From the sequence record OR234014.1: a stretch of DNA of 64,000 nt; one strand, given 5' to 3'. The notes under the pieces were generated by a model. It saw only the letters and a program-made list of their open reading frames with translations. It ran no database searches and was not told where the DNA came from. The translations under genes and the position numbers were made by a program. Positions 1-64,000 of this stretch are shown piece by piece (positions within the stretch are counted from its first letter, which is position 1; every line of letters starts with the position of its first letter). The DNA is from Staphylococcus phage SAC.

Positions 1-2487
1 TTGTCTTTCTTCTGCTGTTACGTCCTTCATACTTTTACCATACATAATACTTGCCGTATTTTTATGAATATCTTGTCCTGTTAAAAACATCTCTAACATT
101 TCTTTATCATCTGTATATAGTGCCGTAATACGCATCTCTAAGGCACTATAGTCGGCTTGTAAAATTACACCATCTTTAAATCTAGAGATAAAAGAACGTT
201 TAATAGGGTGGTGATAATCAAACTTATTTATATCAGATGTATGAGCAGGTAATTGTTGCATATTAATGTTTGAACTACTTAATCGACCTGATGCAGTTCC
301 TGTACTATTATAGTTACCATGTAAATTATGTGTATTCTTATTTACTCTTTTAGGTAATTTCTTAGTAAAAGAATTTCTTTTAGTTTGCAAAGAGGCATAA
401 TAAATAAGTAAGTCTAGTAGCTTTTTATTATCTTCATTCTCAACCAAAGATAATGCCATCTTTATAGACTTAGTATCTGTTTTGTAGTCTTTCCATGATA
501 ACTCATCTTCTTTAGTACTATTACTGAAAGGTTTATCCTTAACTGTCTCTTTACTATAAGGTAACTGTATACCTAAAATGCTATATAATACTTCACCTTT
601 ATGGTCTCCTGAGCTTGGTTTGAACTTCCAACCTTCATCTTTAAATTTAGCTCTATACTCATGTATTTCTTTGTCTCTATCAGATGGTTTCTTCTCATGT
701 TCTGCTAGGGCTAGTTGGTATAAATTATACCTAGTTTCTTCAAATTCTTGGATAGCCCAATGCTCTCTAATTTCTTGGTGGGTTTTTTCCATCTCATTAA
801 TATAAAATTCATCATTTTTATGCATGTATTCTAAGTCACAATGTAAACCATTTGATTGTATTCTAGCTAATGTTCTAATTAATCTAGGGTAACTTATTGA
901 CATTAAGTTCAATGCTTTAGGTCTATTTTGTTCTTTTAACTTTTCAATAACATCACAGTATATTCTTCTACAGACATCGGTGTCACCACTGGCATAAGGA
1001 TGCATAAGCTCTAATGGAATCCAATCATAATTAAAGTCACCTCCATCTACCTCATTAATAACTTTAGTATTGTCCTTATACGTGTTAATTAAATTAATAG
1101 ATGTACCTAATACATAATCTTTAGCTTTGTTAGATAAACTCATATACTCGGGTGATGATTCGGCTACTTCTTTAAATTCAGAATCCATAAGCATATTCTT
1201 TGTAATAACCTCAGGTGTTAGTTTTAACTCTAAGTATCTTTTTTGCTCTTCTGTGATACCATAATACTTATCTTCATCTGTTAGTTCTATATCAATGTTA
1301 TCGAGTTTATTTTTCAACCAAGTATCATACTCATTTGATTTTATGTTATATTCTTTCTTAGCAACTTTTTTATTTTCTTTTTTAATCTCTTTTAGTTTAT
1401 CTGATAAGAATCTTAGTAGCTTCAATACATACCACTCTTTAAAATCTTCAAGAGGTTTGTCATATCCTCCTACATCTGTTACTTCGTAAGCAAGGTCTGA
1501 TAATCTTAGAGACTCTGCTTGTTCTTGTGTTACAGCTAAATACCAACCTACCTTAGTGTCTTGATTATTTTCAAAGTCTGTGAAACCTTGTGTTGTCATT
1601 AGAAAATTTATATCATAAGTAGCATTATGTAGTACCTTAATGTCTTCTTTGCTAGCTACCCATTCTTTTAATAAGGAAAGAATTTCATCAATATCTTGTT
1701 GTCCATTCTCCCAAGTAAAGTCTGATTTATATAAAGGTATTGTAACACCTTGACCATTTTCCCAACTCATTGATAATACTAAGGGTTTACTTCCTTCTCT
1801 ATCAGGACTAAGTGAGTTAGTTTCTAAATCCCATGCGGTAATGTCTACACCGTCATGATTATCATTCTTTACTTCTTTATTAAATATTTCTCTTACACGC
1901 TCAATACTTGTAACAAGTTCATACTTAACTTCTTTAGGTTTAAATACGTCTTCACCTTGTTCTACAAACTTACCTAATAACTTAAGGTCAGCTACTACAT
2001 GACGCTCACTATTCTTATTAACGTTTGTGTACTCTATGCTATAAGTAGGTAATACCCAAACATCATGTTTTTTATCTTCACTAGTAATAGTTACTTTATT
2101 AGGTACACCTCTAACTTTACCGATAGCTGATACATTTAATAAATATTTAACCCCTAGCTTACCTAAAGGAATAATAATATCGTACTTATTGTTTATGATT
2201 ATTTGACTCATTCTTTCATAGTAAGGTTTAACTTCAGATAACTTAACGTCTTGGTACTTAATTGTTTTACCATAGTTATTCTTAATAGGTGTAGGTACTT
2301 TAGGATATAAAAAATCAATGTCATAATCCTTTGTGCTCCTATCTCTATTAATACCAGAAATATTAGACAATAGTTGTTTTAGTACTCTACCATTAGGTGT
2401 ATTTAATAGTACATTCTTAACACTACCATCATTACTAACTGAAAAGTGTTCCTCTCTGATATAGTCGTATAAAATTAAAACTTTCAT
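1..2487 (-). CDS. DNA polymerase, family A (Pol I-like), N-terminal ~829 codons; gene continues past window start
   Basis: Manual translation from ATG ~2487 gives MKVLILYDYIREEHF... and is open to position 1. Contains 3'-5' exonuclease motifs (DLETNSL, HNATYD, YASGDTD) and the polymerase motif-A region (GRLSSSNINMQQLP ... ADYSALEMRI). Not in the ORF track because it runs off the edge. Confidence 0.8.
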   Translation of the reverse strand, partial: MKVLILYDYIREEHFSVSNDGSVKNVLLNTPNGRVLKQLLSNISGINRDRSTKDYDIDFLYPKVPTPIKNNYGKTIKYQDVKLSEVKPYYERMSQIIINNKYDIIIPLGKLGVKYLLNVSAIGKVRGVPNKVTITSEDKKHDVWVLPTYSIEYTNVNKNSERHVVADLKLLGKFVEQGEDVFKPKEVKYELVTSIERVREIFNKEVKNDNHDGVDITAWDLETNSLSPDREGSKPLVLSMSWENGQGVTIPLYKSDFTWENGQQDIDEILSLLKEWVASKEDIKVLHNATYDINFLMTTQGFTDFENNQDTKVGWYLAVTQEQAESLRLSDLAYEVTDVGGYDKPLEDFKEWYVLKLLRFLSDKLKEIKKENKKVAKKEYNIKSNEYDTWLKNKLDNIDIELTDEDKYYGITEEQKRYLELKLTPEVITKNMLMDSEFKEVAESSPEYMSLSNKAKDYVLGTSINLINTYKDNTKVINEVDGGDFNYDWIPLELMHPYASGDTDVCRRIYCDVIEKLKEQNRPKALNLMSISYPRLIRTLARIQSNGLHCDLEYMHKNDEFYINEMEKTHQEIREHWAIQEFEETRYNLYQLALAEHEKKPSDRDKEIHEYRAKFKDEGWKFKPSSGDHKGEVLYSILGIQLPYSKETVKDKPFSNSTKEDELSWKDYKTDTKSIKMALSLVENEDNKKLLDLLIYYASLQTKRNSFTKKLPKRVNKNTHNLHGNYNSTGTASGRLSSSNINMQQLPAHTSDINKFDYHHPIKRSFISRFKDGVILQADYSALEMRITALYTDDKEMLEMFLTGQDIHKNTASIMYGKSMKDVTAEERQ

Positions 2488-2519
2488 GTTATTACCAATC
2501 CCTTCTTTAACTTAAATAC

Positions 2520-2548
2520 AGTATAGCATATCTAATCATAGTAGTCAA
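2520..2548 (-). promoter_or_regulatory. sigma-A-type promoter TTGACT-N17-TATACT upstream of the DNA polymerase gene
   Basis: Minus strand reads TTGACTactatgattagatatgcTATACT, ~30 nt upstream of the pol ATG. Confidence 0.5.
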
Positions 2549-2577
2549 TAAAAAAAAGAGGAACTTAATCCTCTTTG
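2548..2577 (-). terminator. rho-independent terminator after the HU-like gene
   Basis: Minus strand reads aagaggattaagttcctctt followed by a T9 run: a 7-bp GC-containing stem plus U-tract. Confidence 0.6.
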
Positions 2578-2867
2578 TTTAATACATCTATAACTTTATC
2601 TAATTCAGACAAAGGTTTAAACTTTAGTGCCTTTCTATTAGGTAAAGTGAAGTATGTTTTATTTAGTCCATCCCATGCTTTTTTACCCTTACGCTCTACT
2701 ACTTCTATTTGAAAGTACTTATGATTCTTTACCTTATCGTAATCTTCAAGTAGTAATTCAGAAATAGCTTTTGTTTCTGCTTCTAGTATCTCTTCTACGT
2801 CTTGGATATAGTACCCTGTACTCTCAGATATCTTTCTTGCTATATCTCTTCTATTTGCTGTACTCAC
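2565..2867 (-). CDS. HU/TF1-like type II DNA-binding protein
   Basis: 100 aa. N-terminal RRDIARKISESTGYYIQDVEEILEAETKAISE and the following beta-arm region resemble the HU/IHF/SPO1-TF1 fold pattern. Confidence 0.5.
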   Translation of the reverse strand: MSTANRRDIARKISESTGYYIQDVEEILEAETKAISELLLEDYDKVKNHKYFQIEVVERKGKKAWDGLNKTYFTLPNRKALKFKPLSELDKVIDVLNKED

Positions 2868-2875
2868 AAAATCAC

Positions 2876-3478
2876 CTAAATCTTAATCTTTCTTTGTCTT
2901 TTTAATTCAGTAAGTAGGTCTTCTATTATTTCATAATCTTTATTTTCTTTACTAGCAAGAATATAGATATACATTTTCCACACGGACAAAGAAACCCTTA
3001 ATTTGTCTGCAAAGTCAAGCGTATACCTAGGTTTTAGTTTATAAGCTTCTTTATCATACGTGTAGTACTTACCTTGTTTAGCGTCTATAGAACTAATACG
3101 AGGGAATGATAGATGAACCTCGTCTACATTCGTTTTAACATCGTATAAACTTCTAATAATATCGTAAGGATTGACGTAAGGAAATACAACTGAAATATCA
3201 ATAATGACTTTTGTTCCCATGAAACTCAAAGCTATATTATCCATATCTTTGTTACTAAACTTACTACGCATTCTATATACAACTGATGATTTAGGGTGAG
3301 CTGATAAATCTTTAAGCACATAGTAAGGAATTACTGAATCGGTATAGTATGTTACTTGTCCACCGTGCTTGCATATTTTTTCAATCAACTTATCATTGTT
3401 ATACTTCTCATTAAATAGCATGTAATGTTTATCATCTCTTAGTATATACCTAGTTGATTTATTAGCTAAGTTGTCCAT
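2876..3478 (-). CDS. hypothetical protein
   Basis: 200-aa ORF with no recognisable motifs. Confidence 0.4.
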   Translation of the reverse strand: MDNLANKSTRYILRDDKHYMLFNEKYNNDKLIEKICKHGGQVTYYTDSVIPYYVLKDLSAHPKSSVVYRMRSKFSNKDMDNIALSFMGTKVIIDISVVFPYVNPYDIIRSLYDVKTNVDEVHLSFPRISSIDAKQGKYYTYDKEAYKLKPRYTLDFADKLRVSLSVWKMYIYILASKENKDYEIIEDLLTELKRQRKIKI

Positions 3479-3631
3479 ATCTTTTTCTATCTCATCTTCA
3501 TTTAAAGTTGTAACTTTAATAGCTTTAGATAATTCATCTTTGTTTTTTACATGTATATTAAAATATCTATCACTATTATATATAGTTAATGTTTTATTTT
3601 TTGCGATAACTATTCATCCTTTCATGAAAAA

Positions 3632-3680
3632 ACCTACTACCTTTTACTAATATAAGTATAGCATAAGTAGTAGGTAATTA
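3632..3680 (-). terminator. hairpin terminator with embedded promoter-like -10 (ATGCTATACT)
   Basis: Minus strand has a 9-bp stem (acctactac / gtagtaggt) followed by T6. The loop carries TATACT with a weak -35 (TTGTAA) 17 nt upstream. It follows gene 3685-4017 and precedes gene 2876-3478. Confidence 0.4.
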
Positions 3681-3684
3681 CAAA

Positions 3685-4017
3685 TTAAAGTAAATCTAAT
3701 TCCATTAAGTTTTTAGGTGTTACTTGGTCTTCGAACTTCTTAGCAAGTTCCCCATCTTTATATCCAATAAGTACAGGTGTACTCATAATGTCAAATAACT
3801 TGACCGCTTTTTCTCTATCTACATCTTTATCATCTAAGTTAATAACATAAACAGGTTTAGTAATATCTCCTTCTGCTTCGAAAAGAGGAATCACACTTTT
3901 TAAAATTTCACATTTAGCACACTCATCTTGTGTAACCATGACAATAACATCCTGTTTTTGTCTGATTGTTGTATTTAACTCTAATAAACTATTCACTTTT
4001 TCCATTTTCTGTATCAT
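3685..4017 (-). CDS. thioredoxin/NrdH-like redoxin
   Basis: 110 aa with a CAKC (CxxC) motif in a thioredoxin-fold context, immediately downstream of the RNR genes. Confidence 0.6.
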   Translation of the reverse strand: MIQKMEKVNSLLELNTTIRQKQDVIVMVTQDECAKCEILKSVIPLFEAEGDITKPVYVINLDDKDVDREKAVKLFDIMSTPVLIGYKDGELAKKFEDQVTPKNLMELDLL

Positions 4018-4315
4018 CCTTTTCTAGTGTGTCAATAATATCTTTAAATGTTTCAATATCAGCTACATGTGTTAACTGCACCATACCATCAGCTTTAAAT
4101 AACTTCAATGTACCTTCGTATATAAGAATGTATACATATGTATTATAAATAAACTCTAGCTGAAATTTACTGGATTTACTATCTGCTTTAGTATCATCTC
4201 CCCTATTAAACATCTTAATAGGGTCTTGTACATTACTTACTTGTGAGAAAATATCATTTGATTTGAATATATCTTCAGTTCTACTTAGTAATCCAAACGC
4301 TTCTTTTTTATTCAT
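3989..4315 (-). CDS. hypothetical protein (not NrdI-like)
   Basis: 108-aa ORF overlapping the next gene by 29 nt. No flavodoxin signature. Confidence 0.35.
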   Translation of the reverse strand: MNKKEAFGLLSRTEDIFKSNDIFSQVSNVQDPIKMFNRGDDTKADSKSSKFQLEFIYNTYVYILIYEGTLKLFKADGMVQLTHVADIETFKDIIDTLEKDDTENGKSE

Positions 4316-4327
4316 TTAGTCACCTCT

Positions 4328-5254
4328 TTAGGCTTCACAATTAATACAAATTTTAGATAAATTGAATTGTTGTGATGCATTTGTACCATGTTGATAATAC
4401 AATGACTTAATACCATTAGACCATGCAAAGAGATAAAGTTCATTTAACTCCTCTGCTGTAACATGTTTAGGGTTAATCATAATGTTTATAGATTGTCCTT
4501 GGTCAATATATTTTTGTCTTGTAGAAGCTTGGTCTAATATATTATATTGATTAATTTCACCATATGTTTTAAATACTTCCTTTTCATAATCACTTAAGAA
4601 AGTTAGGTGTTGAACGGAACCATCATTGTCCCTAATACTCTCAATAACTTTTTTATTGTCCTTTCCTTTTTCTTTTAATAGTCTTTTAAGGTAAGGATTA
4701 ATCATAGTTTTCTTTACTTTAGCAGTGTCTACAACGTAATAATTACTCATAAAAGGTTCAATTGATTTAGAAACTTGACCTAGGATAAATGAGCTCGAAG
4801 TCGTAGGAGCTACCGCCATCAAACACGAATTCCTTCTACCATACCCTTTAAGAATAGTAGGCTCTCCATAAAGTTTAGCTAACTGCTCACTAGCTTTATA
4901 AGTTTTTTCTTTTAATAATTTAAATATCTCTTCATTAATTTGACTAGCTTTAATACTTTCAAAAGGTATGAGTTTTGATTGTAGGTATGAATGATATCCA
5001 AGAACGCCTATTCCTAAGGCTCTGTTCTCAACAGAAAAGTTATAAGCTCTCTCCATAAATTTAAATGCTTCTTGTTTATCTTTTTCAGCTGAGTCTCTTA
5101 GATATTCTAAGTCTCTAATAAACTCAGACATAACAGCATCTAAAAAGTAAACAAGTGTCTCTACAGCATCCGTGTGTTTCCATTCATCATACTTAACAAG
5201 GTTCATACTAGATAGGTCACATACAAATGACCAATCTTCTTTATTAGGTAACAT
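4328..5254 (-). CDS. ribonucleotide reductase catalytic (alpha) subunit, exon 2 (C-terminal half)
   Basis: Class I RNR alpha C-terminal features (...NSCLMAVAPTTSSS... and the C-terminal Cys pair). The true exon begins ~9 nt upstream with S-E-I, completing the conserved SNLCSEI motif shared with exon 1. Confidence 0.85.
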   Translation of the reverse strand: MLPNKEDWSFVCDLSSMNLVKYDEWKHTDAVETLVYFLDAVMSEFIRDLEYLRDSAEKDKQEAFKFMERAYNFSVENRALGIGVLGYHSYLQSKLIPFESIKASQINEEIFKLLKEKTYKASEQLAKLYGEPTILKGYGRRNSCLMAVAPTTSSSFILGQVSKSIEPFMSNYYVVDTAKVKKTMINPYLKRLLKEKGKDNKKVIESIRDNDGSVQHLTFLSDYEKEVFKTYGEINQYNILDQASTRQKYIDQGQSINIMINPKHVTAEELNELYLFAWSNGIKSLYYQHGTNASQQFNLSKICINCEA

Positions 5255-5263
5255 AATTTCACT

Positions 5264-6102
5264 CCTACATGTTCAATAGTGGTCGTTAATCACTACCAGT
5301 TCTCTAATTAACAATATTTATAGTTAGGGAATTTTTCAGAATTACATCTTCTGGTTAATGTATTTCTGTTTATTCCTAGCTCTTCAGAGCATATACCCAT
5401 ATTTTTATAAACTACGCCATCAACAATAACTTTTTTAGCATTAGCGCTTTCTTTACCATACATCGGATTGTTTTTTCCTCGTCTATCCATTATATTCCAC
5501 CCAAAACCTATCTCCATATTATAACCTTTTTTTACAGATTCGTACATGTCTATAAAAATTTGCTCTACCATGTAAGCAAACTTTTTATCCTCTGTACTAA
5601 AAGTGTATAATTCTTCTACATAAAAATTCTCTTCACCATGTTTCATCATTGATTGGTGTAAATTAGTTGTTGAGCCTATCTTAGCTTTTCTAATATGATT
5701 TTTAAATCTATGTTGAACTGTTTTTGATGTAATTCCGATGTATATTTTATTATTGTTTTTGTTTGTAATTTTATAAATATGGTACTCCATTTTCGACCCT
5801 CTTAATTATTATTGTTAATATGAACTTCTATATGTTTCCATATAGAGCAGACTATATCATCTTCCTTAATAAGGAAGTCCACCATTTCGATTTAAATAAG
5901 ATTTACTTGATTATTACTCAATACTTATACCACTTGGCTCTAACCTTATCCCTTCACTTATGTGAATAGGTTACGGATAGTCGTTAGGCATTTACAGATT
6001 TATAATCTGATTTAGCACGGTGTTGTCGTATATTTTAACTTAGATATTCACCGTTTAGATGGATTTTTCGATAGTAATTACTTACTAAAGGTGCAAATTT
6101 TT
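5264..6102 (-). mobile_element. group I self-splicing intron in the RNR alpha gene, carrying a GIY-YIG homing endonuclease
   Basis: It splits SNLC|SEI. On the minus strand the S-like element AAGAUGAUAUAGUCUG (~5848) and the P7 partner CGACUAUCC (~6040) are present, and the intron ends in G before AGTGAAATT. Confidence 0.75.
5308..5790 (-). CDS. GIY-YIG homing endonuclease (intron-encoded)
   Basis: N-terminal YHIYKITNKNNNKIYIGIT...RFKNH matches the GIY-x10-YIG...R...N core. The ORF lies inside the nrd intron. Confidence 0.8.
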   Translation of the reverse strand: MEYHIYKITNKNNNKIYIGITSKTVQHRFKNHIRKAKIGSTTNLHQSMMKHGEENFYVEELYTFSTEDKKFAYMVEQIFIDMYESVKKGYNMEIGFGWNIMDRRGKNNPMYGKESANAKKVIVDGVVYKNMGICSEELGINRNTLTRRCNSEKFPNYKYC

Positions 6103-6849
6103 ACACAAATTTGAGTTATTAATAGTCAATCCTTTGTCTTTATATACATCTACTGTATTACTATTTGCATTATCATGAAAGAAGATATAGGGGTATCCTA
6201 TTTGTGTTCTTCTTGTTAATACTTTAGCCCATGTTTTTCTTTTTTCTTTGTCCCCATTAATCATGTCTAATAACCAATCATCAGTAACTGTTACCGCATG
6301 TGTTAAGTTTTGAATTGGATTACCTTCGGTACCAATCTCTAAAAACTCGTCAATATCTTTGTGTTCTATAGGTAGATAAGGGCTAAATCTTCCTCTTCTT
6401 TGGCTACCCTGACTTATCGTATCTGTCATTTGCTCAAATAGCTTCATAAAATGAACGGAACCACTTGTCAGTCCATTATCAGTGATTTCTGAGCCTCTAG
6501 GTCTGATGTTACCGAAGTAACCACTTGTACCACCACCGTATTTACTCATCATACCTACTTCACTAGCAGTATTAAGTATCGATGGTATAGTATCATCTAC
6601 CCAACTACCAAAACAACTAATACTAAATCCTCTATCTTTCCCGAAATTAGACCATATAGGACTGGATAAGGAATAATAACCTTTACTCATATAATCATAA
6701 AACTTGTCAGAAAACCCATCAATACCTAAAATATCTTCAGCGTAATCTGCAATATCTTTAATTCTTTGTTCTGGTGTTTCACCATCACTTAAATAACCAC
6801 GTTCTAGAAAAACTCTAGAATCATTATTTAACCATTCAAAATTACTCAT
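6085..6849 (-). CDS. ribonucleotide reductase catalytic (alpha) subunit, exon 1, no ATP-cone
   Basis: 254 aa aligning to the NrdA/NrdE core (SCFGSWVDD..., ...GYPYIFFHDNANSN...SNLC). The last 5 residues (KNLHL) are intron read-through. It starts directly at the catalytic barrel with no ATP-cone. Confidence 0.85.
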   Translation of the reverse strand: MSNFEWLNNDSRVFLERGYLSDGETPEQRIKDIADYAEDILGIDGFSDKFYDYMSKGYYSLSSPIWSNFGKDRGFSISCFGSWVDDTIPSILNTASEVGMMSKYGGGTSGYFGNIRPRGSEITDNGLTSGSVHFMKLFEQMTDTISQGSQRRGRFSPYLPIEHKDIDEFLEIGTEGNPIQNLTHAVTVTDDWLLDMINGDKEKRKTWAKVLTRRTQIGYPYIFFHDNANSNTVDVYKDKGLTINNSNLCKNLHL

Positions 6850-6864
6850 CTATATACACTGCCT

Positions 6865-8202
6865 TTATATCATTTTTAGTCTTAAAATAGCGTTTACTTT
6901 ATCTTTAGTAACTCGTTTACCAGTATTTTCAAAATCAGATTCCGTTGAAAAAATAGTATCTTCCGTTACAGAATTACTAAATTTTGTATAGTTTACAGAA
7001 CGTTTAGATAAAAAGTCCGTTAACTTAGTACTAATAACTTCATCATCAAACCATGACACTTCACTTAGTAACTCTTCATCAACATCAAAAAGTTTAGTAT
7101 ACCCAACAGCTACTAGAGAGTTATTAAGCCTATTTTTAATAAATTCTTGTACTACTTTCTTAGGTAAGAACTCTAGTTCCCCATCTTCATACATCCAATC
7201 AAGTAACCGTGTTTCTGATTCATAAGATTTTTTACAGGCTGTGTAAACTGCATCTTCCATTTCTTTGTTGAACCACTCAGGTCTTTCTTCTCTAAGAATA
7301 TTAATGATTTCTGTTCCAAATAATCCATGGATTTGCTCTTCTTTAGATGTAGCTTCAATAGCATTTGATAAACCTCTAAATAAGTTTTTATATTTATTAA
7401 AACTCATCATAATTAAAAATTGACTAAATAAAGATACATGTTCAATAAATATAGAAAATAATAAAACAGATAGTACGTAATCTCTATCATCCTCACTCTT
7501 ACTTAGTTTTACATGCATCGCTAACTCATCAACACGTTCTTTAAGAGCAGGAATATCGTCAATTGTTTTAAACTCCTCATTCAAACCTAAAATCTCTAAT
7601 AAATGTGAATAAGCGTCGGCATGACGTGCTTCACTCTCACTAAAAGTTGCACCCACAGCTCCAGTTTCCCATTTAGGCATTCTATGATATAGGTCACCCC
7701 AGAAAGTCTTTACTGCTACTTCTACTTGGGCAATTGCTAGCATAGCTTTTTTAATGGTCATTTGCTCATTGTATTTAACGTTATTCTTATAGTCTTGAAT
7801 ATCTGATGTATAGTTAAACTCAGTGTGTACCCAGTAACTTTGGCGTATAGCATCTTTATATTCTAATAATTCAGGGTATTCATAGGGTTTTAATTCTTTT
7901 CTTGGTTTGAATAAGTCTCTTTTACGCTCTCTTTTCTTTTTATCCCTATATAAAATAAAAGCTTTAGCAGTATCTTTATACATACTACTAAATAAAACTT
8001 CTTCTACTATATCTTGTATTAATTCTACAGTAATGATAGTGTCTTGTTCTTCTAGTAAAGAGTCTACGTCATCTACAAGAGAATCAATAACATCTTCAAT
8101 ATATTCTTCTGTTTCTGAGTTGGCTCTTAAAATAGCATTAGTAACTTTACTTAAATCATAATCTACAACGGAACCATCACGTTTTTTTATTTGTGTAATC
8201 AA
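6865..8202 (-). CDS. ribonucleotide reductase radical-generating (beta/R2) subunit with N-terminal ATP-cone
   Basis: Residues ~1-95 (IKKRDGSVVDYDLSKVTNAILRA...AFILYRDKK) look like an ATP-cone. The remainder has the R2 di-iron ligand region (FSESEARHADAYSHLLE). Confidence 0.75.
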   Translation of the reverse strand: MITQIKKRDGSVVDYDLSKVTNAILRANSETEEYIEDVIDSLVDDVDSLLEEQDTIITVELIQDIVEEVLFSSMYKDTAKAFILYRDKKKRERKRDLFKPRKELKPYEYPELLEYKDAIRQSYWVHTEFNYTSDIQDYKNNVKYNEQMTIKKAMLAIAQVEVAVKTFWGDLYHRMPKWETGAVGATFSESEARHADAYSHLLEILGLNEEFKTIDDIPALKERVDELAMHVKLSKSEDDRDYVLSVLLFSIFIEHVSLFSQFLIMMSFNKYKNLFRGLSNAIEATSKEEQIHGLFGTEIINILREERPEWFNKEMEDAVYTACKKSYESETRLLDWMYEDGELEFLPKKVVQEFIKNRLNNSLVAVGYTKLFDVDEELLSEVSWFDDEVISTKLTDFLSKRSVNYTKFSNSVTEDTIFSTESDFENTGKRVTKDKVNAILRLKMI

Positions 8203-8216
8203 CTAGTATCCCTTCC

Positions 8217-8825
8217 TTATATACCATCAAGTAAATCATCAATCAACTTATCTTCTTTTTTACTAACTTTAGATATTTTAGATTTGACAACTCTATATGG
8301 TTTAATCTCTTTTTTGTTGTAGCAAGATATAATATAAGAAGGTGTTAAGTTAGTCAACCCATCTATCGTAGTTATAAGAACATCATAAAAATGTTTGTCT
8401 TTTCTAACATTCTCTATAATAAAATCTGTTCTCATAATAGGGTACTCTTCATCTCTTAACTTAACATATACATCTTCTATATAAGGTAATGCTACATATG
8501 ACTGTGCTCTATTTCTTGTAAATATTAAACAAGGAGTTTTATTAACTTGCAAACTATCTCCTATAACTTGTTCCCACCATGTATGAGGTTCTTTATTATT
8601 AAGTAGAACATTATCCATAATCCAATTTTCTCTATGTTTACACTCTACAACTAATGGAAAATTAGACTCTAAAGGTGCTACAATGTCACCGACAGCATTA
8701 TTGTTAGCTCCCCATGATGCACCTCCTGATTGTGGAGACCTACTAAAAGGATAACCCCACCAATCAGAAAGTTCTTTGGCAATCTTTCTTTCGAATACAT
8801 CACCTTTTTTTTTACTATTTGTCAT
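8217..8825 (-). CDS. Hjc/RecU-like Holliday-junction resolvase (PD-(D/E)xK) candidate
   Basis: GDVFERKIAKEL ... SGG ... GDIVAP ... VVECK matches the archaeal Hjc-type motif order (G-x-x-FER ... D ... E-x-K). Confidence 0.5.
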   Translation of the reverse strand: MTNSKKKGDVFERKIAKELSDWWGYPFSRSPQSGGASWGANNNAVGDIVAPLESNFPLVVECKHRENWIMDNVLLNNKEPHTWWEQVIGDSLQVNKTPCLIFTRNRAQSYVALPYIEDVYVKLRDEEYPIMRTDFIIENVRKDKHFYDVLITTIDGLTNLTPSYIISCYNKKEIKPYRVVKSKISKVSKKEDKLIDDLLDGI

Positions 8826-9252
8826 GTTTCTTCAACTGCACTACTTTTTCATTATCTTCTTTTGCTTTATGCTCTTCTTGTTTTTTTCTTACTTCTTCTT
8901 GTTTTTCTTCTAAATACTTTTCACGTTTTTCTTTTAATTTAAGTTGCGCCTTCTCTACTTGCTCAGTAGTTACATCTAGGTTATCTTCCATAACAATCAT
9001 TAACAAATCAATAGCATTAAAAGCATCATTAAAGGCAGATGCATACTCTTGAACTGTAACGGCATTAATTGCTCGTGCAATTCTAGTAGCCTCATCTAAT
9101 GATACACTACGTGCTCCAATACGATGTAATTGCTTAGCAGTGTCCTCAGTTAATTCCTTGCCTTCTACTGTTCCTTGTGTAATAGCTTCTAACCACATGT
9201 CCATATCTTTTTGTGAAATACCTTTTGTATGTGTACTAATATTTTTTTCCAT
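8815..9252 (-). CDS. hypothetical protein
   Basis: 145-aa ORF with a charged, coiled-coil-like C-terminus. Confidence 0.4.
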   Translation of the reverse strand: MEKNISTHTKGISQKDMDMWLEAITQGTVEGKELTEDTAKQLHRIGARSVSLDEATRIARAINAVTVQEYASAFNDAFNAIDLLMIVMEDNLDVTTEQVEKAQLKLKEKREKYLEEKQEEVRKKQEEHKAKEDNEKVVQLKKHDK

Positions 9253-9608
9253 TATTCTTCATCCTTTTCTTTTGATTCTTCAATTGCTTCCTCAATATAT
9301 TTTAATACGTCATCGTTAACTAACTCAGCTTTGTATAAAGCATCAATTAGAATGTTTAAGTTTAACTCTGTATTTTGCTCTAGGTCAACCATTTGTTTAT
9401 TAACACCTAACAATAAGTTAGTAATAGCTTTCATAACATCTGTTAAAGTTGCTGTTTGTTCTTTACCTAACTCTTCTAATTGGTGCATACGCTGTTCATT
9501 ACCTACACGTAATGCTGTAACATACTCATCTACAAAATGTAGAATATCTTTCTCTTCCAAAATAACACTTCCTTTATTTTTATATATGTATTGTAACATA
9601 CTATACAT
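9252..9608 (-). CDS. hypothetical protein
   Basis: 118-aa acidic ORF in the replication module. Confidence 0.4.
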   Translation of the reverse strand: MYSMLQYIYKNKGSVILEEKDILHFVDEYVTALRVGNEQRMHQLEELGKEQTATLTDVMKAITNLLLGVNKQMVDLEQNTELNLNILIDALYKAELVNDDVLKYIEEAIEESKEKDEE

Positions 9609-9620
9609 TATAATGCAAGA

Positions 9621-10697
9621 TTAAAGTTTTAACTTTTGTTGTAACTTGTAACTTTGAATACTTTCAGGTGTAACTAAAAATCTATTGTGTTTCAAAGTAC
9701 TAAAAGCTTTTTCCATACCCATATCATTAGCATCTTCATTACCATGTGGTACTAAATACACTACATTGAAATGTGAGATAAGCTTATTAGCTAAATTAAT
9801 ACTAAAGTCTGTAGCGTCTGTGTCTAACATAATATATATAGGTGTTTCTTTAGGAATACTTGAAATGAGGTTATTAACTTGTATCTTTGAAACTTGTTTA
9901 CCAAACGTAGCTATACCGTACTTATCAAATGTAAGGGCGTCAAAAACACCCTCAGTTATAACAACAAACTTTTGTTTACTAGCTATATTTAAATTAAATA
10001 TAACATCGCTTTTACCATACTCATTAGGTTTAGAAGGTGCATTTATAGATTTAATATATGGATTTGTTTCAATACTTCTTGTATTCCAGTATATATACTT
10101 ACCTTCATTGTCATAAGTAAAAAATATAACACTATTTCTAAGTACTATTTTCTTTTTCTCATTATTAATACCATAAGAATAGCAATAACCATTTATAATA
10201 TACCCTATACTATAGTCTAGGATTTGCTGTAGTGTAATACCTCTATTCTTGAGATATCTTAAATACGGTACTACTTCTTTATTATTTAAGTTATCTTTAA
10301 TCAATTTAAACCCTATAGGTAGTTCAGGTGCTTTTGATTTTATACTACTATTATCTTTTGTATATCCATTAAGCCTTAGTAATAATTTCTCACTTTCAGT
10401 TAAATCTGTGTTATATATTTCTAATGTTGGTGAGAATTGTATATCAATATTCTTTGTTTCTAATAACTCAAAAGCTTGTCTACCTGTAATACTATAATAA
10501 GATTTCATAAAAGTAATAGGGTTACCATGTTCTCCACACTTCTTACAATGATACATACCATTAGTAGAGTCTAAAGACTGCTTAACATAAAACTTGTATT
10601 TCTGTTCCCCACAAAAAGGACAACAATATCGTAATTCTCCTACAGTATTCTCTTTGGGTGTTCCAATCTCTTGACTTAAAAAGTCTTCAAACCTCAT
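9621..10697 (-). CDS. DNA primase (zinc finger plus TOPRIM)
   Basis: CPFCGEQKYKF...YHCKKCGEHG zinc ribbon at the N-terminus, and TOPRIM-like acidic motifs (ITEGVFDAL ... MLDTDATD). Confidence 0.8.
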   Translation of the reverse strand: MRFEDFLSQEIGTPKENTVGELRYCCPFCGEQKYKFYVKQSLDSTNGMYHCKKCGEHGNPITFMKSYYSITGRQAFELLETKNIDIQFSPTLEIYNTDLTESEKLLLRLNGYTKDNSSIKSKAPELPIGFKLIKDNLNNKEVVPYLRYLKNRGITLQQILDYSIGYIINGYCYSYGINNEKKKIVLRNSVIFFTYDNEGKYIYWNTRSIETNPYIKSINAPSKPNEYGKSDVIFNLNIASKQKFVVITEGVFDALTFDKYGIATFGKQVSKIQVNNLISSIPKETPIYIMLDTDATDFSINLANKLISHFNVVYLVPHGNEDANDMGMEKAFSTLKHNRFLVTPESIQSYKLQQKLKL

Positions 10698-10710
10698 TTT
10701 CAGTCACTTC

Positions 10711-11304
10711 CTATATAGAAACAATTTTCTTCATTAATAGTAACATATTATAGATTTGACTTAAATCACTATAAGTATCATCTACCAGTGTTGTACTGTA
10801 CTTGAGTACTTCATTTAATTGATAATCCTCTGATTTCTTACTAAAGGTGTTAATCTCTTCAATTGTTTTATCTTTCAAGTACTCGTTTGTACTGATTGTT
10901 TTTAGTGTTTGGAAAATAACACCTAAGTCACTAAATCCTTGCTTTACATCTTTACTTGTGAAGGGTTCATCTATAGTAGGTAAACCGTACAACTTAGCTT
11001 TCTCAATAATTTTCTCATTATCTTCTTTTATTTTTTCGTTATACCATAATCCTAATTTACATTTAACAGTTTCACATTTATATAAGGTTTGGTGAGTTAA
11101 CCCATAAGACACAGGTAAGCTAGAGCGTAATCTCTTTAGTTCAATATATCCAAAGTCATTACTAGCTTTATACTCGTATGCATTACTTAAAGGATACCAG
11201 TCTACTAAAGTAGAAACAGGAATATTATCTATATGTAACTTTGCATTGTTTGTATAATTTACTGTTAAAGATGCAAACTGGTTATCTTTAATCTTTAGTT
11301 TCAT
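10711..11304 (-). CDS. hypothetical protein
   Basis: 197-aa ORF overlapping the sbcC-like gene start. Confidence 0.4.
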   Translation of the reverse strand: MKLKIKDNQFASLTVNYTNNAKLHIDNIPVSTLVDWYPLSNAYEYKASNDFGYIELKRLRSSLPVSYGLTHQTLYKCETVKCKLGLWYNEKIKEDNEKIIEKAKLYGLPTIDEPFTSKDVKQGFSDLGVIFQTLKTISTNEYLKDKTIEEINTFSKKSEDYQLNEVLKYSTTLVDDTYSDLSQIYNMLLLMKKIVSI

Positions 11305-13231
11305 TATTTAATTCCTTTCTTAGTGTAGCTACACCGTTTTCTTTTACTACCGTAATTGTATTCTCAAATAAAGGTGCTAGACTCTTATTATGAGTAATAA
11401 CAAAAATAGTACCTACTGTTTTTAGTCTATCTTTTAGTAGTTTAACTACGTTCTCACAACCAATAGTGTCTAGACCATCAAAGCATTCATCGTAAAGGGC
11501 TATATTTGTAGATATATCTTCTTTACTCATAATTAAGTCTTGGATAGCAAAACTAATAGCTAGGTCAATACGTTTTTGCTCTCCTGCTGAATTAGATTTG
11601 TAAGACTCTCCTCCATTGTTATTCTTAACAATAACATCGAACTTATCTTTAAGTTCTCCCTTAGCATTTTCTACTTGTGTTTGAAATTCAATTTCGATAT
11701 CCGAACCCGCTAATATTTGTAAATACTCATTAGCTTTATCATTTAAGAACGGTGTAATAAAGTCTAATATTACAGAACGTAATCCTTTATTACTAAATGC
11801 ATCTACAGCTTGTTTATATTTTGTTTTCTTACTCTCTAATTGTACTATATTTTCCTTATGTTTGTCAATAGTATTGTCAATATCTTTTAGTTCTTTATTG
11901 TGTAATTCTTCATTAGGTTCTTCTATATAAGAGTAATCATTTAATATTGGTTCTTTTAAATTAGCTTTAGTGTTTTCTAATTGGCTAATTTCATCATATA
12001 CTTCTTGCTGTTCTCTGTATTGCCGTTGAATATCATCATCATGTTTTTTCTTTTCTATATCTTCTTGCTGTATAAATTGTTGTAATTCTTTAGATTTAGC
12101 TAGTAGCTCTTCTTTCTTATTAATTATAGTCTGCTCATTATGTTCGTACTGAGATATTTTAGCTTGTTTTTCTTTAATTTGTAATTCTAAGTTTTCTTTT
12201 TCTTTTATTTTGTGTGTATTATCTATAGGAGAACCACAAACAGGACAATGGTCATTTGTATCTAGTTTATTAATAGATTGTTTTAATTGATTAATTATAT
12301 TTAGAGTTGTATTCTTATTTGTTGTTTCTTGACTCAATAATGGCAATAATTTATCATTAATATTTGTGTTAATCTTTTCAATACCTTGGTTAGCTTTTGT
12401 ATAATTTTCACTAAATACAAATTCAAAGTCTTCAACTTTAGGAATACTACCTTTACATACACCAATCTGATTGTCTAAATCTTTTAATTTATTCTCGTAC
12501 TCTTGTTTCTTTTGATTAAACTGTTCCTCTTCTTGCTTCTTACGCTCTAATAAGTTATTATATTTATTTACTTCATTATTATATTGTTCTTGTTTTAGGT
12601 TTCTTTTATATTCTAGTTTTTCTATTTCTTGTTGTTCTTTACTTTGTTTCTCCTCTACTTCTTTAACTTTTTCTTTAGCTACTTCTTGGGCTTGCTTATA
12701 AATATCAGTCTTAGTAATAGATTCTAGTATTTCTTTTTTACCTTTGTCGGTAGCTTGTGAAAACATAGGAATGTCTCCTTGACCATATATAATAGCATTT
12801 ACATATGTATTAAAAGGAATACCAAATAACTCTTGTATTTGAGTATCCGTAACATCATTTGTAGAGCCTGTTATCTCTTTGTTATTACAGAACAGCTTAA
12901 CCTTGTTCTTGTGTTCCTTGTGTTTACGATATCTTTCGATTAAATACTCGTCTTTACCTATGTTGAAAGAAAGCTTAACGTAGGTGTCTTTCTTCTTATA
13001 CTTATTAACAACATCATCTGCCTTTAAACCTTTCTCAGTCTTTCCGAACAGTGCATATGTGATAGAGGATATCATGCTTGTTTTACTTGTTCCATTACTT
13101 TCAAAACTATCATTTGTTTTATTAATACCTTCAATAAGTACAAGACCTTGCTTATCCAGATTTAGCTTGATATGCTCAATAGCTAAAAAGTTATTCATCT
13201 CTACATAATTAAACTTAACCATTTGTACCAC
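11288..13231 (-). CDS. sbcC: SbcC/Rad50-like ATPase
   Basis: Walker A (GTSKTSMISSITYALFGK), long coiled-coil with a CPVCG zinc hook, and C-terminal signature/Walker B (LALYDECFDGLD). Confidence 0.8.
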   Translation of the reverse strand: MVQMVKFNYVEMNNFLAIEHIKLNLDKQGLVLIEGINKTNDSFESNGTSKTSMISSITYALFGKTEKGLKADDVVNKYKKKDTYVKLSFNIGKDEYLIERYRKHKEHKNKVKLFCNNKEITGSTNDVTDTQIQELFGIPFNTYVNAIIYGQGDIPMFSQATDKGKKEILESITKTDIYKQAQEVAKEKVKEVEEKQSKEQQEIEKLEYKRNLKQEQYNNEVNKYNNLLERKKQEEEQFNQKKQEYENKLKDLDNQIGVCKGSIPKVEDFEFVFSENYTKANQGIEKINTNINDKLLPLLSQETTNKNTTLNIINQLKQSINKLDTNDHCPVCGSPIDNTHKIKEKENLELQIKEKQAKISQYEHNEQTIINKKEELLAKSKELQQFIQQEDIEKKKHDDDIQRQYREQQEVYDEISQLENTKANLKEPILNDYSYIEEPNEELHNKELKDIDNTIDKHKENIVQLESKKTKYKQAVDAFSNKGLRSVILDFITPFLNDKANEYLQILAGSDIEIEFQTQVENAKGELKDKFDVIVKNNNGGESYKSNSAGEQKRIDLAISFAIQDLIMSKEDISTNIALYDECFDGLDTIGCENVVKLLKDRLKTVGTIFVITHNKSLAPLFENTITVVKENGVATLRKELNNETKD

Positions 13232-13481
13232 CTTCTTTTAACAATTTAAAGAAACATTGATGTGAACCATAATCTAGAATATAACAATCTTCTTGTTCAA
13301 TAACCCTCGTATAATAATGAGCGTAGTTAGCTTCCTCTAGTACTTTGTTAATAAGGTACATCGCATCATCAATATTTTTAACATTACATACATCATATGT
13401 TCTTTTATTATGTAAGAACTGTAAAATAGGTTTAGATTTATCTATACTTGGTTTAATATTCTTTATAATAATATCTATCAT
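13215..13481 (-). CDS. hypothetical protein
   Basis: 88-aa ORF between sbcD and sbcC. Confidence 0.35.
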   Translation of the reverse strand: MIDIIIKNIKPSIDKSKPILQFLHNKRTYDVCNVKNIDDAMYLINKVLEEANYAHYYTRVIEQEDCYILDYGSHQCFFKLLKEGGTNG

Positions 13482-13482
13482 A

Positions 13483-14514
13483 CTACAACACCGCCTTTAA
13501 ACACTCTAGAAGCTCATCTTTTGCTTCTGGATAGTATTTGTCTGCATAACTAGAAGTAATCGTTATAGGGCTGTCAGACACGTCAGCGTCGACTCTCTTT
13601 TCTACCGTGTATTCTTTCTTCATTTGTACTTGTACATTAGATTCATCTTCTGTTTTATCTAATTCAATTACTTTAGCTTGTTCTGGAGTACCAATAAACC
13701 TAATAAAGTGACCTTGGTTTACTAAATCATTCATGTTATCTGGTACATTGTCACCTTGCACTGTAATAAACTTTCTAGTATCTAATGGAATGAACGTTGA
13801 TGTTAGCTTATCTGTATCTATTAAATGTACACCATTAGCTTCTTGTTCATCTGAAAAGGATTGTTGCATTAGAGAACCACCATACATATGATTAGGGTTA
13901 TTGTTTAAATATTGTCTTCTATGATAGTGACCAAGAAGAATAAAATCATATTTTTCTGGTAATAGGTCTTGGTAACCAAATGCACCTTCTAATCTGTGTG
14001 AGCCTTTACCTGTTAAACTATTCTCTACGCCTAAATGTGCTACTAATATATTTACTTTATCTTTTTGGTAAGATTTTTTAATATACTCCTTAATTTCTTC
14101 TGTTTCATCTCCATAAGCACACATAGTTAATTGTACTTTACTAGAAAGTGAGTCACTACGTAAATCTTTAGTTACTTCCACATTAGGTAATGTTTCAAAG
14201 ATATCAATACTAGATTCCGTATATAAAGAATTAGACACAGCATCATGATTTCCTCTAACCATATATACTTTAACATCTTGATTCTTAGCAAAGGTTTCAA
14301 ATACCTTATTATATACTCTAGTATCTACCGCATTTCTCTTATGGAATAAATCTCCTCCAAATATAACTTTAGCTTTATTTTCTCTAGCTAAATCAAATAC
14401 TTTTTGTAATGTCTCAATTTGTTCTTTAAATCTATCATTACCATATTCTTCATCAGGTTTACTATAATTCGTAAACATATGAAAATGGCTATCTGTAAAA
14501 AATATAAATTTCAT
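13483..14514 (-). CDS. sbcD: SbcD/Mre11-like nuclease
   Basis: Calcineurin-like phosphoesterase motifs DSHFH, GGDLFH, GNHD and GHYH. Confidence 0.8.
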   Translation of the reverse strand: MKFIFFTDSHFHMFTNYSKPDEEYGNDRFKEQIETLQKVFDLARENKAKVIFGGDLFHKRNAVDTRVYNKVFETFAKNQDVKVYMVRGNHDAVSNSLYTESSIDIFETLPNVEVTKDLRSDSLSSKVQLTMCAYGDETEEIKEYIKKSYQKDKVNILVAHLGVENSLTGKGSHRLEGAFGYQDLLPEKYDFILLGHYHRRQYLNNNPNHMYGGSLMQQSFSDEQEANGVHLIDTDKLTSTFIPLDTRKFITVQGDNVPDNMNDLVNQGHFIRFIGTPEQAKVIELDKTEDESNVQVQMKKEYTVEKRVDADVSDSPITITSSYADKYYPEAKDELLECLKAVL

Positions 14515-14536
14515 TAGTGTCCTCCTTTAGTACGTT

Positions 14537-14585
14537 ATGATAAAAGTATAACCCTTAACAAACATGTTGTCAAGGGTTTTGTTTT
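14537..14585 (-). promoter_or_regulatory. repeat A: hairpin-embedded consensus promoter (TTGACA-N17-TATACT)
   Basis: The minus-strand TTGACA (14568-14573 region) and spacer form a 10-bp imperfect stem (cccttaacaa / ttgtcaaggg). It sits between the MTase stop and the sbcD start. It is ~90% identical to the copy at 16237-16285, with a compensatory c-g to g-c change. Confidence 0.55.
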
Positions 14586-15273
14586 AATTTGTATTATTTA
14601 GTAATCTATCTTGTGCCATACTGAAGTATTCTTCTGATAATTCACAACCAATAAAATTCCTATTTAACTTTTTACATGCGACACCTGTTGTTCCGCTTCC
14701 CATGAAGCAGTCTAGAACAATGTCTCCTTCATTAGTTAAGCACTCTAACAACCATTCCATAGCATATAAAGGTTTCTGTGTTGGGTGTCCTTTGCCCTGC
14801 TTTTCACTTCTAGGTGTTACACTTGTTTTAATACAAGGTCTTTCATATTTTTCATCTAAACGGTTAAAAGTCCATTTAGCTCCTTTTTTAACAAAATAAA
14901 GAGCAAATTCAGTATCAAAAATAAATCGTCTATCCCTATTACGAGGCATAGGGATAGATTTTTTCAGACGAATAACATCTTTAAATTCACAGCCTAATTC
15001 TTCCATAGTATTAATGATGAGTGTGAATTGTCTCATGTCACAAAACACAACGATATTACCACCTTTTTTAACTTTTGGTATAGCTTTATTAATCCATAAA
15101 GTAGCTTCAAAATTTTTATCCCATTCCCCAAAATCAATACCAGCTCTACCCATAGTTGTGAACCTGTTCTCTTTTGCAATATTGTATGGTGGGTCTGTGA
15201 TAATAGCATCTACACTACTATCTTCAATTGTATCTAATAACTCTAAGCAATCCCCCTGTAATAATTTTATCAT
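14584..15273 (-). CDS. DNA methyltransferase, beta-class amino-MTase (N6-adenine or N4-cytosine)
   Basis: Motif IV DPPY (IITDPPYNI) precedes motif I FxGxG (LDCFMGSGTTGVAC), and the family-typical C-terminal tail is present. Confidence 0.8.
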   Translation of the reverse strand: MIKLLQGDCLELLDTIEDSSVDAIITDPPYNIAKENRFTTMGRAGIDFGEWDKNFEATLWINKAIPKVKKGGNIVVFCDMRQFTLIINTMEELGCEFKDVIRLKKSIPMPRNRDRRFIFDTEFALYFVKKGAKWTFNRLDEKYERPCIKTSVTPRSEKQGKGHPTQKPLYAMEWLLECLTNEGDIVLDCFMGSGTTGVACKKLNRNFIGCELSEEYFSMAQDRLLNNTN

Positions 15274-15521
15274 TATTTTACTCCCTCTTCACTAATTTCT
15301 ATAACATCATGATTAGCAAACTCCTGTAATTTAAACATATGATTGTCATTAATCTCATTTAGTAGCTTACTTGAATAAAAATGTATCAATTCACATACCT
15401 CATCTGTGTAAGGCTCTCCTCTTAATATATCTTCAAGGATATCCATTGCTTCTTCCGTATCTACCTTTACGTGTCTTAAAAATTCAGTCTTATCTTGTAG
15501 TTCCTGTATTGTCATTTTCAT
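15273..15521 (-). CDS. hypothetical small acidic protein
   Basis: 82-aa ORF overlapping both MTase reading frames at its ends. Confidence 0.3.
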   Translation of the reverse strand: MKMTIQELQDKTEFLRHVKVDTEEAMDILEDILRGEPYTDEVCELIHFYSSKLLNEINDNHMFKLQEFANHDVIEISEEGVK

Positions 15522-15972
15522 TGTTTAGTATCTCCTTATGTTTTTCTATTCTTTCACTGGCTAAATTATAGTATTCTTCGTCTAATTCAAAACCAATGTA
15601 ATTGCGGTTAGTACTCATACAAGCAATAGCAGTAGTGCCACTACCAATAAACCCATCTAAAACCACATCTCCTTTATTACTATGCTTCATAATACATTGT
15701 TTTATTAAATCTAATGGTTTTTCATTTTGGTGTAATTGTTTTTTACCACTTACCCTATCAAATTCCCATACATCAGTTAATCTTCTCCCATTAAAATGTT
15801 TTTTGCCCTTTACTACTAAAAATAAGATTTCGTATTTTCTACCAAAAGAACCTTTTAAATCTCCTGCTGTATGATTGTTTTTTACCCATATAATCATATT
15901 TTTTATTTTAAATTTCTTCTCTAATTGTTGTTTAAAAAAATCTACTTTCTCTGATGAGCAGAACATATACAT
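15490..15972 (-). pseudogene. N-terminally truncated second DNA methyltransferase (lacks the DPPY catalytic motif)
   Basis: Keeps the IIWxK region and motif I (LDGFIGSGTTAIAC). No DPPY-containing N-terminus exists upstream in any frame, as the frame is closed by stops within ~10 codons. Confidence 0.5.
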
Positions 15973-15976
15973 AGCG

Positions 15977-16213
15977 CTAGTGTTTAATTTTATTGTTTGT
16001 TAATTCTAACTCTATAATACTTCTTTTAGGCTTAATATTAAACAATTTACAACCATACTTATCTATTACGTAATTATCCAATGTATTAAATATATCGGTT
16101 GAGACATCCTCTAACTCCTTTTCAGAGTACTTTGTGTTTATAGTCTCTATAAATCCGTGCTTATTAATGACTTTAAAGTTTTTTAATTTTACTTTTGCTT
16201 CATTTAAGTTCAA
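15977..16213 (-). CDS. hypothetical protein
   Basis: 78-aa ORF with RBS AAAGAGGTGG, placed directly under the repeat-B promoter. Confidence 0.35.
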   Translation of the reverse strand: MNLNEAKVKLKNFKVINKHGFIETINTKYSEKELEDVSTDIFNTLDNYVIDKYGCKLFNIKPKRSIIELELTNNKIKH

Positions 16214-16236
16214 ATCTTACCACCTCTTTATTGTTT

Positions 16237-16285
16237 ATAATAAAAGTATAAGCCTTAACAAATACATTGTCAAGGCTTTTTCTCA
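16237..16285 (-). promoter_or_regulatory. repeat B: second copy of the hairpin-embedded TTGACA-N17-TATACT promoter
   Basis: Minus strand reads TTGACAatgtatttgttaaggctTATACT. The stem gccttaacaa / ttgtcaaggc shows the compensatory change relative to repeat A. Confidence 0.55.
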
Positions 16286-16540
16286 ATTTTTTAACTTATA
16301 TTCAATTGCTTTAATTACTTCTTGATGTGTATTGCAAGGTATAGCAGGTACTTTATTAGACATAACGTTGTACTTATATCCTGTTGTATTATTCCTTGCT
16401 ATAGAGTCTAGTAATGTAACACATACATTAGTTCCTTTTAATTGGAAGGTTCTTAATCCTGTATTTGTATAATCCCATTCTGCTTTATTACGTGTAAATG
16501 TTCTACGTACTTTTTTATAAAGCTTAGTAAAGTCATCCAT
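16283..16540 (-). CDS. hypothetical protein
   Basis: 85-aa ORF. Confidence 0.35.
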   Translation of the reverse strand: MDDFTKLYKKVRRTFTRNKAEWDYTNTGLRTFQLKGTNVCVTLLDSIARNNTTGYKYNVMSNKVPAIPCNTHQEVIKAIEYKLKN

Positions 16541-17988
16541 TAAAAACTCAGCCCTCCAAAAGAATTATTAATAGCTTCAGCTTTATTAGGTTTTTCTTTA
16601 AATCTACTTTTATCTTCACCATTAAGTTCCGCTAGTATTTGCTTATGTTCTTCTGCCTCTTCTGGTGTTTCATCTCTAACAACCATTTTAGTAGGCTCTA
16701 CTTTAAGATTAACAAATCTCTCACCTGTGTTTGAACTGTTTCTTACTTTGTCTAAGTACAATCTTAAAAAACCATTTTTAAATTCTTCATCTTTTTGGTT
16801 AACGGCAAAAGCAACCTCTACAGCATTGACAATCTTTCTACTTCCCTCAACATGTTCACTTGTAATAATTTCTGAACCATAAGCTGTTCTGTTTGTTTGT
16901 GCTAATGTCCAACAAACAAAATTGTATTCTTGTGATAATTTTCGAATATCTTCAAAGATACGACCACCAGCATCTGATTCACTTTGATACTTAAGGTAAG
17001 GGTTACGCATAAGTTTAGGATAATCAATAATAACAACATCTATATGCTTATCTTTCTTAATTGTTGTATTAATTATAATTTGTTCTAATTGGTTTGGTGT
17101 TACCTCACCAGGCATATGTTTAACGATATAAAAGTTACCTAGCAGTTGTCTATTCTTTTTATAATGTTCTTGTATCTTATTATAAGCATCTGTGTTTAAA
17201 GATAAGTCACCATTAAGTAATTGATTCTTTTGTACACCTACCATTTGTTGTTCCGCTCTTAATACCATTCTATCCATCTTTTCCTCTAGGGCAATATATA
17301 AAACATTTAAACCTTGTTTAACATAGTTCTTACCTAAATTACTTGCCATAAGAGACTTACCTCTACCTGTAGGTGCGATAACTAATCCTACTTCCCCTCT
17401 ACCTATACCACCTTCAATTTGCTGGTCTATAGAATGGAAACCTGTAGAGTACTTATTAATACTTAAGTTGCTTAATAGTTCTCTCTTTTTATCTACGTCT
17501 TCAAAGAAGTCAATAAATTCTCCGTCAGTACCATTAATGTCACTGACTTCTATTTGTTTTAGTTTCTCTACTAGTTCAGGTAAGTTATCTGAGTCCTCTT
17601 GCTTATTCTCAGCTATGAACTTAACTAATACTTCTTTAGACATTTCTGTTTTAATATACTTTTCTACTTCATAGTTTACAGAATCGTCTTTATTATTCAT
17701 GTCTACTGTATATAAGCTATCTAAATATTTTAATGTTTGTGTTACTTTTTCATCATCTTGTTTATCACTACCCATTAATTGCTCTACTTTAATAGCTAAA
17801 GATTCATTTGACATTTTATCAGCAATGTGTGCTGTTCTTTTTATAGCTGTGAATAAGTAACCCATGTTTTCCGATTCTGTAGCAAATAGACTTTTAGGTA
17901 ACTTATCTAGTACTTCTCTTGCAAAATGTATATCCTTCATAGACTTATGTAGGATAATCTCCTTAATTCGTTTACTCATATGTGTCAT
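16540..17988 (-). CDS. DnaB-like / RecA-fold replicative helicase-type ATPase
   Basis: Walker A in a DnaB C-terminal-domain context (GEVGLVIAPTGRGKSLMASNL), and Walker B (DVVIIDYP). Confidence 0.55.
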   Translation of the reverse strand: MTHMSKRIKEIILHKSMKDIHFAREVLDKLPKSLFATESENMGYLFTAIKRTAHIADKMSNESLAIKVEQLMGSDKQDDEKVTQTLKYLDSLYTVDMNNKDDSVNYEVEKYIKTEMSKEVLVKFIAENKQEDSDNLPELVEKLKQIEVSDINGTDGEFIDFFEDVDKKRELLSNLSINKYSTGFHSIDQQIEGGIGRGEVGLVIAPTGRGKSLMASNLGKNYVKQGLNVLYIALEEKMDRMVLRAEQQMVGVQKNQLLNGDLSLNTDAYNKIQEHYKKNRQLLGNFYIVKHMPGEVTPNQLEQIIINTTIKKDKHIDVVIIDYPKLMRNPYLKYQSESDAGGRIFEDIRKLSQEYNFVCWTLAQTNRTAYGSEIITSEHVEGSRKIVNAVEVAFAVNQKDEEFKNGFLRLYLDKVRNSSNTGERFVNLKVEPTKMVVRDETPEEAEEHKQILAELNGEDKSRFKEKPNKAEAINNSFGGLSF

Positions 17989-19558
17989 CCTTTACTATAT
18001 CAATAACCTTATTATAGTTCAACATACCTTCTTTTGTCAATGGTATTTTATCAATTAAATTATATTTTTCAATTATAGACTTAACTTCTTTTAAATTAAC
18101 CTCATAACCTAAGTAATTACTATACATTTGTAGAATATATGATGTTGAAGTAAATCTTCTCATATGTAGATAATTCATTGTTGTTTGTTCTATATTTACA
18201 ATATCTTGTTTACTTAAGTCTGTAGTGTTTACTAAACTTATACCTATTAAGTCTCTTCTATCTATACCACCATTTAATTCTGCGATATTTGCTTTATACT
18301 CTTTTTGCATTAAAAACATAGATAGTCTAGCATTGTTAGGTATTGTAGTAGGTGAATACTCATTTACAATACATTGTTTAATAAATTTATTTAATAAGTT
18401 TTTATGTTTACTAGGTAATTTTTCTATTAGATGTTCTATATATTTATTATATGATAAAAGTATAATATGTTTCATGCCATTAAATATACCATAAATAGTA
18501 TCTTCTATATCTAAAGCTGTTTTAAACATTGTATCAATATCATGTATCTCTTCATTTAAAGGTGTTGTATATAATTGATGTAATTGTGCTACAGCAGGAT
18601 TTAATAGGTAATCAGATGACTTAATTAAAGACTCTACTTCCCCAATTTGTCTATTTGTTTTATTTACACCTCGTTTAATACCTTTTACATAATTTTCATA
18701 ATTAGTTAGATATTTATCTGAACTAAAAAAGTTAGGTGCAGGTATAGGATAAGGTTGTGTTTTATTCTCAAACCCAAATGTGGTATTCTTAAAAACATTT
18801 TGCATATATTTAAAAACATTAATGTTCTTATCTTTTATCTTTAAGTAAAAGTTGTAGAATGTATTAAATGTCTTACTACCAAAGAAGTCTTTACAAATAC
18901 TATCTCGTGATAAATTCTGTAACATTTTCTTTCTGTAGTACTCAGATAAATGCTTATGTCTATCTACGTCTTCATTACCATTTGATAATGTTAAATGTTG
19001 TATATATTTAGCATTCATGTGTGCTATAGCATATTGGTCATATAACTTACATAAGATATAAGATTTATAAAAACCCTCGGGGTCATAAGACATATTAAAA
19101 ATATCTTTAGTAGGGTAAGGTAAACTACTATTATAAAAATTCATATCTGATATTATTTTCCTGTTTTTATCTTTACTAGCATTATATTGAACCATTTCTA
19201 GTTTTGTTCTACGTTTATTTTCTTTTCTTTCATATACGTAGCTAGGAAAAAATCTATTTCGTAATTCAGTAGCGTATTCTAGATTAGAAGTAATAACATT
19301 GTCATCTGTATCATTAAAATGTAAGAGACTATCTGTATCATAGTCTCTTACTAGTGATATAACAATACCACCTTTATTTCCTCTTTTAGAAACAACATTA
19401 ATTTTGTTATCCTGCTCTAATCTTTTAAGGTTTTTAGATAAAGTAGAGACTGAGACATCTAGCTCTTCTGCTAACTCTTTTTTAGTAGCTATTTGATAAG
19501 TATTATTTTTTGATTTTTTTTCAATGTAATCATATAATCTTCTTTCTGTCTTAGTCAC
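17972..19558 (-). CDS. HTH DNA-binding protein (replication or transcription factor candidate)
   Basis: 528 aa with an N-terminal helix-turn-helix (ATKKELAEELDVSVSTLSKNLKRLE). Confidence 0.4.
   Translation of the reverse strand: MTKTERRLYDYIEKKSKNNTYQIATKKELAEELDVSVSTLSKNLKRLEQDNKINVVSKRGNKGGIVISLVRDYDTDSLLHFNDTDDNVITSNLEYATELRNRFFPSYVYERKENKRRTKLEMVQYNASKDKNRKIISDMNFYNSSLPYPTKDIFNMSYDPEGFYKSYILCKLYDQYAIAHMNAKYIQHLTLSNGNEDVDRHKHLSEYYRKKMLQNLSRDSICKDFFGSKTFNTFYNFYLKIKDKNINVFKYMQNVFKNTTFGFENKTQPYPIPAPNFFSSDKYLTNYENYVKGIKRGVNKTNRQIGEVESLIKSSDYLLNPAVAQLHQLYTTPLNEEIHDIDTMFKTALDIEDTIYGIFNGMKHIILLSYNKYIEHLIEKLPSKHKNLLNKFIKQCIVNEYSPTTIPNNARLSMFLMQKEYKANIAELNGGIDRRDLIGISLVNTTDLSKQDIVNIEQTTMNYLHMRRFTSTSYILQMYSNYLGYEVNLKEVKSIIEKYNLIDKIPLTKEGMLNYNKVIDIVKDDTYE
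18011..18040 (-). promoter_or_regulatory. promoter TTGACA-N18-TATAAT inside the 3' end of the HTH gene, reading into the DnaB-like gene
   Basis: Minus strand reads TTGACAaaagaaggtatgttgaacTATAAT. Confidence 0.45.
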
Positions 19559-19567
19559 TACCCATAC

Positions 19568-20881
19568 CTACTTTCCTAATTCTTTAATTTCAAATTTTTC
19601 TTCTTCATATATTTTTCTACGCTCATTAGAATGTTTATATAAAAACTTATGTGTCATATCATTAAAATCAAATATCTGTGTTGTATTATCTTCTTTCTTT
19701 TTACGTAACGCACGACCTACACGTTGTAGTGTTTGTCGTAAAGATTTACCACCTGCACCTAGGATTAATGAACGAATACCACTGATATCAACACCCTCAT
19801 CAATAAGGCTTGTAGCAATCATAACTTTAAGTTTACCATTACGCATTTCATCTAACTTTTGTTTACGCATATCCGACTCTATTTCACCATGTAAAAAGAA
19901 ATTCTCTACACCCATTTCATTCAACATAGTGGATAGTATTTCACCATGCTCAACAAAATTAATAATAATAAGCGTAGCTTTATCTTGATTATACCACTTA
20001 GCTGTTAGTTTTGCAATAAGTTTATTTCTAAACTCGTTATGTACAATACCTTTATTATATGCATCCCTGTAATCCTTAATATTATCTATATCATCAGGGT
20101 TAGCAATAGGGATAATATTTATTGTAGGTCTAGCTGAATAGCCATTCTCGATTAAAAACTCATTAGATGTTCTTACAATAATATCTCCGAATAATGCTTG
20201 CATACGCATCCATAGTAGCTCATCTTTCATGTCTATGGAGCCTGTTAGTGCTATCCTGTATAGTGCATTCTCACAGGACATTAAACTTGTATACCATGAA
20301 TCTGATTTACTGTGATGTGCTTCATCAACTATCATTACAGCTATAGAGTCTAGGAACTCACGCATTTTATGATATTTATCATAGCTCTTTTGATTTTTCT
20401 TTCTTACTTCTTTTTGGAAAATAACATTATGATTGTTTAATGCCATTAATACTTCAGCATCCGTCTTTGAATTATGATAAATATCTTGAAGTATATCAAG
20501 CACATTCTGCTCTACTTTAGTTTTAGGTGTTGTACTTTCTAATAATAACTTAAGTAACCTTTTTTGATTTTTACCACCTTCAAATTTAGGAAGTATCTCT
20601 TTAGCTATCTTTTTACTTAAGTTTACTTTAGCAGATACTTTTACTCCTTCTGTAGGGTCTTTTAAGTTAGAGTTAACAGTAGGAATCATAACTACAGTTA
20701 CTTGTTTAACATCAAACTTACCAGAACCTACTTTACCTACTGATATATTCAATCGTTCACTTAAACGGTCAGCAGATTGATTAAAAATCTCAGTAGAACT
20801 TGTAAAAAAAGCTACACGCTCTCCTTTTTCTAGTTGTGGTAATAGTTGGTCTATGATACCGCTAGCAACCTCTGTTTTCAA
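19568..20881 (-). CDS. SF2 DNA helicase, exon 2
   Basis: DEAH box (MIVDEAHHS), motif III (IALTGS) and motif VI (QTLQRVGRALR). The true exon begins TEVASG..., completing the Walker A ATNAGK|TEV. Confidence 0.75.
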   Translation of the reverse strand: MKTEVASGIIDQLLPQLEKGERVAFFTSSTEIFNQSADRLSERLNISVGKVGSGKFDVKQVTVVMIPTVNSNLKDPTEGVKVSAKVNLSKKIAKEILPKFEGGKNQKRLLKLLLESTTPKTKVEQNVLDILQDIYHNSKTDAEVLMALNNHNVIFQKEVRKKNQKSYDKYHKMREFLDSIAVMIVDEAHHSKSDSWYTSLMSCENALYRIALTGSIDMKDELLWMRMQALFGDIIVRTSNEFLIENGYSARPTINIIPIANPDDIDNIKDYRDAYNKGIVHNEFRNKLIAKLTAKWYNQDKATLIIINFVEHGEILSTMLNEMGVENFFLHGEIESDMRKQKLDEMRNGKLKVMIATSLIDEGVDISGIRSLILGAGGKSLRQTLQRVGRALRKKKEDNTTQIFDFNDMTHKFLYKHSNERRKIYEEEKFEIKELGK

Positions 20882-21125
20882 TTATGTTACGATTAGGTTC
20901 GTTACTCCTAACCTTCTTGTAGTCTCCTACAAAGTTCAGACTATATCTTAACCATATCTAATGAGACTTAGGTTCTCCCTGTTTCCAATCACTTGATTGT
21001 ACATAATAGTCGTTGCACCTTCCTAGTAATTTATTAAGCTTGGCTCATGATTGTCTCAAATGAGAGAGTTCCCATGAATTAAAGGAGTTACACTTATAAT
21101 ATTTCTACTATAAGGGGCAAAATTT
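20879..21125 (-). mobile_element. ORF-less mini group I intron in the helicase gene (~247 nt)
   Basis: Minus-strand R-like GGUGCAACGACUAUUAU (~21010) and S-like AUAUAGUCUGAAC (~20932). It sits between Walker A codons: exon 1 ends ...AATGCAGGT (U) and exon 2 starts AAAACAGAGGTT after a G. Confidence 0.65.
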
Positions 21126-21563
21126 ACCTGCATTGGTAGCTTGCTTACATATACCATTATAATTGACTAAACTATTAAACACAGCTTCATACTGATAGTC
21201 ACGTAATGTAATCTTACCTACGTTATTATCTAGTAGCTGTATTTCATCATCAATATCTTCTTCAGCTAAAAAGCTTTCAGATTTTTCATCAATAATTTCG
21301 TATTGAAAGTTATGTCTTGATTGTAACTCACCTAGTAATGTTATCATCTTAGGTAACAACCCACTAGGGAATTTGTTCTCAGCATAATCGTAGAAATCCA
21401 CATAACCATCCCACACACCTCGTTTAAAAGCTAAGCTATGTTGATAGCCCTCTTTCTTAGCTCCTAACGTTTTATGAACACGCTTAAGTATGATATCTTT
21501 AATATACCCGTCACTTTCATCAAAATCTACATATGTATATATATTCTGTTGTCTTAATTGCAT
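21108..21563 (-). CDS. SF2 DNA helicase, exon 1 (N-terminal ~146 aa)
   Basis: Q-motif region (RDYQYEAV) and the start of Walker A (GICKQATNAGK). The final FCPL is intron read-through. Confidence 0.7.
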   Translation of the reverse strand: MQLRQQNIYTYVDFDESDGYIKDIILKRVHKTLGAKKEGYQHSLAFKRGVWDGYVDFYDYAENKFPSGLLPKMITLLGELQSRHNFQYEIIDEKSESFLAEEDIDDEIQLLDNNVGKITLRDYQYEAVFNSLVNYNGICKQATNAGKFCPL

Positions 21564-21592
21564 ATATTCTCCTTTCTTTTTATTCCTTTATT

Positions 21593-21621
21593 ATCTTACC
21601 ATATTTATTAAAGTTAGTCAA
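21593..21621 (-). promoter_or_regulatory. putative promoter TTGACT-N17-TAAGAT upstream of helicase exon 1
   Basis: Found on the minus strand. The -10 is weak. Confidence 0.3.
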
Positions 21622-21653
21622 GAAAAAAAAAGACTAGGAATTATCCTAGTCTA
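21622..21653 (-). terminator. rho-independent terminator
   Basis: Minus strand reads agactaggataattcctagtct (9-bp stem) followed by T9. The stem overlaps the stop codon of gene 21651-23015. Confidence 0.65.
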
Positions 21654-23015
21654 TGGTAAAGAGATACCTACAACACGTGTAACATATTGGTCTTTATTAT
21701 TATTTACTGCACTATCTTTAATTGTCCATGTATCACCAGTAATAGATAAAGTTACTCGATAGTACTCTACTCCAATATTAGAGTCTCCTGATACATAAGC
21801 TCCTGAACATGTGTAAATACCATCTCCATCTATATAAAACTTATGACATAAAGTACCTGTTTTATCCGTACCTTTTGTGTTTTGTAAGGCTCTGTATCTT
21901 GTGTATATCTCTACGTATTGGTAGTTAGATATAGAATCAGACATAGTTTCTTTTTTATTTGTATCTTTAAAGTTATGTGCTCCATTCCATAGTTCTTTAA
22001 AACCAGGTAATGTTTTTGTTGTGTTCCATGTATTACCATTTACGGAACCATTAATAGTTCTACCGTCAGTACCTATTGCGGTATATACACCATATAAATT
22101 AGTATAGTTGTTTGAGTCTGATATAAATATACCTCTGCAACTAACCGTAGACGGAGAGCCTGAAACACCACCTTGTATATAGAAAGTAAAAACAGTTTTA
22201 CTCGTTTCTTCAATATGTTTAGCTATAGCTTGTTGGAATGTTATATTGTCTGCTGTATATACGGATAATGAGTAATTATTGTTTTCCGCATCTCCATTTA
22301 CATTAGATACAAGATATTTGCTTATCTTTTGTACGTCTAAATCAGTTCTCCAAGCACCCCAATTGTCATACGATTTCTTAACATTAAGATATTCTTTTCC
22401 CGTGCTACTATCCGTTAATCTTAACATTCTATTATCATTACTGTCTATGGAAACTTGTAAGAATCCTTCATAAACACCACTAGGCATATCCGACATATTA
22501 GACACGTAATATGTACCTTGTGTATTAATATCAAAAGGACTTCCACCTATATGTGATGTATATTTATTATTAGGTAAACTTTGTACTACTTGCCATTGTG
22601 ATGTTTGGTAGTTAGTAACGAATCGGTGCATCACTTTTGATTTACTGTCCGCCGTTGACAATGTATACAATATTTGTATTACTCTATCCTCAGTATCTAA
22701 TGTTAATACTTGCAGTAATACATCTATATTTTCCATATCTGGTTTATCATACATAGTAGCCAATGTACGTGCTCCTATGTAATATAAACCTACTTTTTTA
22801 ATGTCTCTTAAGTAATTGGTATAATCTATATCTTTAGCTAATCCTCTATCCGTTGTTAACTTAACTTTCTGTGCTTTACTTACGTCTAATTGTAAGTCTG
22901 TAGTTACTTCAAAGATATTTCTATCCTCAGTTAATACACTACCTATGTTATTAACTTGTTTTGTTAGGTCTGCTATTGTACTGTTTTCCGTAATAGGTGT
23001 AAAATTTAGTGCCAT
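21651..23015 (-). CDS. tail fibre / receptor-binding-module protein
   Basis: 454 aa, rich in Asn/Thr/Gly/Tyr, located in the adsorption module. Assigned by position and composition only. Confidence 0.4.
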   Translation of the reverse strand: MALNFTPITENSTIADLTKQVNNIGSVLTEDRNIFEVTTDLQLDVSKAQKVKLTTDRGLAKDIDYTNYLRDIKKVGLYYIGARTLATMYDKPDMENIDVLLQVLTLDTEDRVIQILYTLSTADSKSKVMHRFVTNYQTSQWQVVQSLPNNKYTSHIGGSPFDINTQGTYYVSNMSDMPSGVYEGFLQVSIDSNDNRMLRLTDSSTGKEYLNVKKSYDNWGAWRTDLDVQKISKYLVSNVNGDAENNNYSLSVYTADNITFQQAIAKHIEETSKTVFTFYIQGGVSGSPSTVSCRGIFISDSNNYTNLYGVYTAIGTDGRTINGSVNGNTWNTTKTLPGFKELWNGAHNFKDTNKKETMSDSISNYQYVEIYTRYRALQNTKGTDKTGTLCHKFYIDGDGIYTCSGAYVSGDSNIGVEYYRVTLSITGDTWTIKDSAVNNNKDQYVTRVVGISLP

Positions 23016-23020
23016 ACTAT

Positions 23021-23377
23021 TTATCCTTTCTTAGATAACAATTCTTGTAACATTCTTTTTAGTTCCTCTACTTCACTCTCTAATTTTTTGTAGTCTTCTT
23101 TAGGTACAAACTCTTCTGGTGGTTGGTATTCTATGTCCTCTACACTCTTCGAGTTATCTTCAAAGCTTTTATTATATATTACTTCGTTAGTGTTCTTATA
23201 ATACGCATACTTATTACTAACAAAATCAACAAAGAATCCATCAGGTAGAATAGACCTTGATACTTTTACATCACCATTGTTCTCTTCATATCCACCTACA
23301 ATAGTATATCCCATAATATACTTATTATCTTTTAAGTGTAACACAATTTCATCTTTACCAATGTCATACTTTATCAT
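23021..23377 (-). CDS. hypothetical protein (tail fibre chaperone candidate)
   Basis: 118 aa with an acidic C-terminus, lying between two fibre-like genes. Confidence 0.3.
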   Translation of the reverse strand: MIKYDIGKDEIVLHLKDNKYIMGYTIVGGYEENNGDVKVSRSILPDGFFVDFVSNKYAYYKNTNEVIYNKSFEDNSKSVEDIEYQPPEEFVPKEDYKKLESEVEELKRMLQELLSKKG

Positions 23378-23394
23378 CTATAAAACCTCTTCTC

Positions 23395-25320
23395 TTAAAT
23401 ATATGTTAACCCTATTACTCTTAGTACTTCAATGTGACCTGTTTGATTGAATTGTGCGACTGTTGTGGTATTTCTATTTCCATCTAGGTTAATTGTTTTT
23501 GACATTTTAGCAGTGACATTTATCTTATCAGTAATGTCACAATATCCTTCAAAGAAATCTACGCTAGAATTAGAGCCATCATTTACTAAGTTAAAGTCTC
23601 TAATTACAATACTAGATGTAGTAGCAGGGAATCTTCTAGTTGTATTATGTCCAGAACTTCTAGTCCAATATACTACGTCAATAAAATCATAGTTATATAA
23701 CGAATCTGATAGATTTACTGTGTTTCCTGAAGCAAGGTCAAGCGTTCCTTCCCAAAGGCTAGTACTAGCCATTTGAACTTTCATGGCTTGCCAACCATTA
23801 TTATCTTTATTATATGTTAAAGAATATTTCTTGCCTTTAGTATCACTAAAATCCATTTGTATTACTTTATTTGTAGTGTTTATATTATTATTTTTATACG
23901 CTACTTGTATTGTGCCTTGTATTGTTTTATTACTAGGAGTTCCACTTATAGAACCATCACAGTAGAAGGTATAAAAACCTTGAGGTACAGACATTGCTAA
24001 TTGTTGCAGACTTCTACCATTCGAGCTTTGGTAATCCCATACGTATTTATAGTAGTCATTACTATATGTATCTACGCTACTGTGTGATTGAAGCTCATCT
24101 TTACTTGTTGTCTCAGTCCAATTACTCCATATTTCATCATATTTTCTTTTATCATAAGTATGAGTAATAAAAGGAGTTACCGAGTATGATTTTTCTAATT
24201 TTGGTAGTGCATAATACACAATAGCTCCATTATTAGTAGAATTAGAGCAGTTAAATCTTAGTAGGGCTGATATATAATTAACCCTATCATTACTAGACTC
24301 TTGGTTATATGATTGTAAAGTAAAAGTAAAGGAGAACTTTTTCCACTCCGTAGATAAGTCATAATAGTTAACCTCTCTCCTACCTCCTGTGTATGGGTTA
24401 TTGTCTTGATAAACATAATTATACCCAGCAATCTCAAAGTAGGGGAAATTACCATTTAACAAATTAGGGTCATTTACTTTAATATAAACAGACATTGTAA
24501 CAGTATCCCCTACATATAGTTCGTCTCCTATTCTAAATCGTTTTGACATAACTGTAGGATATGATTCCCCTCCATCATCTAATTGAATAGTATTTTCACC
24601 CATATATCTAACTGTTGAGGTAGATGCATTATTAGTAAAACCCCAAAAAGATGTATTATCTATATAATCCGTTCTTATATTAGCTACATCCGTCATTGGT
24701 AATGTGAATAAACTATCTCTTAATAAGTTAGGTTGTTGGTCTTGGCGTGGTAACTTTCTAATCATTTTAAATGTTAAAGTAGAATTAATAGGATTAAATT
24801 CAGCTAAAGCTGAGGTACCATTTTTACTTTCCTTATAATTTATCCATCCTGTGTTTAAATTACTTTTAGGGGGATTTATGAGTGTTGCAAATTGAGTTGT
24901 GGACTCTGTTAAATTTTTTACATTAATTGTATTTCCTGAATCGTATAATGTACCTTCATCTAGTTTAAAACTAACCCAATCATAGACAGTACCATTATAA
25001 TAAGTTTTCACAAACAATTTATTTGTGTTAGACGGGGCATAATATAACTTATAATAAGTACTACCCTTTTTATCTAAGTGTAAAAACCCTATATTACTTA
25101 CACCTTGCGGGGTGTTTCTTGCTTGTGTTACAAAGTAGTCACCTGAGTCTTGTATGAAATTTAAAACATTATTTAAATCAGGATAACTAATCGTTTTTAA
25201 ATCAGATAAGTTAACTTCTTCTTTTAAGTATTTACCCATTTCATTTACTTTAGGGTACATATCCTTTAATCTTTGTGATTCTGTTAGAGGTGTGTAGTTA
25301 AACGTCATGTGTGTAATCAC
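23395..25320 (-). CDS. receptor-binding / tail fibre protein
   Basis: 641 aa, Asn/Ser/Thr/Tyr-rich. The likely true start is the ATG 12 nt inside (MTFNYTPL). Confidence 0.45.
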   Translation of the reverse strand: MITHMTFNYTPLTESQRLKDMYPKVNEMGKYLKEEVNLSDLKTISYPDLNNVLNFIQDSGDYFVTQARNTPQGVSNIGFLHLDKKGSTYYKLYYAPSNTNKLFVKTYYNGTVYDWVSFKLDEGTLYDSGNTINVKNLTESTTQFATLINPPKSNLNTGWINYKESKNGTSALAEFNPINSTLTFKMIRKLPRQDQQPNLLRDSLFTLPMTDVANIRTDYIDNTSFWGFTNNASTSTVRYMGENTIQLDDGGESYPTVMSKRFRIGDELYVGDTVTMSVYIKVNDPNLLNGNFPYFEIAGYNYVYQDNNPYTGGRREVNYYDLSTEWKKFSFTFTLQSYNQESSNDRVNYISALLRFNCSNSTNNGAIVYYALPKLEKSYSVTPFITHTYDKRKYDEIWSNWTETTSKDELQSHSSVDTYSNDYYKYVWDYQSSNGRSLQQLAMSVPQGFYTFYCDGSISGTPSNKTIQGTIQVAYKNNNINTTNKVIQMDFSDTKGKKYSLTYNKDNNGWQAMKVQMASTSLWEGTLDLASGNTVNLSDSLYNYDFIDVVYWTRSSGHNTTRRFPATTSSIVIRDFNLVNDGSNSSVDFFEGYCDITDKINVTAKMSKTINLDGNRNTTTVAQFNQTGHIEVLRVIGLTYI

Positions 25321-25468
25321 CTTTCAATTTTTTAAGCTCATCAATAAGCTCATTAACTTCTTGTAGTTTATCTTTATATGTTTGTTCCATTTCTTTTATA
25401 GCTTTTTCTTCTACAGTAGGAATAAAGAGTTTAGCTTGTGAGTAAGGGTCTCTATATTCTGTAGGCAT
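25298..25468 (-). CDS. small ORF (~56 aa), not in the ORF track
   Basis: Starts at ATG ~25466 after GGAAGTGATATT and reads MPTEYRDPYSQAKLF... The stop overlaps the start of the 641-aa gene. Confidence 0.2.
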   Translation of the reverse strand: MPTEYRDPYSQAKLFIPTVEEKAIKEMEQTYKDKLQEVNELIDELKKLKGDYTHDV

Positions 25469-25485
25469 AATATCACTTCCTTAGT

Positions 25486-25516
25486 TAAATAAAAAGAGGG
25501 TATGAAACCCTCTTTA
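25486..25516 (-). terminator. rho-independent terminator
   Basis: Minus strand reads aagagggtttcataccctctt (8-bp stem) followed by tttatt. Confidence 0.55.
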
Positions 25517-25519
25517 AAC

Positions 25520-28500
25520 TTACTCATCTCTTGTTGTAACCATAAGTCTACGTACACGAGGTCTTAAGAAACTATTTTCAGTTGATAAGTCTAATCTTAC
25601 TTGTAATTTGTTATTCTTAGTAGAGTGATTTACTTTCTCATCAATAGCATATCTATTAAAGTCTCTATTAGCCTTAACTACCTGAGCAGACTTAGTAAAT
25701 GTTTTCCAAGTTTTACCATCATCGTCTGAATACTTAGGAATAACATTAGTGCCCTTAGGTAAGAATGCTTCATAACTAAATCTTATTGTGTTGTATGGAG
25801 CTTCTGTCATATCAATAGCTCTACCGATATATGAACCTTTTAACTCAGTTAAGAATGTAGTAAACGTTAAGTCATTAGAACTTAATAAAGGTGAAATATA
25901 CTTATTAGACTCAAATGTAGCTTTTAATTTAACTTGTTTAGCTAAACCTAATACCTCTAAATCTTGGTAGTTACCAATAGGTTCCCATTTTAATTGGTCA
26001 AATGTAGTAGATGTAGCCATGCCATCTAAAATCATTTTAATTTCCCAAGTACAACCTGTTCTTTCAGGAGTTAAGTACGTAGACATTAAAACTAATCTAT
26101 CTGCTGATACATTCTTAATAGGTTCAAATTCAATTGTAGCTGTTTCATTAAACTTAGAAGTATATACACCAAATTTTAAATCTGAATTTTGGTGTGGAGT
26201 CCAAGTACTAGCGTTAGATGAACTAAATAGAACGCCTTGTACATATGGATTACCGCTAATAACTTCATTAGGTTTATCAATCTTAGGTTTTGTTCTTGTT
26301 CCGACCCACATAGTATAATCACTATTTTCTGTAATAATGACAATAGCATACTCTTTACCTGCTTCAGCCATCATAGGGTCATCAAAGTATACTCTAGTTT
26401 CAGCACTAGCATTATTAGATACTTTAATATCATCTGAGTTGATTACTGTTTCAGCATATACCGTCTTGTTAGGGTAACCTGTATCTCCCATACCACGAAT
26501 TTGTACAGTTACATTACTAGACTTATCTCCTTTACTAGCAAAGTATAAACCTAAAGAACTAATAGTTCTACTTTCATCATATTGGAATGATTGTGCTAAT
26601 GGGTCTACTAAGTTTACTGTAACACGTGTTTTGATAATAACATCTTGTACAGTCTTCTTACGTCCTTGAGCTGTATATGTTGTAGCACTTGTAGAGTTAG
26701 CATTTTTCAATGTTACTTCTCTATTACCGCAACGAATACCTGCTGGAATTGTAAATGTACCTTTAGCTGTGCCTTTAGCATCAGACATAATTGTACCATC
26801 TTCAGAACCTTTTCTATAACCTGTTGCTGGTGTAATAGCACAACGAACACCATCAAATAAAATATACAAATTATTATCATTAGGATTTAAACCATTAACT
26901 TCGAAAGATACGTCACGAACACGAATAAATTCAATCATTTCTTCAAGTGTACGCTGTCCTACAGCCTCTAATAGAGTACCTGTTCTACCATGTTCTCTAT
27001 CATATGCGTATGACTTACCTTTCCACTCTTGTCCTTTATCTAACTGTAAGTTAGAATATAAGTAATGTTCTGTTTCTCCATAATAACTTTCATTATGTCT
27101 CCAGAATCTTTTCATTGTTACTTTTTTAGTTTTCTGTTCTGTGATTGTTACATTCTGAGTATCTATCCAGTTATCTTCACTAGGAGTTAATTTTAACACA
27201 CCTTGTTTATTTGGTATATTATAAGGGTTTACATTTAAAGTTTCTGATGCTTGTCCTTGGTAAATTGTACGCTCTTCTGTAAATGGTGCGGAAATTAGTC
27301 GACCCCATACATGAGCTGTAGTGTCTCCTTGAATAATCTTAGGTTGGTTTACAGCTTCCTTATAGGCTAAAGTAGCCTCCGCATCATCAAAACTAAACAC
27401 AATACCAAAGTCAGGGTGTGTAATATCAGCTTTATCTAAAGATATAAAACCTTCACTAAATACAGAACGTAATGTTAATGGGTTTTGTTTTTCCATTGCG
27501 CCATCATCCAAAGCATTAACAGCTTGGTTATACTCTAAATTATCTACTCTAGTTTTTACTTTTTGTAAGTCTTCCATAGATAATCTAGTAATAGCATATG
27601 AAATACATACTGCTTCGTTAGAATCAGGTAATACTGTTACAGTACCTAATTGTAAGTTCTCAGGGTCTGTATTTAAAGGTGGTGTTACTAATCTCATAAT
27701 ATTAGGTTCACCTTTAAGAATAGCAATATCACCAAACTTATTAATAAAAACAGCATCTTTACGAGCTAAGTAGTAAGTATAGTCTACAAGTACAACACTT
27801 TGGTCAATAGGCTTAGTACCATTAACAGGTGTGAAATTAATAGACCAGCGTTTACCTTCTCCCTCACCTACTGTAGATACTTCATAATCTTTACCTACTT
27901 CCATCTTTCTGTTGTACTTATACGAAACATAATAAGATGTACCTCCATTAGGTTCTTGACCTGAAGGAGACCAGTCTATTGTTTGACCATCAGTAAGTCT
28001 ATAGTCTTCTCCTTGTTTGTATTCTTTTGTTGTCTGACCTGGACTTGTTTCTGTCCATACTCTAACCACTTCAAAAGCTGTTTTATTAGATAAATAGTCT
28101 TGAGAATCTCCTGTTGAACTTCTTGTAACACGCTCTTTATCTACTAATACTTGCGCTGTTACACGTTGAACATCTTTTACAGGGGTATTAGCTAAAGTAA
28201 TATTATTTGATGATTTATTAAATACAGTACTTTCATTTTCTGCTTTACCTAGTTCCCTTGACTTCTCTACACTAATTCTAGTAGAAACTGGTTTATCTAC
28301 TTTATAACCTTTTACATATGCCTTACCAGCATCTACAACAACAGATACATGATTATCATCTTCGGCGTTTCCTTCTGAAAATAGCTCAAATCCACTAACT
28401 TTATATGAACCCGACTCATCATAAGTACGCTCTGCTAATACTTTGTTGATTTTATCCATCTCAGCATTAGTAGATTGGATATAGAGGTCTCCATCCATAA

Positions 28501-28978
28501 AAGTATAAATAGTAGCAGAAGTAGGGTCATTGACTGTTAAAGATAACTTCTCTTCTAGACGGTCTGCACCCTTAGAAAAATAACTAGGAACTCCGCTTGT
28601 TTGGTCTAATAAGCTATTATCTTCATCAGGTGTAATAATTCTTTCTGTTAGTTTAATACCTACTGTTTCTTTACCTACACCCGTAATTTTAACAGTGTCT
28701 TCACTACTATAGTAACGTATCTTACCATTTATATACACATAACCTGGGTTAACTTGTAGTACATTATCTTTAGTTAATGTAAAACCTAATCCTGATTGTT
28801 TATCCCCATCTTTAAAAATAGAATCCCCTAAATTTTTTAAGTAATATTGTTCAATAGACTGCATTTCATTTAGTTCTGATTGTTGTAGTGGTCTATCTGG
28901 ATTAAATAGTACTCTTGTTCTATCTTTTGTAGGGTCAAATCTATCTAAGTATGGAGAACTTTTAAAATTAATTGCCAT
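25520..28978 (-). CDS. large tail/baseplate morphogenetic protein (1152 aa)
   Basis: Its size and position match the ~1150-aa tail morphogenetic protein of K/Twort-like phages. Confidence 0.55.
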   Translation of the reverse strand: MAINFKSSPYLDRFDPTKDRTRVLFNPDRPLQQSELNEMQSIEQYYLKNLGDSIFKDGDKQSGLGFTLTKDNVLQVNPGYVYINGKIRYYSSEDTVKITGVGKETVGIKLTERIITPDEDNSLLDQTSGVPSYFSKGADRLEEKLSLTVNDPTSATIYTFMDGDLYIQSTNAEMDKINKVLAERTYDESGSYKVSGFELFSEGNAEDDNHVSVVVDAGKAYVKGYKVDKPVSTRISVEKSRELGKAENESTVFNKSSNNITLANTPVKDVQRVTAQVLVDKERVTRSSTGDSQDYLSNKTAFEVVRVWTETSPGQTTKEYKQGEDYRLTDGQTIDWSPSGQEPNGGTSYYVSYKYNRKMEVGKDYEVSTVGEGEGKRWSINFTPVNGTKPIDQSVVLVDYTYYLARKDAVFINKFGDIAILKGEPNIMRLVTPPLNTDPENLQLGTVTVLPDSNEAVCISYAITRLSMEDLQKVKTRVDNLEYNQAVNALDDGAMEKQNPLTLRSVFSEGFISLDKADITHPDFGIVFSFDDAEATLAYKEAVNQPKIIQGDTTAHVWGRLISAPFTEERTIYQGQASETLNVNPYNIPNKQGVLKLTPSEDNWIDTQNVTITEQKTKKVTMKRFWRHNESYYGETEHYLYSNLQLDKGQEWKGKSYAYDREHGRTGTLLEAVGQRTLEEMIEFIRVRDVSFEVNGLNPNDNNLYILFDGVRCAITPATGYRKGSEDGTIMSDAKGTAKGTFTIPAGIRCGNREVTLKNANSTSATTYTAQGRKKTVQDVIIKTRVTVNLVDPLAQSFQYDESRTISSLGLYFASKGDKSSNVTVQIRGMGDTGYPNKTVYAETVINSDDIKVSNNASAETRVYFDDPMMAEAGKEYAIVIITENSDYTMWVGTRTKPKIDKPNEVISGNPYVQGVLFSSSNASTWTPHQNSDLKFGVYTSKFNETATIEFEPIKNVSADRLVLMSTYLTPERTGCTWEIKMILDGMATSTTFDQLKWEPIGNYQDLEVLGLAKQVKLKATFESNKYISPLLSSNDLTFTTFLTELKGSYIGRAIDMTEAPYNTIRFSYEAFLPKGTNVIPKYSDDDGKTWKTFTKSAQVVKANRDFNRYAIDEKVNHSTKNNKLQVRLDLSTENSFLRPRVRRLMVTTRDE

Positions 28979-28997
28979 ATATATTCAATTCTCCTTT

Positions 28998-29537
28998 TTA
29001 AACTTCAATGATAAAGCGCTCTTTTACAGTTGTTTGTTCACTTCTATTTTGGAACTGTTTATTATCATAAAATAATAAAGTTCCTGTAGATTGCACTTCA
29101 CTAGGTAGTAAGTTAAATTTAGAAATACTATCTTTAGCTAACAAATCCATAACAAATCCTACTTGTCTATATGTACCTAAGGGTAACTCATCCCCAACAA
29201 TACTACTTTCTAAGTACACCCACTTAGCACCTTCAGCAACTGCATTAGCTGAGTCAATTTCTACCCATCGTTTATTACCATATGTAATTTCTTTTTTACT
29301 TTCATCACCCGTTGTTTTTGCAGGTCTAACTAATGCTACCTTAGTTGCTTTTTTATATCCGATAACTTCTTGTAATGATGTTGCTGTTTCTTCAGGTTGA
29401 GGTGGGCTTGTTTCATTAGCCCACGCTGTACTTTTACCAATTGTTAAATAAATAGAATCAGCCTTACTTACAATGTATTTAGCTAACTCTACATGTGAAG
29501 CATTTGTTGCTATAGCCATATTTTTTATTCCTTTCAT
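28998..29537 (-). CDS. baseplate/tail structural protein
   Basis: 179 aa in the baseplate module, with an AGGAG-like RBS. Confidence 0.4.
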
Positions 29538-29588
29538 GTCTAGTATTCTGTATTAATATAACAAGGTATACTATAATACGCATACCTT

Positions 29589-29617
29589 ACTATATCATAT
29601 TAATACTTTATTGTCAA
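29589..29617 (-). promoter_or_regulatory. promoter TTGACA-N17-TATAGT
   Basis: Minus strand reads TTGACAataaagtattaatatgaTATAGT, upstream of gene 28998-29537. Confidence 0.45.
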
Positions 29618-29622
29618 TATCT

Positions 29623-32325
29623 TTACTGTACTTCTGTGTACGTATCTATTACTTTAATTTTATTATCTACTGTGAATGTATCACTTGATAGTAACATATC
29701 CCGTAAGTCATAAATAAATCTATTTGAACCTAATGTAATATTCTCGTTATATAGAGTAGTAGACGTTAGCAATCTATCTACATCAGTATATCCTTGGTAT
29801 ATCTTAGGTGCTAATTTTATTACCTGTCCTGTTGAACTATCAAATACATTACCTTCACTATCAGTAAGTATGCTCATGCTACTTAATGTAGTGTTATATA
29901 TCATATCTACCTCTTGCCACACAGCATTGAAATAGTTATTACTCATGTTAGAAATACTACCTTTTTTATTTGTTAAATTATTCAGGTTAGCATTCCATAT
30001 AGTTTTAAGTATAACCCTAGAGAAAGGTGTAATACTTGAATAATCTATTGTTTCTAAGCCATATAAATCTACTAAGTTATTAGGTGTTATTGTTTCACCT
30101 TGACTTAAATTACTTATTGTTTTTAGGTTTGTCCAATTATCCCCATAGTAAGAATAACTTAGCTCAATATTTTTAAGAGGTGTTGTTGTATTTATTCCTA
30201 TTGTTTGTATATCTGTTAATATGTTATCAAACACAATAGCTTTGTCTATAACATTAGTTACATCTTCAGGTGCTACCGTGTAGTCCTTCTTAGTAGCTCC
30301 TTCTTTTAATTGAAGGTTTGTTACTTTTACCATATTAGAAGCAATAGGTGTTTTAGAGGCAGTACCATCTGCTGTATATCTACCTGTGTAAACAACAAGT
30401 CTATGGTCTGTAATTGTAGGTGCTGTAAATGTGATAGATACCTCAATCTTATTACCTATCTTTCTTTGCATGCTTTTAACACCATTAGCAACAATACCTT
30501 TAGTACTACTATATAAATATATACCATGATTGTCAGAATATGTTTTTAAGTCCATATTAGCATCTGTGATTTCCATCTCGAATGACAAAGTATATAATTT
30601 TTGTGGTTCTAGTACTTTAGATAAATACGTTGAATTATATAAGGTGTCAGCCCATGATGAGATATAAAACTCTTTTGTGCTTACAACACCCTTGAATATA
30701 TTACTATCACCTTTATATGATTGCAATAAGTTTCTATTAGTTGTATTTTTATATAAATCTATAGGTGTATTATTTTGTACCTCATTATTGCTGTTTTTAC
30801 CTGTAATACTTACAATAGGTTTAGTTGAATCATAAGTAGCATGTAACCTTAAATATTTTATGGGTTGATATCCATTTTTATTAATTATGTCTCCATTTAA
30901 TAATGATGCTACTTTAAAGCCTTCAATATAAGTATCTTTAGTCAAATCTATGTAGTTTTCAACTAGTGCCTTAAAAGGTTTGATAGTATACACATCTTTT
31001 TTATAATTATAAAAATGTAAATCCATGTAGTTAATACTTATATCTTTTTGCTCATCTTTACCTATATTAACCTCTAATCTTGTAAATAAATTAAGGTCAT
31101 CATTTAAGTAATCTCTTATATAACCTATGTTTACACCTATGTTTTTCTCGTAAAAAGATAGTTCTGTTTCTGATACAGTTAACCATTCATTAGTACGAAA
31201 ATCAAATATTTGTAACTTAATAGGTAATGATTCATCAGGTGAAACTAAAGCTTTTGCAAAGAAATCAATTGTTAGTTCTCCTATAAAATCGGATATTTGT
31301 TTTTTAGCATTATCTCTAGTTATATCTATATTAGGTTTGTATCTACTGATAAACTCACTTACATTAAAGTTATTGTATAAATAAGATACACCATAAGCAG
31401 TTTCCATTGATATATTTATATCATTAGTATTCTTTAAGGATGTATATAAGTAATAATCTAAAGGTGCTTCTTTTCCTTTATCATTTAAAGAAGCTATATG
31501 TGTGACGGCTGATGTACTAGTAGGTTCATATGCATATGTCGTAACATAAGCATAATTTATAAATCTACGTCCAATATTAGAAGAGCCTGATAGAATATCT
31601 TCACTATTTAATGTACTCTTATTTGTTCTGAACCTTGTTTTATCAGATTGTTCAGCTGTTGCTTCACTCATGTTTAAATGTCCATAGAAAGTTTCATCAT
31701 AACCTAATAATCTATCTAAATCCGTATATGTTTCAATTTTAGGTAGATTTTTAAGCCATTTAACAACACCATCACCCTTTATGGTAGTAGCACCATCATA
31801 AGTTAAATATAACTTAACACCTGCGGGTTTAAATTCATTTATTACATCTATAATCTCTAAAGGAAAGTAACCATCAACAGAAACATTTATCACAGCAAAT
31901 CTATAATAATAACCCATTAAATAATCTTCACCATTTAATTTTGATTTATTGGTATAAAATATATTTTTAAAAGGTTCATATACACTAACATTTATATTCT
32001 CATTATCTAAGTAATCTTTAATAGCACTAATAATAGCGTTGTTAGTACCTCTTTTTAATAATAAGTATTTTATAATTCTTTTTCTATAGCTGTCATCATT
32101 CTCATTTATTCTTCTGTATACACCAAACCAATCCCCAAACTTATCTAAGTAATCTCCTGTGGCAGTTTTTAATGATGATTGAAGTTTGCTTTTAATGGTG
32201 TCTGACTCTATATTGTTCATCTCATCATTAAGTGCTGTTATTAAAGCATAGTTAGGGTCTTGGTTATCTTTATTATTCTTATTTCTTCTTAATAAAGGGT
32301 GTAAATTTCTTAAAAAATTAGCCAT
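29623..32325 (-). CDS. tail fibre / adsorption-associated baseplate protein (900 aa)
   Basis: Large Asn/Tyr/Thr-rich structural ORF. Confidence 0.45.
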   Translation of the reverse strand: MANFLRNLHPLLRRNKNNKDNQDPNYALITALNDEMNNIESDTIKSKLQSSLKTATGDYLDKFGDWFGVYRRINENDDSYRKRIIKYLLLKRGTNNAIISAIKDYLDNENINVSVYEPFKNIFYTNKSKLNGEDYLMGYYYRFAVINVSVDGYFPLEIIDVINEFKPAGVKLYLTYDGATTIKGDGVVKWLKNLPKIETYTDLDRLLGYDETFYGHLNMSEATAEQSDKTRFRTNKSTLNSEDILSGSSNIGRRFINYAYVTTYAYEPTSTSAVTHIASLNDKGKEAPLDYYLYTSLKNTNDINISMETAYGVSYLYNNFNVSEFISRYKPNIDITRDNAKKQISDFIGELTIDFFAKALVSPDESLPIKLQIFDFRTNEWLTVSETELSFYEKNIGVNIGYIRDYLNDDLNLFTRLEVNIGKDEQKDISINYMDLHFYNYKKDVYTIKPFKALVENYIDLTKDTYIEGFKVASLLNGDIINKNGYQPIKYLRLHATYDSTKPIVSITGKNSNNEVQNNTPIDLYKNTTNRNLLQSYKGDSNIFKGVVSTKEFYISSWADTLYNSTYLSKVLEPQKLYTLSFEMEITDANMDLKTYSDNHGIYLYSSTKGIVANGVKSMQRKIGNKIEVSITFTAPTITDHRLVVYTGRYTADGTASKTPIASNMVKVTNLQLKEGATKKDYTVAPEDVTNVIDKAIVFDNILTDIQTIGINTTTPLKNIELSYSYYGDNWTNLKTISNLSQGETITPNNLVDLYGLETIDYSSITPFSRVILKTIWNANLNNLTNKKGSISNMSNNYFNAVWQEVDMIYNTTLSSMSILTDSEGNVFDSSTGQVIKLAPKIYQGYTDVDRLLTSTTLYNENITLGSNRFIYDLRDMLLSSDTFTVDNKIKVIDTYTEVQ

Positions 32326-32335
32326 TGTTTACCCC

Positions 32336-33382
32336 CTATATTAATTCTACCTTAATATCCCCTGCTCTAATAATACCTTTCGAAGATACTTCTATATTTG
32401 TAGATAAATTCTTAAATGCTACATCATAAATTAAATTATCATCTATATTCATAATAGCTTGAATTAAATCGTTAATAATTAAGTCATCAGAAGTAGTCAG
32501 ACTATTTAGGTATCCTCTAATAACACTTTCAATATGTCTTTGTAATGTATCACCTATCCTAGCTTTATTAGATATTGTTACTACTGCAGACACATCTATT
32601 TCCTCTTTCTCTACGCCTACAACATCTAACTTTATACCACTAGGTCTGTAATCTTCTAATGCCGTTATTATGTCATTTTTTAGAGTAGCAGATAAATTTC
32701 CGTTTTTATCATGCGCATATACAGTAACATGACCTACTTCTTCATAAACATAAACACCATCAACATCAGGTACTTGTAATGTACCATATCTAATAGATTT
32801 ATTAGTAGCTCTTCCTCTCGATTCTACAAACATATGGAACCTACGTTTAAAATCCTCTTGAGATTCTTCTTTTGTTCCTGTATTAAAGGAAGTCGGGTTT
32901 GTAATTGTACGAATTAAACTAGAGCCTGAGGCTATTGTATTAATGATATCTTCAGGTATATTACCTACAATACCAACTTCTTTACAGTAAACTTCTACTG
33001 TAATTTCAGTGGTTCCTTCTTCAGCATAGTAATCAACTAATGTTTCAAACTGTTGAGGGTATTCTTGCCTAGTAGATGAGAATGTAGTACCTGCAGGTAT
33101 ATACATTCTCATGTCTAAAGGTTGGTAAAATTGAATGTTTACATTACCATAAGCACGCTTAGCTTTTCTTTTTTGAAAATCAAAAGCTTCAATAATCCCT
33201 TCTTGAATGCCCCAATTAATGTTTTCTCTTGTTAATATATAATACTGTTCTATTTCTAAAGCTACTGCTTCTAAAAGAGAGCGTACAGCTGAACCAGGTG
33301 TAAAGTCTGTTATTTTGCTTGTACCTTGTATCGTCTTATCCATTAACCTAGATAATATCTGTGTTAACTTTCTTGTTCTCAT
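32336..33382 (-). CDS. baseplate J-like (gp6-like) protein
   Basis: 348 aa, following the gp25-like wedge gene as in conserved myovirus baseplate synteny. Confidence 0.5.
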   Translation of the reverse strand: MRTRKLTQILSRLMDKTIQGTSKITDFTPGSAVRSLLEAVALEIEQYYILTRENINWGIQEGIIEAFDFQKRKAKRAYGNVNIQFYQPLDMRMYIPAGTTFSSTRQEYPQQFETLVDYYAEEGTTEITVEVYCKEVGIVGNIPEDIINTIASGSSLIRTITNPTSFNTGTKEESQEDFKRRFHMFVESRGRATNKSIRYGTLQVPDVDGVYVYEEVGHVTVYAHDKNGNLSATLKNDIITALEDYRPSGIKLDVVGVEKEEIDVSAVVTISNKARIGDTLQRHIESVIRGYLNSLTTSDDLIINDLIQAIMNIDDNLIYDVAFKNLSTNIEVSSKGIIRAGDIKVELI

Positions 33383-33396
33383 ATAAATTTCCTTTC

Positions 33397-34101
33397 TTAG
33401 TCAAATAAAGCAAAGACACCTGAATCATCTTGACCTAATACAAAGTCTATAGATTCTTCTACGGACTTGATTTCTACATTAAATGACCCATAGTATTCAT
33501 TACCTTTTATCTCCCAACCTTTTAAGTTAGCTGATTTAACTCTACTATCTGATGTTAGAGTCTTTAATACATCTACTTCAATTAACGTAGCTTGTTCAGG
33601 TATATTTAAACCAAATAAATTATGAATGTTAGAACCATATTCAGGATGTAATAATAAAGAACCTTTAGGTGTCAATAGTCTAGCTCTTAAAGATTGCTTA
33701 ATGTTATCTATGCCTTTAACTATATCAAGGTCTCCTCTACCATCTGAAGATAGGGCTAATATTTCATCATCTGTTCCATGAGCGTCTATATACTCTTTAT
33801 TATCCGTCATATTTAGGTCTCTACCTAAAGCTAATTCTACTAATACATCTTTATCTCTTGATGTTATTTCTTTAGAAACCGAGTCTGTTAACTCAGCATC
33901 TAAAGGTATAATAATAATATCACCCTTAGTTATTAAGTGTTCAGGGTTCCTTTTCTTTTCTTCATCTGTATCTACAATATAAGGATATTGTAAGTTGTTA
34001 TGTTCTATTAAATCTAACCAATAACTAACATCACCATAATACCTTTGTGATATAGCTTGTAAGGTTTCTTCTGGTTGGACTTCATGCTTTCTAAATCTCA
34101 T
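33397..34101 (-). CDS. baseplate wedge protein (gp25-like) with N-terminal LysM-like domain
   Basis: N-terminal HEVQPEETLQAISQRYYGDVSYWLDLIEHNNL...GDIIIIP is a LysM pattern. The C-terminal ...RLLTPKGSLLLHPEYGSN... is a GPW/gp25-like signature. Confidence 0.5.
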   Translation of the reverse strand: MRFRKHEVQPEETLQAISQRYYGDVSYWLDLIEHNNLQYPYIVDTDEEKKRNPEHLITKGDIIIIPLDAELTDSVSKEITSRDKDVLVELALGRDLNMTDNKEYIDAHGTDDEILALSSDGRGDLDIVKGIDNIKQSLRARLLTPKGSLLLHPEYGSNIHNLFGLNIPEQATLIEVDVLKTLTSDSRVKSANLKGWEIKGNEYYGSFNVEIKSVEESIDFVLGQDDSGVFALFD

Positions 34102-34622
34102 TATACCACCTCACTCTTAATTAGCGGTAGTTGTAATTCCAAAGAGCCAAAACATAAGTCTAAGTCTCTTAAATCGAGAACAATACTATTGTATTCTTCA
34201 TAATCACTTAAGTAGTCAGCTACATAGTTAACATTACTTCTCACTATAGATACATCTTTTTCTGTTAAATATTTTAAGTATTCAGGACTTTCTACAAAGC
34301 AGTTTACAATAGCGTAAGCTTCCATTACGATAGATTGCATAATTAAATACATTCTAGGTGATTGTAACTTTAAACTTGTTTGTTCTACTTTATTAACTAT
34401 TGTATTGTTGTTAAATGTTCTTTCTAAAGTAGGGATATCAGTAGACTTAATCTCTTTTAATTTTACTCTTGCAAGTTCACTTAGTTGTATTTGTGGTGTA
34501 TAAAATTTAGAAACAAAAGGTACTTCCTCATCTAATAAGTTCATATGTGTGTAAGACATGTCTAACTCTAATCCATTTAAAAACCTTAATAGTCCTTGTG
34601 GTTGAGGTATATAATTATTCAT
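34101..34622 (-). CDS. baseplate-associated hypothetical protein
   Basis: 173-aa ORF translationally coupled to its neighbours. Confidence 0.35.
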   Translation of the reverse strand: MNNYIPQPQGLLRFLNGLELDMSYTHMNLLDEEVPFVSKFYTPQIQLSELARVKLKEIKSTDIPTLERTFNNNTIVNKVEQTSLKLQSPRMYLIMQSIVMEAYAIVNCFVESPEYLKYLTEKDVSIVRSNVNYVADYLSDYEEYNSIVLDLRDLDLCFGSLELQLPLIKSEVV

Positions 34623-35473
34623 TACCTAGATACACCTCCATCACCGTATCCTATTTTAAGTGCCATATCATCAACAGTACTACTAAGACCGTTAGTATTC
34701 TGTCTAGGGTTATATATACCTATATTACTCATACCGTCTCTATTACCTTCAGAACCACCTGTTCTTATGCCACTACCTCCTCTTAATGTTCCTGCCGTTC
34801 CATATCGTGAACCACTACTACTAGAATTAGAAGAGCTTTTACTACTTTTATTTTCAAATTGTGATACTATTTGATTATTCTTGTTTCTTGTTTTTCGTGC
34901 GTTACTATCTAAATCATTAACACCCTCATCAACTCTTTGTTTAGCATTAGGTTTTACATTACCAAACTCAGCAGATGTTACGGAACCTCTATCTGCTTCA
35001 GCAAGGTTACCTATCACAACTAAAGTTATTTCATATCTATATAACAAGGATTCATCTTTAGACCTTGTTATTTTTAAACCTTGCGGTGCTAGATGTACTT
35101 TGTAATATTTATCATCAGTAAAGTTATAGAACTCTATATAAGCTCCTGCTACGCTACCATCTCCACCCTGCTTAGCGTATGCTTCTACTTGTTCTTGTAG
35201 TTCCTCTATTTTTTGTTTTCCTGTTTTAGTACCATCTACTTCTTTTACAGGTCTAAATCCAGTAGTACCAGAAAAAGTTATTGTCTCTATATCTTTACCA
35301 TAGTCTTCAACAATAATGTCTGATTTAGTTTTAGTTATAGATGTTCTTTGTGGTGCATCTATTTCATAACTTTCAGGGTTTACTTTGAAACGGTACATAT
35401 TATATTTACCGCTTGCTGTTGGAAAACGTAATGCAATACGTCTTATTGTATTCTTTCCATCTGATTGAGGCAT
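34622..35473 (-). CDS. tail/baseplate protein with Gly/Ser-rich C-terminus
   Basis: 283 aa in the baseplate module. Confidence 0.4.
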   Translation of the reverse strand: MPQSDGKNTIRRIALRFPTASGKYNMYRFKVNPESYEIDAPQRTSITKTKSDIIVEDYGKDIETITFSGTTGFRPVKEVDGTKTGKQKIEELQEQVEAYAKQGGDGSVAGAYIEFYNFTDDKYYKVHLAPQGLKITRSKDESLLYRYEITLVVIGNLAEADRGSVTSAEFGNVKPNAKQRVDEGVNDLDSNARKTRNKNNQIVSQFENKSSKSSSNSSSSGSRYGTAGTLRGGSGIRTGGSEGNRDGMSNIGIYNPRQNTNGLSSTVDDMALKIGYGDGGVSR

Positions 35474-35557
35474 AACTTACCACCTTTCTATATCGTATTA
35501 TATCATATATAGTATTTAAATACAACTACTTTCTCAAGTTTAATATAACATGACATA

Positions 35558-35584
35558 TATAAAAAAGCCCTATTAATAGGACTT
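35558..35584 (-). terminator. rho-independent terminator
   Basis: Minus strand reads aagtcctattaatagggctt (9-bp stem with one mismatch) followed by T6. It abuts the stop of gene 35585-38041. Confidence 0.5.
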
Positions 35585-38041
35585 TTAAACTTTTTTAAAC
35601 TCTAATATTTTATTTGTTTCTACACCATCTATACCATATAAAATAAGCTTATTTATAATATCACTTGTCATATCACCACTAGCATATATAGATAGGTTAT
35701 TATTATGTGCTGTATTTACTGTATCTTGAGTGATGCTAGTATATGGTAGTAGTACTCCGTATATATTTGTATATATACCTTTGTTAATATCTGTACTTGT
35801 TAGATAGGAAGTATTATATAATACTGGTAAGTTAGAAAAATTATTTAATACTTCTTGTGTGATTGTTAAATCTTTAACTTTCAAATACACTTGATTCCTA
35901 GGTGCTCTTATACCAATTAAATTATATTTTTTCAGTAGTTCTACTATGTTTGCAGTAGTTGGTAAATTAATACTATATCTAATAGAATTTTTATATTTAG
36001 CTAATACATCTTCTAAAGATAAAATACTCTCACCATTCTTAGCTGAAAATGACTTTATTTGTTGTAGAGTGTAATCAGACACATTACCTTTACCTGTTGT
36101 TATAGTATCTAATTTAGAATCATTAAGACAGACTAACTGATTGTCTTTAGTAACTTGTGTTGTCAAACTCAATAAATCAACATTAGAATTTACAAGTGTT
36201 TGTAGTTGCTTATCTGTTTGTTCGGATACTATACCTAATAACTCAGTGTTAGTAGGTGCTAAAGTAGTTTCTAATACTTCTATACTAAACATTGTATTAT
36301 CTTGTAGTAATGTAAGGTTAATATCATTATCTTGTTGTACTTCTACTGTGAATGTATCTCCTTGTTTAACAGGTATAACATTTGTAATTATATTATCGTG
36401 TGTATTACCATTAGTTATAGTTTTGTATGTATTACTATTCTTCTTGACTGTAATAGTTTTTACTTTATCTTGTAATATATCCCATTTAAGATTAATAGAA
36501 ACTTTAACTTTAGATACACCTAACGGAATAACAAAAGCATCCTTAGTCTTATTTACAAACTCAGAATTATTAAAAACTATCTTATTCCATGTAATACGTG
36601 TAGGTGTGTATGGATAAATAGTAAGGTTACTATCTAATTGCAGTAATGAACCTAGATAATTACTACTAACACTTTGAGAACTGTTATTAACATAGGTCTT
36701 ACTTGATTTCTCTAATAAGGTATTATTAATGTTAGGTAATGTAATTGTATCTAGAGTATTCAATCTACTTTTTAACTCAGGTATTTCTTGGTTGTATTTA
36801 TTTATCATAGTAGAAGCATCTTCATATAAGCCTTTAAATGTTTTGTCTCTAAACTCTTGAAACTGTGTAATAATACCCTCAGCTCTACTACTTACATTAG
36901 ATATTTGAGATTTCATAGTCGTAACATCGCTACTTGCCTTACTAGAAACTTCTATAGATTTTTTAGTCTCTTGGATTAACTCCTCTAAGTTTTCTTTACC
37001 TACACCTTCAAGTAAGTAGTTAATGTCATCTAATTCTTTCTGTACTTCCTTAAGTCTATCTATAGACTCTGTAATGCTAGCATCTAACGTATCTAAAATT
37101 GGCTTATCATCTAAATATATACCTTTATCATTAAATTCAAACATATGCTTAGGGTTTTTTATGTAAAACACATTATTATCATTTATACCAAACTCTACCC
37201 ATACTTGCGCTGAGTCTAATAATAGGTCATCATCTTGCTTTATAACTCTATAAGAACCATCGTGAGACATCTCTTGTGTTGTTCTTTTTTGTGTGCTTTT
37301 GTCTAATACTGAAGCTCTTACATCACCTTTTTCGGAAATAAATAAAGTTGTAACATGATTATCTCCAGAACCATCATCAAAGTATAGACCCTGGTGTTTA
37401 AATAACATGTTAGGTGCCTTTTGTATTCTAGGTTCTATTAAATTTTTGTTACTATAGTATGATGGAAATAAGTCTTGGTATTCAGTACCTGTATAAAAGT
37501 CTGAAGATAAAGGTTTTTCTTTATCACCTGAAGTAATGGATAAGAAAGATTTACCATTGAATGTTTTTATAGATGTACCTTCACCATCTTTATATGTATA
37601 AGTTAGGTCAGGTAATATAGAATACAAAGCACTACTATATTTATAAACATCATCATTACTCATTTTACCACCCTCTAAAGGATTCGTATTTATGAGTTGG
37701 TTTGCTTCTGTATTACCATAGATAGCTAGTATAATAGGGTAATTAATGTCATCATTAATAAATCCTAACAGTACAGTAGTTCCTTCCGTTATTAAAGTAT
37801 TACTGCCATACATGCTACCTTCAGGTGTTCTCCCTACATAATCTTTAGGATAAGGAACAGCTAACTTACCGTCATCACTAGGGTTACGTCCTAGTGTTAA
37901 ACTATTTATTTTAACTTCTACAGTTTGGTACTTATAATTTATTTTGCTTACTGTACCTAATAATAGACCCTTAACATTAAGTTCTTCAGAGTCTATCTTT
38001 TTTAAACTTCTACCTAAAGAAGACTGTAATCTTACCACCAT
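35585..38041 (-). CDS. large baseplate-associated tail protein (818 aa)
   Basis: Size and position match the ~850-aa baseplate protein adjacent to the TAME in K-like phages. No diagnostic catalytic motif was visible by eye. Confidence 0.4.
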   Translation of the reverse strand: MVVRLQSSLGRSLKKIDSEELNVKGLLLGTVSKINYKYQTVEVKINSLTLGRNPSDDGKLAVPYPKDYVGRTPEGSMYGSNTLITEGTTVLLGFINDDINYPIILAIYGNTEANQLINTNPLEGGKMSNDDVYKYSSALYSILPDLTYTYKDGEGTSIKTFNGKSFLSITSGDKEKPLSSDFYTGTEYQDLFPSYYSNKNLIEPRIQKAPNMLFKHQGLYFDDGSGDNHVTTLFISEKGDVRASVLDKSTQKRTTQEMSHDGSYRVIKQDDDLLLDSAQVWVEFGINDNNVFYIKNPKHMFEFNDKGIYLDDKPILDTLDASITESIDRLKEVQKELDDINYLLEGVGKENLEELIQETKKSIEVSSKASSDVTTMKSQISNVSSRAEGIITQFQEFRDKTFKGLYEDASTMINKYNQEIPELKSRLNTLDTITLPNINNTLLEKSSKTYVNNSSQSVSSNYLGSLLQLDSNLTIYPYTPTRITWNKIVFNNSEFVNKTKDAFVIPLGVSKVKVSINLKWDILQDKVKTITVKKNSNTYKTITNGNTHDNIITNVIPVKQGDTFTVEVQQDNDINLTLLQDNTMFSIEVLETTLAPTNTELLGIVSEQTDKQLQTLVNSNVDLLSLTTQVTKDNQLVCLNDSKLDTITTGKGNVSDYTLQQIKSFSAKNGESILSLEDVLAKYKNSIRYSINLPTTANIVELLKKYNLIGIRAPRNQVYLKVKDLTITQEVLNNFSNLPVLYNTSYLTSTDINKGIYTNIYGVLLPYTSITQDTVNTAHNNNLSIYASGDMTSDIINKLILYGIDGVETNKILEFKKV

Positions 38042-38925
38042 GTTATATCATCCTCATCAAACCTCATAACCCTGCCATTAAAGTCATCCCAATAATCGTC
38101 TAACTCATAGGTACTAATAGAGGTGTTATCTTTAGGAAATGTACCTATAAGAGAAATAAACTTCTTATCTCCTATGTATATCCCTATATTATCATCACTA
38201 CGTCCAAAGAATAGTATATCACCTATTTTGAATTTGTCAATATCAACTTTATATTTGTGTCCCTTACCAAATATAGTATAGAAGCTTTTACCTGTGAAGA
38301 AGTAGTTAACTGTTAATGGATTTTTTAGCTCTACATTTCTCTTTTTATACATCCAATATAATAAGTTGTATGTATCTAAAGGTACTATATCCTTACTTTC
38401 AAAAGGGTTTTTATCCGTATTCCCTTTAAACATATACTGTATATGTTTATAATTATTTAAATTCTCTTTCAAGTCTAATGTTACTAATGTACTAACTGGA
38501 ACATCTTCATCAAATATATGCTCATTCTCCATGTAGCTACCATACAGTATGTTCTGTAACTCATCAAAGTAATCTATAACAAGTACACCATTTCTTTCTA
38601 CCATATGTACCATACAAGTTGATAATGCATCAGTAGGTACTGTGAGATTATCAGTAGTATAACTTATTTTTCTAAGTGTGAGTTTAGCTTCTATATCTGT
38701 ACCATTATTAGTAAAACTATCATATGTTACTTGTCTAGGTGTTATACTTTGTATAACACCTACATATGGTCTAATATAAACAACTTTATTATATACGTCT
38801 TCTGTAGTTATCTTTTTAACTTCCTTATCTTTTTCTTCAACCTTTTCTTTGGTTAATACTTCAAAATTGAAAAGATTATCTATAAATTTATCTATAACAT
38901 CTTTAACTTGTTTATCCGTTGCCAT
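38032..38925 (-). CDS. tail protein
   Basis: 297 aa between the TAME and the 818-aa protein. Confidence 0.35.
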   Translation of the reverse strand: MATDKQVKDVIDKFIDNLFNFEVLTKEKVEEKDKEVKKITTEDVYNKVVYIRPYVGVIQSITPRQVTYDSFTNNGTDIEAKLTLRKISYTTDNLTVPTDALSTCMVHMVERNGVLVIDYFDELQNILYGSYMENEHIFDEDVPVSTLVTLDLKENLNNYKHIQYMFKGNTDKNPFESKDIVPLDTYNLLYWMYKKRNVELKNPLTVNYFFTGKSFYTIFGKGHKYKVDIDKFKIGDILFFGRSDDNIGIYIGDKKFISLIGTFPKDNTSISTYELDDYWDDFNGRVMRFDEDDITWW

Positions 38926-38930
38926 ATCAA

Positions 38931-41363
38931 TTATCCTTTATCATATATAAATTGAGCACCTTTACCTATTGCTGAACTCATGTCTATTGTTCTTGTACCA
39001 TAGCCATTAGGAGTTGCATAATTATGTTCTGATATAAATATACTAGCGCCACCGTCTAATACTTTTTCTACAAAAGCAACATGTCCATACTGAGGGCTTC
39101 CGCCAGGAGCGCCTCTCTGCCATATAACACAAGCTCCTTGTTTAGGTGTTCTACCTACACTATAACCAGCACTTTTAGCACCACCAATCCAATCCGCCGC
39201 GTCTCCCCATAACGGAACAGGAATACCTAACTCACCACGTCTATTATAAGCATACCATGTACATTGATATTTGTAATGCCTGTTTCCTGGTTGAACAAAA
39301 TTTGGGTCGTGTTTAGGCAACTTACCATTATATTTTTCTAGTGAAGCTAAGGTACCTCCATCTTGTGCGCCTCCGTCAGAATCTCCATCTTTATTTCCTT
39401 TTGTTTTCTTCTCGGCTACACCTTTTTCTTTTAATTCTTTAGATGTCTCTTCACCCATAAGACCACCCATAAAGTCAGATGACTGATTCCATAGTCCTTT
39501 AAACCTATGTTTGCTTCCTTCACCATCTTTTATAATAGCATCTTTTAGTCCTCTTGTTACTCCTATTGTAGTAAAGTATCCTTGTTTATAATCAAACTTA
39601 TGTTCTATGGACTCTATGTAAAACTCCCATATATCCCCTCGTTGTTTATCTTTTATAAATAACCGTTTACCTAGGTCATACTTAGGGTCACCTAATACAA
39701 CAATATTACCTGCATAAAAATTAGGGTTTGAGTGATACCAATTAAATAGCATTTTAGTAAATATAATTAAAGGGTCATCACTTGCGTCAGAACCTGTATC
39801 TCTAGCAACATTAGCTACTCCTTCTACGGCTTTAAGATACTTATCATAAATATCACCTGTGGTACTTGTAGGTGGGTTACCTTTAAATCTAGTGTAATCC
39901 TCTAGTAGTTTCTTAGCATGTGTAGGATTACCATATTTATAATTCTTTGTAATATCATCTATTACAGCTTTTGTTGTTTTCTTATTTAAATCTTTATCAT
40001 CAAAAGTTTCTTTTTTATTAAACTTTTCCGCTAATATAGACTTTAATTTTTCTTTTGTTAACTTTGGTCTAGTATCAGATACTGATTCTCTTGAAGTATT
40101 ATTCTTTGTTATCTTTTCATAATCTTCTTTACTTAAATTACCTTTTTTTATGTAAGACTCTAAAATACTCTTTACTTCAGGTTTAGTAATATTGTTGTAC
40201 TTTGATGATATCTTACTAGAGTATTTATCTAATCCTTTAGATATGGACTCTCTACCATAGTTATTTAAATCTTTAAGTAGTCTGTCATAAGTTACTCGTT
40301 CATGACCGTTATCTCCACCTGTAGTTTCACTATCTTCTGTAGCACTACCACTCTTAGTTCCTATGTATAGGTTTTCTGTTTCATATTTAGAATACCCGTA
40401 TCTATCTACTAATTCTTGGTGGAATTGAGGTTTAGAGAATACATCCCCTGTTAATTCTTTTAACATACCTGCTGGTTTTACTGTAAAGATAGAGTAGGTT
40501 TCTACATCACTCTTACCTACATCCTCCTCTATAAAATCATCAGTTGGTACAACTATGTATTCTAGTGCTTTCCATTCAGTTGGATTAAAAGGAGTTTTTC
40601 TTAATACTAGCTGTGCTTTACCTTTATGTTTATCTGAATTTCTAAAGAATAACTCATTAAAAGGTCTAGCAGTTACTAAGTCCATAAGTTGTTTTAATGT
40701 ACCATCGAAGTTAGTAAAAGCGGAAACTTCAGTTAACTTTTCATACTCATCCCAACTAGATAAATCATCATACTCTAAGTAACTCTCTAATGTGTTGTAT
40801 GTTTTATCCGTATAATTGTACTTCATGTAAGGAATAAATCGTTGTATAATACCTTGCATTACATCTTTAGCGGAACTACCTGTAAATTTAACCTGATTCT
40901 CTCCATCGCCATCAACTAACCAACCAACAGTTGGTAATACAGCTTGTACCTCTTGAATAACACCTAAACCAAACTTCATAAAAGGTTTTACAAATGATTG
41001 ACCTGTTATTCTAAATTGTACTTGGTCATTACCATAACTACCTACTTTAGATACTTGAGATACCATACCTACTTGTATAAGTTTCTCTTGGTTTCCCTCT
41101 TTATCTTTATGGTCATTATTAGGCGTAATATATATCTTAATAATATCATTTGCCATTACTAGCTTATCCCAATACGTATCCCCTGCCATAGTTATTTGGA
41201 ATACAGCACTATCATCTTCCATAGCATTCTTAGTTTGAAAACTAAGTAACTTTGAAGCAAATTGATTGCCGTTGTAATCTTTAGTATCTTCAAACTTTAA
41301 TGTAAATGTATTATCATCTGTTACTATTTCTATTCGTATCTTAGGACGTCTAATTCTATACAT
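38931..41363 (-). CDS. tail-associated muralytic enzyme (TAME) with C-terminal CHAP domain
   Basis: 810 aa. The C-terminal QCTWYAYNRRGELGIP...GHVAFVE...EHNY is a CHAP Cys/His signature. Size matches the ~808-aa TAME of K-like phages. Confidence 0.7.
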   Translation of the reverse strand: MYRIRRPKIRIEIVTDDNTFTLKFEDTKDYNGNQFASKLLSFQTKNAMEDDSAVFQITMAGDTYWDKLVMANDIIKIYITPNNDHKDKEGNQEKLIQVGMVSQVSKVGSYGNDQVQFRITGQSFVKPFMKFGLGVIQEVQAVLPTVGWLVDGDGENQVKFTGSSAKDVMQGIIQRFIPYMKYNYTDKTYNTLESYLEYDDLSSWDEYEKLTEVSAFTNFDGTLKQLMDLVTARPFNELFFRNSDKHKGKAQLVLRKTPFNPTEWKALEYIVVPTDDFIEEDVGKSDVETYSIFTVKPAGMLKELTGDVFSKPQFHQELVDRYGYSKYETENLYIGTKSGSATEDSETTGGDNGHERVTYDRLLKDLNNYGRESISKGLDKYSSKISSKYNNITKPEVKSILESYIKKGNLSKEDYEKITKNNTSRESVSDTRPKLTKEKLKSILAEKFNKKETFDDKDLNKKTTKAVIDDITKNYKYGNPTHAKKLLEDYTRFKGNPPTSTTGDIYDKYLKAVEGVANVARDTGSDASDDPLIIFTKMLFNWYHSNPNFYAGNIVVLGDPKYDLGKRLFIKDKQRGDIWEFYIESIEHKFDYKQGYFTTIGVTRGLKDAIIKDGEGSKHRFKGLWNQSSDFMGGLMGEETSKELKEKGVAEKKTKGNKDGDSDGGAQDGGTLASLEKYNGKLPKHDPNFVQPGNRHYKYQCTWYAYNRRGELGIPVPLWGDAADWIGGAKSAGYSVGRTPKQGACVIWQRGAPGGSPQYGHVAFVEKVLDGGASIFISEHNYATPNGYGTRTIDMSSAIGKGAQFIYDKG

Positions 41364-41414
41364 ACTTGTACTTCCTTTTTCTTTATATAAAGGGTAGTAC
41401 TTAATAATACTACC

Positions 41415-42239
41415 CTAGTAATTACGTTTATATGTGTTTGAGAAAATATCTAAGTCATCTCCAAAAGTAGACTTAATGCCTTTACCTATTTCTTCAGCAT
41501 CCCTTTTGTCATTTGTTCCTGTAATGCTAACATTCACAGATACATTATTTTGAGATGCAGTACTTCCTGAAGCACTACTAAGTATCGGGTTTCTTAATAC
41601 GGACGTATATGATGATGGTATAGCTCCACCGCCACCGCCACCTGACTTACCGTATTTGCTTACATAACTTTTAGCGTTATTTACTCGAGTACTCATCATA
41701 GCCTCTCCAGCACCCATACGCTCAAAACCTTGTGCAAAAGCTTTTGTATTTTTTTCTAAACTACCACTTTTACTCCATCCTGCATTTTTAAGCATATCAC
41801 TATTTTGACCAGAACTCATTTCTTTCCATAAGAAATCTAACTGTGCGTCTAAGTCATTAGACTTCTTACCTTTAGATTTAGCAAAGCTATCAAGGTCTGA
41901 TTTCCTACTACCTAACCATTGTGCAATGCCAAAAGCACCACTAGAGGCGTTCTTTGCATTAGGGTCAAGCCCTGATTCTTGCTTAAGGTTACCCATAACG
42001 GCACCTACTTGGTTATCGGATAAACCTTTACCTTTAAGGAATTTGTAAATCTTACCCGCACCTTCTCCATCTACATCGGAAGCTGAACCCCCTGAGTCAG
42101 AACTACTGTCTGAACCTCCTGAGTCTAGCGCTTTAGCATCTTCTATAATTTGTTGTGCTCTATCTAATAGGTTACTGTAAGTTTTTAAGTTTTTAGTTTC
42201 TGATTTATTATTCTTTTCTCTTAGTTGTTCTGTAGACAT
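41415..42239 (-). CDS. tail-associated lytic transglycosylase (SLT-domain)
   Basis: Motif ESGLDPNAKNASSGAFGIAQW, and Gly-rich linkers. Confidence 0.55.
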   Translation of the reverse strand: MSTEQLREKNNKSETKNLKTYSNLLDRAQQIIEDAKALDSGGSDSSSDSGGSASDVDGEGAGKIYKFLKGKGLSDNQVGAVMGNLKQESGLDPNAKNASSGAFGIAQWLGSRKSDLDSFAKSKGKKSNDLDAQLDFLWKEMSSGQNSDMLKNAGWSKSGSLEKNTKAFAQGFERMGAGEAMMSTRVNNAKSYVSKYGKSGGGGGGAIPSSYTSVLRNPILSSASGSTASQNNVSVNVSITGTNDKRDAEEIGKGIKSTFGDDLDIFSNTYKRNY

Positions 42240-42297
42240 TTTCTGTTTTTTATTATTTATACCATTTGTTAAAATATATAAGTATTATAATTGTATT

Positions 42298-43167
42298 CTA
42301 AAAATTAGATTCTAATAATTGTTTTAATTTTCTACCTATTGCTTTCCCTGTTTCATTAGGGTTTTTACTTTTAGGTACTTCTATGTTATATTTAAGATTC
42401 TTTGGTTGATGGTCGTTTTTTAGAGCATGTCTAGGCATAACATCACTGCCTCCACCTCCGCCACCTATGAACTTGTCTGAACCTTTCATAATACTGGCAA
42501 TCATAGTATCCCAATTACCTGCTGTTGCATATTCATGAACACCATTGTTGTGTCTCATATCGTGTAAGTTCTTTTGTCCTTTGTTGTAGAAGTTGTCTCT
42601 AATCCATTTAGCACCACCAACAATACCCAAACCATAGTTAAAACCATTATTAGGATTGTTATCAAAAGCACCTATACCGAACCAGTTACCTTTGTTAGGG
42701 TCTCCTCCTTTGGAAAGATTTGATGTTCCCCAGCCTGTCTCAACAGCACTATGTGCTACTAAATACCTTGGGTCAAGTCCTGACTCTTTACCTGCTTTCA
42801 TATAAAGCTCACCTAAACCACGCATTTTAGAATTACTAGGTGCTTGAGACTCAATCCATTTATTTAACATTTCGGCGTTTACACCTTTAGCAGTTTTACC
42901 TAAGTCATGCTTAGTTACGTCTTTATCCGTAAAGTTTTTACCATCAAGGTAGTCAAGTGTTCCTCCTGATGAACTGTCGTTAGAACTACTACCTTTATTT
43001 GTTAGGTTATCTGCTAAATGGTCTAAGAAATGTGAGTATACTGTTACATTTCCTTCTCTAGAATCATTATTCTTTTCTCTTTTTTCTTCTGCTTTTTGCC
43101 TGTCTTTACTTTGTGATTTATCATTAATACCATAAGTTAAAACATATAAACAATAGTATACTTTCAT
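42298..43167 (-). CDS. glucosaminidase-domain protein; probably the 3' exon of the TMP
   Basis: Contains YLVAHSAVETGWGTS. It lies immediately after the TMP intron. Its N-terminal YCLYVLTYGINDKSQSK is paralogous, in DNA as well, to the segment just upstream of gene 41415-42239. Confidence 0.5.
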   Translation of the reverse strand: MKVYYCLYVLTYGINDKSQSKDRQKAEEKREKNNDSREGNVTVYSHFLDHLADNLTNKGSSSNDSSSGGTLDYLDGKNFTDKDVTKHDLGKTAKGVNAEMLNKWIESQAPSNSKMRGLGELYMKAGKESGLDPRYLVAHSAVETGWGTSNLSKGGDPNKGNWFGIGAFDNNPNNGFNYGLGIVGGAKWIRDNFYNKGQKNLHDMRHNNGVHEYATAGNWDTMIASIMKGSDKFIGGGGGGSDVMPRHALKNDHQPKNLKYNIEVPKSKNPNETGKAIGRKLKQLLESNF

Positions 43168-43660
43168 ATATAACCTATCGTATTAGTTATGTATATTTAT
43201 TTAATAACAAGTTTACCTTACAAAATAAGAAAGGTTTATATGCAGAAGTAGAATACAAATTTTAATTATTTATATATTTTAACAATGTTTAAATATACAC
43301 GCTACTGTATATTCTCTAGTTATTTCTAGACACTACCTTTCGGTACGTGCGCAGACTATTTGTTATCCCTATTAGTATAGGGTGAGTATTTTTCTTCCAC
43401 CAATCACTTGTGGCTTTACTTCCGTCACCTATACGGAATAGTCGTTGAACGTGTTCCGTAGACCTTTCAGGTCTTTAGGACTTTCGATGCTATACACCCA
43501 TTGTACTTCTCCTTAGGATTTAACCTTAGAGTATCTAACTAATTTTTTCTGATTTCTCAACATTCAAGCCTAGTCTTTCGACTTACTTTGTAGTTTAGTT
43601 AGCTTTAGTAGTTTCATAGCAGTTAACACTCGGTACTTACAGATTGCTCTATAAGCAAGG
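43168..43660 (-). mobile_element. group I intron at the 3' end of the TMP ORF (ORF-less)
   Basis: Minus-strand R GUUCAACGACUAUUC (~43450) and S AACAAAUAGUCUGCGC (~43365), plus a P8-like hairpin ccac...gtgg. ~85-90% identical to the cores at 55860-56190 and 61680-61996. The TMP stop codon lies inside the conserved intron motif GTTAAC. Confidence 0.65.
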
Positions 43661-46616
43661 CAATTAGTATATAACTAATTATGTTACCTTTTTTATTTTT
43701 CACTGTCTCGTCTAATTTAGAAGGGTTATCTGGTGTGAAGAAATCTGTTATGCCACCCCATAGTTTACCTACAGGAGAGTCTTGGAATTTATTCTTACCA
43801 TCTTTATCTCCATTAGACCATAATTTCCAACCATCACTTGTCATAGAACCTTCCGCTGTTTTCGTAGCATAATCTCTTAAGCCATCTCCATAGCCTAAAT
43901 TTAACGGGTCTATAATACTTCCTATAGTATTACCAAATTTAGAAGAAGCTTCTTTAGTATCTCCTTGTATTAAAGAACTACCTATATCAAACGCCGATAG
44001 ACCTGCACCAATCCAACCTAGCTTACTTGTAAGACCACCTAGTTTACCAAGACCTCCTGCGTTAGCAGTAGGTGCTTGTGACATAAAACCTAAGTCAGAA
44101 CCTTTACCGCTAAATTTACCTTTAGCTTTACCAAAAGCTCCCTTACCTTTGTTCCATGCACCTTTACCTAGGTCTTTGGTTCTTCCCATATATTCACCAA
44201 AAGTAAAATCTCTTTTTCCAAAGGTATCAAATAAGGTTTTACCCATGCCTTTAGCAGTTTGTCCTGCTCCTTTTGCTTGGTCTTTAAATGGTCGGTCTCC
44301 ACCTCTAGGGTTATCACCTAGTATAGTGTCAGCTAAGTTTTTAAGTCCTCCAAAGCGTCCACCACCGTTAGGATTACCACCAGGTTTACCACCACCAGTC
44401 TTACCTGTTGAACCTCCTTTACGGTTATTAAACCAATCTTTTAGTCCTTTTTGACCTTTACCTAATAAAGAACCACCAGCCATCATGGCAGTAGATTTAG
44501 CTAAAGATGCTACAAAGGCAAGTACTGCTCCTGAAGCTAGGTATAAAGGAGCTGGCAAGCTTGCCATAGCACTATGAACATCTCTAATAGGTTGAGCTAA
44601 GTCATAAATATCCTCAGCTTTATCATCTGTCTTAGCTTTGTTATGGTCATTTCTACCTGCTTTAGACTCGGAATACTTATCCTTATTTTTATCTCCTGCT
44701 TTAGAGCCCTCTTGTTCCATGCTCTTAGCTTTACTAGCTAACTCTTCTTTAGATAGTTTACCTGAGGCGTAAAGATTGTACAACTCATCTGTTTGCTCTT
44801 GTGTTAAGTTAGCTCCCATGCTTTCAAAGCCTTTTTTAGCTATGGCTTGTTTTTCTTTTGTTGTACTTCCTATATTATTAGCTTGGTCAAATATATTAAC
44901 TAAGTTATTAGGGTCTGATATACCTTTATCCATTTGTGCTTGTAAGTCATGCATACCTTCTAATCCTTGGTACTTAGTACCCCATCCCATTGCTAATCTA
45001 GTATAAGAATTACCCATACCATTTTTAATACCTTGGTCAATACTACTTAAGGCTTGAGCTCCTTGTGCACCTTGTAGACCTTTACTACCTGTACCCGCTA
45101 CTTGAGCTTGTAGAGAAGTAAGATTAGACATTTCTCCTTTAGATAATGTTCTACCTTGTCCTGACTGCTCGGCAATAGTACTTAAAGCTCTTAATTGCTC
45201 GTCTTGTCTACCAACCATATCAGATTCACGTATACCACCTAAGAAAGCATCTTGCATAGCTTTCATATTATCTGAGTTTACGCCACCTGTATGCATAAGT
45301 TGTGACATGGATTGCTGATAAGCTTCTTGGTCTTGTATACCTAATGAACGACCACCTACAGCTAACTGTTTAGCTCCTTTATACGTATCTGCATCGCTTT
45401 TATGTCCTATAGAACTTTCATATGACGTAGCCATTTTTAGCATGTCAGTTGAATTATAACCAAGCTTATTATCTATTGACAAATCTCCATATGTATTTCT
45501 TACTGCGTCTATATCCATATTATCTGAATTTTGTCCTAATGATGTTACCATAGGTCTATTTGCCTCGGATAAGGAGGCACCTTTCATATACATACCACCT
45601 GCAAGAGCAGTTACTGCCATAGTAGCATGTGCACCAATAGATGGTAATCTATCTTGGAACAATTTACCCATTGTTCCTCGTTGCTGTTCTATCTCACGCT
45701 GAGCAAACTGTTTTTTAGCACTATTTTTATAGTAGTTGATTGACTTGTCTAATTCAGCACCTGTTTTTCTATAAACTTCAGAAAGCTTTTCACTTTCATC
45801 AATCATCATTTTAATAGAAGCTGATTGTTTTTTATAATCCTCAGAACTTATTTCACCACGAGCTCTTTTGCCTACTAAATCTTGTTGTTGTTGTCTATAA
45901 CCTCTATATCTATCTTGGTTTTCTTTTATTCTTCTATTGTTAGCTTCTCGTTGCTTTTCAAAAGTGTCTACTTTACCTAATTCAGAACGTACTCTAGCAC
46001 CTTGGTCATAGGACATTCTATTAGAGCCTTCAGACCTAGATATATGACCTCTAACCATATTACGATTAGCTCTTAGTTGCTTTGTGTACTCCTTAGCTGA
46101 ACTGGCATCTTTTACTAATTTATTATACTCTTCTGTAACTTGGTTCAGTGTTTTCATTTCTTTTATTCTGTTTGTTATATCTGAGTCTGAACCAATCTTT
46201 TGAGATGCTACTTTCTCTAGTTCTGTTTGTGTATTATTTAGTGTCTTATTAAGTTTACTATATACTTTCTCTACTTCAGGGTCAGGAGCTATACCCTTTG
46301 TAATATTATCTGTTTGTATGTCATTTAAAGCTTTCTTTAGGTCGTTTATATTCTTAGTTACATTCTGTGTAGAACTAATAGCCTCATCCATAGCTTTTGG
46401 TGATATTAAAGACTTATCACTTTGTTTATCCATAATGTTTTGTACAGATTTTACTTCTTTTGCTATTACTTTTAATTTCTCTAAGAAGTTTGTTAATGGT
46501 GCATCTATGTTTTTAGACTCTAACGCATCCATGTACATCTCTATAGCTTTTAAACTTTGTTCTAAGCTAGAACTATCACCAGTCAAGACCAACCTATAAT
46601 CGTCATTCATTGCCAA
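43623..46616 (-). CDS. tail tape measure protein, 5' exon (or complete gene)
   Basis: 997 aa. Long coiled-coil N-terminal half, Gly-rich repeats, and a hydrophobic segment (PAPLYLASGAVLAFVASL). The last ~8 residues are intron-encoded. Confidence 0.7.
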   Translation of the reverse strand: MAMNDDYRLVLTGDSSSLEQSLKAIEMYMDALESKNIDAPLTNFLEKLKVIAKEVKSVQNIMDKQSDKSLISPKAMDEAISSTQNVTKNINDLKKALNDIQTDNITKGIAPDPEVEKVYSKLNKTLNNTQTELEKVASQKIGSDSDITNRIKEMKTLNQVTEEYNKLVKDASSAKEYTKQLRANRNMVRGHISRSEGSNRMSYDQGARVRSELGKVDTFEKQREANNRRIKENQDRYRGYRQQQQDLVGKRARGEISSEDYKKQSASIKMMIDESEKLSEVYRKTGAELDKSINYYKNSAKKQFAQREIEQQRGTMGKLFQDRLPSIGAHATMAVTALAGGMYMKGASLSEANRPMVTSLGQNSDNMDIDAVRNTYGDLSIDNKLGYNSTDMLKMATSYESSIGHKSDADTYKGAKQLAVGGRSLGIQDQEAYQQSMSQLMHTGGVNSDNMKAMQDAFLGGIRESDMVGRQDEQLRALSTIAEQSGQGRTLSKGEMSNLTSLQAQVAGTGSKGLQGAQGAQALSSIDQGIKNGMGNSYTRLAMGWGTKYQGLEGMHDLQAQMDKGISDPNNLVNIFDQANNIGSTTKEKQAIAKKGFESMGANLTQEQTDELYNLYASGKLSKEELASKAKSMEQEGSKAGDKNKDKYSESKAGRNDHNKAKTDDKAEDIYDLAQPIRDVHSAMASLPAPLYLASGAVLAFVASLAKSTAMMAGGSLLGKGQKGLKDWFNNRKGGSTGKTGGGKPGGNPNGGGRFGGLKNLADTILGDNPRGGDRPFKDQAKGAGQTAKGMGKTLFDTFGKRDFTFGEYMGRTKDLGKGAWNKGKGAFGKAKGKFSGKGSDLGFMSQAPTANAGGLGKLGGLTSKLGWIGAGLSAFDIGSSLIQGDTKEASSKFGNTIGSIIDPLNLGYGDGLRDYATKTAEGSMTSDGWKLWSNGDKDGKNKFQDSPVGKLWGGITDFFTPDNPSKLDETVKNKKGNIISYILIALLIEQSVSTEC

Positions 46617-46669
46617 ACAGTATTCACCACCTAATCAAAAAATAAGGGTATTGGTGTTATACCATTACC

Positions 46670-47128
46670 CTACATGTACCAATCATCTACATCTTCTATT
46701 GCTTTGTTTATATCTTCTTGTGTTGTTTCTTTGTTATCAATACCTAAACTTTCATCAAGCTCTTTTTGTTTTTGTCTTATGTGTTCCATCATAGCTAAAT
46801 GTTGAGTTGTTAATCCCTCGGTTTCATCTTCTAACTCAGCTTCAACTCGTCTATCTCTTTCTATCTTTTCTTTCTCACTTAAACTTTTATCTACTTGTGT
46901 ATTTAAATCATCTAAGTCTAAGAAATCAGGAACAACATCAAATTCATCTGTCGGCGCTTCGAACCATGATGTGTCTACGTCTTCCGCTTTCATATCATAG
47001 TTTTTACCGTCTCTAGCTTCCATCATTTCTTTTGTATCTAAATTCATGTTAGCTATAATAAACTCTATTTGATAGTCATCTAAATCTTTAAAACGTTGTT
47101 CGGTAGGTAGCACATTAAACTCACGCAT
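46670..47128 (-). CDS. acidic tail assembly chaperone candidate (downstream frame)
   Basis: 152 aa, very acidic. Its frame is open from 4 codons before the stop of the upstream ORF, suggesting a possible programmed frameshift partner. Confidence 0.3.
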   Translation of the reverse strand: MREFNVLPTEQRFKDLDDYQIEFIIANMNLDTKEMMEARDGKNYDMKAEDVDTSWFEAPTDEFDVVPDFLDLDDLNTQVDKSLSEKEKIERDRRVEAELEDETEGLTTQHLAMMEHIRQKQKELDESLGIDNKETTQEDINKAIEDVDDWYM

Positions 47129-47219
47129 GATAGCCCATAAGTTTCTTGATAAAGGCTCTCTAGCTATATGTGAAAGTCCACCTAACCGTTCTATATCTTC
47201 ATTTAACTTCTTTACGTTA

Positions 47220-47648
47220 CTAGTAACGAAAGGACGTCATAAAGTCTAACCAATCATCCCACATAATAGCAAGTGGAGTTAGGTTATAAATCTCTTCAGG
47301 GTCTCTAAATTCTTTAGGTACTTCTACCCCTACTTCTTGTAGAGTAGCTAACATCTGATAAGCATTAATAACTTGGTCAGATTGATAAGCATCCATTCCA
47401 CCTAAGTATGCAGAACGTAAAGCCATGATATTACCTTGTTCTCTAGCATTAGGTAATCTAATTTTTACTTTGAATTTTAAATCTAATTCTTCAAAGTTGT
47501 ATCCTTTCTCCCATACATCATTAACACCTTTAATTACTTTGTTAATAACACGCTCTTTATCTTTTCGTTGCTGATATTTTAACTCATCAATTTCTTCAGG
47601 TGTCATATCTTTAATATCTTTTTGTTCTTTTTCCAATTCTTTATCCAT
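47220..47648 (-). CDS. tail assembly chaperone candidate
   Basis: 142 aa, between the tail tube/sheath genes and the TMP. Confidence 0.35.
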   Translation of the reverse strand: MDKELEKEQKDIKDMTPEEIDELKYQQRKDKERVINKVIKGVNDVWEKGYNFEELDLKFKVKIRLPNAREQGNIMALRSAYLGGMDAYQSDQVINAYQMLATLQEVGVEVPKEFRDPEEIYNLTPLAIMWDDWLDFMTSFRY

Positions 47649-47736
47649 CCTTTATTATTTTCTCATAATTAATATAACAGCTAACTTATGTTTTTTATAC
47701 ACATACAGTATAACATAATGTGGTTATAACTCCAAA

Positions 47737-48045
47737 TTACTTAACATATTCAGCTACTCTTTTTTCAATTTCTTGTAACCTTTGTTCAATTGTTTCACTA
47801 TTTTTAAGTAAGTAAATGTAGTAATCTTGAAGTGAGTCATAATATTCAAAATCAATCGTCAAAATCTCTTGACCCTCAAAATACTTTTTAGTGATTTTAC
47901 CTGCTTGTTCCGTTAAGGTTTTAAACTTGTCAAGAATTTGATTGATTGCAATAGCAGTTGTCTTACTTGTTAAATCTACATTCTGTGGGAATTTATGTAA
48001 CTCAATTTTCATTTCTTCATGGATAGCTCTTAATTTATTTGTCAT
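47737..48045 (-). CDS. hypothetical protein
   Basis: 102-aa ORF. Confidence 0.35.
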   Translation of the reverse strand: MTNKLRAIHEEMKIELHKFPQNVDLTSKTTAIAINQILDKFKTLTEQAGKITKKYFEGQEILTIDFEYYDSLQDYYIYLLKNSETIEQRLQEIEKRVAEYVK

Positions 48046-48101
48046 TTTTTATTCTCCTCTTTATTAATGTAACCTTAGTATATATTATGTATTTACTTAT
48101 G

Positions 48102-48551
48102 TCAATACTTTATTTTTAAATTTTTATCATAATAATCATTTAAATTTAATGTTTTGTGGTTATCTGTGACTCTGTTATAGTACATAGTTACAACTTCACC
48201 TGTTTCAACTTCTATAACTAAATATTGGTAAGATAATTTATTATTTACTTTTACTACATAAGGGTGTCTAACAACTACCCTACGTTGTATTTTGTTATTG
48301 TATAATGTTTCATTATATTCTATAATATCTAAGTTCTTATTATGTATATAATGAACAAACGCTTTAAAATTTACTGGTTTCTTACATTTACCTTTGAAGT
48401 GATTTGTTAACTTAAAGTAATTATTTTTATTATAAGCCTCTTTTAGTAAGTTCCTACATATAATTATTTCTTGATTAGTCATTTGTTTATAATGCTTCTT
48501 TACTTGCCTGTTTTTACTTGTTGTTCTTCTGCCTGAATAAAAAGTTTTCAC
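48102..48551 (-). CDS. hypothetical basic protein (149 aa), GTG start
   Basis: AAGGAG-N10-GTG. Lys/Asn/Tyr-rich. Lies downstream of the tail tube intron array and terminator. Confidence 0.3.
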   Translation of the reverse strand: MKTFYSGRRTTSKNRQVKKHYKQMTNQEIIICRNLLKEAYNKNNYFKLTNHFKGKCKKPVNFKAFVHYIHNKNLDIIEYNETLYNNKIQRRVVVRHPYVVKVNNKLSYQYLVIEVETGEVVTMYYNRVTDNHKTLNLNDYYDKNLKIKY

Positions 48552-48599
48552 AGTTCATCATCTCCTTATATAACTATAGTATTACAGTTATTTATAATT

Positions 48600-48726
48600 G
48601 TCAATACCTTTATGCTTATTTTTTCTAGAATATTTTGTTTTATCTTTTTTAATTCTTGTTGTTGGTTTAATTTTCCATGTTGCCCTTGAATTACTTACTT
48701 TACCTATTGTTTTCCTGTTTGTCATT
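48600..48726 (-). CDS. very small basic ORF (~41 aa), not in the ORF track
   Basis: ATG ~48726 preceded by GGAGGTG. Reads MTNRKTIGKVSNSRATWKIKPTTRIKKDKTKYSRKNKHKGI... Confidence 0.2.
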
Positions 48727-48781
48727 TAGTACACCTCCTTTTATTTTTAATTATAATACAGTACTTCTAATAAAACAAGTA

Positions 48782-48815
48782 TAAAAAAAGACCTAACTTT
48801 TATTGTTAGGTCTTA
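48782..48815 (-). terminator. strong rho-independent terminator at the end of the tail tube gene
   Basis: Minus strand reads agacctaacaataaaagttaggtct (perfect 9-bp stem) followed by T7. Confidence 0.7.
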
Positions 48816-48821
48816 ATACGA

Positions 48822-49189
48822 AATTTAAGTTCTAGCCTTATCTGATGCTGTCCTCTATACCCTATCTTTCGATATATTTTAAAGGGAGTAGACTATACCA
48901 TAATCTTAATGTGTAACTAAGACTCACTTATTATAGTCGTTGAAGCTTCCCACTCTCGTAGGCTTGCCTGCGTATCATCTATTTTACTGTACTTAGGGTT
49001 TAACCTTATACTATACTAGATATTTTTTCTGATTTCTCAACATTCAAGCTTACCCTTTCAGGTTACTTTGTAGTTATCTAGTCTTTAAGACTTTCACGCA
49101 ATTTAAAGTGTTTTCTATGCTTGTCACCAAACATAGCCTCTATTAGTTAAAGGTAGCTAAACTCAATTTCTTCTGTTACAATTTCATTT
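48822..49189 (-). mobile_element. group I intron (tail tube gene, downstream copy of a tandem pair)
   Basis: Minus-strand R GCUUCAACGACUAUAAU (~48940) and S GGUAUAGUCUACUC (~48895). Its P1-P6 region is related to the other introns but P8 is shorter. Confidence 0.6.
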
Positions 49190-49535
49190 GTCTGCCAAGT
49201 CTCGTTGTAGTTGTTTGCTGAACCGTTTATACCCTATCTTTCGATATATTTTAAAGGGACTAGACTATACCATAATCTTAATATGTAACTAAGACTTACC
49301 TATTATAGTCGTTGAACCTTCTCCATTTTACAGGAGCTTGGATGCTAATTACCAATTATGTAGTACTTAGGATTTAACCTTATACCATCTAACTAATTTT
49401 TTCTGATTTCTCAACATTCAAGCCTAGTCTTTCGACTTACTTTGTAGTTTAGTTAGCTTTACGGTGTTCTAGCAATTTAAGGTATTATTCAATGCACATC
49501 ACTGTACAAGGGGTCTATTTAGTTAAACCATGGTA
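49190..49535 (-). mobile_element. group I intron (tail tube gene, upstream copy of a tandem pair)
   Basis: Minus-strand R GGUUCAACGACUAUAAU (~49315) and S GGUAUAGUCUAGUC (~49275). Its 5' half is nearly identical to the TMP, IStron and portal intron 5' halves. Confidence 0.6.
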
Positions 49536-49853
49536 ACTAATAATAACTTGTTTCGTTAAGTTATCTACTACTAAGATATCAATAATATCTTTCTTAAGAA
49601 TTTCTTCACCAAGTGAAGCATATCCTAAATCTGCGAAGTTTTCTTTTTTCATACGTAAACGTTCTAGTGTAATTGTACCAGCATATTTTAAGTAAACATG
49701 CTCTTGTGGCATAATACTACCAATTTCGTATACACCAGTAGTTCCGTATTCACGTTGACCTTTAGCAGATTGTGCTCTTCCAACTGGTTTACCTTTTACC
49801 ATTAGCATAACGGTATTACCAGTATGGACAGACTGCTTAGCCTCTGAAGCCAT
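49515..49853 (-). CDS. tail tube protein, 5' exon (112 of ~140 aa)
   Basis: Immediately downstream of the sheath gene. The ORF ends inside the intron. Remaining short exons must lie between and after the two introns, with the last exon ending just before the terminator at ~48820. Confidence 0.55.
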   Translation of the reverse strand: MASEAKQSVHTGNTVMLMVKGKPVGRAQSAKGQREYGTTGVYEIGSIMPQEHVYLKYAGTITLERLRMKKENFADLGYASLGEEILKKDIIDILVVDNLTKQVIISYHGLTK

Positions 49854-49915
49854 ATTAATTCACTCTCCTATTAAATTTAATAGGAGTACCTAAACTAGGT
49901 ACTCCTTGTCCTAGT

Positions 49916-51676
49916 TTAGGCTCTTAATGTTTGTTGTTGGTATACCAAGCTAACAGAAATTTTCTTGAAGCTTCTGATAGGGTATACAACCATTGAGATT
50001 CTAGCTTCATTACCCTCGACAATAACTTGTACGTCTTCAGGTGGGAAGTCTTGAATTTCGTTATCTCGTTTCTTGCGTCCTAAGAATGACTGTACAAAGT
50101 CTTTGATAATTGAAGCACTTGTATTGATAGTACGAGTACCAATAAAGTTATTTTCAAGCTCAAGTTTTAACTCAGAACATAAGAAGTCATTTGCTTCCCC
50201 AACAGCCATTTCTGACTTAACAGGGTCATTTTTATCATTAAATGTCGTAACATCGTCTGTTAATCTAAAGAATGTATTAGCTCTATTACGAACATATTGT
50301 ACGGTGATAATACCGTTTTCATTTAACTCATCTAAGTCTAATGATTCATATAATTGGTCTACATTATTAATACGTAGTTGCTTAAAGGTAATAGACTCAC
50401 CTATAGCTAAACCACTTACCAAACCTCCGATAGCAGAAGCTACCATATAAGCTGGTACATGTAACTTACGACCATTGTCCATTGTGAATATACCTGAGTT
50501 AGCTACTAAAGCAACTCGTGGGCTAGATAATGATGATTGACGACCAAATAATTGTTCTTTCGTTTCATTAAATCCTCCACCTAGAATAGCACGCATAGGT
50601 TCACCTGCATCAGAACGTTCTTTAACAAAAGAAGCTACTTCTGCATGAACAGATTGTTTAGAGGATAGTGGTACCATGTAGTATCCACCTTCATGTGCAA
50701 ATTTTTCGATTTTATCCGCCCATGTAGCAGGAGGTTCACCATTTGTACCACCTGAAAGTTTTGTTAATTCAAAAGGTGTGATTTCTTGAATTGGGGACAC
50801 AGCTGTTACAGTAGCAGATTCTTCATGTGCGTCTACTTCTACGTTTTTAGGTGCTTGTTCAGATACTAATCGTTCAAATGAAACAAGTCCGTTATAGGCT
50901 GTTTGTTTCTCTAAATCACCAAATACTGCTTTTACATACTCAGCTTTATCCTTAATGTTAACATCTGTCATAGGGTCTAATAAGTAAGACTCTAAGTTCT
51001 TATCTCCAAAAGGTGATAACTTAGCTTCAAAATCAGGTAATTGGTTAATATCGTTAATGATGGCATTAGTAGTAGCGTAAGCTCCTCCTGTTAAGTCATA
51101 AGACTTAACTTCTGTGCTATTAGCTTTTAATACTAATCTTTTTGCTTTTTGTGTCTCTTTATCGTGCTCTACAGAAAAAGTAGCTGTACTTTCACTACCT
51201 TTATATTTGATAGTGAAGATATTACCAATATTATCATATGTTTCATTAAATCTATCATCTTGGAAGATTAAATGTAAACGTAATGAATTACTGATTGTAT
51301 TTTTTTCTAATCCTACTTGAATGTTGTTAGCTACGTTACCATAAATCTGTGAAGTAACTTTCAATCCGCCTACTTCAGCTGTAGCTGGTTTAGCATCCTC
51401 TACACGCATAGCAAAAATCTTACCTGCTGTGTATTGTGGATTAGAACCCCAAGCTAATTCAATTGCATCAAGTAATTCACCTGAGCGGAATAGTCTTTTA
51501 GCTTGTGCGTAGTTTCTTAATTCATATACGGTATCAGGTTTACCACCTTCAGCTTGTCCAATTAAACATAAAATCTTTTCACTGGAGCTAGCTGATTTAC
51601 CGATACCTGTACTGTCTACATTAATGACTGCATGTGGACGAGTGACAGGTCTTCGTGGAAACGGTTCAACTGCCAT
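49916..51676 (-). CDS. tail sheath protein
   Basis: 586 aa. Size and position match the tail sheath of K/Twort-like phages. Confidence 0.75.
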   Translation of the reverse strand: MAVEPFPRRPVTRPHAVINVDSTGIGKSASSSEKILCLIGQAEGGKPDTVYELRNYAQAKRLFRSGELLDAIELAWGSNPQYTAGKIFAMRVEDAKPATAEVGGLKVTSQIYGNVANNIQVGLEKNTISNSLRLHLIFQDDRFNETYDNIGNIFTIKYKGSESTATFSVEHDKETQKAKRLVLKANSTEVKSYDLTGGAYATTNAIINDINQLPDFEAKLSPFGDKNLESYLLDPMTDVNIKDKAEYVKAVFGDLEKQTAYNGLVSFERLVSEQAPKNVEVDAHEESATVTAVSPIQEITPFELTKLSGGTNGEPPATWADKIEKFAHEGGYYMVPLSSKQSVHAEVASFVKERSDAGEPMRAILGGGFNETKEQLFGRQSSLSSPRVALVANSGIFTMDNGRKLHVPAYMVASAIGGLVSGLAIGESITFKQLRINNVDQLYESLDLDELNENGIITVQYVRNRANTFFRLTDDVTTFNDKNDPVKSEMAVGEANDFLCSELKLELENNFIGTRTINTSASIIKDFVQSFLGRKKRDNEIQDFPPEDVQVIVEGNEARISMVVYPIRSFKKISVSLVYQQQTLRA

Positions 51677-51698
51677 GTATAATTCTCCTATCTATATA

Positions 51699-51905
51699 TT
51701 AAATTTCTAATTCTCTACCTAAATACTTTTCTAAAAATGGAATAAAGTCTTTTTCATTGAACAGGTAGTGTTTACCTTCCATGTAGGCTTTAAAACCTGC
51801 TACCTGTGACTCTTTCATATTAAACAAGGTCTGTGCTGTTTTTAAAAATGTATCTATATGTACATAACCTGTAAAGGTTTTACCTTTAGGTGTTTTCTTA
51901 GCCAT
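51699..51905 (-). CDS. hypothetical virion-module protein
   Basis: 68-aa ORF. Confidence 0.35.
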   Translation of the reverse strand: MAKKTPKGKTFTGYVHIDTFLKTAQTLFNMKESQVAGFKAYMEGKHYLFNEKDFIPFLEKYLGRELEI

Positions 51906-52741
51906 TATCTTTTTGCTCCTTTATTCTTGAAAGTAATCTTATTAATATCTTGTGTTATTGTATAATCTAAATCTAATGAACTTGTGTATTTAATTATAGT
52001 AGGTCTACCAAAGATAGATGACTCACCGTCTTGGAATATAGGTGCGATATCTCCAAATGCAAGATTTTGTAGCTGGAATGTTTGTTGTTCTTCTATACTG
52101 TCTCTCATAGATATCAATATCATTTTTAATACGGCATCTAAACATCTAGCAACATCTACATTATACGACATACCCACAATTGTTACTTGTTCTTCTATGG
52201 TAATACCTTTTACTAACCCTTTACTATCATTTGTTTTTTCTACATATACAATATTTGCGTTGTAGCCTTCATAAGTCTCATTGTTAGTATAATTAAAAGA
52301 TACAGTGTTATCTGATACTTTAACATCATCGTAAGAATCAAACGCTATGTCTTCTACTCTTATTACATTAGAAATAGGTTTAGATACATGAAATACTAAA
52401 CGATTACCTTCTCTTTTAGCTACTGATTGTTCACTATATGTGTTACCCGAAGCTTCTAGATAAGACCCTTGTATACTACCTAAAGAGTTTTTAACCTCTT
52501 GACCTTGTCCTAGTTGTATTAGGTAATGAGCTTCGTAGTTGTTTTTAAAGCTAGGGAAATTGAACCCTACTGTTACTTCGTGCTTTGCGTTCTTACCGCA
52601 AAAAGCCTCTTTGAACATTTCCCTAGTTTGATAATCAAAGTCTTTTAAAACTTCATCTATAATATAACAATTACTTAGTACTGTATGTAATCTGGGCTTT
52701 ATTTGCTCTAGTAAATATGAGTCTACTGATGTTATTGCCAT
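51905..52741 (-). CDS. virion structural protein
   Basis: 278-aa ORF in the head-tail joining module. Confidence 0.4.
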   Translation of the reverse strand: MAITSVDSYLLEQIKPRLHTVLSNCYIIDEVLKDFDYQTREMFKEAFCGKNAKHEVTVGFNFPSFKNNYEAHYLIQLGQGQEVKNSLGSIQGSYLEASGNTYSEQSVAKREGNRLVFHVSKPISNVIRVEDIAFDSYDDVKVSDNTVSFNYTNNETYEGYNANIVYVEKTNDSKGLVKGITIEEQVTIVGMSYNVDVARCLDAVLKMILISMRDSIEEQQTFQLQNLAFGDIAPIFQDGESSIFGRPTIIKYTSSLDLDYTITQDINKITFKNKGAKR

Positions 52742-52759
52742 CCTACTTCCATAACCTTT

Positions 52760-53380
52760 CTACATTAAATTCTTAATCTTCCAGTTCATAAGATTTCTAA
52801 CATACTTTAATGTTGTTTTAGAGAAGTTGTTTTCATTAACCTTATCTCTATTTAATATCCATGAACTTGCAGGGGATTTACTAGATACTGTTCTAAACAT
52901 AAAGTAACTAGATTTTTTACCATTTCTTACTTTAGTAATTCTACTTGATTTACTAGCAGGATTTAGTGATGGATGACTAATATTACTTCGTCTACCCTCT
53001 AGATAATCAGTAAGAGTAGATACTGAATTACTTGAACTGTCTATTTTTAAAGACCTTAAGTCTTGGTATGTTTTATTATTCATCTTACTTGTTTTTATTC
53101 TTATAGGCACCGTTAGATACCAACCACCATCTTTAGTCTTTTTCTTTTTAGATGAATGAGCAAAAGCTTTCTTAAGGTCTATTACACCTTTCTTCTCTAG
53201 CTTTTTCTCAGTTATTTGTAAATAAGTAGGCATACGTTTGACACTCACATTATCTACTTGTAATGCTGTAGCTTGTAATCTATCTAAAATATCAGAACGC
53301 ATAGCATCTACTGTTCTCTTACCTACATTTTTATAGCTCTTGTCTCTAAATAACTTAGGTCTAGTTGCTTTTATAGGCAT
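52760..53380 (-). CDS. virion structural protein
   Basis: 206-aa basic ORF. Confidence 0.4.
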   Translation of the reverse strand: MPIKATRPKLFRDKSYKNVGKRTVDAMRSDILDRLQATALQVDNVSVKRMPTYLQITEKKLEKKGVIDLKKAFAHSSKKKKTKDGGWYLTVPIRIKTSKMNNKTYQDLRSLKIDSSSNSVSTLTDYLEGRRSNISHPSLNPASKSSRITKVRNGKKSSYFMFRTVSSKSPASSWILNRDKVNENNFSKTTLKYVRNLMNWKIKNLM

Positions 53381-54255
53381 TATAGCATTCCCCCAAAGAA
53401 ACCACCTGAATGATTATCTTTAGATTCTTTTTTAGGGTCTTCTACCTGTATCTCTAAGTCCTCTTCTATACCATCATTAACTTTAAATGGCTCAGGTAGT
53501 ACAATAACGTCTTCCCTTTTTAATAATAGCTTCTGAGGTAAATTTTCAAACTTTGTATTAGGTTGATTAAATTTAGTATATTGGTATCGACTTTCTTTTA
53601 ATATATCTGATACTACATATCTAAGTACCATTAAAATATTTAAGGATATAGTTTTGTTTTCAAACTTAGCGTCCATGAATAATCTATTGTTCTCTATATT
53701 ATAGTCATCTTCATAAACATTACCATCGTTAGATGTAATAAAGGTTACTTCTTTGACATCATAGTATAGAGGTATACCTTTTTGTATACGCTCTTTAGTA
53801 ACATGGTATATAAGTTGTTGTGGCATCAATACTTCAGGAACAGTAAACCTGTCTCTATAAGATACTCGTTTTTCTAATTGTGTAGTTCCTATAGCTGTAC
53901 CAGTATCTAAAATTCCTATATCTAAATTGTTAGTTCCTTTTTCTTGAGATTGGATAGCCATTATTGTCTCTTTAGGAGGTAAATAGGCAATACCTTTACC
54001 GTGACACCTAGGACAATCTACTCTAGGATGTCCTGTGTCAGGGTTAAGGCAAGGACAAAAGTAAGCCCTTTCCCACAGTACCTTTATACCTCTATCATTG
54101 ACAAATCTTCTCATATCCTTAGTGTCAAACTCTAGTCTAGCTGTAGATAACTTTTGTTCTTGTTCATCTGCTTGTGTTGTAGATGTATACATAGTAGACT
54201 TATTAATTATATTAGAAGTATTATTATTAGTACCTATCATAAAAGGTTTTTGCAT
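53380..54255 (-). CDS. virion structural protein with CxxC...CxxC zinc ribbon
   Basis: 291 aa containing CPCLNPDTGHPRVDCPRCHGKG. It has its own RBS (AGGAAGGAGATATTTAATG). Confidence 0.4.
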   Translation of the reverse strand: MQKPFMIGTNNNTSNIINKSTMYTSTTQADEQEQKLSTARLEFDTKDMRRFVNDRGIKVLWERAYFCPCLNPDTGHPRVDCPRCHGKGIAYLPPKETIMAIQSQEKGTNNLDIGILDTGTAIGTTQLEKRVSYRDRFTVPEVLMPQQLIYHVTKERIQKGIPLYYDVKEVTFITSNDGNVYEDDYNIENNRLFMDAKFENKTISLNILMVLRYVVSDILKESRYQYTKFNQPNTKFENLPQKLLLKREDVIVLPEPFKVNDGIEEDLEIQVEDPKKESKDNHSGGFFGGML

Positions 54256-54475
54256 TTAATATCTCCTTCCTACTATATGCCTATCATATTGGAGCCAAAG
54301 TAAGATTTTAACCCAGCTAATAGCTCTTTTATATCTTCATTAATTTGTAGTATTTGAGCACTTGCTCCACCATACATAGCAGATTGTGTAGTACCTATTG
54401 TTTCTGTAATACCATCTACATCTAGAGTTTTGTTTGCTATTCCTGCACCGATAATGAGATTACCATATGTTAATT

Positions 54476-56192
54476 AAATTAACTTCCTTTGTAAAATAAA
54501 AGGCATTATACATTCGGGTTATGGAACCCTACTAAAAGCAAACATATTATTGGTTTTGTTCTTTTAACCATTGGGAATTATGGTAGTTTTTTAAATTAAT
54601 ACTTGCATTTATATCCCTATCTTCTTCATATCCACAAGCATTACATTTAAAGACTTTATCACCTAACTGTAATTTTAAAGCATTTCTTTTTCTTTCTCCG
54701 CAATTACTGCATATTTGTGATGATGGATAATAAGTACTAGCTACTGTAAATTTTATACCTCTATCTTCACATTTATATTGTAATTGCTGTCTAATCATAT
54801 AGAAATTAGAAAACTGTATTTGTTTTCTTTTTTGTCCTGTATATCCTTTGTCTTTTATTAAATCACGAACTCTTATATCCTCTACAATAATCTCTTTAGG
54901 ATACTTTTCAACAATTTCTTTTGTTATTTCATGTACATGATTTTTAAGGATATTTGACATTTTTCTATAAACTTTAGCTATCTTATTTTCTAGCTTTAAA
55001 ACATTATTTGTTTTGGTGTGGTTAATATCATATTTATTACTTAATCTTTTCTGTAGGTCAGCTAATTTTTTTTCTAACCTTTTCATTTTCTTGGAATAAA
55101 TAATATTACCATATATTTTTCTGTTAGAACAAATTACGTGTTTTTTACCACTACCTAAGTCTATACCTATGACTTCGTTAGTATTATCCTTTTCTTTCTT
55201 GTATTGATTATCTACTTCAATTGAAAAAGATATATACCAATATTTACCATCATAGTAACATTTAGGGTTTAAAGGTTTAATGCTTTCATTCTCTAGTACT
55301 GATTTATTATTTTTATATGTACCATTAGAAATTCTTAAGTAACCTAATTTTTCAACTTTAACATGTTTTTCTTTGTTAAAGTGCATTCGGTCATATCTAA
55401 TAGGAAACCTCTTAGATTCCCTTTTCTTAGACTTAAATTTAGGTTTTCTAATTTCATGATTATGATATTTTATTAATGTTTCTCTTAAGTCATCTATTTT
55501 ACCAACTAAGGTTTTTCTAGATACTTCATTTAAGAAACTATACTTATCATCATTCTTTATTTCTTTTAGTATAGAAATCATATTTTTATGGTCTATATAT
55601 TTACCGTTATCGAGAGCTTTCCAATATCTTTCTAGCATATAATTATAAATAAATCTAGAATGGTTTACATGTTTCCACATTAACTCTTCTTGTTCTTGGG
55701 TAGGGTTTACTTTTAGTGTTATACCTCTATAAAATTTATTTTCCGTTTTTTTCATTTACTTTCACCACCTTATATATTATATCTATAATATAACATATAC
55801 TTGGGGTAATTTCAATAGGAAGTTTTCATTTAATTAACATTGTTTCCTTACTTACGCTACTAAATAAGTCTAGGTCAATTCCTAGCACTCCTTTTCAAGA
55901 CGTGTGCAGACTATTTGTTATCCCTATTAGTATAGGGTAAAGATTTTTCTTCTCCCAATCACTTGGAGCTTTACTTCTGTCGTCTATACAGAATAGTCGT
56001 TGAACGTATTCCTTATCTATTGACTTAGGACTTTCGATGCTAAACTTCCATTGCTCTTCTCCTTAGGATTTAACCTTAGAGTATCTAACTAATTTTTTCT
56101 GATTTCTCAACATTCAAGCTTAGTCTTTCGACTTACTTTGTAGTTTAGTTAGTTTTAGGATTTCTTAGCAGTTAACCTTTGAAAATGTGCAA
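54476..56192 (-). mobile_element. IStron-like chimera: group I intron core plus IS605-family tnpB plus hairpin 3' module
   Basis: 5' core (55860-56190) has R GUUCAACGACUAUUCUG and S AACAAAUAGUCUGCAC. A P1 pairing is plausible between exon UGUGU and intron GCACA. The TnpB ORF lies in the 3' part, followed by the hairpin module GGGUUCCAUAACCC. Confidence 0.65.
54547..55755 (-). CDS. tnpB: TnpB (IS605 OrfB-family RuvC-like nuclease)
   Basis: 402 aa. RuvC-I (VIGIDLGSGKK), RuvC-II (IIVEDIRV), zinc finger (CSNCGERK...CNACGYEE) and RuvC-III (DRDINASINL), with the typical N-terminal YRGITLKVNPTQEQEE...RFIYNY. Confidence 0.85.
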   Translation of the reverse strand: MKKTENKFYRGITLKVNPTQEQEELMWKHVNHSRFIYNYMLERYWKALDNGKYIDHKNMISILKEIKNDDKYSFLNEVSRKTLVGKIDDLRETLIKYHNHEIRKPKFKSKKRESKRFPIRYDRMHFNKEKHVKVEKLGYLRISNGTYKNNKSVLENESIKPLNPKCYYDGKYWYISFSIEVDNQYKKEKDNTNEVIGIDLGSGKKHVICSNRKIYGNIIYSKKMKRLEKKLADLQKRLSNKYDINHTKTNNVLKLENKIAKVYRKMSNILKNHVHEITKEIVEKYPKEIIVEDIRVRDLIKDKGYTGQKRKQIQFSNFYMIRQQLQYKCEDRGIKFTVASTYYPSSQICSNCGERKRNALKLQLGDKVFKCNACGYEEDRDINASINLKNYHNSQWLKEQNQ

Positions 56193-56193
56193 C

Positions 56194-56943
56194 TTACGCT
56201 ACACACAGGGTAATATCATCGTAACCCCATATTTGGTAAATTTCTTTTAGTGCATATTTAATAACTAATTGCTCTAATTCTGGTGGTACTTCCCATGGTT
56301 TAGTTCTACCTGCTCTTTGTCTAGGTAACATACCACTAATATAATCTAATGTAATCATTTGAGGTGCAAAAGTTGCTCTACTTGGCGGGTACATTCCTGC
56401 TAATTGAGGATATCCACTGAATACAGCATCGTAAGACATAGATTGACCCGTCTGCATTAAAGCTGTAGGGAATAACTGTACGTGACCTGCTAAATGCTCC
56501 ACTTTCCACCAGTTAGCTGGATAATCATACATAGGTCTACCATTAAATTGTAGTTGTAAATTTTCTACCTGTAATATAGGTTTTTTATATGCGTGTACAA
56601 ACATATAACTATTAAATTCTGTTTCGTAGTAATCTCTCATTTCATGTTGTAAGTCAGGTAAAATAGATATATCTAAAGCTCTTTCCGCTTTACCTATAGC
56701 TCTTTCTAATATATGATTATAAAAATCATCACCCATAGGTTGTCCTGTATCGGGGTTTTGTACTGTTATACCAAACATATAGGCTTTCACAGCATCTGCT
56801 GACCAACCATAATCAGCTAGAGTAATATTATCTAATTCTCTTTTATCTATATGTTTTGGGTTTCCAGATGGGTGATAAGGATACTCATATGATAAAGAGC
56901 TTTCGTAAGGGTCTAAACTACCACCAAACATACTGTTTACCAT
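56194..56943 (-). CDS. virion structural protein, 5' exon
   Basis: 249 aa. The ORF terminates at the intron boundary (stop ~18 nt from the conserved GTTAAC, as in the portal gene), implying continuation in a short 3' exon beyond the IStron. Confidence 0.45.
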   Translation of the reverse strand: MVNSMFGGSLDPYESSLSYEYPYHPSGNPKHIDKRELDNITLADYGWSADAVKAYMFGITVQNPDTGQPMGDDFYNHILERAIGKAERALDISILPDLQHEMRDYYETEFNSYMFVHAYKKPILQVENLQLQFNGRPMYDYPANWWKVEHLAGHVQLFPTALMQTGQSMSYDAVFSGYPQLAGMYPPSRATFAPQMITLDYISGMLPRQRAGRTKPWEVPPELEQLVIKYALKEIYQIWGYDDITLCVA

Positions 56944-56952
56944 TCTATCAAC

Positions 56953-57186
56953 CTACTTATCTTCTTTTTTAGTTGTTTTTTTAGTTGGTTTCTTCTCTTC
57001 TTTTTCTTCCTTAGGTTTTACTTCTTTCTTTGTTATTTTCTTGTCTTCCATATGTGTAAAACCTGGTAAATTAGCAAAATCTTTTTCTTGTTTAGCAGTT
57101 AGTCCTTTAACTACGCCTTTATCATCTACTTCTACTTGACCATGTACAGTAGCCATTTTAATATTTTTTAATTTATAAGTTAACAT
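56953..57186 (-). CDS. small Lys-rich protein
   Basis: 77 aa with a C-terminal KPKEEKEEKKPTKKTTKKEDK tail, downstream of the MCP gene. Confidence 0.35.
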   Translation of the reverse strand: MLTYKLKNIKMATVHGQVEVDDKGVVKGLTAKQEKDFANLPGFTHMEDKKITKKEVKPKEEKEEKKPTKKTTKKEDK

Positions 57187-57289
57187 TGATTTTTAAATTC
57201 CTTTCTTGTATACTATAAGTAGTAATAAAAAAGGAGCAACCCTTAGGTATACTCCTTATTCTATTGTATTCAATTTTTAATTGTATTTA

Positions 57290-58681
57290 CTATTTTAATG
57301 CAAGGTAACTTACGTTTTTAATACGAGCCCATTTTTTAGGAGCACGTAACGCTAAAGCACCATACCATAATACTGCAAATGTAATACTAGCATTAATTTG
57401 AGCTAATGGTAATTTCATCATTGGTAATAACTCGAACAAGTGTAATACTTGTGGTGACATTTCACCAACGAATACGTCTGCTGTTTCAGGTAATGTTTCG
57501 TTTTTATCAACGAATACTAAAGAACCATCTTCTTGTGCATCTTTAAGTGCTACACGTTTAATTAAGTAGTACATACCTGTTTCTTTACCTTGACGGTAAA
57601 TAGATACGAATTGTGGGCTTTGTTGGTACATAGAGTTAACAGTAATCTTTAATTCTACTCCATCTGTAGCATTTGTTACTGTAGCAACTTGTGCTTCTGA
57701 TGGTGCTGATTCAGCTTCATCAGAGTGAACAACTACTTTATAAGATAAACCTGCACGGTCTTCTTCTTTAGTAAATTTACCTTTTTGGTTTGTTTTTACT
57801 TCAGCTTTTACTGTAGCTGGTTGTGGTGCATTTGGTTGTGGGATTAAAGTTTCATCTAAGATTAATTCATTTTCCATTACAGTAGAACCATGTAATCTAA
57901 TGAATCCACGAGATGAATAGAATCCGTTAACACTGAAACCAGTATTTACATTACCACTATTGTCTTGCATTAATTGCATTTGTCGACCTAAGATATTAGT
58001 AACAAAGTCAGAATGTACACCGATAGGCATGTAAGCATCTGTAGCTGTACCAAAACCTTTACCGATTTTAACTGAAGCTAAGTTTAATAATTTCTCATCT
58101 AAGTGAGCACCTTTAGCGTCGATAACGTTATCAGCATCAATTAATTTAGCTAGTCCATCAAATTCTAGTCCTTCTCCACCAACTTCAGAAGTTAATGAAG
58201 CATCACCATAGAATGAAGCCCATTCAATTGTTTTAGCAACAACTGAGATAGCATCTTCAGTCAAGATTTGACCAGGGTCAGCAATGTTATTTACTAAACT
58301 AGATGCCAATGACATATTTTTAGTATCAGAAATGTATTTCATTGTAACGGTCTTTTGACGGATATTAGGGTCTGAAACTGACGCTACTCCGATTTCACGT
58401 ACAAAACGAGAATGACCTACTTTACCGTGACGTAAGAAAACATCATATTTAATTACTGTTGATTCAGCTGGTCTACGTGCAACATCACGGTAAAATACTA
58501 AATCATTATTTCCCCATGTAAGCATAGTGATTTGGTCGTTTAAAATTTCACGACGTAAAGCACCTGCATCCACTTGTGTTTCAGGAGTGATACCATATCC
58601 AGTTTGGAAGGATTTCGATAATTTTTCTTGTAATTCATCAGCAACTGCATGTTGCTTTTTTGAAAGTTCATTTTGGTTCAT
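57290..58681 (-). CDS. major capsid protein
   Basis: 463 aa with a strong RBS (AAAGGTGATATATATAAATG). Position after protease/scaffold and size match the K/Twort-like MCP. The fold cannot be verified by eye. Confidence 0.65.
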   Translation of the reverse strand: MNQNELSKKQHAVADELQEKLSKSFQTGYGITPETQVDAGALRREILNDQITMLTWGNNDLVFYRDVARRPAESTVIKYDVFLRHGKVGHSRFVREIGVASVSDPNIRQKTVTMKYISDTKNMSLASSLVNNIADPGQILTEDAISVVAKTIEWASFYGDASLTSEVGGEGLEFDGLAKLIDADNVIDAKGAHLDEKLLNLASVKIGKGFGTATDAYMPIGVHSDFVTNILGRQMQLMQDNSGNVNTGFSVNGFYSSRGFIRLHGSTVMENELILDETLIPQPNAPQPATVKAEVKTNQKGKFTKEEDRAGLSYKVVVHSDEAESAPSEAQVATVTNATDGVELKITVNSMYQQSPQFVSIYRQGKETGMYYLIKRVALKDAQEDGSLVFVDKNETLPETADVFVGEMSPQVLHLFELLPMMKLPLAQINASITFAVLWYGALALRAPKKWARIKNVSYLALK

Positions 58682-58765
58682 TTATATATATCACCTTTCA
58701 TATATGCTCTTTTTTTTTATTGTTTTATTTTACACACTATAATATAACACAACTTTGTTTCTTAA

Positions 58766-59716
58766 TTAAAGATTAGCAAATTCTTTTACAATATTAAAGT
58801 CTTTTTCACTTGCTTGCTCTGGATTGTTGCGGATATTTAAGTAAGCTTGATAAGCATTCAATACTTCTGAACGATTCGTATGTGGGTTTTGAGATTTTTC
58901 TTTATAGGTACTCATGAATTTTTCACGGGCTTCTACAGATAAGTCTCTACTTTCTTCTTTAACTTCTACTTCTTGTTCTTCTTTATCTTCTGTAGTTTCT
59001 GCTTGTTCTTCTGTTTGTACTGATTTAGCTACATAACCAACTACATCTTGTTCATTCGAAGTGTTATTAGTCGTTACGGATTTTTCTACTGCTTCTTCTT
59101 TATCTTCTTGGTTGCTCTCAACTGATTTAGAAACTTCTTCATTAGAATTAATTTTATCAGTTAAAGCTTGAATAGATTTAGTTACTTCTTCTAAATCTGA
59201 TTTAGTCACATATTGTTCATTTTCTTTTTTAATATCTTGGAATGATTTCAAGATAGTACGGAAACCATCTACAATATCTTTATCAGAAATAGATTTAGAT
59301 GTTTTTTCTTCCTCTTCTTCATCTTTTTCTTCTTTTTTGTCTTTTTTATTTTTTCGTTTCTCGTTGTCTTTGTCTTCTGTTTTAGTATCTTTTTTATCTA
59401 CAGGGTCTTTCGACTCCTTAGCTGACTTAGATACTTCTTCTTCTAGATTTTCTTCTTGTTCATGTGCTTCTTTAGCATCTTCTTCAGTAACCTTTGCAGG
59501 TTCTTGTGGTTCTTCTTTAGCTTCTTCTACTTGCTCTTCTGTAGCTTCTACTTCATTTTTAATTTCTTCTTTTTCTTCTGTTTTAGTGTCTTCTGTTTTA
59601 GTGTCTTCTGTTTTATCTTCTTTTACTTCTTCTTTAGACTCTTCTACAGATTTTGATACTTCTTCTTTGTCTAAGTTATCATATTCTTGTAGAATATTTT
59701 GTAATTCCGTAGGCAT
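58766..59716 (-). CDS. acidic scaffold-like protein with internal TEDTK repeats
   Basis: 316 aa, extremely Glu/Lys/Asp-rich, located between the prohead protease and the MCP. Confidence 0.45.
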   Translation of the reverse strand: MPTELQNILQEYDNLDKEEVSKSVEESKEEVKEDKTEDTKTEDTKTEEKEEIKNEVEATEEQVEEAKEEPQEPAKVTEEDAKEAHEQEENLEEEVSKSAKESKDPVDKKDTKTEDKDNEKRKNKKDKKEEKDEEEEEKTSKSISDKDIVDGFRTILKSFQDIKKENEQYVTKSDLEEVTKSIQALTDKINSNEEVSKSVESNQEDKEEAVEKSVTTNNTSNEQDVVGYVAKSVQTEEQAETTEDKEEQEVEVKEESRDLSVEAREKFMSTYKEKSQNPHTNRSEVLNAYQAYLNIRNNPEQASEKDFNIVKEFANL

Positions 59717-59729
59717 ATAATATAATCCC

Positions 59730-60521
59730 CTATTCTAAATTTTTTTTATTAATACTCATAACTGCTATCTCAGCATCTTTTCTTGATAGTCCTTTGGCTA
59801 ATTGTAATGTAATAACTGATTCTTCATAACCCATATTATTAGATTTAGTTAAGTCCTCTACTACATTATTCCAAATATCATTATACTCTTTAACATCTTT
59901 AATTTTTGTTACATAGGTTAAATTAGTAATAGAGCTTGCTAATGACTCTTTACGTAAGGCTCCTGCATCTACTTGTGTGTCTGGTGTTGTTTCCGTTCCA
60001 GTAAGGAATGATTTAACAAAACTCTCCCATGTAGCTTCAGGATTAGCTGGGTTTTTTACTAGTGCTACCCCTGTAATCATAAGTTCATCAACAATTCTAT
60101 TGTCATTTATGTTACGTTTCTTAACAGCGCCTTCTATAGAAAACCCTAAACGTCTACCACTACCTGACTTTTCTAGTTTCTCAGCTAGGTCTAACATTTT
60201 TATAACATTTTCATCATCTTTCCATAGCTTAGCTTCTATAAATAAACCTTTTTCTAAATCAACATAACAGTTATCTGTAGGTATACCTACTACATTATCT
60301 TGTTGATGTTCGTAGTTAATATATCCATTTTTTTTAAAGTATTCTATATCAATACCTTTTGGATTTATAATGTCATTCTGCAAATCAACAGCTGGTGTGG
60401 AAGCCCAACCAGATACGATAGAATATTTATTTGTATCATCTTCCGTATCTATGGATTTCTTTAAGTCCATAGGAACAAAAGCATTAAATTTCATTTCTTC
60501 CAAAGTGATTATACACCTCAC
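59730..60521 (-). CDS. prohead protease candidate
   Basis: 263 aa directly downstream of the portal gene. Assigned from synteny. Confidence 0.45.
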   Translation of the reverse strand: MRCIITLEEMKFNAFVPMDLKKSIDTEDDTNKYSIVSGWASTPAVDLQNDIINPKGIDIEYFKKNGYINYEHQQDNVVGIPTDNCYVDLEKGLFIEAKLWKDDENVIKMLDLAEKLEKSGSGRRLGFSIEGAVKKRNINDNRIVDELMITGVALVKNPANPEATWESFVKSFLTGTETTPDTQVDAGALRKESLASSITNLTYVTKIKDVKEYNDIWNNVVEDLTKSNNMGYEESVITLQLAKGLSRKDAEIAVMSINKKNLE

Positions 60522-60670
60522 TTAATTGTTATTTTATATGTACATACATAATATAACAAAAAGTATATCATCAACATTATTCATTACTACACACATAGTA
60601 TAACATAGTATAAATGTAGCTCCAAATTAAAAAATAACAACCTAAGTATTAATTAGGTTGCTAATATTAT

Positions 60671-61378
60671 CTACATAAAGTCGGAAGATTTCTCACCTTT
60701 TCTTCCTTGTCCTTTATTTGATGTTTGTGTTCTATATACGTTATCATCACCTTTTAACTGATTATCTGTTCCTACATCTTGGTTAGTTGTTTCTTGTTTA
60801 CTATCATCTGTAGGCTCATCAGTTTGTGGTTGTGTATAACTCATAAGTAATTGAAGTCTTTCTTTTTGTTTAGTATCTAGGTATTGGTCTTTTTGTATTT
60901 CTTGTGCTGTACTTTGTAAAAATGCTGAGTCAAGAATTACATCTCCACCATCTATTGGTTTCAATCCCTGTTCTTCTCTTGCTTCATTTACAGTTTTATA
61001 TACTTGTACTTCTTTTTGTAAAATACTAAGCTTATCTAACTCAGACTTAGTATCTCCTCCAACGAATTGGAAAGTATACTTATCACCAAATTCAGATATA
61101 ATGTGTCTGTTAATTAATTCTTCTATAAATCTTAATAGAGGTTGTAAACCTTTATTCATAGATTGTTGTTGCTTCTTAGCAGGGTCTGACTCATTCAATG
61201 TAGAACCGCCTTTTGACCCTGTGGCTCCTCCTCCTCTATTAGGGAATCCTATTTCAGAAGGGTCTATACCATACAAAGCAGAAATAATATTGATTAAAAA
61301 GTTTAACCATTTCTCAAATTGCATATCATTTGCTGTTGGTGTCATATTAACAAACTTAACATCATCAGCCATCATCAC
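60671..61378 (-). CDS. portal protein, 3' exon
   Basis: The frame is open upstream through ...ILDYEVPV-MMADDVKFVNM to ~61393. It continues the 62000-62992 ORF across the intron. Confidence 0.6.
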   Translation of the reverse strand: MMMADDVKFVNMTPTANDMQFEKWLNFLINIISALYGIDPSEIGFPNRGGGATGSKGGSTLNESDPAKKQQQSMNKGLQPLLRFIEELINRHIISEFGDKYTFQFVGGDTKSELDKLSILQKEVQVYKTVNEAREEQGLKPIDGGDVILDSAFLQSTAQEIQKDQYLDTKQKERLQLLMSYTQPQTDEPTDDSKQETTNQDVGTDNQLKGDDNVYRTQTSNKGQGRKGEKSSDFM

Positions 61379-61392
61379 GGGGACTTCGTAAT

Positions 61393-61996
61393 CTAAAATT
61401 TATAAAAAATTTTATTCCTTTTTCAACGTATCCCTTTTTGAGTACCTTCATCATTACTAGTTACTTTTATATACTCTACTGAGGTTTGTATGATACTCTA
61501 AAGGCGTTAATTCGGGTTTACGGAACCCTACATATCATGTTTACTGTTTTATTTAGTTAAAACATGATATGGTTTAAGTATATCATAGAAAAGATTACTT
61601 GTCAACTAGTAAAGGAATAATTTTTTTTATAAACCTTAGTTTTATTTATTTACAAACGCTACTTTGTAAACCTGTGTCATTTCACATGCTCTACCTTTCA
61701 GTACGAGACTAGACTATTTGTTATCCCTATTGTGTAGGGTAAGGATTTTTCTTCTCCCAATAGCTTGGAGCTTTACTCCCGTCTTGTAACGGGATAGTCG
61801 TTGAACGTATTCCATAGACCTTTCAGTTCTTTAGGACTTTCGATGCTAAACAACCATTGTTCTTCGTCTTAGGATTTAACCTTAACGTATCTCAATATCT
61901 TTTTTCTACTTTCGTAACATTCAAGCCTACCCTTTCGGGTTACTTTGTAGTGTATTGAGCTTTAGGTGTTCTTAGCAGTTAACCCTTCATCTATAC
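61393..61996 (-). mobile_element. group I intron in the portal gene (ORF-less) with IStron-like 3' hairpin module
   Basis: Core (61680-61996) has R GUUCAACGACUAUCCCG and S AACAAAUAGUCUAGUC. It shows compensatory P8 changes relative to the TMP copy. The 3' region contains GGGUUCCGUAAACCCGAAUUAACGCCUUU at 61495-61527, homologous to the module after tnpB. Confidence 0.65.
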
Positions 61997-61999
61997 AAA

Positions 62000-62992
62000 T
62001 TACTTTATATAGAGGCAAATTTGCCAGCTACCGTTTATACCTGAAAAACTAGATTTCCATTCTCTTTTAAAGTTCTCTAACGCATGTTGAGATTGCTGTT
62101 GGTCAGCTCTAATCTGTAAGATACCTCTTGTTGTTCCACCGTGACTGAAGAACCTATCGTTAAAACTTTCAGTATTATTATAAGCTATAAATTCTTTCAT
62201 TGCAATCTCTACTTCTGACAATCCATACCCACTAGAATTTAAGTCTGACCTAGGGTTCCTAATACCCATGACAAGTTCTCTGCTTGTAAAACTAGCTACT
62301 ACTTGCTTATCTATGACCTGTACAAAGCGATTGCCACCTTTAATTATCTTACCGTTTTTATCAGTAGCATAAAAAATGGTGCTAGGGTCTACTGCAATAA
62401 ACTTCTCCATCTTAGTTTTGTTTTTAGGACTAAAAACTTTTTCGAAGTTAACTTGGTCGTACGTGTAAGTATCTCTTACTATTTTTTTACAAAACTCTTG
62501 GAATGAATCCCTGTCTATATCTTTATCTGTACCTGTATTAAGAATAAATTCTTCAATACGTTTCATCTGTTCTTTTTCTTTAATACCAGGTGTAGCGTCT
62601 AAGTCTTTTAATTTAACTTCAAAACCTACGCCTTTTTCTGAATATCTGGCAGGTTTACAGTATGTAGATACTTGGTTAGCTCTTGTAATAATTATAGCAT
62701 TTAGTATAGAGTTATTACCAAATTTCTTTAACACTTCATGTAAGTTATGAGCATTCCTCATATAGCTCTTCTTATCTCTATAATCAGGATTTGTATCCAT
62801 CATTTCTAAAAATGGTTCTGCATAAGCTTGCTGTTTACCATACAAAGATTTAGTAATTTCTTGCATCTCTTTTGTATCTTGTTCTATTTGTCTAATGTTA
62901 GCTTGTATTCCGTCATCTATAGGAACCATAAGGTCTTCAGTGTCTTCTTTATACATACTACCTAACCTTAGACTTTTAAATAAATCAGGCAA
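62000..62992 (-). CDS. portal protein, 5' exon
   Basis: 330 aa. Combined with the 3' exon it gives ~575 aa, in line with the ~560-aa portal proteins of related phages. Confidence 0.6.
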   Translation of the reverse strand: MPDLFKSLRLGSMYKEDTEDLMVPIDDGIQANIRQIEQDTKEMQEITKSLYGKQQAYAEPFLEMMDTNPDYRDKKSYMRNAHNLHEVLKKFGNNSILNAIIITRANQVSTYCKPARYSEKGVGFEVKLKDLDATPGIKEKEQMKRIEEFILNTGTDKDIDRDSFQEFCKKIVRDTYTYDQVNFEKVFSPKNKTKMEKFIAVDPSTIFYATDKNGKIIKGGNRFVQVIDKQVVASFTSRELVMGIRNPRSDLNSSGYGLSEVEIAMKEFIAYNNTESFNDRFFSHGGTTRGILQIRADQQQSQHALENFKREWKSSFSGINGSWQICLYIK

Positions 62993-62996
62993 CTTT

Positions 62997-63371
62997 TTAT
63001 TTACCTCCTCGAATAGTAGTTAGTATAACAGTGTTATTATAGGTAATGTCTTGGATATGTTTAGGAATATTTATCTTTACTTCGAATGGTTCTTCTATAT
63101 AGTAAAACATTTTCTTACTTTCCATAACAATATCATAATCCTCTAACACAATATTATTATCCTTATCTACCAATATTACTTTATTATCCTTTGTAGCTTC
63201 TAGTACCATATATTTAACTTTATCAATAGCAATAAACATAGCTACATGTTTACCACCTATCTGTCTATAATAATCCACTACTTCTATCCAATTATCTGCT
63301 AATCCTTGACCTTTTATAAAGTCTTTTGCTTCATCCCATTTATCGTCTTTTGAAAATAGCAAATGCTTCAA
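62997..63371 (-). CDS. hypothetical protein
   Basis: 124-aa ORF. Confidence 0.35.
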   Translation of the reverse strand: MKHLLFSKDDKWDEAKDFIKGQGLADNWIEVVDYYRQIGGKHVAMFIAIDKVKYMVLEATKDNKVILVDKDNNIVLEDYDIVMESKKMFYYIEEPFEVKINIPKHIQDITYNNTVILTTIRGGK

Positions 63372-63727
63372 TCCTTTAATTTTTTATTTTTTAAATTCCT
63401 AGTATTTACAATCTTCATAACTAAAAACCAAAAACTGACTATTACAGCTCCAAAGAAACTTATACCAAAAACAATTAAAGGGTTATTAAACCCTACATAC
63501 TGCTCTGTATTCTCAATAGAGTCTATAACATCATTTTTTATAATGATTGACGTGGCTTGAAACATTGTTAATACTACATAAGAACCTATAGAAATTATAG
63601 CATATATCAAGTATAGAACCAACTTACTACTTTTTTCAGTTTTAATATACGCAAATACCATTAGTGCTAGTAGACTTACACAAGCAAAAACTACGGATAT
63701 AGCTGTAAGTACGTTTAATCCTATCAA
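63368..63727 (-). CDS. membrane protein (3 predicted transmembrane helices)
   Basis: 119 aa with three long hydrophobic segments. Confidence 0.5.
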   Translation of the reverse strand: MIGLNVLTAISVVFACVSLLALMVFAYIKTEKSSKLVLYLIYAIISIGSYVVLTMFQATSIIIKNDVIDSIENTEQYVGFNNPLIVFGISFFGAVIVSFWFLVMKIVNTRNLKNKKLKD

Positions 63728-63771
63728 AAAATCACCAACTATAATGTTTATTTTATTACTCTTTTAATATA

Positions 63772-63800
63772 GCAAAAAAAGGAGAGGTTATCCCTCTCCA
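63772..63800 (-). terminator. rho-independent terminator
   Basis: Minus strand reads ggagagggataacctctcc (perfect 7-bp stem) followed by T7. It overlaps the stop codon of the repeat-containing gene. Confidence 0.6.
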
Positions 63801-64000
63801 TTAGTATCATTACTTTCATCTACAGGTGTGCTAGGTTCCAATGGAACTAAAGGTATCGTAGTATCTGAGCTAGGTTTTTCAGGTTCTATAGGTTTTTCAG
63901 GTTCTATAGGTTTTTCAGGTTCTATAGGTTTTTCAGGTTCTATAGGTTTTTCAGGTTCTATAGGTTTTTCAGGTTCTATAGGTTTTTCAGGTTCTATAGG
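63788..64000 (-). CDS. C-terminal end of a protein with (PIEPEK)n tandem repeats; gene continues beyond window end
   Basis: Minus-strand translation gives ...PIEPEKPIEPEKPIEPEKPSSDTTIPLVPLEPSTPVDESNDTNGEG*. The repeat is encoded by a perfect 18-bp tandem array. Confidence 0.5.
   Translation of the reverse strand, partial: PIEPEKPIEPEKPIEPEKPIEPEKPIEPEKPIEPEKPIEPEKPSSDTTIPLVPLEPSTPVDESNDTNGEG
63873..64000 (-). repeat. perfect 18-bp tandem repeat (ggtttttcaggttctata), at least 7 copies, running off the window
   Basis: Directly visible, with no interspersed spacers. In frame, encoding PIEPEK hexapeptides. Confidence 0.9.

Follow-up and report, generated by a model that had tools for sequence, protein, structure and literature searches.

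The 64,000-nucleotide window (the whole stretch of DNA analyzed) is from Staphylococcus phage StAP1, a lytic myovirus of the genus Silviavirus (Herelleviridae), with 99.9% identity to KX532239. It very probably carries seven self-splicing group I introns on its minus strand, which also carries every gene discussed below, and five of them, in virion genes, have the ribozyme of group B IStrons. The interrupted genes encode ribonucleotide reductase (RNR) alpha, a helicase, the tape-measure protein (TMP)/tail lysin, the tail tube (two introns), a gp171-like virion protein, and the portal. Introns in split genes are largely a known trait of these phages; the unexpected part is the apparent pair of alternative 3′ exons in TMP. 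Each intron is predicted to fold into a group I core and to be excised from the mRNA, which would restore the interrupted essential protein, as judged from structure and exon phase here and from experiments in relatives.

Group I introns in the StAP1 window

Scanning the window for the P7 signature YAACGACTA ... WATAGTC returned exactly seven loci. A first-pass annotation had proposed at least eight group I introns; an intron is present at every place that it named, but the count is seven. Rfam Intron_gpI scored the helicase intron at 91 bits, RNR alpha at 63.7 bits (short-region scan), tail-tube intron 2 at 50.7 bits, tail-tube intron 1 at 37.8 bits (E = 6e-8), and TMP at a subthreshold 24.8 bits (E = 3e-4). 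The split of each gene was placed by tblastn with intron-less phage K proteins. Removal of each of the seven introns in silico gave a full-length, in-frame protein colinear with its intron-less phage K homologue: 142 amino acids for the tube and 302 for gp171, in agreement with phage K, 561 for the portal (563 in phage K), and 1,253 or 1,258 for TMP. These lengths fit the earlier proposal that the portal, helicase, RNR, tube, and TMP proteins would have to be rebuilt by splicing. Many ORF ends are indeed read-through into introns, with intron sequence encoding the tails QSVSTEC, (K)FCPL, and KNLHL. The boundaries first given for the RNR and helicase introns were exact, whereas those for TMP, the tube, the IStron, and the portal were 6 to 38 nt away from the boundaries set here.

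The RNR alpha intron (5264..6102; ribozyme core, 5828-6112) contains a GIY-YIG homing endonuclease ORF (5308-5790; Pfam GIY-YIG and I-TevI_DNA-bd). Both exons match Ribonuc_red_lgC, and the spliced junction reads NLC/SEI. In the UvsW-like helicase gene (intron, 20879..21125), the exons carry UvsW_N and ResIII/Helicase_C domains, and splicing rebuilds NAG/KT, the Walker A motif. We conclude that these two are ordinary phage introns outside the IStron-type family.

Five introns share the ribozyme of group B IStrons

A family profile used with nhmmer detected exactly five members in the window: TMP (E = 4e-102), gp171 (6e-95), portal (3e-94), tube intron 1 (1e-34), and tube intron 2 (2.5e-22). 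Three of the five miss the Rfam gathering threshold. The family is an IA2-type ribozyme with the helix order P1-P2-P3-P4-P5(extended)-P6-P7-P7.1-P7.2-P3′-P8-P7′-P9. Conserved RNA structure, as first proposed, is borne out by covariation over nine sequences from Silviavirus, Sepunavirus, Alsa-like, other staphylococcal, and Enterococcus phages: pairing holds at 97.1% over 86 pairs, 51 of these are changed on both sides, and the covariation score is 0.53, compared with 0.17 for shuffles (0/500 reach 0.53) and at most 0.093 for slid controls. The compensatory changes noted earlier lie in P7.2 (ccac/gtgg versus ctcc/ggag) and P7.1 (ccgt/acgg versus ctgt/acag). Across P3-P9 (about 305 nt), the cores of TMP and gp171 are 84.5% identical, those of TMP and the portal 80.7%, and those of gp171 and the portal 78.9%, lower than the 85 to 90% over ~330 nt originally estimated.

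DNA-level relatives of the family core are found in two Clostridium botulinum phages with known IStrons, c-st and D-1873. A GG target and a UGG intron end occur at TMP, gp171, Romulus portal site A, and SEP1 TMP. Since insertion follows GG and the intron starts with U and ends with UGG, we conclude that the family has the ribozyme of IS607-type (“group B”) IStrons; this signature (5′ exon ...GG, intron U... to ...UGG) is that of serine-recombinase insertion of the IS607 type. Described group B IStrons include BcISt1 and CbISt/CboIStron of C. botulinum and phages c-st and D-1873 (Tourasse 2014, PMC4227781; Zedaveinyte 2023, PMC10690162); the GG target and UGG end agree with group B IStrons (PMC4227781) and with the TGGG/GG rule of CboIStron (PMC10690162). 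Like them, the StAP1 family has an IA2 ribozyme at the 5′ end with TnpB (ORF B) downstream, is inserted behind GG, with G as the last base of the 5′ exon and U as the first base of the intron, has an inverted repeat, long and AU-rich, by which the 3′ end is returned to the core, and includes ORF-less derivatives. It differs in that its host is a strictly lytic myovirus, its targets are virion genes, its introns end in UGG rather than CGG, and it has no TnpA. In addition, the copy that bears TnpB lacks a detectable RAGATH-18 motif while a TnpB-less copy in another gene has one, and the TMP copy encloses a host exon module in place of transposon genes.

The element at 54.5 to 56.2 kb had already been called an IStron with TnpB, correctly. 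It occupies 54463..56224 in the gp171-like gene, as placed by nhmmer, TnpB domains, and the empty site TGGGG/AAATCTC in St1.CM. Its ribozyme (55873-56217) follows a 5′ exon ending in TGGGG, and its TnpB ORF (54547-55755; TnpB Pfam domains) is followed by a short 3′ tail ending in AUAUGG. The closest solved structure is 8IAZ (best PDB match, E = 3e-42), as for the IS607 TnpB system (Ren 2024, PMC11061315), and the RuvC D/E/D residues and zinc finger are intact. RAGATH-18 was not detected in this IStron. No TnpA lies within the window; hence, transposition to new sites cannot be autonomous. By sequence, the gp171 copy is a full IStron minus TnpA, with an apparently intact TnpB RNA-guided nuclease.

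In the portal gene, nhmmer and the split portal profile located a TnpB-less mini-IStron at site B (61387..62022, ±3 nt). Its junction breaks the GG/UGG rule (GGC/A ... ACG/A), with the exact junction uncertain by up to 3 nt; the empty site reads TGGCAG/GTGCCT in SAPYZU_15 and Romulus, and Stau2 also has the empty allele. The intron contains a RAGATH-18 motif (61415..61504; Rfam RF03064, 60.6 bits; gathering score, 44.9) located 28 nt upstream of the 3′ splice site. RAGATH-18 is the guide-RNA (reRNA) scaffold core of IS607 TnpB (PMC11061315). As in IS607 TnpB guide RNAs (Ren 2024, PMC11061315), the portal motif has a homologous 5′ flanking stem. Unlike them, it lacks a TnpB in the same element; the distance to the splice site/guide start is just 28 nt, compared with a 64-nt 3′ flank in ISFba1 (PMC11061315), and its flank, CTGGC, fits none of the reported TAMs AGGAG, GAGGG, and TGGG. 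The portal copy is probably a deletion derivative that keeps a guide-RNA scaffold beside its 3′ splice site. The first-pass annotation had overlooked this scaffold, the group B (IS607) insertion signature, and the apparent choice of two 3′ exons in TMP.

The tail-tube gene is split by intron 1 (49224..49525) and intron 2 (48852..49149), at phage K residues 109/111 and 134/135, respectively, leaving a 74-nt exon 2 (49150-49223) and a 27-nt exon 3 (48825-48851). In intron 1, only the 5′ half belongs to the IStron-type family; the 3′ half is of another type and is 95% identical to that of intron 2. The tube gene of phiRNIID, another Silviavirus, is interrupted by a further three Rfam-typical introns and also holds a nuclease gene.

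Two candidate 3′ exons behind the TMP intron

The TMP intron, delimited by nhmmer and covariation, runs from 43686 to the proximal 3′ splice site at 43130 (43130..43686). It has an IStron-type IA2 core (about 43317-43668) and no transposase ORF; the transposon genes have all been lost from this copy. Its 5′ exon ends in AAAAGG, the intron reads UAAC...UUAUGG, and phrog_1047 is split at profile positions 947/952. Downstream of the proximal site lies exon v1 (42298..43129), a glucosaminidase-type C-terminal module (Pfam Glucosaminidase; phrog_1047 positions 952-1240) that is in phase with exon 1 and lacks a good Shine-Dalgarno sequence. Modules of this type form the colinear TMP C terminus in Listeria and Bacillus herelleviruses. 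Beyond v1 is a second copy of the intron 3′ terminal segment, UAGAAUACAA...CUUAUAUAUUUUAACAAAUGG (42262..42297), closed by a candidate distal omega-G at 42262 and followed by v2 (41415..42261), a Phage_lysozyme2-type module (PF18013, E = 2e-31). This module, likewise in phase with exon 1, shares 65% identity with the phage K TMP C terminus; phage K TMP residues 1058-1351 align to 42263-41418 by tblastn, and kayviruses align colinearly across the exon 1/v2 junction. The candidate junction joins ...AAAAAAGG to UAUAAAUAAUAAA, and the junction peptide would be KKG-INNKKQK.

A 5′ inverted-repeat segment just after P9.x (ACAUUGUUAAAAUAUAUAAA; 43268..43288) can pair, in computed duplexes, with the segment upstream of either 3′ splice site, at -31.7 kcal/mol for the proximal and -25.8 kcal/mol for the distal site (shuffles, -16.6 and -12.9; 0/300 reach the observed values). 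The same pairing is found in BE07 and Alsa_3, and a TATATnTTTAAC..AT(T)GG motif copy precedes both v1 and v2 in all three phages. Because both modules are in phase and each follows a copy of the conserved 3′ terminal segment, we suggest that v1 and v2, as paralogous lysin modules each behind its own segment copy and terminal G, may be served by alternative 3′ splice sites.

It is quite possible, if somewhat short of probable, that TMP splices only exon 1 to v1, with v2 a separately translated gene and the repeated segment a leftover of v1-cassette recombination. The SEP1 RefSeq record reads this way: gp028, “tail associated lysin” (NC_041928), is a two-piece join across this TMP intron, identically placed, exon 1 being joined to a v1-type module, and v2 is listed as a separate CDS; that annotation does not recognize the second 3′ segment copy. 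The Romulus record likewise has three separate CDSs in the TMP region, BE07 has a weak AAGG 5 nt ahead of the v2 ATG, and the Alsa_3 distal-site frame is broken within a poly-A run. However, no Shine-Dalgarno sequence precedes the first v2 ATG (42239) in StAP1, where adjoining genes have strong ones, and in StAP1 and BE07 no stop codon interrupts the in-phase frame between the distal G and that first ATG. A segment of ~40 nt ahead of v2 is kept in three genera, with its pairing to the 5′ repeat maintained through compensatory changes (StAP1 UUUGUAUUCUA/UAGAAUACAA versus Alsa_3 UUUUAUUCCA/UGGAAUAAAA), and the first position of v2 corresponds precisely to the intron site as mapped onto the colinear phage K TMP.

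Splicing, age, and mobility of the elements

The alternative, in which inert remnants of transposons or MITEs cut the genes short and shortened or split proteins are made with no RNA splicing, agrees with GenBank records in which the pieces are separate CDSs plus a “transposase.” We consider it most improbable: the portal, tail-tube, and tape-measure proteins are essential single-chain proteins, the downstream pieces are all in phase and none has its own start context, the 8 codons of tube exon 3 could not be expressed alone, and the inserted sequences hold a complete, covariation-supported group I core. With splicing as the preferred reading, the similarity of three cores had been attributed to recent copying within the StAP1 genome into new structural-gene targets. 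The 79 to 85% identity of these cores, which includes the peripheral P7.1/P7.2 helices, the 95% identity of the tube 3′ halves, and the polymorphism of the gp171 and portal elements among Silviaviruses would fit such spread, but we regard it as unlikely. Core divergence of 15 to 21% is not recent when flanking genes are 97 to 100% identical among Silviaviruses, and there is no TnpA that could move the elements. The TMP intron is old: every one of the roughly 46 Silviavirus records that match contains it, and Sepunavirus and Alsa-like phages have it at that same site. The TnpBs of the StAP1 gp171 and Romulus/Stau2 portal IStrons are only 40% identical and, on sequence, represent separate lineages rather than fresh copies.

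At the population level, mobility is supported. St1.CM has an empty gp171 site, KSAP7, EW41, and Romulus carry shorter elements there, and there are two portal insertion sites in different phages, the Romulus element lying 117 nt upstream of the StAP1 site. Such presence/absence differences among Silviavirus genomes indicate that elements still move or get lost, probably through recombination or homing in coinfection.

Romulus/Remus and KSAP7/KSAP11, members of the same genus as StAP1, have split terminase, portal, helicase, RNR, repair, and polymerase genes and an IS605 OrfB “transposase” inside the portal region, according to PMC7497331 (citing Vandersteegen 2013). The passages of that paper on split genes do not name TMP, the tail tube, or gp171, nor do they call the portal “transposase” an IStron. 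As for phage Twort, papers citing Landthaler and Shub 1999 (PMC11878797, PMC5526547) describe three group I introns and exon skipping in orf142, the tail-tube gene. By these accounts, Twort and StAP1 are alike in having a 142-amino-acid tube gene with several short group I introns and very small exons between them, and StAP1 differs in having two tube introns, with 5′ halves from the IStron-type family. As so described, Twort orf142 provides an earlier example of phage group I introns that splice in alternative ways.

Seven group I introns interrupt genes in the window

The window is 99.8 to 99.9% identical to KX532239 (Silviavirus StAP1; Twortvirinae, Herelleviridae), and its own copies are referred to here as those of StAP1. 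A whole-window Rfam scan (gathering threshold and E of ≤5) returned just two features, the helicase intron (20916-21135, 91 bits) and a RAGATH-18 RNA. Rfam speed filters masked the six other introns, which were visible only in scans of 300 to 950 nt, so that a whole-window negative does not mean absence. In the short-region scans, Intron_gpI matched the RNR alpha intron at 63.7 bits, introns 2 and 1 of the tail-tube gene at 50.7 and 37.8 bits, respectively, and the intron of the tape-measure/tail-lysin gene (TMP) at 24.8 bits (E = 3e-4). The Intron_gpI search suggested by the first-pass annotation thus matched all seven introns over the full model (24.8 to 91 bits), but for six of them only when short regions were scanned.

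A repeat search identified a five-copy family at 43.3-43.6, 48.9-49.1, 49.3-49.5, 55.9-56.2, and 61.7-62.0 kb, corresponding to introns in TMP, the tail-tube gene (two), the gp171-like virion gene (gp171), and the portal gene. A hidden Markov model of family members (nhmmer) retrieved precisely those five copies (E, 4e-102 to 2.5e-22), and a scan for the P7 signature yielded exactly seven loci; neither search found an eighth intron across the window. We therefore count seven introns, not the eight or more initially claimed.

Some other features of the window were seen along the way. The apparent lack of an ORF at 1-2511 arises because one long minus-strand ORF (at least 837 codons), probably encoding DNA polymerase, runs off the left window edge. 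An RNR small-subunit ORF at 6865-8202 (minus strand) has an N-terminal ATP-cone (PF03477 plus PF00268), a domain more usual on the large subunit. Two 59-nt copies that are 80% identical (14535-14593 and 16235-16293) each contain a GC-rich hairpin, AACCCTTAACA...TGTCAAGGGTT, and after it a run of T residues; they resemble terminator or promoter-terminator modules, repeated between early genes. A stretch from 63853 to the right edge at 64000 is tandemly repeated with a period of 18 nt (9-nt spacing according to the repeat tool); its minus-strand translation, made by eye, is roughly a PIEPEK repeat, and it probably belongs to a gene running off the window.

Predicted splicing restores proteins like those of phage K

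We placed the junctions (slashes) by reading the sequence, on the condition that the intron end in G and that the exons be in phase; all are on the minus strand. Removal of the RNR alpha intron (6102..5264) restores NLC/SEI, and removal of the helicase intron (21125..20879) restores the Walker A motif AG/KT. The tube introns (49525..49224 and 49149..48852) have an exon of 74 nt between them and one of 27 nt after them. Terminal G and phase place the gp171 intron at 56224..54463, the portal intron at 62022..61387 (±3 nt), and the TMP intron, at its proximal 3′ site, at 43686..43130. When proteins of the intron-less reference phage K were used as tblastn queries, the portal protein was split at K residue 325/323, gp171 at residue 240, TMP at residue 1052, and the tube protein at residues 109/111 and 134/135; PHROG and Pfam profiles break at the same points. 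The spliced lengths are in frame, are multiples of three, and match those of K for the tube protein (142 amino acids [aa]) and gp171 (302 aa), while the spliced portal protein has 561 aa versus 563 aa in K. Alleles with empty sites are also found: gp171 of St1.CM is uninterrupted (TGGGG/AAATCTC), as is the StAP1 portal site (site B) in SAPYZU_15, Romulus, and Stau2 (TGGCAG/GTGCCT). The tblastn splits and the empty-site alleles, together with a frame and K-like length regained on intron removal, bear out the earlier claim that these genes are interrupted relative to intron-less homologues, and from structure, phase, and homologues we predict that splicing restores them.

A G directly precedes the in-phase 3′ exon in all seven introns, as expected of ωG. 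The 5′ exon of a group I intron is expected to end in U, which forms the U-G pair of P1. It does so at the RNR alpha, helicase, and both tube introns; once ωG and the phase are fixed, a G closes the TMP and gp171 5′ exons and a U opens the intron, and the 5′ exon of the portal gene probably ends in C. An alternative portal junction, WQI/P, was rejected, since intron-less alleles read WQ/VP and the homologous 3′ end in Romulus favors GGC/AAG (a shift of 1 to 3 nt is possible).

The family has a covarying group I core

We aligned nine introns (StAP1 TMP, gp171, and portal; Romulus portal; OPT-SC01; S2G3; Alsa_3; BE07; and Enterococcus phage EF1TV). Their consensus fold follows the helix order of group I introns, with P7.1/P7.2 and an extended P5, and comprises 86 pairs, of which 51 changed on both sides; 97.1% of cells were paired. 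The covariation score was 0.53, compared with 0.17 for shuffles (0 of 500 reached the observed value) and ≤0.093 for slid controls. In the consensus test of J6/7-P7 and J8/7-P7′, GUUCAACGACUA ... AAUAGUCU was invariant within the family. The compensatory stem changes that had been pointed out by eye are real, and both examples fall in P7.1 and P7.2; the core identity of 85 to 90% quoted with them was too high, the three most similar copies being 79 to 85% identical. The tube introns resemble the family only as far as P6 (the 5′ half, P1-P6); the 3′ halves belong to another type, with 95% identity between the two introns. We conclude that the family introns are group I introns, IA2-like, with a covariation-supported core (P3-P8, including the P3/P7 pseudoknot).

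The family can be assigned to IS607-type IStrons

Relatives of the family core are recognizable at the DNA level in 164 phage records, among them those of two phages of Clostridium botulinum, c-st and D-1873, whose IStrons CbISt3 and CbISt4 are of group B. The gp171 element (minus strand) has a ribozyme at 56217-55873 on its 5′ side and a TnpB ORF at 55755-54547, within the same predicted spliced unit, which ends at the 3′ splice site at 54463. TnpB (402 aa) has helix-turn-helix, OrfB, and zinc-ribbon domains, with the RuvC residues GIDLG, VED, and DRD and the CxxC pairs intact; its best solved relative is 8IAZ (E = 3e-42). TnpA (the serine recombinase, ORF A) is absent from the gp171 element, and IStrons with ORF B only, or with ORF A deleted, are known. 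The TMP and portal copies are derivatives that have no ORF.

Group B IStrons insert after AGGG, TGGG, or GAGG. Similar ends were found at gp171 (TGGGG/UUAC...AUAUGG/U), TMP (AAAGG/UAAC...UUAUGG/U), a different portal site (site A) in Romulus (GGCGG/UAAC...UCAUGG/U), and SEP1 TMP (AGAGG/UAAC...CUAUGG/U), and the target in S2G3, TTAGGG/, also ends in GG; StAP1 portal site B, CTGGC/, does not follow this rule. The 3′ terminus is UGG in TMP, gp171, and the Romulus site A element and ACG at portal site B, compared with CGG in group B IStrons, so that three of the four retain the core dinucleotide GG. These junctions fit the signature of group B, in which a G at the end of the 5′ exon, before an intron U, is a documented exception to the group I rule (Tourasse, PMC4227781); a TGGG/GG target has been shown for CboIStron (PMC10690162). 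The long AU-rich inverted repeat that encloses the ORF region of such IStrons was assessed on the TMP copy: the 5′ and 3′ repeats form a predicted duplex of -26 to -33 kcal/mol, far beyond shuffles, in three genera. These sequence features allow the Silviavirus "transposase" insertions in virion genes to be placed in the IS607-type IStron family, which is a new element of this analysis.

The TMP intron is followed by two candidate 3′ exons

Behind the TMP intron lie two C-terminal modules on the minus strand: v1 (43129-42298), of glucosaminidase type and only 23% identical to the C terminus of the K protein, and v2 (42261-41415), of Phage_lysozyme2 type and 65% identical to it. The start of each corresponds to the intron site as mapped by homology onto the colinear K protein. 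Exon 1 and v2 are colinear in Kayviruses and Fi4S2, and a v1-type module is the colinear TMP C terminus in Listeria P100-like phages and Bacillus herelleviruses. The order exon 1, intron, v1, v2 is kept in Silviavirus, Sepunavirus, and Alsa-like phages, and in all three a copy of TATATnTTTAAC..AT(T)GG precedes both modules. A segment that follows P9.x (43288-43268 and further downstream) is the complement of approximately 40 to 60 nt upstream of both candidate splice sites. The StAP1 duplexes have predicted energies of -31.7 kcal/mol (proximal) and -25.8 kcal/mol (distal), compared with -16.6 and -12.9 kcal/mol for shuffles (0 of 300 reach the observed values); in BE07 and Alsa_3 the values are -22.6 to -28.9 kcal/mol (attained by no more than 1 of 200 shuffles). 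The distal pairing includes a second helix, in which compensatory changes distinguish StAP1 (UUUGUAUUCUA with UAGAAUACAA) from Alsa_3 (UUUUAUUCCA with UGGAAUAAAA). This dual 3′ end architecture, as read from the sequence, is a further new element of the analysis.

One ribozyme with one 5′ inverted repeat could thus dock either copy of the 3′ terminal segment. Proximal docking would join exon 1 to v1 (predicted junction, AAAAAAGG/UAUUAAUGAU; ...UUUAGAGG to UAAGAAGAAGGG), and distal docking would remove a 1,425-nt intron containing v1 and join exon 1 to v2 (AAAAAAGG/UAUAAAUAAU; ...UUUAGAGG to CAUACUAGGAGA). Each module is in phase with exon 1, for products of 1253 or 1258 codons. Alsa_3 is uninformative on the distal frame, because there the frame breaks within a poly-A run and the annotation divides v2 into two pieces. 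The main rival to distal splicing is independent translation of v2; the SEP1 RefSeq record joins exon 1 to v1 and has v2 as a separate gene. In StAP1 there is no convincing ribosome-binding site for v2 or for v1. The Sepunavirus v1 is without an in-frame start near the splice site. We consider proximal splicing very likely and distal splicing a plausible candidate, with chances around even or slightly better; that TMP is alternatively spliced by one group I intron in Silviavirus, and also in Sepunavirus and Alsa-like phages, we put at a little under an even chance. If it is, virions would carry tape-measure proteins with two different cell-wall hydrolases, the intron would act as a joint for swapping enzyme modules, and TMP would offer a rare bacterial case of group I alternative splicing, regulated or stochastic, that gives two functional isoforms.

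Promoters are predicted in the AU-rich 3′ part of the Romulus TMP intron, just upstream of v1 (L018:2461-2502), and StAP1 has an in-frame ATG at 43167, 12 codons ahead of the proximal splice site, so that v1 might in addition be produced as a protein of its own.

TnpB and the guide-RNA scaffold sit in different introns

The RAGATH-18 RNA lies at 61415-61504 (60.6 bits; gathering threshold, 44.9) in the portal mini-IStron, which has no ORF, and the core of this scaffold is 28 nt from the 3′ splice site. RAGATH-18 is the guide-RNA scaffold of IS607 TnpB (PMC11061315). IS607 TnpB guide RNAs normally lie directly downstream of TnpB, their scaffold adjoining the transposon end and the guide, unlike the StAP1 portal RAGATH-18: the portal element is without TnpB, and the window's one TnpB is in the gp171 intron, at a distance of 5.6 kb. 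With a cutoff as loose as E of ≤10, RAGATH-18 was found neither downstream of the StAP1 TnpB (the gp171 tail) nor in the portal IStron of Romulus; on alignment, all that the gp171 tail in StAP1 and Stau2 retains of the scaffold is the 5′ flanking stem and the outer stem, CCUUU/AAAGG. We conclude that the TnpB gene and the guide-RNA scaffold sit in different introns, which is also new here. A second, weaker possibility is that the gp171 TnpB might use the orphan portal RAGATH-18 in trans. If so, TnpB would cut intron-less portal alleles of co-infecting phages, and RNA-guided homing would be split across two introns.

The family varies among close relatives

That Silviaviruses have split genes for terminase, portal, helicase, RNR, repair, and polymerase is already described (PMC7497331), and the Twort tube gene orf142 is the classic three-intron gene (cited in PMC11878797 and PMC5526547). 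The first-pass finding is real and mostly right in kind, and it largely redescribes a known trait of Twort-like phages.

Romulus, SAPYZU_15, and Stau2 have a full TnpB IStron at portal site A (window 62127-62138, compared with L002:7673-9603, L006, and L022), 117 nt upstream of the mini-IStron site B, at which these carriers have no element. The site A element is 72 to 77% identical to the StAP1 copies in the ribozyme and 40% in TnpB. Since sites A and B are occupied in different phages, one gene has been struck at two sites by diverged relatives. At the gp171 site, St1.CM has no element, KSAP7, EW41, and Romulus have shorter ones, and StAP1 and Stau2 have a full IStron. The phiRNIID tube gene (L004:8506-9295) has, beyond the StAP1-type first intron, three tandem Rfam-typical group I introns (95 to 104 bits) and a 311-aa "intron encoded nuclease." The TMP intron is present in all of the approximately 46 matching Silviavirus records, among which no intron-less allele was found, and at the same site in Sepunavirus (BE07 and SEP1) and Alsa-like phages. 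These presence/absence differences indicate that the family is mobile at the population level. The proposed recent intragenomic spread is unlikely: the StAP1 copies are probably not recent copies of each other, and the TMP intron is common to Silviavirus, Sepunavirus, and Alsa-like phages.

S2G3 (L009; PV037055, 64689-65790) has a family intron, followed by a "transposase," inside an SbcD-like nuclease gene, where it comes after TTAGGG; by its sequence this is a further phage IStron, in a nonstructural gene.

Significance for Silviavirus biology

Silviavirus phages are candidates for phage therapy. Their GenBank records have the portal, tube, gp171, and TMP genes in fragments and name the IStron nuclease a "transposase," and the GenBank proteome is therefore misstated; the junctions given here permit correct joined coding sequences. 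IS607-type IStrons bearing TnpB and scaffold inhabit virion genes of strictly lytic phages and vary among close relatives, which makes Silviaviruses tractable for the question of whether TnpB is an RNA-guided homing endonuclease in co-infection.

Follow-up and report, generated by a model that had tools for sequence, protein, structure and literature searches.

The window analysed here is the whole 64,000-nt stretch of Staphylococcus phage SAC (OR234014.1). It contains a neck ("head completion") gene that is split into two exons by an element comprising a group I intron core, an intact tnpB, and a short hairpin module (Table 1). An earlier note on this DNA placed the insertion in a gene of a virulent staphylococcal-type myovirus, which agrees with the assignment to Silviavirus (100% identity to StAP1). 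In database records, the locus is annotated with an ORF of 249 aa and, apart from it, a small second ORF.

Table 1. Features of the interrupted neck gene, its element, and two sister elements (positions in the window)
Feature	Coordinates	Strand	Details or basis
Whole IStron	54463..56224	-	1762 nt; starts UUACGAUG..., ends ...AACAUAUGG
Exon 1, neck/"head completion" gene (phrog_772)	56225..56943	-	ends ...CAAATATGGGG
Exon 2, neck gene	54273..54462	-	190 nt; stop codon TAG 54275..54273
In-frame stop TAA of the 249-aa ORF	56196..56194	-	sequence reading
P1/P2 region	56181..56232	-	P2 = GUGUGU/GCACAU
Group I core: P3, P4-P6, P7, P7.1, P7.2, P8, P9, P9.x (IA2, Twort type)	55839..56180	-	
R element GUUCAACGACUAUUC	~56004..55990	-	sequence reading
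S element AACAAAUAGUCUG	~55919..55907	-	sequence reading
5' arm of long AU-rich stem (GUUAAUUAAAUGAAAACUUCCU)	55817..55838	-	pairs with 54488..54469
Sigma-70-like promoter candidate TTGAAA-17-(TG)TATATT	55787..55815	-	5' of tnpB; consensus match only
tnpB, IS607-type, predicted RNA-guided nuclease	54547..55755	-	402 aa; Pfam, PDB, homologue comparison
Predicted minimal omega/reRNA scaffold	54463..54546	-	84 nt 3' of tnpB stop codon
SL1, nexus hairpin GGGUUCCAUAACCC	54529..54516	-	fold
SL2 CCUUU-UAUUUUAC-AAAGG	54503..54486	-	outer stem of deleted RAGATH-18
SL3 GUUAAUUUAAUUAAC	54483..54469	-	fold
Pseudoknot partner UAUGG	54467..54463	-	last five intron bases
Predicted guide, first 20 nt of exon 2 (UAAUCUCAUUAUCGGUGCAG)	54443..54462	-	analogy with CboIStron and ISFba1
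Sister element, portal gene	61387..62022	-	same intron core, 78% identity; tnpB deleted
ORF-less sister element, tape-measure gene	43130..43686	-	after AAAAGG; starts UAAC; ends ...UUUUAACUUAUGG

The limits of the element are defined by uninterrupted homologues. Alignment to the uninterrupted protein AJA42042 of Kayvirus phiIPLA-RODI and to intron-less Silviavirus alleles sets the junction between the end of exon 1 and TAATCTCATT..., the start of exon 2. In silico removal of the element yields a 909-nt gene (exon 1 plus exon 2) for a 302-aa neck protein, with ...IWG contributed by exon 1 and NLIIGAG by exon 2. This product is collinear with the 302-aa Kayvirus protein and other uninterrupted homologues, and matches phrog_772 end to end (E=4.6e-140). 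In the empty-site alleles of Koomba-kaat_1, MR003, and VL10, the sequence ATATGGGG runs directly into (A)AATCTC, and the full element shares its ends with the versions that have no ORF (432 nt) or only a remnant (524 nt). Since the uninterrupted homologues fix the junction, the element extends over 56224..54463, and the limits of 56192..54476 given in the earlier note were wrong, the splice sites lying ~30 nt (5') and 13 nt (3') away. The same holds for its statement that the 249-aa ORF ends exactly at the intron boundary. This ORF extends 28 nt into the intron (YDDITLCVA, then stop) and closes at an in-frame stop in P2; because removal of the element restores the conserved 302-aa protein, these last 9 codons belong to the intron. 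As for GTTAAC, its distance from the stop codon is indeed similar in the neck and portal introns (16 vs 17 nt), but this spacing does not mark a splice site. Two other candidate splice sites, after GCGU at the stop codon and between UGUGU and AGCG in a P2-like hairpin, are excluded by the uninterrupted homologue of the same gene, which is 8 aa shorter over the junction. The splice sites would coincide with the element ends, with ...AUAUGGGG joined to UAAUCUC in the predicted RNA; at the DNA level, the predicted ligated junction is CAAAUAUGGGG followed by UAAUCUCAUU, and the spliced product would span ...EIYQIWGNLIIGAGIANK... at the exon-exon joint.

Without splicing, the gene would be genuinely interrupted or cut short: its mature product would be the 249-aa protein, and the 62 codons downstream would be left untranslated or expressed separately. 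The ORFs annotated in database records fit this view. However, exon 2 has neither an in-frame start codon nor a Shine-Dalgarno sequence; its sequence is conserved and aligns collinearly with the C-terminal end of a protein that is uninterrupted in several hundred Herelleviridae genomes. Moreover, element removal restores the frame and IWGNLIIGAG exactly, and covariation shows that the RNA in between maintains a ribozyme fold. This explanation deserves almost no credence.

According to a 13-sequence alignment (A1), the 5' 400 nt of the element form a Twort-type group I core. Its structure, obtained as the RNAalifold fold of A1 plus the P7 pseudoknot, contains 79 pairs with 97% of cells paired, and 49 of these pairs show compensatory changes among the 13 relatives. 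None of 500 shuffles was as good, and slid controls reached 33-46%. The P3/P7 pseudoknot topology is present together with P7.1 and P7.2. Regarding the R and S elements, which the earlier note had read as forming P7, this pairing is invariant (GACUA 55998..55994 with UAGUC 55913..55909, minus strand), and the P8 hairpin it described is located between them. In the P1 region, the internal guide, ACCCUGUGU with ACCCU (56211..56207) as its core, could base-pair with exon bases AUAUGGGG and the first intron U. Exon-guide pairing covaries among the sister elements, being GGGGU/GCCCU in qdsa001, GCGGU/GCCGU in the Romulus portal gene, AGGGU/GCCCU in S2G3, AAGGU/GCCUU in the tape-measure gene, and GAGGU/GCCUC in phage c-st. 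In the window copy the first intron U is opposite A, not G.

The covariance model RF00028 (Intron_gpI) gives no match on the window copy at the gathering score or at E<=10, and reaches 22.4 bits (E=0.0024; gathering threshold 50 bits) on the ORF-less Romulus allele. Failure of this model had been proposed as evidence against a group I core. However, the published c-st IStron gives no match at E<=0.01 either, so RF00028 is insensitive to this IStron subclass; its failure was discarded as a refutation, and the very strong covariation is decisive.

An AU-rich stem encloses the ORF cassette. It has ~20 bp in the window copy (duplex dG -20.7 kcal/mol) and 33-35 bp in the sisters and c-st (dG -30 to -39 kcal/mol). 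Equivalents of its arms covary in qdsa001, Romulus portal, tape-measure, and c-st elements, and in Romulus the two arms directly adjoin each other. The element can be modelled as a Twort-type IA2 ribozyme whose peripheral 3' stem would hold the promoter, tnpB, and the guide-RNA scaffold as one cassette.

The protein encoded in this cassette has Pfam matches to HTH_OrfB_IS605, OrfB_IS605, and Cas12f1-like_TNB. All residues of its RuvC triad (D199/E292/D379) and of its two CxxC pairs (349-352 and 371-374) are in place, which confirms the earlier description of a complete IS605-family-type TnpB with RuvC D/E/D and a zinc finger. No catalytic residue is lost in the alignment, where D199, E292, and D379 correspond to D194, E290, and D371 of ISFba1. 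The closest solved relative is 8iaz_A (E=2.8e-42), which we take to be the ISFba1 TnpB (IS607), followed by 8h1j/8bf8 as the next natural TnpB (1.2e-19). Comparison with IStron TnpBs, which the note had suggested, gives 39% identity to OrfB CST113 of the c-st IStron, and the core-DNA match to phage c-st adjoins CST113. Over its N-terminal 200 codons, this TnpB shares 98% identity with the qdsa001 TnpB. With dN/dS of 0.12 against the DH2 orthologue (dS 0.51), TnpB is, judging from its sequence, intact and under purifying selection. One annotation labels the ORF ISBth15-like.

Within 56224..54463, tnpB is the sole ORF of at least 40 aa; neither TnpA (ORF A, serine recombinase) nor a classical homing-endonuclease ORF was found in the element. 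It is therefore non-autonomous and, having no TnpA, does not by itself explain its move to new sites. The putative tnpB promoter, found by scanning, has 10 of 12 consensus matches and an extended -10 (consensus match only), and is followed by the Shine-Dalgarno sequence AAGGTGGTGA.

Three hairpins lie between the tnpB stop codon and exon 2, which supports the short hairpin module described previously. Folded alone, this 3' module has a non-significant z-score (-0.71), so only comparative evidence carries weight. The nexus loop CCAUA (54524..54520) is paired with the last five intron bases, and the pairing covaries across six elements (CCAUA:UAUGG, CCGUAA:UUACGG, and CCAUGA:UCAUGG). Accordingly, the 3' end reads UAUGG in the window copy, UACGG in qdsa001 and S2G3, CAUGG in Romulus portal, and AACGG in c-st: the terminal GG is constant among the elements, and the base before it covaries with the nexus loop. 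In comparison with DH2, the scaffold has 4 differences in 84 nt, with dS equal to 0.51. RAGATH-18 (RF03064) was not found in the element at E<=10 (3.4 kb and 211 nt searched), whereas the sister elements carry it at the same position (60.6, 72.2, and 60.8 bits). Alignment to these RAGATH-18-bearing sisters reveals an internal deletion in the scaffold, which leaves only the RAGATH-18 outer stem CCUUU/AAAGG.

The guide is predicted, by analogy, to begin at the right end of the element, i.e., at the 3' splice site. TGGGG at the end of exon 1 is the predicted TAM, for which NGGGG or TGGG would be the expected motif, and the cleavage target would be TGGGG followed by TAATCTCATTATCGGTGCAG. The earlier suggestion of a guide taken from the 3' exon stands insofar as the nexus hairpin and pseudoknot are kept, but RAGATH-18 is absent in cis. 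With such a cis scaffold, guide function is less certain than previously assumed, and the cis RNA might not load TnpB. We infer that an omega-RNA would form without RAGATH-18, that TGGGG would serve as TAM, and that cleavage and homing would take place.

Paralogues of the element are located in the portal, tape-measure, and tail-tube genes within the window, and elsewhere in the tail lysin gene (qdsa001) and sbcD (S2G3). One element with the same first 22 nt (TAACAATAAGTTACAATTAAAT) occurs in two genes, after GGCGG in Romulus portal and after TGGGG in the qdsa001 tail lysin, and its internal guide tracks the exon. The portal intron of the window, whose junction was inferred from Romulus (intron-free at that site), is inserted after TGGC. 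A promoter and a full RAGATH-18 (61504..61415) remain in it, as do the nexus hairpin and the final codons of tnpB. Over its 3' part, it matches the omega-RNA region of the qdsa001 tail-lysin IStron with 94% identity.

Another explanation is that the nuclease is decoupled in cis. The neck intron may splice while its own omega-RNA is dead without RAGATH-18, with TnpB working in trans, on orphan RAGATH-18 scaffolds such as that of the portal intron, or in a non-cleavage role, e.g., modulating splicing. The element's lack of an RF03064 match would fit, as would a portal intron with full RAGATH-18, own promoter, and nexus but no tnpB, the purifying selection on TnpB, and its N-terminal identity to the qdsa001 protein, whose omega-RNA closely resembles the portal scaffold; in addition, pseudoknot PK1, which involves RAGATH-18, is essential in ISFba1. 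However, the neck nexus pair has co-changed to CCAUA:UAUGG, compared with CGUAA:UUACG in the portal intron, and a dead scaffold would not keep such a pair. The 84-nt 3' UTR is also far more conserved than synonymous sites, though the ORF-less intron dispenses with it, and the portal intron follows TGGC rather than a GG-ending TAM. Overall, a decoupled nuclease appears unlikely, although it is not negligible.

Four states of the neck-gene site occur among Silviavirus genomes: no element at all, an intron that lacks an ORF, an intron with a remnant of TnpB, and the full element. The idea that the intron is fixed in Silviavirus was dropped, as at least 4 intron-less Silviavirus genomes are among the matches listed. 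If a 1328-nt cassette is taken out from between the two stem arms, the element becomes exactly the Romulus allele. This and the coexistence of alleles with and without TnpB suggest another explanation, in which only the tnpB cassette (55816..54489) is mobile and a guide from its boundary (AGGAAGUUAAUU...) targets Romulus-type ORF-less introns. Yet the sequence 5' of the cassette boundary is CUUCCU, with no GG-type TAM, and KSAP7-type alleles with their TnpB remnant indicate that internal deletion can give rise to forms without TnpB. The guide of published IS607 IStrons begins at the 3' splice site, and in the window copy the covarying pseudoknot has the scaffold end with the last five intron bases, which lie 21 nt downstream of the cassette boundary. 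A guide start at the cassette boundary, derived from the Romulus comparison, was set aside on the basis of this pseudoknot and the group B architecture, and homing of the cassette alone is very improbable.

Feature by feature, and as far as sequence comparison can tell, the element matches group B (IS607-type) IStrons (Tourasse 2014, PMC4227781), represented by BcISt1 of Bacillus cereus and by CbISt3/CbISt4 of C. botulinum phages c-st and D-1873. The elements of this group begin with U after a 5' exon ending in G and have CGG as their hallmark 3' terminus; autonomous IStrons possess ORF A, but published copies are often delta-ORF A or contain only ORF B (PMC4227781). The shared features are an IA2 ribozyme at the 5' side, an IS module at the 3' side, an ISBth15-like ORF B, ORF-less derivatives, an AU-rich inverted-repeat stem around the ORF, and GG-ending insertion sites (AGGG, TGGG, and GAGG). 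The context in the window, ...ATATGGGG followed by TTACG..., likewise has a GG-ending site with G as the last base of the 5' exon and U as the first base of the element, and the sisters are found after TGGGG, AGGG, AAGG, GCGG, and GAGG, each followed by T. Like CsISt1 and CbISt1/4 (Tourasse Table 1, PMC4227781), the window element is non-autonomous. In contrast to group B IStrons, it resides in a virulent Herelleviridae myovirus with virion genes as targets, has no ORF A (TnpA) or trace of it, has an internally deleted RAGATH-18, ends with UGG instead of CGG, and pairs its first U with A in P1. The reading of the locus as IStron architecture (group I intron plus TnpB) in a virion gene thus holds, core and TnpB both being homologous to those of the c-st IStron. 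The accompanying statement that IStrons are mainly known from clostridial and bacillus chromosomes is only partly correct: phage IStrons were already known (c-st and D-1873), but those phages are not virulent myoviruses.

As for experimentally characterised systems, the CboIStron work of Zedaveinyte et al. was reportedly published in 2024. CboIStron is also an IS607-family IStron, with TAM TGGG and transposon ends equal to its splice sites (10.1101/2023.11.20.567912). Its omega-RNA has three stem-loops and a nexus pseudoknot that overlaps nucleotides required for use of the 3' splice site, which implies that splicing and guide formation compete (10.1101/2023.11.20.567912). CboIStron, however, has TnpA(S) and a plasmid or prophage location, and its transposition, cleavage, and splicing have been reconstituted experimentally, whereas the activities of the window element are inferred and its scaffold, with 84 nt past the stop codon, is far shorter. 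ISFba1 (Ren et al. 2024, PMC11061315) shares the aligned RuvC triad and zinc finger, a GG-containing TAM (AGGAG or GAGGG) 5' of the target, and a reRNA that starts just after the tnpB stop codon and carries the guide at its 3' end. It has no intron context, and its scaffold of ~184 nt has RAGATH-18 (73 nt) between a 5' flank and a 3' flank of 64 nt; of these parts, the window copy retains only the 5' flank hairpin, the RAGATH-18 stem base, and a 21-nt 3' flank. RAGATH-18 reportedly accompanies IS607 TnpBs and, in ISFba1, supplies part of the essential PK1.

The ribozyme has 75-86% DNA identity to intron copies adjoining the tail-tube gene of the window and to those of Twort-like phages. Group I introns in Twort orf142 are said to have been described by Landthaler & Shub in 1999, and homing-endonuclease introns of staphylococcal myoviruses, reportedly, by Lavigne & Vandersteegen in 2013. 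The window intron resembles these in ribozyme family, in the use of essential late genes, and in an ORF looped out from a peripheral stem. Unlike them, it encodes TnpB rather than an HNH, GIY-YIG, or LAGLIDADG protein, its 5' splice site follows G and not U, and its ends are IS607-like. No earlier description of the staphylococcal phage elements as IStrons was found in the open literature searched. A prior mention may exist in Vandersteegen 2013 or Lavigne & Vandersteegen 2013, which one paper paraphrases, for the portal gene, as "transposase ... projected to exhibit splicing behaviour".

Taken with the alleles and sisters above, a non-autonomous group B IStron with the following mechanism of splicing, guide-RNA formation, and homing is the probable explanation. 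The late neck-gene transcript would fold into the ribozyme, with the AU-rich stem (55838..55817 with 54488..54469) carrying the 3' end to the core, and splicing after G56225 and after G54463 would give the 302-aa protein. The insertion would be harmless, because splicing would restore this protein. TnpB would be expressed from its own promoter. In an alternative 3' fold, the nexus would pair with the last five intron bases, SL2 and SL3 would form locally, and the resulting omega-RNA would use the first 16-20 nt of exon 2 as guide; the same 3' region would thus have to switch between ribozyme stem and guide scaffold. TnpB with this RNA would cut DNA in which TGGGG directly precedes the exon 2 sequence, an arrangement contiguous only in element-free alleles of co-infecting phages. 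Recombinational repair from IStron-bearing genomes would then copy the element in (homing), or the competitor would be excluded.

A wider reading, possible but rather doubtful at present, is a Silviavirus RNA-guided homing network in which the neck-gene TnpB would serve several intron-borne scaffolds in trans. These would be its own minimised 84-nt scaffold without RAGATH-18 and the promoter-driven orphan RAGATH-18 of the portal intron, and several introns would thereby drive into co-infecting lytic phages or exclude them. If true, non-restorative homing by TnpB between virulent phages would have its first natural example here, and the 84-nt scaffold would be a naturally miniaturised IS607 guide scaffold. 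According to a 2026 review (PMC13565253), the entry of IS605/IS607 elements by homing into the homologous DNA of a co-infecting phage or plasmid has been treated mainly as a theoretical possibility to date. With four allelic states at one site in culturable, host-sharing lytic phages, RNA-guided intron homing becomes directly testable, and the window copy, having kept the nexus pseudoknot and lost RAGATH-18, offers a natural experiment on which parts of the scaffold are required.

For the annotation, dozens of therapeutic-candidate Silviavirus genomes list a "transposase" here, with the neck gene given as a truncated 249-aa ORF and an orphan. The corrected annotation would be a single spliced 302-aa gene with a non-autonomous IStron, which matters for safety screening in phage therapy, where transposases are flagged.

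Over 840 positions, the empty alleles and the StAP1 exons show 9 differences. Six of the nine fall at +1 to +31 of exon 2, all synonymous, with no differences in the 150 nt upstream, where the TAM is preserved. This clustering in the predicted target is the one, indirect, indication of RNA-guided, TAM-dependent dsDNA cleavage. Within the predicted 20-nt guide target, the intron-less alleles have 4-5 synonymous mismatches, +1 included, and present-day homing may therefore be blocked. The Koomba-kaat_1/MR003 allele has 4 mismatches, among them +1, and the Kayvirus allele has 5. In the network reading, such clusters might be the footprint of an ongoing guide-target arms race, a tentative view; any endonuclease, or a recombination event, could also have left them as a co-conversion tract, with no escape from TnpB involved.

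Positions 54200..56300 are 100% identical (reverse strand) to Staphylococcus phage StAP1 (KX532239, Silviavirus, Herelleviridae), and the same 2.1 kb is found in ~20 other phage genomes with 87-99.8% identity. The minus-strand gene order is portal, prohead protease, scaffold-like protein, major capsid protein, a 77-aa ORF, a 249-aa ORF, and tnpB, followed by a short unannotated coding stretch and then by more virion genes. When the C-terminus of the 249-aa ORF was fused to the downstream coding stretch and used as a tblastn query, both parts were contiguous in several hundred Herelleviridae genomes, with a junction 8 residues shorter. Across this junction phiIPLA-RODI protein AJA42042 (302 aa) reads ...KEIYQVWGNLIIGAGIANK..., while the first part in StAP1 reads ...KEIYQIWG followed by YDDITLCVA*, and the second ...GNLIIGAGIANK. 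The limits of the exons and of the neck-gene element, a TnpB-bearing group I intron (IStron), follow from comparison of this uninterrupted homologue with the two-part sequence. A one-base ambiguity within the G run does not affect the product, and the junction is confirmed to the base by 4 Silviavirus genomes with the uninterrupted gene (Koomba-kaat_1, St1.CM, MR003, and VL10; 93-97.5% DNA identity). The limits in the earlier note (56192 and 54476) are therefore wrong. Its statement that the 249-aa ORF terminates where the intron begins is wrong too: translation would continue 28 nt into the intron, to a stop codon in P2. Joined in silico, the exons form a 909-nt ORF (302 aa), presumably restored by splicing, which matches phrog_772 over its full length (E=4.6e-140). 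This family is labelled "tail fiber protein" in PHROGs, and neck, head-completion or head-tail connector protein in individual records.

Features of the window and complete elements of comparison phages (the latter in their own coordinates; a slash marks the exon/intron junction)
Feature	Sequence	Coordinates	Strand	Remarks
Major capsid protein	window	57290..58681	-	
249-aa ORF	window	56943..56194	-	
Exon 1 end	window	G56225 (...CAAATATGGGG)	-	comparison with uninterrupted homologue
Neck-gene element	window	T56224 to G54463 (...AACATATGG)	-	comparison with uninterrupted homologue
tnpB	window	55755..54547	-	402 aa
Exon 2 start	window	T54462	-	comparison with uninterrupted homologue
Portal-gene sister intron	window	62022..61387	-	78% core identity, tnpB deleted
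Tape-measure-gene family member	window	43686..43130	-	ORF-less, 557 nt; AAAAGG/UAAC...UUAUGG
Two tandem group I cores	window	about 49514..48750	-	~330 nt each; 3' of 112-aa "tail tube" ORF (49853..49515)
Complete TnpB-bearing IStron	S2G3	2473..4355		in SbcD-like nuclease gene
Complete TnpB-bearing IStron	qdsa001	2931..4816		in tail-lysin gene
Complete TnpB-bearing IStron	Romulus	~1165..3116		in portal gene

The fold of the neck-gene ribozyme is maintained by covariation. The alignment comprises 13 cores: 3 paralogues from the window, qdsa001 tail lysin, Romulus portal, DH2 neck gene, S2G3 sbcD, a Twort-like phage, Sepunavirus tail lysin, P68, Alsa_1, an Enterococcus phage, and Clostridium botulinum phage c-st. 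The RNAalifold structure with the P7 pseudoknot has 79 pairs, with 97% of cells paired and compensatory changes in 49 pairs; 0 of 500 shuffles reach these values, and sliding the structure by 1-3 columns leaves only 33-46% pairing. The topology is that of group I, having a long-range P3 around the P4-P6 domain, with P7.1 and P7.2 between P7 and P3', then P8, P9, and P9.x, the arrangement of subgroup IA2. The two strands of the invariant P7 (GACUA/UAGUC) lie within the R and S elements proposed earlier to form it, and the proposed P8 hairpin is recovered as well. The Rfam model RF00028, suggested as a check, did not match the element, whether the cutoff was the gathering score or E<=10. This failure is uninformative, since the model also misses the published c-st IStron at E<=0.01 and scores the ORF-less Romulus allele weakly (22.4 bits, E=0.0024), and is thus insensitive to the subclass. 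In the window RF00028 reaches its gathering score on a different intron (20916..21135, minus strand; 91 bits, E=5e-22), a classical group I intron unrelated to the neck-gene element.

The neck-gene element has the architecture of group B IStrons and is homologous to a published one, in agreement with the earlier reading of intron core plus TnpB as an IStron. According to Tourasse et al. 2014 (PMC4227781), group B elements insert after AGGG, TGGG or GAGG, with the 5' exon ending in G and the U belonging to the element, end in CGG, have an inverted-repeat stem around the ORFs (15-34 bp, >80% AU), and carry an ISBth15-like ORF B and an IS607-type ORF A. The site TGGGG/U fits this rule, the stem (55838..55817 with 54488..54469; ~20 bp, dG -20.7 kcal/mol) is group B-like, and the ORF is called ISBth15 in one database record. 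The element ends in UGG, and an ORF scan found no ORF A in it. Sister elements follow the same rules: for the qdsa001 tail lysin, S2G3 sbcD, StAP1 tape-measure gene, and c-st elements, the 5' junctions are TGGGG/UAAC, AGGG/U, AAGG/UAAC, and GAGG/UAAC, and the 3' ends ...UUACGG, ...AUACGG, ...UUAUGG, and ...CAACGG, respectively (stems of 33 bp in qdsa001 and 34 bp in c-st). The internal guide sequence pairs with the last 4 exon bases and the first intron U and varies along with the exon. The pairs are GGGGU/GCCCU for the qdsa001 tail-lysin copy and GCGGU/GCCGU for the Romulus portal copy, which are one element (first 22 nt identical) in two different genes. As for homology, the core DNA matches with 76% identity over 114 nt beside CST113 (OrfB of the c-st IStron), and TnpB shares 39% identity with that protein (E=8e-66).

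TnpB (402 aa) is intact and under selection. Its domains are HTH_OrfB_IS605, OrfB_IS605, and TNB, and its best solved relative is 8iaz_A (E=2.8e-42), which we take to be ISFba1 TnpB, with the next natural TnpB structure, 8h1j/8bf8, at E=1.2e-19. D199, E292, and D379 align with catalytic D194, E290, and D371 of ISFba1, and two CxxC pairs are present, so the complete TnpB with RuvC D/E/D and zinc finger noticed earlier stands. Consensus matches to a sigma-70-like promoter with extended -10 and to a Shine-Dalgarno sequence lie upstream. The orthologue in DH2, an S. pseudintermedius phage, is intact (402 aa) at the same site of the same gene, and the low dN/dS of 0.12 (dN 0.061, dS 0.51), uniform across both halves, indicates purifying selection. 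Compared with the qdsa001 tail-lysin tnpB (3439..4645), whose N-terminal part is frameshifted within an A-run, tnpB is a mosaic, the first 600 nt being 98% and the remainder only 64% identical, with the breakpoint directly after the RuvC-I GIDLG motif. This suggests that IStron paralogues have recently undergone gene conversion.

IS607 TnpBs work with an reRNA in which a 5' flank hairpin precedes the 73-nt RAGATH-18 motif and a 3' flank, the guide coming last (Ren et al. 2024, PMC11061315). Sister elements have exactly this layout, RAGATH-18 scoring 72.2 bits 3' of qdsa001 tnpB, 60.8 bits 3' of CST113, and 60.6 bits in the StAP1 portal intron. The neck-gene element has lost RAGATH-18 and kept a covarying nexus pseudoknot. 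The motif gives no match there even at E<=10 (including a 211-nt search), and alignment with the sister elements reveals an internal deletion, from GCCUUU-(RAGATH-18 interior)-AAAGGAA to GCCUUU-UAUUUUAC-AAAGGAA. The residual 3' module has three predicted hairpins: the nexus GGGUUCCAUAACCC, a RAGATH stump, and a palindromic 3' stem arm. The loop of the nexus can pair with the element's five terminal 3' bases, and this pairing covaries: CCAUA:UAUGG in the neck gene of StAP1, DH2, and KSAP7, CCGUAA:UUACGG in qdsa001 tail lysin, CCGUA:UACGG in S2G3 sbcD, CCAUGA:UCAUGG in Romulus portal, CGUAA:UUACG in StAP1 portal, and CGUUG:CAACG in c-st. The corresponding pseudoknot in CboIStron, an experimentally studied IS607-family IStron, overlaps nucleotides required for 3' splice-site use. 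The 84-nt 3' UTR has only 4 differences between StAP1 and DH2, far below synonymous sites and below the intron core (83% identity), and is dispensable for the intron, as the ORF-less allele shows. It is read here as a constrained, minimal putative omega-RNA, which the element would presumably produce and which may load TnpB without RAGATH-18. Positions 54488..54469 are predicted to provide one set of bases for either the ribozyme closing stem or scaffold SL2/SL3, so splicing should compete with guide formation, as it is described to do in CboIStron.

Among Silviavirus genomes the single insertion site has four states: empty (Koomba-kaat_1, St1.CM, MR003, VL10); a 432-nt ORF-less intron with abutting stem arms (Romulus, Remus, others); a 524-nt intron with the last tnpB codons and scaffold (KSAP7, KSAP11, phiRNIID, SSP49, qdsa001-type genomes being apparently similar); and the 1762-nt element with tnpB (StAP1, Stau2, EW and CIFT phages, others). 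This is the pattern expected of a homing cycle of invasion, nuclease decay, and loss. The KSAP7-type remnant (~1990..2085 in KSAP7; 92 nt, the last ~11 tnpB codons plus scaffold) is nearer to the DH2 version than to StAP1; TnpB was therefore lost at this site when a diverged copy underwent internal deletion.

The polymorphic site bears a synonymous cluster on its target side. Over 840 nt around it, Koomba-kaat_1 and spliced StAP1 have 9 differences, 3 of them >150 nt upstream and 6, all synonymous, at exon 2 +1, +10, +13, +16, +22, and +31, with no other change within 420 nt downstream. MR003 has the same six, and VL10 five mismatches within the first 20 nt of exon 2, +1 included; TGGGG is unchanged in all three. 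The predicted guide (54462..54443) coincides with this stretch. ISFba1 cuts 16-22 nt from its TAM, the motif 5' of the target, and is sensitive to single mismatches (Ren et al. 2024, PMC11061315); the Kayvirus allele has the presumed neck-gene TAM and 5/20 guide mismatches. Two readings of the cluster are possible: escape from RNA-guided cleavage, or an obligatory co-conversion tract from the insertion site to a downstream cut. Both are compatible with a nuclease target wholly 3' of the insertion site, neither being proof. Cleavage and homing are predicted activities of the element.

IStrons, C. botulinum phage copies included, are already known (Tourasse et al. 2014, PMC4227781), as are TnpB homing and the splicing/guide conflict (CboIStron, Zedaveinyte et al., bioRxiv 10.1101/2023.11.20.567912) and RAGATH-18 reRNAs. 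The searchable staphylococcal myovirus literature gives the genes as "transposase" or leaves RAGATH-18 matches uninterpreted, and no paper naming these elements IStrons was found in the openly searchable literature. Related Silviavirus genomes are reported to contain a HEARO RNA, a guide scaffold of the IscB type, as well as a second RAGATH-18 locus that lies outside the window's region (PMC13346280). Two features are worth pursuing: the scaffold lacking RAGATH-18, and the natural polymorphism with four states and a target-side footprint.

The family occupies at least 5 different genes, and the neck-gene element is without TnpA; it may have spread through an IS607 TnpA supplied by the host or by a co-resident element, through reverse splicing, or by illegitimate homing. 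The S2G3, qdsa001, and Romulus IStrons, from other staphylococcal myoviruses, belong to the same family and have a RAGATH-18 that is detected or recognisable by eye. By tblastn, 586 phage records overall contain TnpB homologues, 94 of them from Staphylococcus phages. The portal intron, located after ...GCTGGC and not after GG, still has a promoter-like site (TTGACA-N17-TATGATATACT, ~61600..61575) and the final codons of tnpB (..HVLTK*), and both the nexus hairpin and a complete RAGATH-18 (61504..61415) are retained. This is an orphan guide scaffold, which might be used in trans. Romulus has no intron at the StAP1 portal site; its TnpB-bearing IStron lies ~110 nt upstream in the same gene.

The core family also adjoins the tail-tube gene, where two small tandem introns split a gene and flank a short exon that encodes ...SANNYNETWQTNEIVTEEIEFSYL. 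Kayvirus phiIPLA-RODI is arranged likewise, as are the regions 3' of the tail-tube genes of P68 and of an Enterococcus phage. By size and position the split gene is probably the counterpart of the multi-intron Twort orf142; the tail-tube gene would therefore be under-annotated in many records. The exon after the tape-measure intron (289 aa) encodes a glucosaminidase domain absent from Kayvirus TMP, and stops 35 nt short of another motif resembling a right end, TTTTAACAAATGG (42274..42262), beyond which TMP homology resumes.

Follow-up and report, generated by a model that had tools for sequence, protein, structure and literature searches.

The insert in the portal gene of phage StAP1 is probably a degenerate IS607-type IStron that retains its guide-RNA module

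Group B (IS607-family) IStrons are exemplified by BcISt1 of Bacillus cereus (PMC4227781) and by the CboIStron of Clostridium botulinum and its phages (10.1101/2023.11.20.567912). A long AU-rich inverted repeat is a hallmark of the group (PMC4227781), the group is known to lack a U.G pair at the 5' splice site, and splicing needs only the last 18 nt of the IStron right end (PMC13521648). RAGATH-18 is the core of IS607 TnpB reRNAs, and in the published reRNA the 5' flank begins 13 nt past the tnpB stop (PMC11061315). Here we describe an insert in the portal gene within a 64,000-nt stretch of DNA (the window), which is 100% identical to the Silviavirus phage StAP1 (KX532239.1). Overall, our data suggest, with a probability of about 0.85, that this insert is a degenerate, non-autonomous IS607-type ("group B") IStron whose guide-RNA module is a recent fossil.

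Limits of the portal insert and its ribozyme core

The portal gene appears in the window as two ORFs:

60671..61378 and 62000..62992, minus strand: portal ORFs flanking the insert

A sequence-only reading of the window had described a portal gene split over two ORFs with an ORF-less stretch between them, which agrees with our analysis, as the longest ORF in the insert on either strand has 37 aa. The limits it gave located the insert approximately, but they are ORF limits, not splice sites. Read-through of ORFs into the portal intron, and into the intron of a second element near 54 kb (the 54k element), is fortuitous. Portal alleles without the insert, which had been suggested as a check, were found in V1SA22 and Romulus; the insertion site is empty in both, and both lack exactly 636 nt. 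Comparison with uninterrupted portals gave the following limits:

61387..62022, minus strand: whole mini-IStron, 636 nt, group I intron plus remnant of the IS part, placed by alignment with the uninterrupted V1SA22 portal
62023..62992, minus strand: portal 5' exon, TTG start at 62992 after a GAGGAGG ribosome-binding site (alternative ATG at 62956)
60671..61386, minus strand: portal 3' exon, beginning AAGTCCCCGTGATGATGG and running to the stop, from comparison of the spliced frame

Because of an AA repeat, these limits carry a 2-nt ambiguity (alternative 62020..61385), and the 5' exon ends in ...GGTAGCTGGC or in ...GGCAA; the intron-less portal alleles L003 and L004 read GGTAGCTGGCAAGTCCCC and GGTAGCTGGCAGGTGCC. 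We chose the register 62022..61387, which ends in G and puts the pseudoknot partner UACG at the very end, with the boundaries ...GCTGGC/AAAUUU...UUACG/AAG. Precise removal of the insert restores the host frame: excision of 62022..61387 yields a 549-aa portal that aligns without gaps to the V1SA22 portal at 99.5% identity, and a Pfam Phage_portal match spans the exon junction. Splice sites at 62016..61384, derived from the reading frame and a U...G rule, were rejected, as both ends are wrong according to the intron-less alleles. A canonical U.G pair is not evident at the portal 5' splice site. With a terminal G at 61387, which is possible, the 5' exon ends in a C that would pair with G62016 in a GGCA/UGCC P1 helix. 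This hairpin is the more likely P1; pairing of CAAAUU with AAUUUG as internal guide sequence was discarded, as HM01 and V1SA20 carry a G>A change there.

The 5' part of the insert resembles a group I ribozyme:

61689..62022, minus strand: group I ribozyme core, P1-P9, with P7.1- and P7.2-type hairpins inserted after P7

This core carries GUUCAACGACUA (J6/7-P7) and AACAAAUAGUCU (P7'). Rfam searches at default settings or at window scale reported no group I intron at the portal insert, and the full-length Intron_gpI match from a local 671-nt search (24.4 bits, E 4.9e-4) lies below the gathering score of 50. The group I assignment therefore relied on covariation: the RNAalifold consensus of five family members contains 69 pairs, 33 of them with compensatory changes, which argues for a group I catalytic core. 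The same core occurs in four other introns of the window, as expected from the earlier remark that the insert has a conserved intron core.

Remnants of a tnpB-bearing parent and of its guide RNA

Downstream of the ribozyme core, the insert contains a series of IS-derived parts:

61611..61642, minus strand: 5' arm of a long AU-rich inverted repeat around the IS cargo, 32 nt, 84% complementary to 61390-61421
61577..61605, minus strand: retained tnpB promoter, a candidate by consensus match (TTGACA-17 nt-TATACT, 11/12 positions, TG extended -10)
61567..61568, minus strand: deletion junction ...AAACCATA/TCATG..., ~1.2 kb lost relative to St1.CM (L001 1633-2833)
61549..61566, minus strand: relic of the tnpB 3' end, CAT GTT TTA ACT AAA TAA (HVLTK and stop), identical to the end of St1.CM TnpB
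61531..61571, minus strand: perfect 12-bp hairpin around the tnpB stop, CATATCATGTTT / AAACATGATATG, from an inverted-repeat search
61514..61528, minus strand: putative 5'-flank stem-loop of a TnpB reRNA/omegaRNA, GGGUU-CCGUA-AACCC, with the architecture of PMC11061315
61415..61504, minus strand: RAGATH-18 motif (Rfam RF03064), central part of the reRNA scaffold including the k-turn
61387..61421, minus strand: 3' arm of the AU-rich inverted repeat, corresponding to the reRNA 3' flank, ending UACG (61390..61387)

An AU-rich inverted-repeat stem of the group B kind (15-34 bp) encloses the ORF region. The parent of the insert is represented by St1.CM, in which this site holds a ~99% identical copy of the element; its 400-aa tnpB is intact and encodes a match to the guided_TnpB model (NF040570, 253 bits). 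This full-length allele is ~99% identical on either side of the StAP1 deletion junction. In St1.CM the promoter sits 18 nt upstream of the tnpB start, and in Romulus a promoter is annotated upstream of tnpB. Relative to St1.CM, the deletion removed the ribosome-binding site and nearly all of tnpB, and the hairpin around the tnpB stop grew from 9 to 12 bp through the junction. The IS607-type TnpB ORF of group B is absent from the insert, in which the last six codons remain; RAGATH-18 is not immediately 3' of an IS607-type tnpB in the window, but it is in St1.CM, where it begins 44 nt past the tnpB stop. The proposed reading as a TnpB-less mini-IStron is thus borne out: the ~1.2-kb deletion is clean and leaves the promoter of tnpB and its six terminal codons in place.

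Related phages show further states of the same site. The full-length IStron is present in St1.CM, RP15 and MR003; in the latter two, the annotation divides tnpB into two ORFs, and the alignment shows single-base indels. StAP1, HM01 and V1SA19 share the identical ~1.2-kb deletion, CIFT28 has a separate ~920-nt deletion that took the promoter, and in V1SA20 a bigger one extends over the hairpin and into RAGATH-18, of which the 5' half is gone. At this site tnpB has been lost or crippled by several different routes, and tnpA was neither annotated nor seen in any allele examined. Silviavirus phages thereby offer a natural deletion series at one site, at ~98-99% identity: intact tnpB, two-ORF tnpB, three internal deletions and empty. 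The series repeats laboratory mutagenesis of IStrons, in which the extreme 3' end alone is needed for splicing and the remaining right end serves TnpB. Natural deletions at two sites agree with this short requirement, as V1SA20 at the portal site is matched by Romulus at the 54k site, where merely the last 25 nt are retained.

A hairpin shared between the portal insert and the site after the 54k tnpB had been noticed before, and it is real, with coordinates off by ~1 nt and ~8 nt, respectively: the copies are GGGTTCCGTAAACCCGAAT at 61528..61511 and GGGTTCCATAACCCGAAT at 54529..54512, the only two in 64 kb (chance expectation 0.07). It starts 20 nt past the tnpB stop in St1.CM and 19 nt past it in the 54k element. 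The label of an intron 3' hairpin module did not hold; the hairpin appears instead to be the 5' flank of a TnpB guide-RNA scaffold, and natural deletions removing the module leave viable phages. Directly 3' of the portal copy lies RAGATH-18, which had been overlooked (60.6 bits, with a gathering score of 44.9; E 1.6e-9 in the 64-kb search). The motif scores 68.4 bits in St1.CM and 67.8 bits in CIFT28, and the CIFT_MFB_MRSA28 record annotates it at the same locus.

The window and St1.CM differ at six places in the intron, and all six lie in the 91-nt RAGATH-18. Among them is a G>A change at an otherwise invariant position (GGAG to AGAG), which is position 3n of the k-turn in the register of PMC8191799. 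Two others (T>C and a 1-nt deletion) restore the family consensus, a GA change also occurs in the divergent VL10 allele, whose element appears truncated at the 5' end, and CCUU to CCUC affects a variable position. We therefore did not adopt accelerated decay of an orphan omegaRNA as an explanation; it is only suggestive, because only the G>A in GGAG hits an invariant base.

The loop of the hairpin, CCGUA (61523..61519), is complementary to the terminal UACG. In a comparison of ten related elements, the loop and the final 4-7 nt, which lie at the 3' splice site, covary and form three classes: CCGUA/UACG(G), CCAU(G)/(C)AUGG and UCGUUGU/ACAACGG. The covariation score was 0.353 versus 0.148 in shuffles, and 0/500 shuffles reached the observed value; both sides changed in 3/4 hairpin-stem pairs and, in fixed register, in 2/5 pseudoknot pairs. 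A cross-class control allowing G.U pairs was not discriminating, since CCGUA can pair with UAUGG, and the column-wise count was more informative. The loop-terminus pairing corresponds to pseudoknot PK2 of the ISFba1 reRNA structure (PMC11061315), and the insert probably has the reRNA arrangement of a 5'-flank stem-loop whose loop pairs with the scaffold 3' end. The UACG end would be both the pseudoknot partner and the site of the proposed 3' splice-site G. The reRNA 3' flank of the portal element has 28 nt with one possible AU hairpin, and equivalents of SL2, SL3 and PK1 of the solved reRNA were not found in it. By analogy with IStron biology (10.1101/2023.11.20.567912, PMC13565253), the first ~20 nt of the portal 3' exon would be the omegaRNA guide.

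For comparison, the window contains a full-length relative of the insert:

54463..56224, minus strand: full-length IS607-type IStron, 1762 nt, in a virion structural gene
55755..54547, minus strand: intact tnpB of the 54k element, 402 aa

This element is inserted after ATATGGGG, has U as first base and ends ATGG; its AU-rich repeat arms are 55840-55807 with 54498-54467. Its limits had been placed at 54476..56192; the true ones are 56224..54463. A second pair, 56200..54463, from the frame and the U...G rule, failed at the 5' end, where the junction lies 24 nt upstream at ATATGGGG, and held at 54463. At the right end, the hairpin (54529..54516) is followed by no more than the outer stem of RAGATH-18, and an Rfam search of the window did not find the full motif after tnpB at 54.5 kb. 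As had been proposed, the portal element and the tnpB-bearing element are related at both ends, with a very similar core with compensated stems, an AU-rich repeat and the hairpin. They differ in pseudoknot class, RAGATH-18 content and termini.

Why the guide-RNA module may have been retained

Together, these data suggest a model in which the element, read 5' to 3' on the minus strand, would consist of a ~330-nt ribozyme core, the left repeat arm, the former tnpB promoter, a deletion scar and a guide-RNA scaffold. In this scaffold, a hairpin as 5' flank and RAGATH-18 would precede a short 3' flank, which is at once the right repeat arm and ends at the 3' splice site. Towards the 3' end of the element's transcript, two folds would exclude each other. 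In one, pairing of the long inverted repeat would loop out the cargo and bring the 3' splice site to the ribozyme, leading to splicing and production of the portal. In the other, the omegaRNA fold (hairpin, RAGATH-18 and pseudoknot) would hide the 3' splice site, and the omegaRNA with TnpB would direct cleavage of intron-less portal alleles, the guide being the initial ~20 nt of the 3' exon. Through the covarying pseudoknot, the guide-RNA fold would be physically joined to the 3' splice site, which would explain in concrete structural terms why splicing and guide RNA conflict, as has been published. As StAP1 has no cognate TnpB, the element would now act simply as a self-splicing intron and be passed on vertically or by ordinary recombination, with a guide-RNA module that is a recent fossil, not yet eroded and dispensable for splicing.

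The module is nearly intact, with one substitution at a conserved k-turn position, and sequence alone does not separate a fossil from a scaffold used in trans. It is unlikely, yet conceivable, that the mini-IStron, by virtue of the promoter and omegaRNA that it has kept, is a homing element of a non-autonomous, RNA-guided kind. TnpB would then come in trans, either from the resident 54k element or from an St1.CM-like phage infecting the same cell, and cut intron-less portals; in the course of repair, the mini-element would spread or the rival phage be excluded. A strong promoter (11/12 plus TG) and the whole scaffold survived the deletion, with the scaffold still above the Rfam threshold; the empty V1SA22 site matches the would-be guide exactly (target TGGCAA-GTCCCCGTG), the empty Romulus site shows three mismatches, all synonymous, and in E. 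coli a mini-IS supplied the guide for TnpB in trans (10.1101/2023.11.20.567912). Exon differences between StAP1 and Romulus also cluster at the two portal insertion sites, and at site B every one of them is synonymous, a pattern that an arms race over the target sequence would be expected to produce. However, this possibility is weakened by the 5' flank, which is not a known IS607 TAM, by the G>A at the invariant k-turn position in the window lineage, and by the loss of the promoter (CIFT28) or half the scaffold (V1SA20) in other lineages.

The supply of TnpB points the same way. With the StAP1 record covered up to its last ~600 nt, a single tnpB was found, the product of which is just 42.5% identical to the cognate St1.CM TnpB, and neither other tnpB genes nor RAGATH-like motifs were found in the rest of the StAP1 genome. 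In SSP49, the portal segment is identical to that of the window, the 54k site is tnpB-less and the sole TnpB match is ~44% identical. An intact TnpB in the 54k element, together with a right end of that element from which the RAGATH-18 interior is missing, would favour use of the portal omegaRNA. We rejected such a dependence, as the 54k IStron is full-length in V1SA22, where the portal site is empty, and in V1SA20, where the omegaRNA is truncated, and is therefore independent of the portal omegaRNA. It is quite unlikely that the mini-IStron is a "guide-only" selfish element that shed its nuclease gene, kept a promoter-driven omegaRNA with the portal 3' exon as guide, and has intron-less portals cut by TnpB that it parasitises from other IStrons, be they resident or carried by a co-infecting phage. 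If true, such an element would be an RNA-guided analogue of trans-homing by defunct homing-endonuclease introns and a weapon in phage-phage competition.

We consider it very improbable that the hairpin and RAGATH-18 are kept because the intron needs them, as a P9-type extension for folding, 3' splice-site choice or portal timing. Two separate deletions (StAP1-type and CIFT28) both end before the module, its hairpin loop pairs with 3' splice-site nucleotides, and omegaRNA structure modulates IStron splicing (PMC13521648). However, the published omegaRNA fold represses splicing (10.1101/2023.11.20.567912, PMC13521648), and the V1SA20 portal and Romulus 54k deletions dispense with most or part of the right end. 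Tail-tube introns of the same family lack the entire tail and the tape-measure (TMP) intron keeps only a remnant; the earlier view that the motif is not a generic P9 element, being absent from these introns, was correct. The module also follows free-standing, apparently intron-less tnpB genes in Twort, SEP1 and S25-3. Finally, there is next to no chance that the portal intron is an ancestral ORF-less intron that later received tnpB, or a direct derivative of the element at 54.5-56.2 kb, both of which had been proposed and which the similar ribozyme core, hairpin and inverted-repeat layout of the two elements would fit: the promoter on one side and the last six tnpB codons with the stop on the other flank a clean deletion junction, the full-length allele matches on both sides of it, and the parent is a different IStron at the portal site, with TnpB only 42.5% identical to that of the 54k element and with the differences in pseudoknot class, RAGATH-18 content and termini given above. 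Judged by sequence, the 54k element is a paralogue and not the source of the insert.

Relation of the portal element to known systems

All observations fit published IStron biology, and current understanding is not overturned. Annotations of therapeutic Staphylococcus phages routinely break up the genes for portal, tail and tape measure, wrongly listing two or three "hypothetical proteins" and a "transposase" in their place; naming such loci IStrons or IStron relics corrects the annotation, and recognising IStrons flags TnpB-bearing phages as carriers of active RNA-guided nucleases.

Like group B IStrons, the portal element has a group I ribozyme 5' and IS cargo 3', a long AU-rich inverted repeat that encloses the ORF region, and a TnpB guide RNA that overlaps the right end and the 3' splice site. 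In that group, too, the IS part often degenerates while the element stays in the host gene, and ORF-less variants of BcISt1 are known. The 54k element fits group B fully, being inserted after TGGGG with U as first base and a GG end; these boundary features are found at the 54k element (ATATGGGG/UUACG...CATATGG), at Romulus portal site A and in DH2. In contrast, the portal element has no GG-ending site, first U or (C)GG end: its 5' flank is TGGC(AA), it lacks an initial U and it ends UUACG instead of CGG. It also differs in having neither tnpA nor tnpB, and in its host gene, which is structural and essential and belongs to a virulent Staphylococcus myovirus. As no serine recombinase was seen, it must have spread by homing or recombination, not by transposition.

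The order of parts in the scaffold, a 5'-flank stem-loop, RAGATH-18 with a k-turn and a 3' flank, is that of the RAGATH-18-derived reRNA of ISFba1 (PMC11061315), and the 5' flank begins at a similar distance past the tnpB stop. Unlike that reRNA, the portal scaffold has a 3' flank of 28 nt, compared with 64 nt in the solved structure, no adjacent TnpB gene in the window, and A.A instead of A.G at 3b:3n of the k-turn, and it is guide scaffold and group I intron 3' end in one. The element further resembles ORF-less homing-endonuclease phage introns of the T4 and Twort type, which are patchy among near-identical phages, have a decayed mobility gene and show exon differences clustered at the insertion site. 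Here, however, the lost mobility gene encoded an RNA-guided TnpB nuclease and not a protein-only homing endonuclease, so that the target was specified by an RNA, which the relic still contains.

An ORF-less group I intron in the portal gene

The 60600-63000 segment is 100% identical to StAP1 (KX532239.1; Silviavirus, Herelleviridae). All genes discussed here lie on the minus strand and make up the virion module, which includes portal, prohead protease, scaffold and capsid genes. The sequence-only reading had proposed that the portal gene is split by an ORF-less insert, and comparison with the uninterrupted portal gene of V1SA22 confirmed this with slightly shifted coordinates. As V1SA22 reads GGTAGCTGGCAAGTCCCCGTG where the window reads GGTAGCTGGCAAATTTGCC...GATTACGAAGTCCCCGTG, the insert at this position (site B) is 636 nt long (62022..61387); a shared AA permits a shift of up to 2 nt further 3'. 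Between the portal ORFs neither strand has an ORF longer than 37 aa. The joined exons encode a protein of 549 aa whose alignment to the V1SA22 portal is gap-free (99.5% identity), and the Pfam Phage_portal match spans the exon junction.

Features of the portal element and of the tnpB-bearing 54k element
62000..62992 and 60671..61378, minus strand: portal ORFs flanking the insert (ORF limits)
61605..61577, minus strand: near-consensus promoter (TTGACA, 17 nt, TATACT, TG present) upstream of the hairpin and RAGATH-18
56224..54463, minus strand: 54k element, 1762 nt, first base U, ends ATGG, inserted after ATATGGGG

The 5' half of the portal element is a group I ribozyme. A window-scale Rfam search reported no group I intron at this locus; the 671-nt region alone gave a full-length Intron_gpI alignment (62035..61689, 24.4 bits, E 4.9e-4, below the gathering score) with the usual J6/7-P7 and P7' consensus. 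Large insertions lie in P5 and after P7, where P7.1 and P7.2 sit. The family has four members elsewhere in the window:

~43.6 kb: tape-measure gene
~49.5 and ~49.1 kb: tail-tube gene, two members
~56.2 kb: tnpB element

When three of the window copies and two from other Staphylococcus phages were folded to a consensus, P3, P4, P5 with extensions, P6, P7.1, P7.2, P8 and P9 were recovered, with 33 of 69 pairs maintained by changes on both sides. The ORF-less tape-measure intron (~43140-43660, minus strand) has a ~190-nt tail carrying CCTTTCTTATTTTGTAAGG, which resembles the mini-RAGATH stem of the 54k element, and its terminus, TTTTAACTTATGG, is like those of the 54k element and of the Romulus element at another portal position (site A). 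It lacks a GGGTTCC hairpin and is probably a further IStron relic at a more eroded stage. The tail-tube introns (~49520-49235 and ~49130-48860, minus strand; ~270-290 nt each, ~100 nt apart in one gene) both lack an IS-derived tail. A separate canonical group I intron lies at 20916-21135 (minus strand; Intron_gpI, 91 bits); no other in the window reaches the Rfam gathering threshold.

The 3' half of the portal element is an IS607-type element remnant. It contains a complete RAGATH-18 (61504..61415; Rfam, 60.6 bits, gathering score 44.9, E 1.6e-9). RAGATH-18 forms the middle of the guide RNA (reRNA or omegaRNA) used by IS607-family TnpB nucleases (PMC11061315). The reRNA studied in detail starts 13 nt past the tnpB stop and comprises, in order, a 37-nt 5' flank, a 73-nt RAGATH-18, a 64-nt 3' flank and the guide (PMC11061315). 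The hairpin singled out by the sequence-only reading lies exactly where the reRNA 5' flank is expected. Its proposed sharing with the 54k element, and its absence from the tape-measure and tail-tube introns, were confirmed by a motif search, which moved the coordinates slightly: one copy lies at 61528..61511 and another, after the 54k tnpB, at 54529..54512, with no third copy in the window (chance expectation, 0.07 matches).

Origin by deletion

Portal alleles lacking the insert were found in V1SA22 and Romulus, among several states of site B in relatives.

States of site B
St1.CM: intact 400-aa tnpB, element ~1.84 kb
RP15 and MR003 (1552-2757 of genome stretches L008 and L009): tnpB split into two annotated ORFs, alignment with single-base indels
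StAP1 (window), HM01 and V1SA19: ~1.2-kb deletion; SSP49 matches the window exactly at this site
CIFT28: different ~920-nt deletion, with promoter and N-terminal three quarters of tnpB lost
V1SA20: larger deletion, with hairpin and 5' half of RAGATH-18 also lost
V1SA22 and Romulus: empty
Koomba-kaat_1, SAP_01 and qdsa001: empty, judged by hit length only

Five further CIFT_MFB records have the CIFT28 hit pattern, and the RP15/MR003 state is an intermediate decay stage between St1.CM and StAP1. The window is ~99% identical to St1.CM on either side of the deletion, whose junction joins the tnpB promoter region (...TATACTTAAACCATA) to the last six tnpB codons and stop (HVLTK*; TCATGTTTTAACTAAATAA...). 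The portal element is a deletion derivative rather than an ancestor, and the suggestion of an ancestral intron into which tnpB inserted is refuted because the junction retains both of these tnpB flanks. A hairpin around the tnpB stop codon (61531-61571, minus strand) has grown from 9 to 12 perfect bp through the junction (CATATCATGTTT and AAACATGATATG), which may be chance or a trace of how the deletion arose. The VL10 site-B element (OP940114.1; L013 1068-1695) is missing ~210 nt from the start of the ribozyme (P1-P6), ends ...TTTTAACTG and is followed by a 3' exon without AAGTC; as deposited, this portal could not be spliced, which points to an assembly error or to a truly split portal.

Derivation from the 54k element, also proposed earlier, was not borne out. 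The parent TnpB (St1.CM site B) and the TnpB at 54.5-55.8 kb share only 42.5% identity, so the portal and 54k elements are paralogues rather than parent and offspring. The parent TnpB is 50% identical to a third TnpB (Romulus, Stau2 and KSAP7) at portal site A, ~105 nt upstream of site B. The 54k element is indeed a tnpB-bearing IStron, but its earlier limits, 54476-56192, gave way to 56224..54463 on comparison with the intron-less St1.CM allele, in which the 5' exon ends ATATGGGG (window 56225). It shows the textbook hallmarks of group-B (IS607) IStrons, namely a GG-ending target/TAM, first base U and GG terminus (PMC4227781; 10.1101/2023.11.20.567912), and is a canonical IS607-type IStron. 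ORF 56194..56943 extends 24 nt into it by chance read-through. Its intact 402-aa TnpB matches the guided_TnpB model and conserves IGIDLG, EDI and DRD, the expected sites of the three RuvC catalytic residues, and the zinc-finger cysteines. Beyond tnpB, the right end has the hairpin, the pseudoknot and, of RAGATH-18, just the outer stem (GCCUUU-UAUUUUAC-AAAGGAA), with no Rfam match. The same site carries tnpB-less forms in KSAP7 (hairpin retained) and Romulus (only the last 25 nt retained).

IStron-type elements have a hotspot in the portal gene of Twortvirinae. DH2 (OM373548.1; L014 ~2100-2260) has a third portal-gene site, with insertion after ...TTAATGAGG, end CTTACGG, a TnpB 65% identical to that of St1.CM and a full RAGATH-18-like scaffold. 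StAP1 is occupied at B and empty at A, Romulus the reverse. Their exons differ at ~15 of 120 aligned columns around site A (62126 region) and at 5 in the 30-column bin with site B (62023), with no mismatch across the ~570 preceding columns. The site-B differences are all synonymous (CAA GTC CCC GTG versus CAG GTG CCT GTT), three of them in the opening 12 nt of what would be the target. Such clustering hints at past homing and fits either co-conversion or escape of the target site from RNA-guided cleavage.

A covarying pseudoknot at the predicted 3' splice site and a proposed competing fold

Ten right ends were compared (portal site B, two alleles; DH2; SAP_01; Fi4S2; SEP1; Twort; S25-3; Romulus site A; 54k element). 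In all ten, the hairpin carries an apical loop complementary to the final 4-7 nt of the element, both co-changing in three classes: CCGUA with UACG(G), CCAU(G) with (C)AUGG, and UCGUUGU with ACAACGG. The stem covaries too (for example, GGGUU/AACCC versus CCGUU/AACGG). The column-wise covariation score was 0.353 versus 0.148 for shuffles (0/500 shuffles reached 0.353), and sliding the 3' partner either way lowered it. The pairing corresponds to PK2 in the cryo-EM structure of the ISFba1 reRNA, a pseudoknot required for RNP formation (PMC11061315). The third class is that of SEP1, Twort and S25-3 (~1998-2200 of L017, L018 and L019), which have an intergenic tnpB, apparently without upstream intron, and a seemingly complete hairpin, RAGATH-18 and terminus ...GACAACGG.

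For an IStron, the 3' partner in the pseudoknot coincides with the 3' splice site. In the portal element, the pairing argues that the scaffold, and hence the intron, ends at G61387, with a 5' exon ending ...GCTGGC and a 3' exon beginning AAGUCC.

A 32-nt AU-rich inverted repeat (61642-61611/61421-61390, 84% complementary) encloses promoter, tnpB relic, hairpin and RAGATH-18; an equivalent repeat surrounds the 54k tnpB, and such a stem is a defining feature of group-B IStrons (PMC4227781). Its pairing would carry the 3' splice site to the ribozyme. The 3' arm overlaps the RAGATH-18 closing stem and the whole 3' flank, reaching the terminal UACG, and the two predicted folds could not coexist. 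This exclusivity fits the published conflict, in which omegaRNA structure and TnpB repress IStron splicing (10.1101/2023.11.20.567912; PMC13521648). Splicing needs just the final 18 nt of the right end (PMC13521648), and omegaRNA-destabilising mutations raise it (10.1101/2023.11.20.567912; PMC13521648); the natural deletions in V1SA20 and Romulus point the same way.

Fate of the guide RNA and relation to known IStrons

The hairpin/RAGATH-18 module is most likely a recent fossil. StAP1 has a single, non-cognate tnpB, the 54k copy, in all but the last ~600 nt of its 135.5-kb record, and full-length 54k elements occur in phages without any portal omegaRNA. SSP49, with a portal segment identical to the window, has a tnpB-less form at the 54k site, and its sole TnpB match is ~44% identical. 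The window lineage also carries a G>A change in the invariant GGAG of RAGATH-18, at position 3n of the crystallised k-turn (A.G to A.A); the other five window/St1.CM differences are at family-variable positions or common to other alleles. Use of the orphan guide RNA in trans thus seems quite improbable.

We found no literature reading these Staphylococcus-phage loci as IStrons or IStron relics; GenBank records of CIFT_MFB phages label the same spot "RAGATH-18", and those of Romulus and Remus label the site-A ORF "transposase, IS605 OrfB family". Every component of the portal element has been described previously: group-B IStrons, including ORF-less variants and Clostridium botulinum phage copies (PMC4227781; 10.1101/2023.11.20.567912), RAGATH-18 as TnpB reRNA (PMC11061315) and the way splicing conflicts with the guide RNA (10.1101/2023.11.20.567912). 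From the group-B definition the site-B element departs in one feature only, its non-canonical termini (TGGC/A...UUACG/, slashes marking the boundaries).
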